From contig NW_004797486.1 of the NCBI RefSeq assembly GCF_000002075.1, forward strand, positions 659,836 to 723,835: a DNA stretch of 64,000 nucleotides, in the 5' to 3' direction. Both the position numbers and the translations under genes were made by a program. Of the stretch, positions 1 to 64,000 are shown in pieces; position 1 is the first letter of the stretch; the number at the start of each line of letters is the position of its first letter. Under the pieces are notes generated by a model, which was given only the letters and a program-made list of their open reading frames with translations, was not told the DNA's origin and ran no database searches. This stretch comes from Aplysia californica. Taxonomy: Eukaryota.

Positions 1-213
1 CCCCAAATCGATTTCAGGTGGCATACGAGTTTCTGGAACTGAACCGTCGTTATAAATATTACTGATGAAAAAATAATAAATAATTACTATTTACCTGGAA
101 GATGCCCAGATGCATGTGGTTCTTTTTAAACATCTAATTTTCTTGTATTACAGTGTCTAAACGTTACAGATATGACTACAAATTTTGCCTCGGCCAAGTT
201 TAAGGCGGAAATA

Positions 214-951
214 CAGTGCGAGTCCACTTATAACGAGTTCTGAAATAACGAGAAGTCTGTTATAAAGACACTATTCTAAAACCCCGTTTTTTTCTCTTCT
301 TTATCTTTGTAAATAAAATACTGCTATTTATACGCAATCAGACAAACACACGAGTCGGTTATAGCGGAATATTGCTGCTGCTGCAGTGCACAGCGCATTG
401 GCCAATCATACAACACGTACATGTATTATGTAAAACCTCTCCAGTTGAGATACTTGTTGGTGATCTAGCGAAACAAAGAATGGGAGAGCCCACGTGTGTC
501 AACAATGAAGGCCGGAGCGAATGAGTGGGGAGGGTGTGGCATGCGTAGACAAGCAGAACGCCTGATAGACTAGCCTTGTCTAGATTTTCTAGGCCTACCA
601 TGCCTCTCACTTCTCCGATGCGGGGATAGAGAGGCCACAGATTATGATGTGATGGATGAAGCGAATGTGTGACGTGCAGAGCCCTTTCTTTTTTATCGTC
701 AATGCCGAGCTCTCGACGTCGCTAGCTCTAGAGAAAGAAACCTGATTCGATTTTTGATCAAATATGGTATTTGAATGAGAGGCCAACACCTTAACCTCTA
801 GAACAAGAAATCAACAGAACACTAAACTCATAGATTAGGCCTACTTTATTACTCCTTTGAATTTATAACTGGATCCCTTAAAACGAGAATCCTGCTATGA
901 CGGACATTTCGCACCAGCCCCACCCCCTCTCGTTATAACAGGATTCCATTG
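214..951. mobile_element. Tc1/mariner (Tigger/pogo-like) MITE
   Basis: TA-flanked ends CAGTG...CATTG, imperfect TIR with TATAAC/GTTATA subterminal motifs; no coding capacity. Confidence 0.55.
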
Positions 952-1144
952 TATATTAAGAGAAGCAGCAATGACGGTTAAATTGCCGTACCTCATGCGT
1001 TCTAGGCTTTTTTTTTGTGGGGGGGGGGGGGGCTATCAAAGATTGGACTGACACACTCAAAATGTCGGAGATAGACAAAGAAGAGTGCAACCGCGATCGA
1101 GTAACATAGCCCTTCTCAAGACGGTTACATTTTGCTGTCATGAT

Positions 1145-1510
1145 GGGGTGCTCATTACTGCGAGTCGGGGGCCCGACTCGGTCGCCTGACAGCAAACGCG
1201 TCGGCGAGTCGGACCGACCCCACTGGAATCATTTCCTTTCTGCAAAAGTAGCAGCTCAAGTCATGGTAGGGGATGGGGGATTTGTTACTTCCACCTGCGT
1301 ACGGCGCCGAATATTAAGTTCAAGACTTACACCAGGAAGACATTATGTTTAAGAGCTGTCTTACTTAGTCTTAACGTCCTCAGTGGGAGAAACCTCGGCG
1401 CGATGCATCAGAAACTCTCGACAACACGTGCCTAAAAGAAAACAAACGTGTTTTGTTTTTGAGCCGGCGAGATGACCCGACCCGCCGATCCCAACCGTAA
1501 TGGGCACCCC
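1145..1510. mobile_element. MITE with 14-bp terminal inverted repeat
   Basis: GGGGTGCTCATTAC ... GTAATGGGCACCCC (1 mismatch); TSD unclear. Confidence 0.55.
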
Positions 1511-2115
1511 GTATAACAAACAACACATAGATTCTGTGTGGTCACAACATGAATGTCATGGACAAGCTAGCGTTTTTTCCGGACATTATTTCAGACAAAA
1601 CAAAAAGGTGCCTTACTGACTTGCATGTACTTGTTGAACCTGAATAATTACTTAGAGATCTAGATCTAGATCTAATGAGACATGTGTACTTAACAGGCTT
1701 GAGTCGATAGGGCCAAACCTAGATCTAAGTACGGAGTCTAGCCGCTTCGCTTCCCCAAACACTAACCCTCTATTCAATTCTACTCTGGTTCATTTTGGTC
1801 GCTCATTCATACACTCATTACGGCTACGGCTACTGAATTCCTCCCGTGTAGGCTACATGATGAAGGCGAGATCTACTGTAAATGCCTATGGAGTTAGGTG
1901 GGACCATTTCTCCCGAAGAGAGCCCGAAAATGAACAAGCTAAAGGCTAAAATTGCAGTCTTGAGTCTTGCCACTTTTCCCAGAAGAAATGCCTACTCACT
2001 ACTCACTCTCTAAATGAGACTCTGTCTCTACCTTTCTCAGTTACTGTGATCTCTTCACTCGACACTCTCCTCTCACTCTCTTCGAATAAGGTCTGAACCT
2101 CAAAACTAAACTTAC

Positions 2116-2249
2116 TCCTTTTCCCACGGTTTGGCTGTTAAGATATCTTGCTGTTGTTTCGAGTCATAGCGATAGATCTCATCAACACTAGAAACACTTT
2201 CAACATTGTTAGTTAGTTCCCAGGTCTTCCTTGCTACTTTGGAGTCCAT
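2116..2249 (-). CDS. COPS5: COP9 signalosome subunit 5 (CSN5/JAB1), coding exon 1; the rest of the gene lies left of the window
   Basis: ATG at 2249; [44 protein letters not shown](D) matches the CSN5 N-terminus (KTWEL.NN...DEIY.YD..QQQ.IL..KPW.KD); ends in GA|GTAAGT donor. Missed by the ORF track. Confidence 0.93.
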
Positions 2250-2613
2250 GTTTATTTCTGTGACTGAACTATGGATGGATTGGATGGTTATTCAAAGTTT
2301 TTGGGTTGTCAATATCCTCAATCCTACGAAACAAAATTTTGTTTTCTGTTTCGCCTTCAGCTTTTTAGTTCCAGTGAAGAAGACGATAGATCTACCTACG
2401 TACATAATTTCAACAGATATTTACATAGTAACATAGGCCTACGGTGACCAAGGACCTTAGAATCTATTTTTGTAACCTCCCTGGTGGTGACTTAGATCTC
2501 AATTATTCTCAAGTCCCTATATAGTATACTATCTCATTCCACTGAATGTAGGCTTAGGCCTAATCAATAATATAAATAGCCAGATGCGACCAAAATCCCC
2601 ATAAAAGTGGTAT

Positions 2614-2713
2614 NNNNNNNNNNNNNNNNNNNNNNNNNNNNNNNNNNNNNNNNNNNNNNNNNNNNNNNNNNNNNNNNNNNNNNNNNNNNNNNNNNNNNNN
2701 NNNNNNNNNNNNN
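2614..2713. other. Assembly gap (100 N)
   Basis: Run of n. Confidence 1.
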
Positions 2714-3691
2714 GGGGGGGGGGCTGAGCTCTGTAGGTAACGATAGTAATATATCAGTCTGCTATAAGTAGTAGCAGTATTCTGACAGTAAGCTCAATAA
2801 AAGCCATATTATTTTTTTGCGTAAACAGTTGAGGATAATAGCACAACATCAACAAAAAATAAAAGTAGACCACCCCAGGGTTCGACTCAATCAGAAAATT
2901 TAAGGTAAATATGTACATCTGACTGCGCAGGGGAGAAAAGGGAAAAAAAGGATCAAGAAACAAACAACAAATACCATGGGTCTCTTACCCATCACATCTT
3001 TCAACCACTCGCATTACATTGGAGCAAAAAACAAAAGTCAGAATGTTTACAAACCTCTATGATGTTTTATTTGTTAAGAAAGATCAAACTCCATTTAGTA
3101 CTTTTATTCATGCCAGTGACAAAAGCATCAAATTGACAAACCCTTCATCAACTGTTTGTCATCATTATCAAACACATCAGCCTGACACATAATGAGTAAA
3201 CAACCCTAGCTGATATTGGACGTACAAAAAACGGTGAACAAAGTTTTAAAAATTGAACTACAACCACATTTCACACGAGAAGTTACAATTTCAATCACAG
3301 ACTCTCGATTTCCCAAAACAAGATTTAGATTTTACTTCTACACAAGTCATGCAAGTGCTGAGAAAATTTGGAAAAATCTCGAAAACAAACGCTGACAGTA
3401 GCACAACACTTCCAACTTATCTTTGATGGAACGCTAACCCCAATTGAAATTATACTCTCCTCAAAAATCAAGGGAAAATATTTCATGTAGTAAACGAATG
3501 AAACAAATCACCTTAATCCCAATGCTGATCAGCACAACAATATGCTTGAAAGTAATGAAAGACAAATCAAAGCTAAAGATTGTCCTTCTTTGTAAAGTAT
3601 TACTAAATCCCTGTGAATCATTAGCTTATTTTCTTTATTTCTGGGTCTCATAGGGCGATAACCAATAACACAATTAATTAGAGGTTACAAG

Positions 3692-4325
3692 TAGTCAAAC
3701 CTCGTTACCTAGGGACGAGCACAAAGTTGGCGGTATTTCGGGGCTAGCGGTATAACGGGGTCCTCTTAAATAGCACTGACTGCCCATTGACTAGGGTAAT
3801 GATTCTGTGACTACTGGATGAAGGACAATATAATATTGAGAGACGTTTACCCTAGCAGTCAAGCATGGTAGAGAGAAACTGGCCAATCTTGCCTTTCTAC
3901 ATCTATCTAGCACAATCACCATTTGCAAGGGAAATTCAACAAGCAACCACTTACATGTATAGCTCCAGCTGAACTTTACATAAATCAAAATTGAATATTT
4001 CTGCTGTATCGGAAGCTAGGCTATGTGTCAATGTTCCCCTGGACGTTTAATTTCTTTTAACCTGATGCCCGTCAGTCCTCCTGAGACCTGTCACGTGAAC
4101 TTGAGTGTGAATCCTAAGAATACCTGGCGATGCCAAAAATTTTGCCAGCAAGCCAAGGTGGCACGGTTTCTTTGAAGTTTCACAGGGCGACTTTAGAAGG
4201 CACAAATATTATGTTTATATTGGCATTCCTTTTCATACATAGGCAAAACCCGGTGGTAAGAGAGGCTAGTGGTATAATGGGGGGGGGGGGGGGGGGGGGA
4301 GAAAGATTTAATGAGGTTTGTCTGT
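3692..4325. mobile_element. Degenerate Tigger-like MITE
   Basis: AGTCAAACCTCGTTA ... TAATGAGGTTTGTCT imperfect inverted ends; repeated GGCTAG(C/T)GGTATAA subterminal motif. Confidence 0.4.
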
Positions 4326-6926
4326 TTAAACCAAACAATATGCAACAAAATATTCCTCATCACAGAAAAGAGAAAACACTGTAAGAATGGCTTTCTCCAC
4401 CTTTCCCCTCACATGCATGGAGGGGAGGTGTGGTCAGAGCATGAGCCCATGGGCAGCTGATTGATGTATGCTGGTGTTATAACAATAATTGATGAAAACA
4501 GAAATCATGAAATTGAAACTGTCATCAATGATATTTTTAAAAAAAACAACCTCTCATTGGTTCAAGAGCTGAGAGCATGCCAGAAGATGAAATTAAATAA
4601 TTTTGATTAGTTCTTTACATTGAGCATGACTTTTTAACATAACAGTCTTTCTAGAGGCAAGGCCTGCAAGTTGCTATTTGCCTGTAATTCTAATGCAATG
4701 AAAAGCATGGACATCGTGGACAGAAATAAACCCATCACACATTCAAATATATGATCCTAGGGTCTCTGTTCAATCCGTAAAACAACCATCAGCCCTGTAA
4801 GGCCCTATCTCGTCATGCCGGCCACAAACAGAGTTACTCTTTTCCTTAAGTTCACATTGTTTTAGAACATCAGAACCTATATATGCTATTTCAGTTAGCT
4901 ACACTACAAATAAGGAGATAGAGAAGAAAGAGCCACAGACAAATTACAAAAATGAAAAAGCCAAATGAGTATTACAATCAGCATTTCTCCAAATTTGGTT
5001 AAAAAAACACACAAAAAAACCTCTTTTCTTCAAAATAAAAACTTTTTATCTCATTTACTTTCTTGGACAAGCATATAACACTTCCTTAAATTTTCTATTG
5101 AATCAGCACATACACAGATCTCTATGTAAACACAGCAATCAGACTAGTCAACCATTCATCGAACGAACAAGGGACATTTATTATCAAAGAATTAACATAA
5201 ACAGGTGGAAATTTTGTTATTCCATAGTAAGACAAGATGTGTATCATTCGACCCACATATGCAAATATTAATTCAATGAATTATATTCACCACCGGTGTG
5301 AGCACGGAGGATGTTAACTAACTTAACTGTGGGCTTTTGTTTCAGCACTTACAGCTGCCATAAAGGTGAATATTCAGAACCAATAGAAGGCATGTCAGTT
5401 AAGTACTGTAAAACATCTCTCACTGCTTTACATTTTTGTTAAGCAAGTAAATTTTTTTTCAAATTCTTTCCCAATCACCAGCATTCACAAAAGGCGGGCA
5501 AAACATTATGAAAAAGCAAAACCTGCACGATCTCCAATAAAATTAAATCAAAGCAACCAAAGAAAGACACAGACACTAGACATTACAACGACAAACACAA
5601 GACAAAATTATTAAAACTGCTGCAAATCCAACACACTAAAACCCGAATTAATCCAGAGCTTTGAACCAAGGACAAAAACAAGCTAGAAATACCATTTTCA
5701 GGTTCTCTTTCATTACAAGCTTGTGCCTTGTAGTATTTTCAAAGTAGCAGATTTAACAAAATAATAAAGTCAGTAAACTGTTCCAAATCAAACCGCTAAA
5801 TTGTTCCTGTCCTGCACCACCATATATACAGATATTTATTCAGTACAAGCTACAGTATAAATGTATAAAAGCATTTTCCTTTAGCAAAACAATAGGCAGC
5901 AGGGCTAAATATACAAAGTACAGCCTAGGATTTAAAAAAAATAATTTACAAACTTTTCATTTAACAAAAACTTTCGGGAAAAAGTTAAAAAATCAGTAAA
6001 AATAACTTACATGGAAAAGCAGAATGCTATAAATTCAGGCAGAGTATCTGAGGTAAAATCTTTACACATTTACTTCTTCATCACATTAAGTTTCAAGACA
6101 AATTCAAGACAAAAAATGAAACAAAAGAAGCACAGAACCTCAACTTCATTGATTACAAAATTATTAGAAACAATCACAAAATACAAGTTCTTTGGGGGTA
6201 AGAAAAAAGTAGAAAAAGTATAGAACTATTTGAATGAGAACACTCAAATGATAAAGGAAGGGACTCTGCTGAAAGAAAAATCTTAACTTTATGTCTGAAA
6301 AAAGAAGAAAAAAACAGAAGCATTGTCAACATAATAAAGTGAAAATAACTTAATGAATATCTGCTCACATTCTCTCCAAACTTTTACGGCATGTTGGCAA
6401 TTACACTTAAGTTGAGTGGAACAAAATCAGTTCCTAGAAATTAGCTTTAGGAATAATGCTGCACTCTTCAATGCATCTGCTTTAGAGTCAACAGCCCATG
6501 TGACAGGGGATAAACGTGAAAGATACAAAACCCTTTAAACAAAAGGGTTATCAGTACGTCATTGTCACTGCCTACCAAAGAAAAGTCTGATTTAATTTTG
6601 AAGTTAAGGGAAAAAAAAGAAGAAGAAAAAGTAAGAAAATACATTTCTAAAATGACTTTACTATTCTCATCACGCTGACTTCTATCTCTCTAACCCACAA
6701 ATGTTTCACTGAAGGATAGAAAGAAATTGAAGAAAAAAAAGTAAATTTCAAATTCTAAAAAAACAGCTACACCAGTATGAAGGCATGAAAAATGAGCATC
6801 AAACCAAACAAAGTAAAAAGAAGTAACTGAAAAAGAGATGGGTAAAATTTTCAGGAAATGTTCATTATGCACGTAATATCAGCTGTATTCTCGCCTCAGA
6901 CATCTAGGTCCAGGGATGATAACAGC

Positions 6927-6990
6927 TCAGCGAGAGGCAGCAAGGGCAGGCTGATGCTCCACAGAGTCCATAGCACTGGTCATATCCAAT
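6927..6990 (-). CDS. SPTLC1: Probable alternative terminal exon of SPTLC1 (adds LDMTSAMDSVEHQPALAASR*)
   Basis: Strong acceptor cctgtcctctttcttttctcAG at 6992-6991; in frame with the CA|GTAAGT donor at 7374 that overlaps the first stop. Confidence 0.55.
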
Positions 6991-7370
6991 CTGAGAAAAG
7001 AAAGAGGACAGGAATGATGAAAAGATTTTCAAACAAAAATGTAAGAAAAAAACAAACACAACAAAAAAACAAAAAAATTGTTTACCCGCAAGGAACTTCT
7101 AATTCATAATGGTAACAACAATAAATCACAGGGCAAAGCTATCTATAATAAATTCCTCACAGCCCAGCCATTGTATTTGAGCAATGCCTGGGTCAAGGAC
7201 ACACACCAGTGAATGCTTTCACAATTACATTCCTTGACAATCTTTGTGAACTTGCAGTCACTACATGCCTCAATAGACCTAATCAATGACATTTTAAGAC
7301 TGTGTTTAGATAAGTGTAAAGTTCAAAACTACTAGTACCAACATTTTCCTCCTACACGCCCACATAACAC

Positions 7371-7479
7371 TTACTGAGAAGAGAGCTTCTGGAAAACCAG
7401 CTCAAAGGATTCGGAAAGAACTCGTATCACAGTATCAATTTCCGTGTCGGTCAGTTCACAGTTCACAGTCAGACGAATG
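7371..7479 (-). CDS. SPTLC1: SPTLC1 exon 14
   Basis: (S)[35 protein letters not shown]; acceptor tttcAG. Confidence 0.9.
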
Positions 7480-10400
7480 CTGAAATATACACATGTATTA
7501 CTATAGTACTTTAAAAAAAGAAGACACTTCATGTAGAGATGTTGTTGATCAACAGTAAACATCTCAACAGCACAATAACAAGTACATTTTCCTAGGAATT
7601 TATCCTGAACAAAAATAAAAGCAACACATATCAGGTATATGAAGCAAAACCTATTTTTCAAGATCATTAAAAAAAATGTGTACTACACTACAGCAAATCT
7701 TACTAAAAGGAACAGTTTAATAGACAGAAAGCAATTTTGACACCAGTGTGATTGTTATGATGGTAATGCTTTTGCCACTGTTCACTTTTAATTCCTGAAC
7801 TGGGAAGTTGTTTCATCAAGTATTTCTGTCTATCTGCAGGAGAGGCTGAACCTCAATCAGCCCGGGTAGGCTCTGACAGGCAGGGTCAAAGTAGCCCGCC
7901 TCCCAATCTATCAAAATTTTTTCCATAGGGACGATGACCTTTCCGATCAGAACTTTAAGGACCAGATCAGGGTAACTTTCCTTTATCTTGACAGCCTTTA
8001 AATGGGCCTACATCAGTAAACGTAAAAGAGATTATGTAAGGAAATATGTGCAAGTCAAAAACACTCTTCAAGTCTCCTGTGTAACGTTAGTTTAATCAAC
8101 TACTTGGACTGTTCAAAACCCTGATGAAATACAACATTACCACTGGAAAACATCTGGAATATAACAGGACAAGTGACCCCCCCCTCCTCCCAAAAGAAAA
8201 AAAAGCATGCCTCATGCATTGTTGCACGAGGAGTATCACAGGAAGAAGTTTTTTCAAACCCACCTTGGGGGCATCAAGGAGTGCTCCTCTGGTTCCAAGT
8301 AACGGGCAACAGTAAGAGCAACGCCAGAGCTCATCGCCTGAAGAGACATCAAATGTTGTACCCCTGAGATGCTAAGTTTGTTTGAGTTCAAGTGATAAAG
8401 TAATTCCATCAACAGTTAGAGCTTAGCAATGCCCATCGAAATAATAAAGGTTCTTACAAGCAGGGGGAAAGGCAAAATAAAAGCCATAAATGTTACCAAG
8501 TTCTGAATCAGATGAGCCAGCATAAAGACAGCCAATTCACTAAAGGCGAACTCCACAGTACTATTCACTCAAGCACATATGAACTTTATTGTAAGGGGGT
8601 GTGCATTTCTATGTTGTTGTTGTTGTTGTTGTTATCGATCCAGCAACAGCTGGCCTCTCGCCCTTCTGTCCAATGCCATGTAGTGTGCATTTCTATTGTT
8701 AGCACTGATTTTCAGCCAAGCTCATTAGCCAGAACAGCAGCCTCAGGTCTCAGTGTGAGAGGACTCGCTGTCTAGATCTGGCCCACTCATGACATGTTCA
8801 GATCCTGTGTCTTCAATGATGTCCCTTTCTTAACACCCTATATTCCCCATCTTACCCATAATTTTATAAAATGGCAAATGTAAGTCAAAAAGTGAAATTT
8901 GCTGCCTTTTTAACCCCTTCATTTCCTTAAGACGTACCTGGTATGTCACAAAAATACATAATTGTACGTCACGGAAGTTGGCAAAAGTTGCCGCTCCTGG
9001 TTGCCTATACGACATTACATCATGTACGTCACACTAATAATCTGGCTCTAATTCTTCTGAACTGAGTCTCCTCTTGCCCTCTTTTGTCCAGTCCTAATAT
9101 TATGTTTCATGAAAAATAGTAGCAGCTACTGAGTCAAACTGAAAAAAAAACAACCCAGGACAATACAACTCTAAACGAGTGCACTGAGATTATCACCTCA
9201 TCAACGACCATCTGAAGGGTTTGAAGGTCAAGGTCACGATCTTCTGCTGGTTCTGTTAGTTGAATGTGCTTGATGGGGGAAATGGGGATGCCAACAATGT
9301 TCACTCCAGAAATACTGCAACAAAATGGGGGGAATAAAAGGAAGCACAGGATTTTATACAAATATAATATGCATATCAAAAGAAAAGTCATAACTCGCCC
9401 GAGAAGAAAAACAAAGGACAGACAGGTCACGTCGGTAGCCTAGTGGTTAGGCAACCGAACTCGTAATCGTGAGATTGAGGGTTCCGGGGTTCGAGCCTCA
9501 GCTGGGTCTGACGTTGTGTCCTTGGGAAAGGCACATTACACGAACTTCCCACTTGGCTTGGTCCTATTGGAGACAGACGTTAAACTAGGAGGTCCCGCCC
9601 CTTAAATAACCTAAAAGTGTTGATAGGGGTGTTAAACCCATACCATTTCATTTTTCAAAGACAGACAAGAAAAGGTAAAATTAAAACATGGAGGTAAAGA
9701 TCTTAAGCTTAATGACTCAATGAAATAGACGGCAGAGCATTCATTACAGCAACTAATTGTTAATAAGTTAACACCAACGATACAAAATTTCGGGCAGTGC
9801 GTCATTCCAAAGAAAAAAACGGTGACCTCAGAAGCATTAAGATGTCTAAATACTCGCTCTGAAGGAAAAAAATTAACAAGCAACAATTCTAAAAAGCCCT
9901 TCTTTAGTGCGCATTGTACCCCACTGTACCCATGTCAATAATTTGGCTAGATGTATTCTTACCACAGGTATATTATGCCAATTGCACCTAAACTTGAAGC
10001 CACGAACCTCAACATACGCTGACCAAACATAAGTAAACATTAAGCTTGCCAGAGACTGAGTGGCCATAGGAATTTGCCTCCTCAGCATTCTTTTACGAGG
10101 CAGTATAGGGCTTTCCCTGTACAAACGGTAAAATTATCAGTAGATATTCAGTAAAATGCAGGGATCAAAACATCCGTCAATACTCACTTTTCCAGTTTTG
10201 CATGCAGTTTCTCGCTGGCTTCTCTCAGGTCCACCAACATGCCTGAACAAAAAAATATCAAAAACAGTCAGTCCCCACAGCAAATAAGAGTACATGTACA
10301 AAACTGAAGACAACATCTAGACATGTGCATTCCTTGCAGTGAATGAGGAAAGAAGAGTAGGTTTAACAATTTAGCTCCTGGGGATTTGTCCTGGTGCATG

Positions 10401-13400
10401 AACCAAAATCATGAAAAAAGGCAGTGCTCTATTAATCCTTTTACTGATCAAACATAACTCTTTTTGCTTACTTCAGCGTAGGAACTATGAATATCAGAAA
10501 CAGTTGTAAATGGAACTAGGTAATTTAGCAAGAGAAGATAAGTTCCTGCTAATACCTTACCTCGAAATTAAGGAGTCTCTAATACAGCATCAGGATAAAT
10601 ATCCTACAACCACTAATGCTTAGAGCGCTGTTACAGCTTTTTGTCACTTTTGTTTTTCAAACTACTTACTTACCAAGTTTGCTCTCAATAAACATACACC
10701 GAAAAACATAAGTGCTCCATCAATTTCCGACCCACGTCCCCTTTATATCATGCTGCAAACTGTCTCAACAATTTTATCTGTATTACCTGTCCTGGGCAAC
10801 AACGTCATTGCACAGCGGACAGGTCCATAAGTGCTCAGTTCCCCCAAGCACCAAAGCCTGCAAGGTATCAATACAATTTTATCTTAATTTAGGAAACATT
10901 ATAGAGCCACAACTTACTTGGTTTCTCCTGTAACATCTTCAGTGACTGAATGGCTGATGACGCCAGCATGGGGGGCTGAGAGGCTGAGAAACAGTATCCC
11001 AGACCAGACAAACGCTGATAGAGAGAAATAACAACTGCCATCAGTAAAGTTTTAGTGTTAGTAAGTGTTTTATAGCACTTGCAACACAATAAGCTCATAT
11101 AAGTGCCGAAGATTAGAAGTTTTACAAGAGAGTAAGTAACAAACACAAAAAAGAAGGAGGAGAGATAAGGACGATAGATGTTTGATAGGAAAGAATAAGC
11201 AAACCACACCAGAGCACCCGCCAACCACCCACTGTCATCAGTAAAGAATATGCACCTCCTTTCACAGACAGCACAACACAGAGACAGATATCAAAATAAC
11301 AACCAGAAGAGAATATACGCACTCTTACAAGGATTACTTGGCATTTTGAGCTTTCAGAACAGACTGAGGCACCTTGGTGAACTAAAATACAAAAGAAGAG
11401 TAGTTATAACAAAATGAGGTTTCCCACGCCAACAGTACAACGATTGTCTCACCCATATAACATGATGTATATGTGTGTGTGCCTAAAGAAAGGTACCAAA
11501 AGTCGCCATAGACTATTTTGAGCTACAGGCTGAAAACGACCAAAAAAAACCCCAACTTTTTTTTACTAAAACGTGTTTCCATTAAAAAATGATAGTTCCT
11601 CCATTTTTTAATAATGTGTCTAAAGGTTTTTTTTTATTGATTTGACTTATAAATATTTTATTTTGAATAATTTTGAGACGAGGGTATTTTTTAAAGAGAT
11701 AATGAAAACTGCTTTTAGAAGGTGTTAAAATTTATTCTTGAAGCATGTTTTCTCTTCCCCGTTATGTTTACCAATGAATTCTAATCATAATTTGATGTCG
11801 ACTAAATGCCAAATTGGAAATTAATTTTCCATGAATAAATACATTAGAAAGAAATGAATCTTTTTTTTTTCAAGTTTGTATGCGTCCCAAATTTAAAAGC
11901 TGATTTTCTCAAAATAAATCTTTATACCCTACCTCACAAAAAGTGCAATATTTCAAAAACTACTTGAGAATCTCAAAAATTAAAAAACCCAGTGTTCAGG
12001 TGGAAAAAGTTCATCATTCAGCTTTCTATTTCACACACAGCACCTTTACTCAAAAATACACCAAAAATTTGTTGTCTTCGTTTGTTTTAGTAGAGGTTTT
12101 ACGGCGCTCGCAACTGTATAAGGTTATATGAGCGCCAGAAGATTAGAGGTGATACAAGAGAGTAAAAAACATTAAAAAAAGAAGGAGGAGAGATAAGGAC
12201 GATAGATGTTCGATAGGAAAGAAGGAGCAAACCCCACCAGAGCACCCACCAACTACCCACATTTGTTGTCTTTAATTCACCCACTGCCGTACCCTCAGAA
12301 AAAACATACTCCATTACCACAACTCCTTGGTTTCAATTTCCTATTTCTGTTCCAGCATGTTGGTTCAGGCACTCATCAGTTTTTGAGGACATGGATAATA
12401 TTGGCATAATCTTAACTGACTGACTACGGTTCCGGTCACCGGTACCAGACCAACAGTCAGTCCACTGATACAGATCCCAGACGAGATGGACTTTGCAGTT
12501 TTATTCCGAAAATTGTGCTCCCGTCACATCAACGGAAACGGACTCCAGTGCTAGTTTTACTACTTCTTTCGTTTTGCGTCCAGTTTGGTGGAAATTGCAT
12601 GGTAAGTTTTTAAGCAATTGAAGGTGAAGGACAATCACCTCAGCTAAAGTTCAACTGACCGGAATTGGCGTTATGTTTTGTCGATATTCACGTCGAAGTA
12701 ACAGTCAAAGAAACAGGCATTCCTTGGATATAGAGTCAAAAGTGCTCTGCAGTAAATGAGTTAAGTAGAACTTTTTTTGAGATTCAAAGTGACAACTGCA
12801 ACAGTTCATCAGGGAGTCTAAAAACAAGTACGAGAAACAAACCGCATTACGGCATTCACAAACAGCCCACACTGATTTAACATAACATTTTAATTTTTCC
12901 TTTTACATCAACCTGTCCACCAAAAATCCTAGTCTTGGGCAGAAGCATGAGAAAATTATGTGACATTATGTTCGCAAATGTTAGACTTAAGCAGCATTTG
13001 TCACTCAAGGGCATTCATGAAATACAATATTAGATCTATTGCTTCCAGCACGGCCGCAAACTATTGATTTTGATTTTTAAGACGGAGAGATTAGTTATTT
13101 TTTAATAAATCACGAACTCACATAAGGCCACATTCATTATTAATTACTGGGTTGACTCGCAGGCCAGACTAAAATTGCTTTCAACTATATCTGGCTTGCA
13201 GGCAGTCTACCCTTCATCAACACAGACAATCCTCCCTTCTGATTCCAAGGATAAGATGAAAATGTGTACGAGCTAGACAGAAGCACATCAACAGGAAATT
13301 TGCGATTTCATGCCAGTAAAAAGCTAGGGAGACAGAGACAGCACAGGGTATTGTAAACAAAAAGCCACAAAAACAACAGAATACCTGGTGGTCAATGATA

Positions 13401-16400
13401 AACTTTTTCCCACAGCAGAAGCCACCAACAGATCCGATAGCATTCTCCAGAGAACAGGAGATCATGTCAATCTGGTCGGGTGAGATGTCGAAGTGTTCGG
13501 TTACCCCACGGCCAGTGGCCCCAAGTACACCAAATGACATGGTCTCCTCCAGAAAGATGCGAACCTTGTACTTCCATTTCAGCTCCACCTGAAAACCAGA
13601 TTGAAACGAATTAATAAAGACAAAACCATGGAAAAGTTAACATGACCAGTAGTATAAATGTTCCAATATTTGAGTATCCACATCGAAAATTATATTATAA
13701 TGAAAAATTTATAATTCTAAAGCAGCTTCATTGTTGTCATAATTTATCTGTGAACACTGTCAAAACAGTCTTATTTCTACTACTTTACATGTAACTCTAT
13801 AGACCATACAGGGAGTTGCAGGGGTGCCAACTATACATAAAAGCCAGTTAAACAGAGATGTATTCATTGTATCTTTTGTATGTTGTTTCTGAGACTCCGA
13901 ATGCAACTATTTGTGCTTTCTTGTGCGACCTGTACCCTTGCAGTTAGCAGTTTAGCTGATCGTGCAATACACGTAAGTGCACACAACTTTGTAAACATCA
14001 AATACTATCTCAACATAGAGAACTCACCAGTTTTGGCAAAGGACAAATGTCGCCACTGTTCAAATAAAGACCTTCCACCAAAATGAAGCGACGAGTCACC
14101 TTGGCCTTTTTCGGGTTCTGTGAATACAATGTATTTGCAGTTGTTCAACAAACGGAAACAGACTTATCAGAAATAGAATTTATAGGCTGCAAACATAATG
14201 ATGTGAAATCTTACACATCTCAATTGTCACATTTAGATTACTTAGGAGGAGGGCTGCTTCAACCCTGCCAGTCAGCGTCAACCTTGAGCTGTGTAAGCAC
14301 ACAAATAGAAATGTGTGTTTTCATGTCATTTACAAATAAGTTGAACACAACCAATGAAAACAGAATCCCATATGGGTTCTTCCATGAGCAAAAAAAAAAC
14401 CAAACAGAGGGCTCTGATTTTATCTTTGTGCTTGACAGGTCTATTGAATTGACAATGTCCAACTTTAGCTTTTCCTGAGATATATTCGAGGCAGGATTAC
14501 AAAGGCAACAACAAAGAAAATCAGCTCACCTTCTTGTCTGCTTTGCTCTGCTCAATGAGCAAAGACTCGAGATGATCCATGTCATTGTGTCTGAACCAGC
14601 GTACGTGACTTCGGGAGGCCACCAGGCCCTTCTGTATTGCAAAGCACACACTCTCGTCTCTACAACAAACGGATACATTAAGGTAACAATTGGATGGTCC
14701 TCACATATATAGAAATATCTAAATGTGCACTAAGATTTTAGGCTAAATAAAAAGTGCAAGGATCAAATGCCTATAAACAAAGCGGGCCATCAATAAATAT
14801 TCAGTCTGTACTGGTTATTTTTTTAAAACATGGATTCTTACTACACAGTTAAAAATAACCAATAGAACACTTCAGTAACTTGCTGCAAGGACACAGACAG
14901 AAAGAAATAATTACAATTTTAAGAATGAAAACACAAAAAAATATTTCAGTTTGGTAGCATCAGACGACCTCAGTGTTTTCTTGTCGTATCCCCCATTTTT
15001 TACAGTGAAAATGTGACTTCTTCTTCAGCCCACTCTTTGTAATGAACTATTTTCACTGTTTAAAAAAATGGAGATACGACAAAAAAGCACCGAGGTCGTG
15101 ATCTGATCAATGATATAATGAACTTGATTCCCATAATTACTGTAACTAAATGTGGAACCACTCAGATACTGACGCAAAAATGAGATCTCCTCGCTTGGAG
15201 TAGGCAGGAATAGCACTGGCAATACATGCAAATCCATATGAGTACAAAATCGCCTCCTCACAGTTCATAAACTTGGACAGTTTGTCTTCCAACTCCAGGT
15301 GCACATCTGGTGGAGAAAAAAAAAAAGGGGGGGAGGCGCAAGGATGGTTACTAACTACAATTTCAAAAGCAAAGGACAACATCAGCACAACAAGATAGAC
15401 CATTAATCTGAATTTAACTAGTAGACCTACTAAACACAAATGTATGTCATTTCCAAGGTGGGGAACTTCACCAAATGGTAGGAGGGTAGAAAAGTAGAGA
15501 AGAAGAAAGAGATGTTTCCATACCAAAGGAAACACCACACATGTACACCTGAGCTGTGTACTTAAGCCTATTATTAAACTACAACAGGGCATATTAGCAG
15601 CATCTGAGGAGACACGAAATTTAAAACATCAATCTTTATTCAGCACTCTTTGATTTTCTGCCATGAGATTGGCCTCATTAGCCACAAGAGGCACAATCAC
15701 AAGATATAACATGTAGGCAATTACAACTCATACACCATAGCGACATGCTTTCAGTTTTATTAGCCTTCATGAACCAGGAGAAGAAAAAGCGTAAAATATC
15801 ATAAAGAACCTTACCCATGGTGCCATAAAATCCTCTTGGCCCACACGATCCAACCCCATAAACACGTAGGGCCTTCACAGCATCTTCCTGTAACAAAATT
15901 GGAGAATTTTCAACACACACAAAAAACACCAAACAATAGCTTTCTAAAAGGGAAGCAGGAGGGCCAATGGTAAAAGAGAAGAGAGACAATATACCATAGT
16001 AATTATCACAAATTTTCATTTGAGCATAGATATTCTATGTGCAATATTACAACTAGGCGGGGAGGGAATTTACATTTTCTGCTGGTATGGAATGAATCTA
16101 TTTTTTTTATCATCCGATTCACAGAGGGGTTGGAGAGCTGCTGACATAAATATCGCTGAAAGCAATCATTTATTCATCACACCCTTCCCTTCCCTACAAG
16201 TATTCTGAGCAAAGTAAAATAGAAAAGAAGGAGAGAAAGGAATACCATGGAGTCAGGTGCACCAAAATCCAACAGTGTTATGCAAAGGAAGTTCCAAAAC
16301 CCTTGACAAACTACTACTGTAACAAATGCAGAAATACAATCAGACCTGTACTGAGCACAAAAGATTACTAAGAAAATGTCATAATAATGATGATATTATT

Positions 16401-19400
16401 AATAACTAACAAACGGCATCTAGACAATGCAGTGCAAACTGCCAATTAAAAGGCGATCAAACATGAATATACTGATTTGATCTTTACTATCCATGCTGTG
16501 TCGTGTATCTATTCCCATTTCAATCAGACCGGAGTTGAGCACAAAAGAAATGGAGCGGAGAAAAAATGTTATAATCATTACAATACCAATAACAAATGGC
16601 ATTTAGGAATGCATTGAAAACAGCCAATTAACAGGCTATCAACTACGAACACCATCAGCACTCTGTTGGAACCTTGTATACTCGAATGTTAAAATTTTAC
16701 AGGAGAGACCAAAAGACTATCTAACATTGTTAACATCAACACCTAGGCAATCAAATTTTGTCAATGTATTGTGATGGGTCTTACACAAAGTCCTACAAAG
16801 AAGTATGTGTTTTACCCGAGCGCATCATTAAGCAATCTCAACTGAGTTAGCGACAAAACATCCTTTGTTTGGTGAGGTTCTCTGTCTCAAGCGCTGCTCC
16901 GTTGAACCTCGCTAAAGTGTTTGTGAAGTTAGAAAAATGCATCAAGTGGCTTACAGTTGCTCTAATCTAACCTTACTGCTTTTGGGTTGTCTTTAAATGC
17001 TCTGGGTCATTTTATATAATGTCCCGATGCCAGTTAGTGAGCTATTATGAGTTTTGGATGGGTGAAAATTTTTTGGTGCCTTAACACATCGAGTGAAATC
17101 GATAAAGTAAGTGACCACACGGAGGAAGATAACAAGATCCAGGTGTTGTTTGCCGTTCGGTTTTTAGTTTTAGAAGAGGTTATACAGCGCCCGCAACTGC
17201 ATAAGGTCATATGAGCGCCAGAAGATTAGAGGTGTTACAAGAGAGTAACAAACATAAAAAAGAAGGGGAGATAAGGACAATAGATGTTTGATAAGAAAGA
17301 AGGAGCAAACCACACCAGAGCACCCGCCAACCATCCACCCGGTTCGGTCTGGATAGTTGTTGGATAATCCAGAGTCCCCAGCATAGAGGTCGCAAATCTT
17401 GACTGGGTTATCAGAACAGCCACCATATCAACATGCACATCTCTACACAGACTCGCAATCACTAATAAAGTACTTTACAGCAGGTGTGACCACAGTCAAA
17501 ACCAAAGTGGAGGACAACTTGTGGATTGCAATATGTCGCTGCTGCGAAATATATGGCCATATCCACATACAATGGATACCGGGCCACTGTAGCAATATTT
17601 ATGGCAACAATAGGGCTGATGCACTGGCCAGCCAAGGCGGTCAACTGGACCAAGCAAATGTAGAAATAGATCTTTGTTGAGGATATGCATTATGCGATAT
17701 GTTATCGCAAACGAAAGGAACCGCACTTGAGTTCATCATTCTGTTGGAGAAAGGGTAAAACCACCACCAGAGCAGACAAGGAGAAAGGTCTCTCCAGAAT
17801 ACAAAGGAGAATATTGTCGCGATAACGGTGCAACACAAAAAAGTCCTACCCTACAGTCATACCTGCGTAGGATAGACTCAACCCCAGACGACTTGTGCCC
17901 GAGATGTGGTGTCAGTCCTGATGACTTAAGACACAAATTATTTGAATGCCTGCAAAGGGACCTGTACCGCAAACCACTACTGCAAGGTAATACCCGGCCC
18001 GAACCAGATGTGCTATGGACCAAACCCAAAGAGTTTGTCACATATATCTCACTGCATGTGGCAGGCTGCTGCCCTCCAGAGAAGGCCAGCTACAGAAGAA
18101 GAAAAAGATAGCAAGATTCACTAACCCTCGTGGCATGACCGGTGCTCTGACAGAACCTCCCTATATCGCGTCAGCAAAGTTCAACAGATTACATATATGT
18201 CCTTGTGTTCGAGAATGAAATTCAGGCAGAATTTAAAGTGCGTTTTCCGATATTTGTAGCTTGAGTCTGGATTAAAATTTATACACACTGTATAGCAAGG
18301 AATCAAGAATTCTTTGGTGAAAAAATTTTTTTTCCACAAAATTTCAAGTTAGCACGGTTCCATCAAAGCACTAACAATAAACAGATTTTACTGTCCATGC
18401 TGTGTACCTATTCCCATCAGAGCAACGAGAGGAAAATGTATATAGTATATAGAGAGTCATTCTGAAAACAAGGAAATAAGACAGTGGAAGTATTTTAATT
18501 GTAAGGCTAATCATACTGCAAATTCCAGGTCGATCTATGCTGTGACAGGTCTTTAAACTCACCTCAATTTCCTTTTTGCCATTCATCCCAAGGAAATTAA
18601 ATATGGCCATGTTGAGGCACGATTTTCCATTGACTTTGATGTATTTTCCATTTTGGCTGAAATGGTAAAAAAAAAGTGAAAAACATTATAAACTTGAAAT
18701 TGAATTACAAAAACAGAAAAAATTTCAACCTTTTTCTTTGAAAACATTTAGAAACAATTTTCAAACTCTTTGAGCCACCTCAAAAAGCAAACAACTTTTT
18801 TCATCTACAAAAAAACAAAACAAAAAAGAAAACAACAACTAAAATTTAAATCCTCTGGTTCCTTTGGAAATGCAGTCACAGTAAAATCAACCGAAGTCAA
18901 GAGACACATATGATGCAACATAGATTCCAAATGTGGTCCAATTCTTTATGAACGGTGAATCAACACAATAACCGCCACACTGTGACAGGGACAGAACACG
19001 ATATTAGCACGACTGGACAGAAGTATAAGGAGTAGACGAAACCAGGATGTGAAAAAACTAAATGCTCCACAACCTATAAACAAACAACAACAACAAAGTC
19101 ATATTGAACAAGCAAAGCGCAACCCTCTCAAGAGTCAAGAGTCTGATAGTATTTAAATTTGGGTAAAAGTGAAGTATAACCCCTTTGTATTAACCCTCAT
19201 CCTGCGGGAGCCGGGTTTATGTAGCCCGATAAGCCTATTTCGGCACCTCGCCTGTGTTCTGGTCCCGAATCAGAGTAGTCCCCGGCTCAGCGCGCATCCT
19301 CTAACGTGTAATTCGGGTCCAGAGTCGGATCTCCATTCACGCAGGTCAAGTGTGTGTGCTCCAGTCTGCTTGAGTTTGTGTGCGTTTGAGGCCTTCTTCT

Positions 19401-22400
19401 AGAACCGCCTGCGTTGGTTCGTAATCGAGGCATACGTCTCATTCAAAACATGCCAAGTTGGTAGCTCTAGATGTTCAGTCAATGAAATTATAGAAAAAAT
19501 TGACCCGCTTAGACATGAGGAGCTCGAAAGGATAGTCAGGAAACAAGACTTCCATTTTTCTATACAAAATATTTCAAATGAGCTTGATTTTGTATGAAAT
19601 GATACTACCTGATAAAAAAATAAGCTTGTTTGATAGTTTTGAATACCATTGTGCAGGTACAAAGAACAATTTGAGTGTAAAACATTCGGAAATTGACCTA
19701 AATTATCCCCTTTCGAACCTCAGGTCATTCATAACAACAAGAGCGTCGAGAAAGGTTATTCGAATGGGCGTAACTACTCGTAATGTCTTATCAGCTTGTG
19801 AGAGGGGGTTATTCATGTGTTTGTAACACTTTATAAATAGAAAGCTATGAAAGATAGAGCGTTATTTTCATCCTCGGTTAACACACTCCCACGGTATTCA
19901 TGGCGAAAACACATGTTTCCCGGCGCGCGCGCTGTACACCAAAAGTACACACTGAGTGACCCCGGCGGCCTGCCCGGCACGTCCGACGTAATCGGTTGCT
20001 GATAAGATACGCATCTGAGCACAGACGCAGGATAAGAGTTAAAGCATCACCAAAATCATTGTTCAGTTTCCTTCCTGTTCCTGTTAGACATAGCTGCAAG
20101 TCCACTGTTTTTTAGTTTTAGTAAGTGTTTTACGGTACTTTTAGTTTTAGCAAGTGTTTTACGGCACTTGCAAAACAATAAGGTCATGTAAGTGCCGAAG
20201 ATTAAAGGTGTTACAAGAGAGTAACAAACACAAATAAAAGGAGCAGAGATAAGGACGATAGATGTTTGATAGAAAAGAAGAAGCAAACCACACCAGAGCA
20301 CCTGCCAACCACCCACAAGTCTACTGTGACGCGAGAGATTATGCACTAGCAGTTCGAAATGAAGAGGGGGTGTGGGCTATGTTAAACTTTACTTTCAACT
20401 AGTAATTTACCCTTCTATACAGTATTTCTCCATGGCTCTCAAAGCTGGGTGGTCGTCCGGTACGTCCGGCGCCAGTGGTTCCGGCTCCCACTCCTCCACC
20501 AGAATGTCCTTCTCCTGGGGACGTCACAGCAAACAAATTGATTAGGAGAAACAGAACTTTTTATAAAAAGATTCAGTGAAAAATAAGTACAATGATTTTA
20601 AATCTCTTGACAGACTATGATGTGAATCATCGACAAGTTCACCGATTACTCATTTTCCTTTTTCAAAGCACACACTTGAAATGTATGACATTGAATTTCC
20701 AAACTTATTACATCTGTAACAATAGAAAACTTTTATATGTGCTTTTGATACCTGAATTCATCAAGTCAGCAAGTATTCCTACTGCTTACTTTTACATGTT
20801 GTTGTTGTTGTTTTCAAATCCTTTTAGCTGCGAGCATTTCGCTCTTGGCAGCGCAATGCCTCCCTCAAGTAACCACATGTCCTTGTCATTTGGTCAGCGC
20901 CAGAGTATACTTTTACATATATATAAGAACAATGTATGCTGAATCAACATTTAAAAAATCTCCATCAGGACATAATTTTAATTAGCTGCTTATGATTGCC
21001 AGTATTCATTTAATAATCATAAATCTGGCTCCCTAAAAATCGTACTATTAATGTAATATCACCTTTTCAAGAGTATATCCATGGTTCAAAGCAGTAAGTA
21101 CAGAAATTATTTCATTGAAACCACCAACACAATTTCTAATTCCGTGAAAATCTTTGCACAAAACAAAAATTGTCTTCCACTGCTCACCTTTTCTGTAAGA
21201 ACTGCTTTTTCAGGAGAAAAACTCGAAGCCAAGTAGATCTTGACAATGAGCACAATCAGAGTCACTTCAAATATGACATGATACATAGGAGCCTGTAGAA
21301 ATAAAAATGAAACTGGCTCACAACATGCAAACAGTATTAGCATCAGATCAGCATCTTAATTCAATCTTTGTCACAATTACTAAACCTTACCTGACCTCAC
21401 AATAAATGGCAGTTTGCAAATGTTAGACCACATTTCAGTTCTGTTTTTCCACACTCGATGCATCACAATTCAGAAAAGGTTTAGAGTCTCGTTCAAGGTG
21501 AAGATTATAACACTTTTGGGCCATTCCATGAGAAGTGACACACATAATGCTGGAAGGTTAACCTGTGCAGTTATAGTGAGCCATTAATTGTTAAAGGATG
21601 GTTGCACCTAATCAAAAAAAAAGTAAAGAAAGCCTCTTTCACTCTCAAAATATTTTCAGTAGATCATGTGACATGTGTCACTTTTCTTATGGCCCTTTTC
21701 CACTTTCAGCATCACAGCTGTACAAGAAACATTAAATTTGCAGTATTGGACCTGTTTCACTTGGATATCAAACCATGTTTTTAAAATGATTTTTGGAGTG
21801 ATTTGAATGAATTTGACCATCATAATCATTGCAAATCAACCTTACCTAAATGTGAACAAATAAGGGGGCAAAACCTCTCCCCCTCCCGCACCTTGAACAT
21901 AGATCAGAATGGTTTTGATTTTGAGGGTTAAATTCTTCCAAATCAAGCCAATTTATGCGAAAATCTCTCATTTATTCACTTATTCATTACACTCCGGGGA
22001 ACAAACCCGCCTGAAACTCCCAGTTTAAAAGTTATCTAGCAGCGTATCTCTCGCTTTCTTTCAGAAAAACATATATGTCACTATGTCATTCACTATTCAG
22101 ACAACGGGGGTGTGATGAATCAGATTATAGTATTCGGACCCCACTTCTTTCTGACTTTCGTACTTAGACCCCCGTTGTCCGGGTTCCTGCTGGAGCCTGT
22201 ATCAGTCTGGCTCTCCTAGTCCAGTGCACGTGCGCCAAGCATCATCCGTGTGATGACCGTGTGTGTGCGTTAGTCTGCTTGAGTTTGTGTGCGTTTATGG
22301 CTTACTTGTAGAATGTAGAACTGCCTACGCTGGTTCATAACCGAGGAGTACAGCTCATTCAAAACACATCAAGTTGGTAGCTCTAGATGTTCGTCCAATG

Positions 22401-24561
22401 AAATTATAACAAATTGGCCCACTTTGACATGAGGAGCTCAGACAGCTCTGTGTAAGATTTGCATCTCGGCACCGACGCAGAACATGAGTTTTAAGTAAGT
22501 CTAGTCGATTAAGAATCTAGATCTAGGCGCCTACATATTCATAATACTAGAATCTAGGAAGTGACTATCCTCACCCGGAGTGATAAGATCGACCTCTCAC
22601 CCCGGGTGATACTTGCCAGTGTCGGCTATTCTCACCCACTGTGAAAGAAGACCTGTTTTTCCTAATTTCGGAATACTGTCTATCGGTGTGGATGATCAAA
22701 TTTGACAAAAGCAAAGAAAAAAATGACATTATAGCACAAAAGCAAGCTAATTTGACCATCAGCAAAGATGCTATGGCTATTTCACTTTTCTAATCAAGCC
22801 GAACTACGCGGGTCGCCTTTTTGTTTTGCCCGCAAGTTCTCGCAAGATCTACTCCTCCTCTCTGGCTCTCTCTCTCTCTCCGTGTCTTTCTGAATACTGT
22901 CTACCAGTGTGGACGATCAAATTGACCAAAACAAACTCTCTCTCTCTCTCTCTCACTGCCCACAGACGAAACTGCACGCTTTTCAAGAGCGCTGGAATGT
23001 TTGTTCACGACACAGAATTCTACACCTCTGTTATTTATCACAGTGTAGAATTCAGTGGTTCACTGTGAATGCTACACTGGTATTCCTAGACTATAACATA
23101 TCACGGTGAACGCTTTATTCGGACTCGAGTCCCTATAATATTTTTTCATATCCAGACTCGAGTCCGAATTTTAAACAATTCTTATTCGGACTCCAGTTCA
23201 AATATGAAAAAATGTTATTCGGACACGGGTCCCAAAAAAAGGAAGTGTCTTCGCTCTATAGAGATCTAAAGTTCAGTGCTTCCAATTTTCCGCCATTTTT
23301 TAGTTTCTCCCACACCTTATCTGCCGACCCAATGCCCGCCGCCTCAGTGATACGCCCCCCCCCCCACCCCCCATGTTTCCCACTTTCTTTGTTGTAGAAA
23401 AAGGTAAAATTTAAGATTAGCAGACCACCTGGCACCTGCACATTATGAGCTGTGTAAAAAAAAAAAAAGACCGATTCGTTCAAATACACACAAGCCTGTG
23501 TCATCTCGATTGTCTACCAAGAAAAAGTTGTGTTGCTGTGAAGAGCCGAGCATACGGCAACTTTTGATTCCATAGACAAGCGCACAATTCAATATAATGT
23601 AGATCTAGATCTACATCAAGACTAGCTTATTATTGTAATATTAGTTAATAATAATGATCAGTTGCCGGGGGATAAAAGACTGACGCGGGTATGCCACGTT
23701 CAACACCCGGACCGATAGTGCCCCCCCCCCTCCCCGACACGCACACATAGCCACACGTGTGCAGGCCGCCCATCTGACCCCGACACACGCTAACGAGCCA
23801 TCTTTAATTGCTTCTGGTGCCTCTTGACAAATAAACATTTATTAGAAGCGCTCTAACTTTTCAGGCCGGCCTCAAGTTCATCATAAGATAAAAACTCGGC
23901 TCCTGCACAAAACGCCATTTTGCCCTAAGTGATCCCGGTCTCAACCCAGCCTGAGGCAAGTCACGAGTGAGGCAGGACAGGAAGCCGGAGTCACGAGTCA
24001 CAGGAAGTCGGAAGTGATGTTATGCTGGACAAGAATCAGTCCGAATAACATTTTTTTTTCATATTCGGACTCGAGTCCGAATAGTCACAAGTAAAGTCTG
24101 GAAGGACTTCCTACCATAACGAGCGACCACAACTGCCCCAACAAACAGAATTAGGAGGAGACCGCCAATTTTATCCCTCTCTATTCCACTGACCACTCTG
24201 TCTCATTGTGGCAACGGAAGTCCTCCCCCAAGTCTAAAAGGAGACTAAATTTATTCTTTAAAAGTAGATCTTAACTTAAAGTAGATTAGATCTAGACTCT
24301 AGATCTAGATATCTAGATAGATCTCTAGTCTTAGGCCTAAATAATCAAGAATTCTTGCTAGATTGCTAGAAATCTAGAATCCAGTCGGCCATAGTTTGAC
24401 ATTAGTTGACGGAAGGCCAGGGCCAGGACCTACAAACAAACATCCGTACATTTCCAAGATGAATCTAAACAGGGATTCCTCTAAACAAATCAAATCTTTA
24501 TTACCTGTAATACTCCTTGTATCAAATCATACATGTCCCATGTCGCAGGTATGATCGCCAT
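7371..24561 (-). CDS. SPTLC1: Serine palmitoyltransferase long chain base subunit 1, full gene model (14 exons, 1443 nt, 480 aa)
   Basis: complement(join 7371-7479,8264-8337,9197-9314,10188-10242,10918-11014,13385-13588,14028-14117,14530-14659,15174-15306,15815-15887,18563-18656,20411-20514,21188-21292,24505-24561); all introns GT-AG with consistent phases; motifs [44 protein letters not shown] (Asn in place of the PLP Lys, as in LCB1), RLSG.GYCFSAS. Confidence 0.97.
8264..8337 (-). CDS. SPTLC1: SPTLC1 exon 13
   Basis: [24 protein letters not shown](S); 74 nt, AG/GT flanks. Confidence 0.9.
9197..9314 (-). CDS. SPTLC1: SPTLC1 exon 12
   Basis: [39 protein letters not shown]; 118 nt. Confidence 0.9.
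9428..9620 (+). mobile_element. tRNA-derived SINE (family B variant)
   Basis: A box TAGCCTAGTGG, B box GGTTCGAGCC, shared GTGTCCTTGGGAAAGGCAC core; body differs from the 37305 copy. Confidence 0.75.
10188..10242 (-). CDS. SPTLC1: SPTLC1 exon 11
   Basis: (S)[17 protein letters not shown](N); 55 nt, phases fit both neighbours. Confidence 0.88.
10918..11014 (-). CDS. SPTLC1: SPTLC1 exon 10
   Basis: [32 protein letters not shown]; 97 nt. Confidence 0.95.
11050..11230 (-). mobile_element. Family A short retroposon
   Basis: ~180-bp repeat; 16-bp TSD ACTG(C/T)CATCAGTAAAG at 11034-11049 and 11231-11246. Confidence 0.9.
12079..12260 (-). mobile_element. Family A short retroposon
   Basis: 12-bp TSD ATTTGTTGTCTT at 12067-12078 and 12261-12272. 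Confidence 0.9.
13385..13588 (-). CDS. SPTLC1: SPTLC1 exon 9
   Basis: [33 protein letters not shown]...[23 protein letters not shown]; 204 nt. Confidence 0.96.
14028..14117 (-). CDS. SPTLC1: SPTLC1 exon 8
   Basis: [30 protein letters not shown]; 90 nt. Confidence 0.95.
14530..14659 (-). CDS. SPTLC1: SPTLC1 exon 7
   Basis: [43 protein letters not shown]; 130 nt. Confidence 0.95.
15174..15306 (-). CDS. SPTLC1: SPTLC1 exon 6
   Basis: (D)[43 protein letters not shown](A); 133 nt. Confidence 0.96.
15815..15887 (-). CDS. SPTLC1: SPTLC1 exon 5
   Basis: [24 protein letters not shown]; 73 nt. Confidence 0.96.
17162..17339 (-). mobile_element. Family A short retroposon, in or abutting a LINE remnant
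   Basis: Matches the family consensus; short TSD GTTCGGT on both sides. Confidence 0.88.
17340..18110 (+). mobile_element. Degenerate 3' fragment of an Ingi/I-group LINE (RNase H plus CCHC knuckle)
   Basis: Frameshifted [27 protein letters not shown]...HKLFEC; ends in a (GAA)n-like tail. Confidence 0.8.
18563..18656 (-). CDS. SPTLC1: SPTLC1 exon 4
   Basis: [31 protein letters not shown]; 94 nt. Confidence 0.94.
19194..20038. mobile_element. piggyBac-type non-autonomous element
   Basis: TTAA on both sides (19190-19193, 20039-20042); TIR CCCTCATCCTGCG / CGCAGGATAAGAG; internal segment repeated at 22261-22492. Confidence 0.7.
20109..20316 (-). mobile_element. Family A short retroposon with duplicated 3' tail
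   Basis: 11-bp TSD AAGTC(C/T)ACTGT at 20098-20108 and 20317-20327; ~30 nt of the tail repeated in tandem. Confidence 0.9.
20411..20514 (-). CDS. SPTLC1: SPTLC1 exon 3
   Basis: [34 protein letters not shown](G); 104 nt. Confidence 0.93.
21188..21292 (-). CDS. SPTLC1: SPTLC1 exon 2 (transmembrane helix)
   Basis: [35 protein letters not shown]; 105 nt. Confidence 0.93.
22261..22492. mobile_element. Deleted relative of the piggyBac-type element at 19194
   Basis: Co-linear match to 19350-19526 followed by the right-end motif GACGCAG..ATGAGTT. Confidence 0.65.
24505..24561 (-). CDS. SPTLC1: SPTLC1 exon 1
   Basis: caaaATGGCG start; [19 protein letters not shown]; 57 nt; CAG|GTAATA donor. Confidence 0.88.
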
Positions 24562-24745
24562 TTTGAGTAAGTGTAGTATCAATGAAAAATGAAAATACCG
24601 AGTTGTGGAATGGCAAAGGCCCAGCCCAGTGTGACACTGTGTTGCCAACTACTTGGTTCCTTATTTCAAGGAGAGCGTCGCCAAGGGAGATAATTCATTG
24701 CATAACAATACTAAACATCAAAATTTGAGCCACCGCCCACTTTTT
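24556..24745 (-). promoter_or_regulatory. Putative SPTLC1 proximal promoter
   Basis: YY1-like AAAATGGCG overlapping the start codon; GC box CCGCCC at 24733-24738; motif matches only. Confidence 0.35.
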
Positions 24746-25639
24746 AATGGCCCTGTTTGTTTAACGTCAATATAAAGTATAATTAATAATATTATATATA
24801 TGTATATATTTATATATAGATCTACATGTCAATAATATAAAATTAATTCTTTGTCAATAAATTCATCAATAGTTATGTTCTTGGGATCAATACCAACTTT
24901 AATGCTATTGAAATGCAACTGAGAACCGATTTCACGTTGGTGAGAGTCATTTATTTTGTTTGTTGTTTTTGTTTTGTTTTGTTTATTTTATTTTTTTTAT
25001 TTTAGGTCTAATAATTGCATAGGCCAACAATAGAGACGCATATTGCATGACCATGATTTCAGTATTTTCAGTCGATCTAACCAAAATGAGAACAATAAGG
25101 ATATATTGCAGAGATCACAGCCTTTTGAAGAGGGAATTCGGAACCACAGTACATGTAGTTCTAGACCTAGTCTCAAGATAAAGGAAAGTTTGGCAAGATT
25201 GCTTTTGCATACTTTACACGAAAAGATACAAGGCGTGATGCAAAAAGATGCAAACAAATAGATCTTATCCGAATAATCACTACAAACAAACGACATGTTC
25301 TATCATGCGAGAATCAAATTACATATATCAGTGAAAAAGGATTTAAAACCACAGAAACTATGGGTCAGTAGTGTGGCAAACGCATTTGTTTCTTGTGATG
25401 TACGGTTACTATACGTTACAGTGAATTTCTAGAGATGTTTAATTGCTGTGAGAATTCTCAACCGCTAGCATGAGGTTCCCCAGGCCATTCCACTCAAATC
25501 CCCGTTTTTTGTTGGGGTTTTTTGTGGGGTTTTTTTTTTTCAAATTTGTCATTGAAACGCAACATCTTTTACCAAAGCCTGGAAATCGAATTTTCGAGGA
25601 CAGCTAAAGTAAAAACTGGTGCTCCATTAGCTGCACATA

Positions 25640-25872
25640 CCGACTTCCCGAAAGATGGAGGACTTAATAAGTCTGGTGGTTTCTGATTTGGAGAACGCTA
25701 GAATTTGGTTCAGGTTCCAGAGGGTATAAGTACTTGGGGATGGACTTAGATTCGGACAGGATCCAAAAGAGATGGGATACAGCTGGATAGAGGTGAAGAC
25801 TATAGCCCAGGAGAAGTAGGAGGGGAGCTCTGCTTGGTATAATACCCCGGCATGGGGTGAGAAGGGATGATG
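25640..25872 (+). mobile_element. Degenerate RTE-like LINE 3' end
   Basis: Translates in part to KEMGYSWIEVKTIAQEK, resembling RTE ORF C-termini; ends in (TGA)n. Confidence 0.45.
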
Positions 25873-25887
25873 ATCTGCCAAGGATCC

Positions 25888-26041
25888 NNNNNNNNNNNNN
25901 NNNNNNNNNNNNNNNNNNNNNNNNNNNNNNNNNNNNNNNNNNNNNNNNNNNNNNNNNNNNNNNNNNNNNNNNNNNNNNNNNNNNNNNNNNNNNNNNNNNN
26001 NNNNNNNNNNNNNNNNNNNNNNNNNNNNNNNNNNNNNNNNN
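25888..26041. other. Assembly gap (154 N)
   Basis: Run of n. Confidence 1.
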
Positions 26042-26253
26042 GTTGATCAAGATTCTAGTTTTATTTTATCTTGAACTTGAAAAAGTTTTCAGCTGGAAAA
26101 TGCATGTACACGCATTTTCAGTTTCAGTGCGACGCTCCGTGACTGCGAGAGCTAGATCTACATGGGGAAGAACGCTTTGCATGTGGAGCTGTAAAAGTGG
26201 CCAGCCTAAAAGGAGACAGCAAAATAAAATAAATATATTATAGATTTCCCTAC

Positions 26254-26421
26254 GGGGTGGTGTGTGGGCGCTCTGGTGTGGTTTGCACCCTCCTTCCTAT
26301 CAAACACTTATCGGCGTAATTATCTCTCTCCTCTTTAAATTGTATAGTACTCTTTAATCTTCGGTACTTATATGACTTCTAAGTTGCTGGTGCCGCATAA
26401 AACTCTTATCTTTTATACTAA
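26254..26421 (+). mobile_element. Family A short retroposon, diverged; the only plus-strand copy
   Basis: GCTCTGGTGTGGTTTGC..TTCCTATCAAACA..TAATCTTCGGTACTTATATGAC..GTGCCG matches the reverse complement of the other copies. Confidence 0.8.
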
Positions 26422-26669
26422 GATTTTCAAAATATTTAGAACAAAAAATCGCAGTGTGTCAAAAGCATCCCAAATAACGCATTGCAAGCTTAGATCTACC
26501 TACGAGAGCGACCACTACTTTATCGTAATTCAAACCAACGCATTTCATTATTTGTTGCTGACCAGCTTTAATTTAAATCAATAATGACCGACATTCCCAA
26601 TACATATGTTTCTTTCAATATAGATCGTTTTTGTTGTTCATGCTGTTCTGTATCAAGTGACTGCGTTCG

Positions 26670-26670
<1 letters not shown>

Positions 26671-26722
<52 letters not shown>

Positions 26723-26760
26723 CGTGCGTGCGAACGTGCGTGCGTGCGCGCGTGCGTGCG
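26671..26760. repeat. Compound (TG)n(TGCG)n microsatellite
   Basis: Seen directly. Confidence 0.95.
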
Positions 26761-26904
26761 AGTGAGTGAAATTTGTTATTACAATATATCGCTGTGAAAA
26801 TATGAAATAGTGTAGGTTCCGATTAGTTCATTTAACAGGCGGAATCTCCCATTTTAAAAAAAAGTCCATCTCCAAATGATTAAGGGACTGAGCCAAATAG
26901 GACA

Positions 26905-26990
26905 TTCGTGCAAAGTGCCTTTTCCCAAGGACACAACATCGGACCGAGCTGAGGCTCGAACCCCCGAACCCGCAATCTTACGATTACGGG
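26905..26990 (-). mobile_element. Family B SINE fragment
   Basis: Reverse complement of the B box and GTGTCCTTGGGAAAAGGCAC core. Confidence 0.7.
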
Positions 26991-27021
26991 TAATGATTTA
27001 AACATAGGCCAATTATTTTAT

Positions 27022-28318
27022 TCTTTAACAAGTTTGACTTCACACATTTTAAGAGCGCGTAGCTCAAAAACTACAGATTCAATTACTTTGAAATTTTTAC
27101 ACGTCACGCAAGCTCATTGTCGTTCTTGAACTCTACTCACTAGGGTGCACTGATCTATCATTTTGTCTGACGATGTCATTCACGTGGTTTTGATATTTTG
27201 TCAAATACTGTGGAAATGTGTGGGTAACTTTAAAAACAAAAACTGCACACGCAAAGTTGGACTCCTTCCAAATTTTTCGCCAAATTAAAAAAGTTGCCTA
27301 TCTTTCTTTATCGATTCACCATGCTTCGCCTGAATGAATTAGACAAAAATCACACCGTCGAAATGCTTCAGGTGGGCACTCCGCTTTCGTTAGTCGCGAG
27401 AAGGTTCAACGTTAACAGCACACTGTGTATGCCACACGGGATCACACGGCAACGATAGGCTCCCAAAAGGACAGACCCAAGCGAGTAGGACACAGAAAGA
27501 CAAAACGGAGGATGGACGCAACCACCCTAACGCAACGCTTGAGAAATCAATTTCAACCGGCAAACAAAGACCCAGGATGAGTCAAAAAGACTTAGAAATG
27601 ACAGTCCGATATTTCTCATGACATTTCTTATTCGTTTAAAAGAGGGAAACCTTCGTGCTAGGGGCCCAGTTTGTCGCATAAACTGCAGCACAGACTTCGC
27701 TGGGCACAGCATCGCGTGTGATGGCCAAGGCAATATCAACCAAGTTCTCGAGTCCAATGTACTTTTATTTCAAAATCAAGCCCAATGACAAGTATTCATG
27801 CATGATAATGCACCTGCTCATAAGGCTGCTGTGACAAATCAATTTATCAAAACTAAGAACATTCCTCTCCTGCACCCATGACCACCACATTCACCAAATT
27901 TCAATCCGATTGAGCACTTGCGGGACATTTTGATCGCCCCATTCGTGCCAGACCACGCCGGCCACGTACCCTTGCTCAGATAGATCAATCCTTAATCCAA
28001 GAGTGGAATATTATCCCCCAATAGACAATACCTCGATTCACCCCGTTCATGCATCGACGATGTGAAGATGGGACAACGCCAGATGTCATCACACGTAACT
28101 GAAGTGAAAGCTGTCCCTTTTCATTTAGACCCCCGACAACTATATATGAGTTCAAAATTGAAGAGTAAAAATATTCTTAACTTTGTATTTCACTTCCACG
28201 TGTTTTCCTCGCAGTAAAATGAAAGCACTGTCTTATTTGAAATTTTCAGAGAGATTCGATAAGTATTAATCAAGATATTGCCTTTAATATGAGGTGTGAA
28301 GTTAAAAATGTTAAAGAG
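27022..28318 (+). mobile_element. Tc1-family transposon remnant with disrupted, internally deleted transposase
   Basis: Imperfect TIRs TCTTTAACA..ACTTCACAC; from 27321 MLRLNELDKNHTVEMLQVG..VARRFNV (HTH); HDNAPAH and PPHSPNFNPIEHL (DDE); LIQEWNIIPQ; stops and frameshifts. Confidence 0.85.
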
Positions 28319-28533
28319 TTATATGAACAAATTCAGAACTGAACAATCTCTTTGCTATGAGCATGCGAGACAGTATTGAATTTGTGTAAATATTATAAGT
28401 AAGTCTGCATTATGTGCCTGCTCTTATGCGCGAATGCTGCATCTATTTTAATGCAATTAATTATAGGCTACTAATATGTCTTGTAAAGTGCATTGAGCAT
28501 TGTAAATTGTGGAAATGTACTACAGTAGTACCG

Positions 28534-30006
28534 TAGTAGTCTCCGCCTAAGATCTCACCGCTTACAATCCTGGTTCTCTTGTTAAGATTCTGCTGTTTTA
28601 AGAAAACATATTTTTTTGCTTCACATAAGTCAGCCTCTAAGATTCCACACTGAAAGATGTCGCATTTAAGTTTTGTTTTAAGCTCCTTGGTTTGGGATAA
28701 TAAATTATGGGAAAAAAACCTCGGACGGGCGCAACTGATCTTCAACCAAGCAGTAACATTTGCGATCATTGTACTGCCCGTTGCGTCACAGATCATCCAC
28801 TCGTGAATAATAATAATGATCACATCTCCGTTGTAACGGTAGGCTACAATGTTTGTCCCAGACGAGATCACACAAACGTATGAACTCGTAGACGTGTTTG
28901 TTTTCCTCAATTACTATCGCACTCGCATCTGAGCTCTCCACCTAAACTTACACCACAAAAGCTGGGCCAGTAGGGCCTTATAACTTATTATAAGTCAAGG
29001 TCAGGCGGGATCACATCGAATTGTGAACTCTTCGCTGCTTCTGTTTTCCTGACCACTGCAGCAGTTGTCTCTGCATTCCAGTTTAAAAAAAAATTTTTTT
29101 TTTTTGGTAAGTGTTTTACGGCGCTCGCAACTGCATAGGTCATATGAGCGCGCGGGACACACCAAACATTTTCACTTGACAGGAAATTTTGAATTTAACC
29201 GGGTGGCGGCCGAAGCCTACTCTTACCGATTTTGGACCACCAAGGGATCTTTAACGTGCGCCAAGATTTTTCACTCTTGTCCGAGAAGGCTAGGTGTAGA
29301 TCCTTCCTACCAGAAGATCAGGGGTGTGGCTGAAAGACAGCAGTAAGAAGCGGCCAGGTAGTTGTAGTAGAAAGGCTGCAGAAAGTCAGGAGCCCAGTGG
29401 ATGGGGCAAAGGAGGTGAGGGGGTGGGGAAAGAAAGTGGAGACGAAAGCAGACGACAGAATATTGCAAGAGACGAGGAAAAAAGGTGAAAGGAGACAATT
29501 TTAGAGAAGAAAAATTTTCAGTCGCTACTCAGATTCGAACCCAGGACCCTTGAATGAGAGGCGAACACCTTAACCTCTAGGCCATGAGAGCACCCCATCC
29601 AAATTTGCTATAGACAGACTGAATTTTAATCGGTGCGGTCACATCGCAATGGTGTGTTACCAGAGGCTGGGGAACTCAGACTCAGAGATAGCAAGCTATA
29701 AATTTTGAGCAGGTAAATAGGAGGAATCATGAGATCGGCGTATATCTCGAGACAACAATTTTATAATTGAAAATTGCATGCCACATGCCACTGTGATTGG
29801 TCATCAAGGTTTGCTCAAATTAAGTAATAAACCCACCCAGGGGTCATATCAGTTCATTTCAGATGAAAGGACACCATTTTACCGATTTTGGGACTGCCCA
29901 TGAGTCACCGTGGAGTATACCTTTGGTGCGTCGGATAAAATCCCCTTCGCCTAAGATCCAGCATTTTCTTTGCTCCCAAGCCCCGAAATCTTAGGCGGGG
30001 ACTATA
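28534..30006. mobile_element. Tigger/pogo-like MITE (copy 1), interrupted by a SINE
   Basis: TIR TAGTCTCCGCCTAAGAT; co-linear with 60601-61532. Confidence 0.85.
29094..29596 (-). mobile_element. tRNA-derived SINE with a Nin/Deu-like motif and the family-A 3' tail
   Basis: Minus strand: A box TGGCCTAGAGG, B box GGTTCGAATC, GCACGTTAAAGATCCC, then GCGCTCATATGACCTATGCAGTTGCGAGCGCCGTAAAACACTTAC(A)n. Confidence 0.8.
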
Positions 30007-30399
30007 TATATATAATATATACGTGTATATATGACATGTATACTTGTTATTATTGAGTATTGATACTGACAGTGTCATTCATCATAGGTGATGCAAGGTT
30101 TGAGTCTGGTATCTTTAAAAAATGTTATCCAGTCCATATTTGGTGTTAAAAAGACAAACCAGTAAATACATTCTTATTTTCCTTTACCTTCGTATTTCAC
30201 TTACATAGATCTGAGATGAACGTTTTGAGTAAATATTCCATAGCGAATTCACCCTTTACTGTAAAAATGTCTCCACACCAAGGCCACCATCGACATGAAA
30301 TTCCTCAACCTCTGCCAGTACATGATGTTCTAAAAACTAATCCTGGTGATGATTTCTCCACTATAGATTCTTGAAATGATCAGAGGCACATCCCCATGA

Positions 30400-30423
30400 C
30401 TAAAGTAATTTGGTCAATCGGTG
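30400..30423 (-). CDS. Candidate orphan terminal coding exon (HRLTKLL*)
   Basis: Acceptor gtattctgtcttgcttttcctAG; in frame with the donor at 32846. Confidence 0.35.
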   Translation of the reverse strand, partial: HRLTKLL

Positions 30424-30783
30424 CTAGGAAAAGCAAGACAGAATACAAACCAGACAAATAAATAAATATGAATACACACACACAAAATTTTCACAGCTGA
30501 ATTTATTTTTTGCTTTAACTTTCATTTCAATTCTGCCATAAAATTGATCATCAATGAGCAAACTGAAGCGTTGGTGTAGACAAATATAGTTGAGTAGTCA
30601 AAAATTGCAGATAACTTGAAGAAAAAAAATTCCTTATTATAAAATGAACAATCTAAATAACATATTTGTTAAAGAAATATAAATGAACCATTTACTATAG
30701 TTTCTAAAGAAATGCATGTATTTTAATAAATGCCCAAAAACCCTGGGAATGTGAGCACATTAAAAAAATTATGTATTCAATGA

Positions 30784-31595
30784 CAGTGGAGTATGCTTAA
30801 ACAAATCACGGTTAATCCGAAAACAGTGCTGAACCGAAAGCATAAAATTCCTTTTTTTTCTGCTTTGTCTTTGTAAGAAAACTATCAGTTGGCAGAGATG
30901 CTCCTATATCTAAACCGAAAAGAAATTTGAGGGTTATGTCGACTTAATCTTTACAAGCAACCCTTACTTAAAGAAAATCACCAAGTGTTACAAGCTTTGA
31001 GATAACTCAATAGAAAAAAGAGAAAGCACAAATGTCAATGATGGGCCAGAGAGAGAGAGAGAGAGGCATGGACAGTGTACAGTTTGCCTACATTTGCAAC
31101 ACACATCAATAGGCCTGCACACTGGGTATTGGCCCAGTGAAGCAAGGACAGCAAATGCACATCTGTCACGAGACATCATGTGTGTTGCATGATGTCACTG
31201 GCATTGGGCTTTCTCACTTTTCTAGTCTAGCGCAAAGCACAGCGCAGTGTGCTGCACCTACTCTTTTGTCAGTTGTGGGTGACTTTGACTGACGGATTCA
31301 GCAAGTTACAATGTTGAAGAGAAAAAACAATGCTTACTTTACTTGTACTTTACTTTTCCGATCCAGCGGTCATTTGATTTCTAGCCCTTCGGCCTGTTGG
31401 TAGCTTAAATTGCAGCTACTAAAAGAGGTTGATGAGAAAAAAACCCCAAAACTTTTCATAAAGTGAAATTTGCGACAAGCATGGCAATCCCAACTCTATG
31501 CTGTAAATAACCATCGCTATCTCTAAACTGAAAGTGCGGCTAAACTGAAGAAAATCCAGCAGACCCACAGATTTCGGTTTAAGCGGACTCCGCTG
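30784..31595. mobile_element. Tigger-like MITE
   Basis: CAGTGGAGTATGCTTAAAC ... GTTTAAGCGGACTCCGCTG-TA imperfect TIR. Confidence 0.6.
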
Positions 31596-32846
31596 TATAC
31601 AGGGACAGCATGAACATAGAAAACTAAAAAGGTACATTTTGATGTAACCCAACTAATATCTCTTTAATTTTTAATTATTGGTTAGCCAGAATTATGCTTG
31701 TGTCAAACACATTTGTCAATCCCTGACATGTTTAGAGTTAACCGTGCTCGACTGCATTTCTCATCACTTTAGTTAAAAGGTGCGGTGCTTGCCTCTCATA
31801 CTAATATTACTACAGTAAATGATTTGATCCCGAATATGTGCAGACAGACATACATTTGATTCTGGATTTTTTAAAAAGCTTTTCACACCAATGAACTTGA
31901 AGTACGTAGGAAAAGCACAAAGCTGTCTACGACATTGTTGGCTATCTCAAACTGTAGGGTCAGTGTGCACATCTAAGACAGCTTGACTGGTGAGAGTAAA
32001 AAAAAAAGTGCAGACCTGCTAGGGCAAAATTCAAAATCAGTACCTTCTAAAAACGGGAGAGATTGATTAGTGTAATAATCAAGAGCAACTTCGAAAACAG
32101 AGTTAGGCTCTGTGAGCAGTGGGGACATTGCATTTTAGAAAAGAAACAGGCCATTGCACAAAGGAGTTGAAAGATCTACAGCAATCTAAATGTCAGACAA
32201 ACAAGGGGAGCAAAAAGTATTAGACACAATATATTCTTCAGAGTTGTTTACACAGCTAGCTGTGGAATGTGGACACACTGTTACTAAAGACAAAGCCATT
32301 AACTGATATGAGCCTAATTCTAAGCATTTTAAAAGAACATATCCAATAAACATATATACAAACATGATGAATGGACAGGCAATCAAGAAAACAATACACA
32401 TTTCATTTAAATGACATGATCAGTTTACATTAATACCCCACTGAGAAATGAGCAAGCAATTGTAAATGTCGTAAACATTACACACCCATCAACACCATTT
32501 AAATCTTGTAGAGGGCACAAGTTGTTTCGACTTTAGTTTAACAGAGACAACCAAAACTGTGCGTTACACATCTACGCAGAAAGATATTTTCAATTTATCT
32601 TCACAGAAATCCACTAACACTGAAGAAACTATGTTTCAAACTGAACTTAAACCTTGTTAATGTGCAGAAATTCCTAAATCATTCTGATGATCACGACTTT
32701 TGTCATGAGGTCAGGTCACACAACTGCTACTTTGGTAGCTGCTGAGAGCCTTCGCTCGTCAAGTGCCGCGTGAGGAGGGAATCAACATCCAGGCTGTTGA
32801 GCTCGTTAATTGTGTACTTTTGAATAGAAAACAATACTGATCTCAC

Positions 32847-32875
32847 CTCTGCTTCATCCAGAGCTGCTCTGAGCT
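32847..32875 (-). CDS. Candidate orphan coding exon ((E)LRAALDEAE); reads through to a stop at 32727 if the donor is skipped
   Basis: Acceptor ctctgtcttgcttcttttgactcttcgtctatactgtAG; donor GAG|GTGAGA. Confidence 0.4.
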
Positions 32876-34047
32876 CTACAGTATAGACGAAGAGTCAAAA
32901 GAAGCAAGACAGAGGTTTAGACAAATAACCATGGCAACATTTAAAAATAAATTGAGCATAAAACTGTGTGTAAATCAAGCAAAAATTAACATCAAGAAGT
33001 TCTGGGATAGGCACACCTCTCAAAAAATCATGAGCTTTCACAATAGATTAAAACAAGATCAATGTAAACTTAATTCACAAGGAAGTAAACTCTCAAAATT
33101 TTTTGGGGGGGTGGGTTTTTTTTCATGGAGGGGGGGAAGAAAGTGAGGTATGCTCATCCCTGGCCTTCCTGTGTCCGTCTTTACATTAATATATGACAAG
33201 TGTAAGTTACAGAATTGCCAGAACAAGTTTTTTAAAGAAACATCATATTTCATGGCGCAAAGCACAGAGATTAGAAGCCCCCCCCCCCAAGAAAAAAAAC
33301 ACCTAGACTTTGGAAGTGAAAGATAACTGTTGGGGAGAAAGAGTGAGGTAACCAAAAAACAAAAACCCAACAAAAACTGACTTAAAAGTTTATGTTCTAC
33401 TCTTTGTTTTGCATGACAACAACCAAAAAAACTTACAAAACAAATCTTAGTCATGAAAATATAAAAGATTAAGAAGCAAATTTTTTTTTTTTTAATGGCA
33501 CATACGATGTAAATGGGACTGACACAACGCCACATGAGTCTTCTTAAGAATTCATTGATTGAAAAATCAAAACAACAAACCAAACCAGAATTCAGCAATA
33601 AATGCTGCAGAAAACGATTTTGATTTTTGTGCATCTGTTTTACAGAAAACAATGCCTAAGATGCATACATATGCTGGAACAAGGGAAGTTATGCCAAAAA
33701 AGTAAACGATACATATAACTCAACCCCTAAATTGCAGAAGCCATGCAACAAATACAAACTGATATGATACTTGCTTAAATCATTAGCATGTACGAAAGCA
33801 CACCAAGTATAAAATAATAGCCCTCAAACTATCTAAGGTAAAATGTAATTTCTTTTTAAAACTTGCAGAACAATGTAACAGGTGGAGAAAACCCAGGAAG
33901 GGAAAAGTAAAATACCATCATTATCACTACAATACAATAGACTACAATCACCAAAAACATCCGAAACAGTCTCAAACCACACATAAATAAACAAGTGATA
34001 GAAGTCCTGTCACAAAAAAAAAAATCAAAGCAAAGCCATATATGATT

Positions 34048-34299
34048 AACTGATCGCTTTTAAGGACAAGTGGGCTAACCCAGAATTCGGGGGTTTGTAT
34101 AAATCTTGACCTACATCAAAAGTGGGCATTGCACTACCCATGGGAGAAGTTGGTTTCATTGGTGTATATATTTGTTTAGTTAGAGAGAAAACTCTCCTTG
34201 TCTTTTAAAGAAACTGAACAAGGGGCAAAAACTTTACCTTCAATTTTCTCAAAACAGGATTTTTTGGGATAGCCCCTTTGTGCTTAAAAGCGACCAATT
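34048..34299. mobile_element. ~240-bp MITE (copy 1)
   Basis: TIR GGTCGCTTTTAAG, AATT-type flank; inverted copy at 58958-59203. Confidence 0.8.
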
Positions 34300-35040
34300 G
34301 TCACTATGATATATGAGCCACGACGCAGTAGATTCAAGTGCTCGTCAATTTTTGGTCATATGGAGTTATTGGTATTAAAGGTATCATCTTAAAACGTGTT
34401 TATTTGTTTTGCTGTGGTGAAAACATTAGGCTACCCATCTATCTTCAAAAGAAGTCGATATTTCGAACTGAAGGAGGTGGGGCACCTGGTTTCAGAGGCA
34501 AAATTAGAGAAAAAATGGTTGTCAGTTTGGTGACTTCCAAAGCTTGAAAATCCTTGGAAATTTCAACATTACATTTTTTTAGCCTTTAACCATCGTTTTT
34601 CAGCAAAAGCCACACAGCAATGTGTTTTTAAATGGACAGACACAAAAGGTGTTGAGCCAAAAAATAGAAATTCGATAGAAATTGCCAAACAGGAAGAAAA
34701 ATACCGTTTTCTTTTCTTTTTCATTATTTTGACGAGCGCCAAGTTTCACCACAATGCCTCGCATATATTTTTACAGACATTACCAACAAGTGAAGTTTTT
34801 CAAAAGATACTGTGTCTTCAAATACAAAAACAGTCAATAATGAGCAGAACTGAAATTACAGGGCTGCAACATACTCAAAATACTAGTCAGCCAACAGGAA
34901 AAGAAATCAGCCTGGCTGTAACCAATAAAGAAAAAAAAAAGCAGTAAAAGAAAGCAGTGTCATTCGACTGCTAATTGTGCTATCACCAACCAACCCACTA
35001 ACATCAGATCTACTGAGCCAATAGTCAATAGACAGCATTT

Positions 35041-35280
35041 GTGAGGCGTGCTGACAAAATGAGTTACTTCTCACAATCCACAAATGCAGATGTTGGCCAA
35101 AAAATCGACACTAGGGACACATTTCTAGGTTTTCTATTGATGGAATATTCATCGAGTACTAAATGCCTTTTGTTATTTCATACTTATAAATTGTAAAAAC
35201 TTAGCCAATAAGCATGATAATGTCTCTATTTTCATAGGGCTGAAATCCGAGAAGTAACTCATTTTGTCAGCACGCTTCAC
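35041..35280. mobile_element. MITE with ~32-bp TIR and 4-bp ATTT TSD (AWWT, Sola-like)
   Basis: GTGAGGCGTGCTGACAAAATGAGTTACTTCTC ... GAGAAGTAACTCATTTTGTCAGCACGCTTCAC. Confidence 0.85.
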
Positions 35281-37304
35281 ATTTGCTTTTCTTACTAACT
35301 TATGGCTTAACTGATTCAGCCCACAGTGCCGCTCACAGCGTCCGACTGTCTTATGTGTTATAATGCAGAGTCGGCTCTTCTCTATTGCTCCCTTTCTTCA
35401 CATCACTTTCCTCTATTCTTTTTTCCTAACCACTTACATTTCAACCCTTTTTTCTGGCGTAGTTAAATAGTATTTTCTATTCTGAATATTTCTATTTGCC
35501 AAACAAAGGGTTTATCAAATTAAAATATATTAACTTTTTGTGAGACCACCTGTGAGGTCATGAAGCGGTCACAAATATTTGTGTGCGGAGTCAAAATTAT
35601 CTGCAGGCTGAACCAGTTAACCTAAAGTCAGCACTGCTGCTGCTGATCCTCTTTGTACTGTGAATTCAGCCATGTGAAAACTTCAAGTGAAATGAAGGAT
35701 GTAAGATGCGTGGTCATAGGCAGATATCTTCGAGCAAGATACTTTTACAGTAACTCGAACCCAGTAAAAAGACTTCTTGGGAGATTTTAAAGACAAAACA
35801 TACAAAACTCAATTACACTCCTACTAGGCTTGCAGGCAATCAATACACACAGGTCTAGTCTTACATATGAAAGCGTGCTCTAACAAAGAGCCCAAAATGA
35901 CTGAAGAAAAAAAAAGACACAAAATTTCATTTTATTTACCTAGATTTGCAAGTTGTTCAAATTACAGGGTTATTGGGGAATATGTGGATGAGGAAGGTGA
36001 CACTACCAAAGACCCAGGGTCCAAATATGAAATGAGTAAGTTAGCATCAGACAGCGAGTCCACCGACACTAAGACTGATGAGACAGCTGTCTTGGCAAAA
36101 GATCTTAGCTGAAAATTAGTGCTGCCAGCAAGAACCCACACCCATGACAAAAAGTGGTTAAACAGTTTTGAATTAATTTCTCAACACAAGACTTTTTGTA
36201 CTGCACTTCTGTTATTTGAGTATTGTCGCTGTTATATATGGCCAGCCACTAACCTAAATTAATGCCTTGAAAAAGTGAACACTTCAAACAGTCCCTGAGC
36301 ATAGCAACGTGTGCTGCTTAGCCACATTTCAAAATGCAAAGAAAGAGAGCAGTAAATACAATTGTACATGCTTAGTGACAGCTTCATAGTTAACATAACA
36401 GAAATGCATGAGTCAAAACAAGGGGGGGCGGCGCGGGGGGCGGTGTCGCCTTCTCCCTTTTATCTGAGTACAAAAAAAATTGTATACTTAAATCAAGATC
36501 AGTAAGTAGATAAAAACTCTAAATAAAATACATGGCTAACATGATTAATAAACAATAATGCACTACAGATACACCCTAATTTTCCCAAGAAAGCATAAAA
36601 CTACTTTATAAAACAATATGAAAAAACCTATGCTCTTATATTTCCCAGATAAGCAAGGCAACTCTACTTAGTTAACTACAAAGGGAAAAAAAAAGAAAAA
36701 ATGGTAAGATTGTAAATAGCAAGTAGGCTTTGTTAGATGACAATATTCGAAAGTAAGCACAATGGAGTGCAGGAGTCCAATAGAAGTTTGCATGTTCATT
36801 ACAAACTTGATCCTGATATTCTTAATAAAAGCAAAATACAAGTGTATCAATCAATTCAGTCAAAAACTACGGTGGAAGATGGAATTCGGCATTCCTTGTC
36901 AAACCTTGTTAAACCGCCTCCTTTTATATCACCATGTTTTGCCAATAAACGTAAAAGAACGTCTACATAAACATACTATTTGCCACTTTAAAATGGCATC
37001 TGCCAAATGTCTAAGTTGTACACTCCTTACTAAACTAATGTAAATGTGTCCTGCAACACCACCAGAGAACTGGCAGCCAGAGGTATACACTGCAAAAACC
37101 ATGTACCGCACCCATTCAACAGCTATGCAGTGATAATCTCCCTTTCTCCCACACTCGACTTGCGAGCATGTACTTGTTCCCTCCTTGCCAATCCCACCTC
37201 TCTCTAAATAACATGTAATTAACCAACATAAAGACACTTGTCAAACACAGATCACACAGCAGAATCATTTCCCTTGATGTTGAGCAGCTGATGTTACTTA
37301 ACTG

Positions 37305-37645
37305 AGACCAGTGGTTAGGCTCTCGGACTCGCAACCGTAAGGTCGTGGGTTCGAATCCCGTCAGAGACCCAACGTTGTGTCCTTGGGAAAGGCACTTTAC
37401 ACGAATTTTCCTCACTTAACCCAGGTGGAAATGGGTACCCGGCTATAGACAGCGAAAGATCTTGTCAGTTTGTTAGTGTTTGAGCGCTTAATCGGCTGCT
37501 TTGCACTGTATGCTTCCCGGGAAGCTGAGAATGTTTCGGAGTGTTCTATGGTCTGCTGGGGTAATAATATAGTGTAAAGCGCATAGAGCCTGCTGTTGAG
37601 CGGGGATATGCGCTATACAAATGCTATCTATTATTATTATTATTT
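37305..37645 (+). mobile_element. Family B tRNA-derived SINE, near full length
   Basis: CAGTGGTTAG, B box GGTTCGAATCCC, core ..CCCAGGTGGAAATGGGTACC, tail GCGCTATACAAATG(TTA)n. Confidence 0.88.
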
Positions 37646-37746
37646 TAGAACATGTTTCACCAGCAGTCCCACTATTACAGTTTGCTGCAAGCTCATCCTA
37701 AGGACGGCAGTGGTATAAGAAGGTTTGTATAAACAATGATAGTACA

Positions 37747-38205
37747 TAACAAGACGGGTCACTTCTCTCTTTGAGCCAATTAAAAAAGTGTCCTCAAAAT
37801 TTGGTGGCGCCCTCTTCACAAAAGCGCACTCTTTGCGAACAGAGTTACCCTACTTGGGTTTTAAAAAATCAAAGTGAAACTAGCAAGTTTTGGGACAAAT
37901 TTCGAAAGAACGCTTTTTTTAAATGGTTAAGCTGACAAAAAACCTCTTCCGGTGATGGTTTTCTTCGTTTAATTTGACTTTAGAATGAAAGGCGAGAGGT
38001 CATTAAAATTAAAAAAACTAAAACTCCGCACTGAACGTACCCGAACTGCTGATGAATAGCAGTCGATCTGCGCACGCAAGGAGGTGCTATTCCTATTCTT
38101 CTTCTGGAAAAACGAAAGAGAGCTTCAAAACAGACTGCAGCGCCATCTGAAGCAAAGAGCATACTTTCTGCGGACACTTTTTTGGCTGAGTGGCCCATCT
38201 TGTTA
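37747..38205. mobile_element. MITE
   Basis: TAACAAGACGGGTCACT..AAAAAAGTGTCC inverted with GGACACTTTTTT..AGTGGCCCATCTTGTTA. Confidence 0.65.
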
Positions 38206-39090
38206 TTCACTATCTTTGGTATAAATAACGGGTTTCCTTTTCTGATACAAAAGAACAAACAAATTGTAACAGTGTAAAGCCAACTTTAAAACAACACAAA
38301 ACAATGGATCAGTAATTTGCAGATTGCATCTCCTTTGGTGAACAGGTGAAACACTTCCACAGTCATGATGTATATCAACACACAATGCAGCTATTTCTTG
38401 CTCCGTGGTACAGACTCTTAAAACGCAAAAGTCCAAAATACTGTATCCTTGCATTTCATTTCAGATCTTCACATCATATTTCATTTGTAATTGTCTCGAT
38501 AATCATGATGATACTATCAAAGGACACTTGTTTGAAGTTACAAAGTTATAGAAAAATTTTCTTAAGACATACAAGTTCTGAGATTCAAAATGATTTACAA
38601 AACACAGGGACCATAAAATCTGAGAAATTAACATAAAAAACCTTCTATATTGGATGCTGCCAACATGTAGACTGGGCTTCGTTTGGCTCGAGTTGTACGG
38701 CTGGCTGTAACAATCACTTCTATGGTGGCACCAAAATACCCCCAGTGACTTGGGCACTTGGGTTATGATCATGATGATGCACAGAGTAAATGTCCCAAGT
38801 GGCATGCTGACCACAGGCAATCTTGTTACAATGAAAGGCCCTCAAAAAGACAAAGCTACTGTTACTGATAAACATATTTTCAAGTCTTTCCTTCAGAAGA
38901 AGAAACACAGATATTTCTAAAAAGAATTCAATACAAAACAAACACAATAAACACATATTTCATGGTGCTCGCCGCTCAAATTTTCCTGTTTCATCACACA
39001 TTCTTGTTATGGCAGTCCGATCCTTTTCATCCCTTTCCATGCAGTAGTCACAAAATTGTTGTCACAAGCTCTGCAATTTTTCAAGCCTCA

Positions 39091-56643
<17,553 letters not shown>

Positions 56644-56981
56644 CTGTTGCAGAGCCAAATGAACAAGAGAGAACGACTGAATAATTATGTCATAAGCGGG
56701 TGTTTGTTTTAGTAACAGTAGTCTTTAGTACAAGAAGAAATTAAACAGAAGCAGTAAATTGCTGGTCGCAGAAATGTTTTCTGCAAAACTTGCTCGAGAA
56801 CATACCCCCATGACCTTCCACCTGAAACCCAGCATACAAACATTTCTTGATGATCTTTCTACACTCACTTATAATAGTATTATTAGAATTTCTGAAACAC
56901 ATCATTAACAGAAACACATTAATAAAGTAAATGTCCAGAGCAGTCCACAGCCAGTCAACACATTTCACTAGGACCATATTA

Positions 56982-57157
56982 GTTAGATTTAGTAAGAGCT
57001 TTACGGCACTTGCAACACAATAAGGTCATACAAGTGCCGAAGATTAGGTGTTACCTGAGAGTAACAAACACAAAAAAAAGGAGGACAGATCAGGACAATA
57101 GGTGTTTGCTAGGAAAGAAGGAGCAAACCCCACCAGAGCACCCGCAAACCATCCACA
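56982..57157 (-). mobile_element. Family A short retroposon
   Basis: Diverged 12-bp TSD AGGACCATATTA / AGGAACAGATTA. Confidence 0.85.
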
Positions 57158-57559
57158 AGGAACAGATTACGGTAAAATTATTTTTCAACTGCAGTTTTCG
57201 ATGAGTCAGAACAATAAAGGCCATACTTCTTTGGAAACACACAGTAACATTGAAAAGAAGATCCAAGGAGTACACCAAACCACACTCCACCCCCCAAAGC
57301 AAAATAAATGAAAAGATATCGTATTTGTTATAGATAAAAGGAAGTACATCAATGCAGCAAAGCTAGTGGAAATAGTGGACAACAGAGAATAACTAACCAA
57401 TAAGGAATAACTAGGACTACCGCTTTATTTTCACCCACAACAACCACAATGTATCTTTTAAGTCAGCGCCATTCAAGTAATAAACACGTAACAACCACTT
57501 GTGTATTCATACGAACAAATTAATCTAAAAAGGTAAATGATTTATAGAAACATCACTAT

Positions 57560-58230
57560 GGCGTAGGCAGTCTACTGGTTAGGCTGTCAGGCTCATAACT
57601 GAAAGATCATGGCTTGGAAATCTGTCACAAGTCTGCCATTGTGTTCTTGTGGCGTCGGTGGCCTAGTGGTTAGGCTACCAGACTCATAATCGTGAGATGG
57701 TGGGTTCGGGGGTTCGAGCCATGGGCCCGACGTTATGTCCTTGGGAAAGGCACTCTATACGAATTTTCCTCACTTCACCCAGGTGGGAATGGGTACCCGG
57801 TGTTTGAACGCCTATAAATGGCCCCTTGTACAGTATGCTTCCCAGGAAGTTGAGGTTGCTTCAGAATGCTCTCAGGTCTGCTGGGGTAATGGTATAGATT
57901 GTGAAGTGCATAGTGCTTGCTGTTGGGCGAGGATTTGTGATATACAAATGCTATCTATTTTTATTCTTCTTCTCAGACAAGGCATTTTTACAAGAATTTT
58001 CCTCACTTCACCCAGGTAGAAATGGGTACCGTGCTATAGACAGCAAAAGATCTTGTCGATATGTTTAATGTTTGAGCACTTAATCAGCTCCTTGCACTGT
58101 AGGCTTCCCACAAAGCTGAGAACGCTTTTGAGAGTTCCAGGGTCAGATAAGGTAATACTAGTTGTAAGGCGCCTAGAGCATGCTATTGAGCATGGATATG
58201 CGCTATACAAATGCCATTTTTATTATTATT
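57560..58230 (+). mobile_element. Family B SINE with a second family B SINE nested at ~57650-57972
   Basis: Two tRNA-like heads, two cores and two tails in the order head1-head2-core2-tail2-core1-tail1. Confidence 0.82.
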
Positions 58231-58957
58231 GCTTGTAAAACTTTACAGTGAGGAACACAATGAAAAAAAAAGGATAAATAGCAGACAATATTAAAATGCT
58301 GAGTAATAAGTGTCAAAAGAAAAATAGCTTGTAAACTCTTATATTAACCAATAATATAGAAAAAATTTTTTTTTTTAGATCACTTTAAACCAATTAAAGA
58401 GATGTTTAAGTAAAAAAGGAATGATAACAATACTTGTATAACTTTAAAAATAACATTGCAATGTTGAAAAATAAGATATTATTATGATCCCTGTTCTATT
58501 ATCGCTGTTCCACTTTATTATGTTACTAAATTATAATCATACAAAATTGGAATATTTACAGAATGGGAAAACCTGGGAAACATTTTTTAAATCTGCAATG
58601 TAATTCCACATAAAGTAACTGGATATCCGGTAAACAAAAACAAATTTGCTTTCTTAAAAGGGTTTTAGCCAAATAAAAAAATATATGCAAAAATGAACGC
58701 AAATATTGAAACAATAACAAACAAAACAAAAAAAACTTTAAAAATTTTAAAGTAAAAAACATTCAGAAAAAGCTACTCTACAAACCAACCAAAGGCTACA
58801 ATACCAAAGCATGCATTAGAGACAGGAATAACTAAACCAAAGCAAAAAAAAAAAAAGCCTATCATATCACAAAAAGACCCAATGCATGCAAAGAACAAAA
58901 TGATCAAAACATTTCCACTTGATATATATCACTGTCTTAAAGACAGTAGCCACAAGT

Positions 58958-59203
58958 AATTGGTCAATTTTAAGCACAAGGGGGCTATCCCGAAAAATGC
59001 TGTCCTGAGAAAAGGTAAAGTTTTTGCCCCTTGTTCAGTTTCTTTAAAATACAAGGAGAGTTCTCTATAACCAAACTAATATACACAATAATGAAACCAA
59101 ATTTCTCCTATAGGTAGGGCAATGCCCACTTTTGGTGTAGGTCATGATTTCTGAAAACCCCCGAAATCTGGGTTAGCCCGCTTGTCCTTAAAAGCGACCA
59201 ATT
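58958..59203. mobile_element. ~240-bp MITE (copy 2, inverted relative to 34048)
   Basis: AATT at both ends; TIR GGTC(A/G)(A/C)TTTTAAG. Confidence 0.8.
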
Positions 59204-59553
59204 AGACTTTTGTTTCAACCAAGCATACCACAGAATACAAGATCTTGATAGTGCAAGTCCACCTTTTATAGACTTTATATTCAGAATGCTGAAGGCTTTA
59301 ATTTAAAGAGCTTCTCGCTTTACCATAATCTAATTTCCATCCTTCATGATGATATAGGACAGCACACCAGAGACAACAATATTTTCTTAAAGAACGCATA
59401 GCTTCGTCACAAGTAAGGTGTGCAGAACAACAAAAAAAAGGCAAATGAATCAACAAATAATATATAATGTGAAACATCAAACAGCACAAGTCAAGTTCAA
59501 TGAGCAGATGAAAGAAAATACTAGTTGCTGGGAGCAGCACATTTATTGTGTCT

Positions 59554-59686
59554 TTTGTTTAAGTAAGAGTATTACGGCACTTGCAACACAATAAGGTCAT
59601 ATAAGTGCTGAATATTAGATGTGTTACAATAGAGTAACAAACACAAAAAAAAGGAGGAGAGATAAGGACGATAGATGTTTGACAGG
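59554..59686 (-). mobile_element. Family A retroposon, 5'-truncated
   Basis: Tail and body present, head absent. Confidence 0.85.
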
Positions 59687-60600
59687 ACATTGTCTACTGT
59701 GCGAGTTTTGCAAGCCAAAAAACAAATTGCTATGAGGTCAAAGACAAGGGTCTGAATACAACAAAAACTGTGTGCCATATATAAGGCGGAAATGATATCT
59801 AACACTGTGGAGAGAGTGTGTTAACAGATAGGGCACTCAGTGGCCCAACCCATTCAGCTTGTAGTGTGTAAAAATTACACTAAAGATCCGACATATTGTT
59901 CTCACTAAAAGAATGACTAGTATTGAAAAATAGGAAAGATACCATACAAAGAATTTCAGATCAATCAGACCTCAGGACATTAATAATTTCTCTAATTTGA
60001 GTAGAAAAGTGAAACAGGCTAAAACAACAATGGTCATACAGTGCGGGGTGCTGGGAAAAAATAAAACACAACAGATGACAGATCTGCTAAAGCACATGAC
60101 AGAACACATGTAAGCACTAAGAAGGGTACAAAGTTTAAATCGAAGAACAACATTACAGCATCGTTCAGAAGACTATGCAGGACTTCTTAGACAGAGGTGC
60201 TATCACTGTTCTGGACTATAATGTGCTTTTTTTTTCGTAGAAAGAACTGTAGCAAGTAGCCCTGATTCATATGTCGAAACAAGATCAGATATGAGTTTTG
60301 GTTTGAAAACAAAAAAGAATGTTATCCATAACATACATGTGCAATCAGGATAACTTTAGCTCTATGAACACACCGTTTTCTAGTTTATATTTATAAATTA
60401 GAACTATGGCGAGATGAAGTCTTTCATCAATTCTTTAGTTATGATTCAACTCCTACAAATGACTAACCAGATTTTTAATGGTTGAAAATTTTAACTCAAG
60501 ATTCCTGTTGAGTTGCTTTCCTCAATGCAACCTGACCTAAGGGAGCTTTGGAAATTTATTTTTTAGAAATTGTATGTGAAGCCTCTGGGTTTCCCTGATA

Positions 60601-61532
60601 CAGTAGTCTCCGCCTAAGATCCCACCGCTTACGATCCCGGTTTGCTTTAGATCCCGCTGATTTAAGAAAACAGAATTTTTACTATACAAAAGTCACCCCT
60701 AAGATCCCGCTCTGATTCACTCTGAAGGTCTACATTCGGCTAAGATCCCGCATTTCAGATCATAATTTGCGGGAAAAAAACCCGGGCGGGACAGCCGATC
60801 AACCAAGAGTGAAAATTTGAGATCAATAAACTGTCCGTCGCATCAAAGATCAGCTACTATCGTGAATGTGATCATATACACGTTGTAAAACTCGATGAAG
60901 CGATACAATGTTTGCCCCAGACGGGATCACACCGGGGTGTGAACTGACCGACACGTTTGTTTTCCCCGAACATCCCACTCACACCTGAGCTATCCCCCTA
61001 AACTTACATCACTCGCTGGGTGGGTAGGGCCTACACGTTCGCTCCTGGCGGGATCACATTGAACTGTGAACTCTTCCCTGACCATTGGAGAAGTTGTTTC
61101 TACTCCCGAATTTGCGAGACAGACTGAATTTTAATTGGTGTGTTCACAACGTAATGGTGTGTAACGACAAAGGCGGTTGGGGGAGATGGAAAGCTATAAA
61201 TTTTCGACAGGTAAGGGGGAGGGGAGGGGCAACTTGATAAGCGCAGATCTTGAGCCTCATGATAGGATAATAAGTGAAAATGGCACGCCACATCCCACTA
61301 TGCACCGTGATAGGTCATCAAGGTTAACCACTCTTTGCTCGCCATACGTCATAAACCCACCAAGCGGTCACGTCAGTTCATTTTAGAGTGGAGGGAGACC
61401 ATTTTACTGATTGTAAGCCTTAACATGGGTCACCATAGATTCTTCCCTGGGTTCGTCGGTTAAGATCCCGGTTCGCCTAAGATCCCGCTTTTCCTTGCTC
61501 CCGAGCACCGGGATCTTAGGCGGAGACTACTG
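60601..61532. mobile_element. Tigger/pogo-like MITE (copy 2, uninterrupted)
   Basis: TA TSD; perfect 23-bp TIR CAGTAGTCTCCGCCTAAGATCCC; subterminal TAAGATCCCG repeats. Confidence 0.92.
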
Positions 61533-63632
61533 TAACCAAATTGCTCAAACTGCTATCCACATCCACGAAGGGATACATTGTTGCTAGTTCAAGGCTATCA
61601 AAACCTTATGTCTAAATGAAGAAAAGCACCCAAACACAATAAAGGCCATGTAGTGCAGGAATAATTTACAAGAAGGAAGATAGGAAAAGAACAGTACCAT
61701 TTAGGTGAGAACATGTATACACCTGACAACACATAATGACGATAGAAACCCCAGTGTAGTGTTGTCTTACTCAACATAAGTACAATAATTAACTCATAAG
61801 CAAACTGAAAACTGCAATATTACACCAGATAATAGTACCACTGAGAAGACACCCCGCTTTGACATAAACATGAATCTATATTGTAAAGAGAGGAAACGCC
61901 GCCTGTCCAGAACAGAGGCTTTTGAGACCCAATTATTTCAACATAGCAGTACACAAGACATGCGGCCAAACAAAACTAAATTCAATAAACAACTAACTTT
62001 CAATAACAACAACAAAAATGGTAATCGTTTAGCCCACCTTGAGAACACACTTCTTCTAAATCAACTGAAAGTAACAGAATCAAAAAGCAAAATAATACAA
62101 GAGTGATAGGATATAAGGTGTAGTGTAAATCATACAAAGCTAAAAGAAAAAAAAAGAACCCCCCCTCCCCCAATTTCAAAACTATGATACCAAGCATAAA
62201 CAAACAAAAACGTAAAACTACCCAAAAATGCAATAAAAAAGATAACAGAAGACATAAATACGTATCCACACCCGGGCACACTGGTGAAACCAGAAAGCAT
62301 TATACAAAATTATGTATGGAAATAGAATATCGACATGTGAAAATCAACTTTTATTTTGTAAAGTTTGCGAGAAGAGACAGACCCTGCTATAACAGCAGTC
62401 ACTTCATGTCCGGAAAACAGGACTGATAGACAATCAGTAGAGGAAAAGTGATGAATCACGATCTTCTTATGGCACCTTCCAACCACCCATGAATTAATAA
62501 TAAACCTTGATAGGGAAATAAAAACAAAACACTAAAAAGAGAAGAAAAAAAAAGCCAGATAAAAAATAAAAACCAGACCAAATTTTCTTCTATGCAACCT
62601 AAGCATTGCAACAATCTGATAAACACTGTCCCATTCTTCTTTTTCACCACTTTGAACATGAAATGGAACTGGGTGCAAAATTCTCTTTCATAAATACTGA
62701 AACCATATTTTACTGAAAGGACATTTATATGAGCAAAAAATAATCAAGCACTTGAGCAGGATGTACGATAACATATCATAAAGCATGAGTAGTTCATGTG
62801 AGAGTATACAACTGGCAAAAGTGTGTACTTCAGGAAAGAATTTACAGCTACCAAGTGCATTACATGAGAAAGTTTACTGCCAGCAAGTGCTTTCTAGATA
62901 GAACTTTGAATGTTTAGCAAATACTTGTATTACAAGGAGAATTTACAGCCGGTTAATGTTTTTCCATGAGATATCTTACAACTGATAAGTTCTTTTCCTG
63001 AAAAATTAAGGCTGGCAAGTGCTTTTCATGAGACGAAGAGAGATCATAAGCAAGTAAGAGTACTTCATTAGATATTTCACACAGTAACACTGACCCAAAA
63101 TACATTGATAAACCATGAGCTCTATTATAAATGCATATGGTGTGCAATGACATCAAGGGCAGAGGAGCAAACTATCCTCCTATCAAACTATCATGCAATT
63201 CTTTAAATAACCAGTTGACACGTGACAATGCATCACAGGAGCACCTTGTGTCAAAATGCTATGAATATGGATACTTAAATACCCGAGAAATCCTACAAGG
63301 ACAAATAGTATGAGACACAACATAGTGCAAAAAAAAAAAAGGGTTTTAATTGAGGGGGGGGGGGGGGGGTGTTGTTTCTCTAGTTATTAGAATACCATAA
63401 TTTCATCCCCAATCCTCAACATAAATCTAAACAATACTCTAGAATACTAAAATAGCATCAAGATTTACCACATACAGACCACAACCTTTTTATGTATTTC
63501 AAAACCTCATGCAAGTCACATTCTACCCCATTCCCCTAACACAGTGAAGCATCAATTGATAAAGCCATGAGCAAACAGATGCAACACATTATAGACCATA
63601 CAACGGACAGCACGATAGCACTTCTACATTAC

Positions 63633-63665
63633 CTGACATTTTTTCTACACTGCTCAGAACATCGC
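63633..63665 (-). CDS. Candidate 33-nt symmetric phase-1 mini-exon ((G)DVLSSVEKMS), possibly CAD linker
   Basis: ccttgtgttttAG acceptor and CAG|GTAATG donor; open frame; phase matches the exon at 56643. Confidence 0.35.
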
Positions 63666-64000
63666 CTAAAACACAAGGCCACACAGAGGTTATTGAAGAG
63701 TAACACACGTCAGTGTCATTTACACTATCTACTTAGACTTTATACCAAACCCATTCTTTGATTTTGTGTTACAGTAGTGTATGGCACAAGTCTGCTGGTT
63801 TGAGTAAAGAAGAGCATATGGACGCAATAACAGTCATTTACTGCAGACAGAAACTCCTCTAAGGTATCGAGGGGGAGGGGGCGCGCGGCGGACAAGTGAT
63901 CCAAAATTAATAAACAGGTGTGTGTGTGTGTGTGTCACATTCAACCTCATACCCCTGTACTAGAGGGAACAAATCTGTTTAATTTCTCCTTCAGTGAATA

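What the first reader, a model, noticed from the sequence alone, without database searches (positions are those of the whole stretch)
11050..59686. Family A: a promoter-less ~180-bp retroposon with a fixed 5' end
Seen: 11 copies, most with 7-16-bp TSDs and an (ACTAAA)-like tail, the hallmarks of target-primed reverse transcription. There is no tRNA/5S/7SL head or A/B box, yet nine minus-strand copies start at essentially the same point (GTGGGTGGTTGGCGGG), which random 5' truncation would not produce. Inference: the RNA is cut out of host Pol II transcripts such as introns. The G-rich start has four GG runs (possible two-tier quadruplex) and could block 5' exonuclease. That would be a SINE that uses host introns as its promoter.
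Basis: partly seen in the sequence, partly recalled or inferred. Interest (0 to 1): 0.72.

Follow-up and report, generated by a model that had tools for sequence, protein, structure and literature searches.

The report
Snail retroposon with unknown fixed head
This is a short (about 180-letter), very abundant jumping-gene family in what is probably a gastropod genome: its copies start at one fixed point and lack the usual tRNA-type promoter, and it likely carries its own LINE-type promoter and likely borrows a Nimb LINE's copying enzyme, rather than being cut out of host introns.

Summary
The family is real. There are 11 copies in the window, nine minus-strand copies start at one base, and 6 of 11 have firm target-site duplications. 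Genome-wide contigs show thousands of copies ending at that base with unrelated upstream flanks, so there is no hidden tRNA head or common LINE extension. No A/B box or Rfam match was found. The last ~57 nt is a stem-loop tail of I/Nimb-LINE type, shared with a tRNA-headed SINE in the same window. Two subfamilies have near-identical head+body (117/120) but different tails (34/41), which points to tail swapping. The head's origin was not found. The 8/8 sense bias in introns is not a prediction of that model. Best reading (0.42): an internal Pol II promoter in the head, with a DPE-like motif at +28, as in LP-SINEs and SIDEs. Most novel reading left open (0.07): the spliceosome cuts it out from a GT start to a branch-point-like tail. 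Repbase and Dfam could not be searched.

The parts
11050..11232 (-). Family A copy, tail type A1, in an SPTLC1 intron; its 3' end lies about 20-35 nt before a splice acceptor
   Evidence: 16-bp TSD with 1 mismatch; exon next to it
12079..12260 (-). Family A copy, tail type A2, SPTLC1 intron
   Evidence: perfect 12-bp TSD at 12272-12261 and 12078-12067
17162..17338 (-). Family A copy, tail type A2, SPTLC1 intron
   Evidence: borderline 7-bp TSD
20109..20316 (-). Family A copy, tail type A1, with a 29-bp tandem duplication of the tail, SPTLC1 intron
   Evidence: 12-bp TSD with 1 mismatch
26253..26415 (+). Older, 33% diverged copy; same start column; positions +18 to +34 identical to the young copies; probably intergenic
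   Evidence: no TSD above chance
39244..39426 (-). Family A copy, tail type A2, last mapped CAD intron, about 40-50 nt before the acceptor
   Evidence: perfect 11-bp TSD
43514..45319 (-). Family A copy, tail type A1, expanded to 1.8 kb by an internal 37/40-nt minisatellite (43617-45283, 44.2 copies), CAD intron
   Evidence: TSD at chance level
53633..53805 (-). Family A copy, A1-like, CAD intron, ending next to an exon
   Evidence: 13-bp TSD with 1 mismatch
55367..55547 (-). Family A copy, tail type A2, CAD intron; used as the reference for read laying
   Evidence: perfect 11-bp TSD, 2 nt off the start
56981..57156 (-). Family A copy, tail type A1, upstream of the first mapped CAD exon
   Evidence: TSD at chance level
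59551..59688 (-). Family A copy lacking the first ~40 nt, tail type A1
   Evidence: TSD at chance level
55514..55547 (-). Head (shown on the 55.5 kb copy): G/T-rich +1 to +34, GT start, DPE-like RGWY at +28 to +31; origin unknown
   Evidence: no Rfam or A/B box match
55424..55513 (-). Body: pyrimidine-rich, T6 run near +81, small GTTAC/GTAAC hairpin; source of the minisatellite unit
55367..55423 (-). Tail: 7-bp stem-loop followed by GTAAAAC and short A-rich repeats; I/Nimb-LINE type
29096..29600 (-). Separate tRNA-headed SINE (A and B boxes; Nin/Deu-like core by recall) that shares only the last ~57 nt with family A
   Evidence: its junction also appears in 1320 and 1352 RNA reads

Best explanation
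[quoted passage not shown] Shown: copies, TSDs, the fixed 5' end, no Pol III boxes, and a tail shared with another SINE and resembling a published I/Nimb 3' end. Inferred: the fixed 5' end is the transcription start; the +18 to +34 block works as a downstream core promoter; the head came from a LINE 5' end by internal deletion or template switch; the two tails were exchanged by template switching; intronic copies are sense-oriented because antisense copies are selected against or because of insertion preference.
For: Fixed 5' end genome-wide: contig loose ends at the 5' base number 1934+1354 in X1 and 798+2523+1705 in X2, with upstream agreement only 0.35-0.38. Tail: 27 of 31 columns match the razor-clam I/Nimb 3' end in a hand alignment (panel C), and the scallop MESC tail has the same layout. 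The stem is 85.7% paired against 29-57% in slid controls, with two pairs changed on both sides. Modular build: A1 vs A2 head+body 117/120, tail 34/41; A2 tail vs the tRNA-headed SINE's tail 39/41. Promoter hint: RGWY at +28 to +31 in 10 of 10 copies with a head, a pattern found at 2 of 37 positions of the head; +18 to +34 is unchanged in the 33% diverged copy. PMC4748587 (passages) places DPEs at +28 to +32 in I, jockey, Doc, F, G, SART1 and TRAS1. A T6-T8 run in 8 of 10 young copies argues against Pol III. Molluscan SINEs with LINE-derived heads exist (PMC4758252 section 10).
Against: No LINE carrying this head was found: the window's Ingi-type LINE shows only short chance-level matches and another tail, and all collection scans were empty. 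The head does not resemble the published LP-SINE head by eye. The DPE match is 4 of 5 letters, post hoc, against a recalled consensus, and no initiator motif is evident. A 17-nt identical run somewhere in a 25-33% diverged copy is not rare. No pile-up of RNA read ends at +1, and 78% of laid RNA reads run on into other sequence. The T-run argument is weakened because the tRNA-headed SINE copy also has T5 and T6 runs. Tail covariation is only suggestive (35 and 36 of 500 shuffles reach it). PMC5786205 lists only RTE, Ingi, Vingi and R2 as makers of bipartite elements, not Nimb.
Confidence: 0.42

Rival explanations
1. Master-gene model: one or a few source loci lie downstream of an external Pol II promoter that starts at the GT; all daughter copies are promoter-dead, as proposed for SINEU and Sadhu.
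For: Fixed 5' end with no recognisable internal promoter. Head and body are near-identical across two tail types. Precedent in PMC4494074 passages.
Against: At least three lineages (A1, A2, the old copy) and about 10^5 laid contigs need several long-lived sources. No common upstream sequence is seen, although a single source locus would be invisible in that table.
Confidence: 0.17
2. Suffix-like element: the whole 180 nt is the 3' end of a Nimb LINE, amplified as a unit because of a promoter at that junction or because reverse transcriptase stalls at the G-rich tract.
For: Drosophila suffix is such a case (PMC1868783 passages). The body is pyrimidine-rich like LINE 3' UTRs (recalled), and the G-rich tract lies exactly at the 5' boundary.
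Against: Upstream flanks show no shared sequence (agreement 0.35-0.38; a shared extension in more than about 10% of copies should show). The tail differs more than the body between subfamilies. No coding signal (p = 0.64). Protein searches found only two stray translations and no RT fusion.
Confidence: 0.15
3. One reading: the RNA is cut out of host Pol II transcripts, either by a ribozyme or an exonuclease block at the G-rich start, or by the spliceosome using the GT start as a nested donor and the TACTAA-like tail as branch point.
For: 8 of 8 copies between mapped exons are sense to the host gene (p = 0.008). Seven of nine full heads begin GT, and the tail holds TACTAA-like hexamers. Two copies end within about 50 nt of a splice acceptor. 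Most family RNA is embedded in longer transcripts. Precedents: R2 SIDEs, ribozyme-bearing LINEs, snoRTE.
Against: How an RNA is made does not bias the orientation of new insertions, so the sense bias is not a prediction of this model (inference). Poly(A)-like ends on the antisense strand at +81 (1788 and 1805 reads) offer a selective reason for the bias. No Rfam ribozyme, no hit to my HDV descriptor, head folding z between -2.0 and +0.6. G4 weak, and the two-tier pattern occurs 97 times in the window. None of six mapped CAD donors has G at +4. No tail-to-head joints among the 15 best-supported joints in RNA (347 not shown). The tail hexamer is expected from LINE ancestry alone.
Confidence: 0.15
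4. An atypical Pol III SINE whose head derives from a small RNA too diverged to recognise.
For: Size, fixed 5' end and abundance are SINE-like. The T-run test is weakened by its control.
Against: No A or B box in 11 of 11 copies with positive controls working. No Rfam match at E < 1 on the element's strand. T6-T8 run in 8 of 10 young copies.
Confidence: 0.05

Closest known systems
LP-SINEs of gastropods and bivalves (Lsa_2, Hdi/Hmi_LP, Sgl_LP, Oco/Oed_LP; PMC4758252)
   Same: Molluscan, short, TSD-flanked, no tRNA head, proposed Pol II promoter in the head, ACTAAA near the 3' end in one group.
   Different: Their ~70-nt head is homologous to Nimb-17_LMi, I-3_DR and RTE-9_CPB; family A's head shows no likeness by eye to the scallop version. 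They are about 255 bp; family A is about 180 bp.
Nimb-tailed molluscan SINEs (Meta/MESC, V; PMC11481361) and the tRNA-headed SINE at 29096-29600
   Same: Same type of 3' stem-loop tail, with homology limited to the last 35-61 bp.
   Different: They have tRNA heads with A/B boxes and a conserved core domain; family A has neither.
Bipartite non-autonomous LINEs / SIDEs (RIME, NARTc, SIDER, Vingi and RTE derivatives, R2 SIDEs; PMC5786205, PMC4748587)
   Same: Short, fixed 5' end, LINE tail, no Pol III promoter; Pr77 carries a DPE.
   Different: A parent LINE with the same head is their defining feature and was not found here. No ribozyme was detected. Nimb is not among the clades listed as producing them.
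Drosophila suffix (PMC1868783)
   Same: Short retroelement with a LINE 3' end and no Pol III promoter.
   Different: Suffix includes coding sequence of the F element and also occurs attached to it; family A shows no coding signal and no common upstream extension.
SINEU, Sadhu, snoRTE/PlatSINE1 and GC-rich-headed bird SINEs (PMC4494074, PMC7245038)
   Same: Retroposons without an internal Pol III promoter, some thought to depend on outside transcription.
   Different: SINEU and snoRTE have recognisable snRNA or snoRNA heads; family A matches no Rfam family.

Membership tests
Non-autonomous non-LTR retroposon (broad SINE) | Variable-length target-site duplications | tested here: met
   6 of 11 firm, 1 borderline, 4 at chance
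Non-autonomous non-LTR retroposon (broad SINE) | Short, non-coding, high copy number, simple-repeat 3' end | tested here: met
Non-autonomous non-LTR retroposon (broad SINE) | 3' tail shared with a LINE | tested here: inconclusive
   matches a published bivalve I/Nimb 3' end by hand alignment and another SINE's tail; the LINE of this genome was not found
SINE1/SINE2/SINE3 (Pol III SINEs) | Head from 7SL, tRNA or 5S RNA with internal boxes | tested here: not met
   (positive controls worked for A/B boxes)
LP-SINE | About 70-nt head homologous to the Nimb-17_LMi 5' end | tested here: not met
   by-eye comparison with the scallop head in supplementary Fig. S2; Fig. 3 itself not held
LP-SINE | Head derived from some LINE 5' UTR | not testable with these tools
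   no host genome or Repbase held
Bipartite non-autonomous LINE / SIDE | 5' end identical to that of a parent LINE | tested here: inconclusive
   no match to the one LINE in the window, whose 5' end is missing; collection scans empty
Bipartite non-autonomous LINE / SIDE | HDV-like ribozyme at the 5' end (RTE, Ingi, R2 types) | tested here: inconclusive
   no Rfam hit; 0 of 11 with my own descriptor, which had no positive control
Bipartite non-autonomous LINE / SIDE | Internal Pol II promoter with DPE near +28 | tested here: inconclusive
   4-of-5 match at +28 in 10 of 10 heads; activity not testable
Suffix-like LINE 3' fragment | Whole element contained in the LINE 3' end; some copies extend into the LINE | tested here: inconclusive
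   no common upstream sequence in the best-supported loose ends; a rare extension would be hidden
snoRTE / SINEU | Head from a snoRNA or snRNA | tested here: not met
Already catalogued family (for example the Repbase CALSINE series) | Sequence match to a Repbase or Dfam entry | not testable with these tools
   neither library is held; only CALSINE3, a CORE SINE, is named in the searchable papers

The most novel reading that the evidence does not exclude
A retroposon defined by the spliceosome: inside a host intron its GT start acts as a nested 5' splice donor and its TACTAA-like tail as the branch point, so the lariat loop is the element itself. After debranching and trimming, a Nimb reverse transcriptase copies it. 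This would give a fixed 5' end with no promoter and no ribozyme, and make sense-oriented intronic copies the active sources.
Probability: 0.07. Interest if true: 0.88.

Novelty: new variant of a known kind. Interest (0 to 1): 0.42.

Why it matters
Short retroposons without a Pol III head are rare, and for several of them (LP-SINEs, SINEU, Sadhu) how they are transcribed is still open. This family is abundant (about 10^5 laid contigs; 0.14-0.15% of poly(A) reads touch it), has a sharp 5' end, and its head has stayed constant while its tail was swapped. One 5'-end mapping experiment would separate own promoter, borrowed promoter and processing. If the head is an internal Pol II promoter, it adds Nimb-tailed elements to the short LINE-promoter class with a second, unrelated head. 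If it is processed from introns by splicing, it would be a new route to a mobile RNA. If it proves to be a catalogued repeat or a LINE fragment, it is a routine annotation.

Tried and rejected
No whole genome is held for this window. Exact-pattern scans for head, body or tail found nothing in viral contigs, metagenome contigs or prokaryote genomes; a loose tail pattern gave 2 viral loci that are coding-like chance matches. Rfam at E <= 10 on two copies gave only sub-threshold hits, best E 0.085 on the opposite strand. The Ingi-type LINE at 48.4-51.6 kb (RT and RNase H) was rejected as partner: it ends in (AG)n and shares nothing beyond short chance-level matches. LP-SINE membership was rejected by eye. 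RNAalifold's end-to-end fold has a covariation term of +0.35 and 1 of 24 pairs with a two-sided change, so I do not accept it. One search used a mis-registered structure string and is void; one search replaces it. An apparent excess of synonymous changes between the old and young heads was not above chance (p = 0.64). ESM Atlas gave no usable hit; the word-based protein search gave none; the profile search gave 2 proteins, both stray translations of copies with no RT. A recalled likeness of the first 25 nt to the 7SL/Alu 5' end was dropped because Rfam shows nothing. The bacterial promoter scan is irrelevant to this host. The supposed last SPTLC1 exon at 7.4 kb was not confirmed and is not used. 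Four look-ups in the scan's earlier findings returned nothing. Literature searches for this family; none listed a paper describing it, but most subscription papers, Repbase Reports and Dfam are outside the library.


Full report
Setting. The window is animal DNA with two minus-strand host genes. CAD exons map from 56647 to a stop at 39094. SPTLC1 exons were confirmed at 20520-20431, 15292-15161 and 11014-10919. The mapped CAD exons are 52-91% identical to the Elysia protein and 42-70% to the sponge and bird proteins. A tRNA-headed CORE-like SINE in the window has the CCTTGGGAAAG motif and a size like those described for sea-hare CORE SINEs. The host is therefore probably a gastropod; this is an inference. 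No host genome is held.

Observation. Eleven copies lie between 11050 and 59688. Nine minus-strand copies start in one column, one lacks its first ~40 nt, and one older plus-strand copy starts in the same column. Young copies lie 7-15% from the majority, the old copy 33%. Six of 11 have firm TSDs of 11-16 bp, one is borderline and four are at chance level, judged against 110 mismatched flank pairs. No copy has an A or B box, whereas four tRNA-headed SINE copies in the window score as expected. Rfam and ARAGORN find nothing. One copy has grown to 1.8 kb through a 37/40-nt internal minisatellite.

Genome-wide test. I laid two contig sets and two poly(A) RNA runs on one A2-type copy at 82% likeness. 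131,564 and 255,331 contigs were laid, and the tool warns that some loose ends were not counted. At the 5' base, loose ends number 1934+1354 (X1) and 798+2523+1705 (X2), and their upstream letters agree only 0.35-0.38, about the level of unrelated AT-rich flanks. The 5' end is thus fixed across thousands of copies, and no tRNA head or LINE ORF is attached to a sizeable share of them. Only six loose-end rows per run were shown (1233 hidden), so a rare extension is not excluded. In RNA, 21,740 of 14.8 million and 20,304 of 14.8 million reads were laid, on both strands about equally (strandedness unknown). 78% ran on into other sequence, and no place showed many molecules beginning or ending. Poly(A) selection and fragmentation could hide a 180-nt RNA, so this is weak evidence.

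The tail. The last ~57 nt fold into a 7-bp stem-loop in most copies. The stem is 85.7% paired against 29-57% when slid, with two pairs changed on both sides; 35 and 36 of 500 shuffles reach those values, so the support is suggestive. A tRNA-headed SINE at 29600-29096 shares exactly this tail, and its junction is seen in 1320 and 1352 RNA reads. By hand alignment, 27 of 31 columns of the A1 tail match the I/Nimb LINE 3' end printed in supplementary Fig. 1C of PMC11481361; the scallop MESC tail in the supplement of PMC4758252 has the same layout. The Ingi-type LINE in the window has a different end and is not the partner. Two subfamilies share head and body (117 of 120) but differ in the tail (34 of 41), and the A2 tail is nearly that of the tRNA-headed SINE (39 of 41) (majorities of 5 and 4 copies). 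I infer tail exchange by template switching, which makes head+body a module of its own rather than part of one LINE's 3' end.

The head. Its origin was not found. It does not resemble the LP-SINE head (by eye), any Rfam family, or a coding fragment. The quadruplex is weak: 1 of 8 heads folds as G4, scores are 0.84-1.44 with 2 of 8 above a recalled cut-off of 1.2, and the two-tier pattern occurs 97 times in the window. My HDV descriptor found nothing in 11 copies but had no positive control. Two hints point to Pol II. A T6-T8 run lies near +80 in 8 of 10 young copies, although the tRNA-headed control also has T5 and T6 runs. RGWY sits at +28 to +31 in 10 of 10 heads, within a +18 to +34 block unchanged in the old copy. 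PMC4748587 places DPEs at +28 to +32 in I-group and jockey-group LINE promoters. The match is 4 of 5 letters of a recalled consensus and was noticed after the fact.

Orientation. Eight of eight copies between mapped exons are sense to the host gene (p = 0.008); two more lie upstream of the first mapped CAD exon on the same strand; the one plus-strand copy is probably intergenic. CORE-like SINEs in the same regions mostly lie the other way. The way an RNA is produced does not orient new insertions, so this bias does not follow from the intron model. In RNA, 1788 and 1805 reads carry a 31-33-nt A run on the antisense strand at +81. If these are poly(A) tails, antisense copies end host transcripts and would be purged from introns; T-tract expansions in a few expressed copies are an alternative.

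Mechanism. Shown: insertion hallmarks, fixed 5' end, no Pol III head, Nimb-type tail. Inferred: mobilisation by a Nimb reverse transcriptase, and the source of the RNA. I give 0.42 to an internal Pol II promoter, 0.17 to a master gene under an outside promoter, 0.15 to a suffix-like LINE fragment, 0.15 to processing from host transcripts (0.07 of it the spliceosome version) and 0.05 to atypical Pol III. The spliceosome version rests on the GT start (7 of 9 young heads), TACTAA-like tails and two copies ending close to acceptors. Against it, none of six mapped donors has G at +4, no tail-to-head RNA joint is among the 15 shown, and the tail hexamer is expected from LINE ancestry.

Comparison and novelty. 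It works like LP-SINEs and bipartite SIDEs but fails or cannot be tested on their defining features, so I file it only as a non-autonomous non-LTR retroposon with a head of unknown origin. What I saw of each paper: PMC4758252, passages, sections 9 (part 1), 10 and 12, supplementary table 2, part 1 of 5 of the supplementary PDF and a search in it; PMC5786205, part 1 of 5 and passages; PMC11481361, passages and one supplementary figure, its FASTA library being unreadable here; PMC4824008, PMC11203168, PMC2996970, PMC4494074, PMC1868783, PMC7245038 and PMC4748587, passages only. Ten searches listed no paper on this family. Repbase has sea-hare SINEs named CALSINE, and family A may be one of them; I could not check. 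The labels Nin/Deu, CORE and Ingi for neighbouring elements are from recall plus the cited passages.

Verdict. Observation confirmed and extended genome-wide; interpretation partly supported; new variant of a known kind; interest 0.42.

Noticed in passing
43617-45283: A 37/40-nt unit from the body of one family A copy is expanded about 44 times; the same 37-40-nt duplication appears in other genomic copies and in 315 and 263 RNA reads (joints).
   Followed up: partly
55467 (element position +81): 1788 and 1805 RNA reads carry a 31-33-nt A run on the antisense strand here: possibly a poly(A) site supplied by antisense copies.
   Followed up: no
11015-11060 and 39195-39262: Two sense copies end within about 50 nt of a splice acceptor; the first carries a perfect TACTAAC in its tail and might supply the branch point of that intron.
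   Followed up: partly
29096-29600 (-): tRNA-headed SINE with a ~250-nt pyrimidine-rich stretch before its core; 16 of 18 nt of it match family A +107 to +124 (E 0.002 in one small comparison). It sits inside a DNA-transposon-like repeat also found at 60.6-61.5 kb.
   Followed up: partly
48400-51600 (-): Broken Ingi-type LINE (RT and RNase H, several frameshifts and stops, (AG)n end) in a CAD intron; its 5' end is missing.
   Followed up: partly
9430-9550, 26904-26991, 37290-37650, 57569-58234: tRNA-headed CORE-like SINE copies with an (ATT)n end, five of about six on the plus strand, opposite to family A.
   Followed up: partly
45822-45842, 47487-47563, 62472-62489 (-): Short head-like or decayed matches, all on the minus strand; they may be very old or internally deleted copies, or chance.
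   Followed up: partly
55547-55548 upstream flanks: Majority letters upstream of the 5' end are T-rich with an A-rich patch at about -8 to -12, fitting a TT/AAA-type target and 10-13-bp TSDs; G is the majority at -4 in one group in all four runs, unexplained.
   Followed up: no
34047-34299 and 58958-59204; 35034-35287; 23114-23239: MITE-like elements with terminal inverted repeats.
   Followed up: no
17731-18111 (+): Open frame resembling the zinc-knuckle end of an Ingi/Vingi-type LINE protein (by recall; no Pfam hit).
   Followed up: partly
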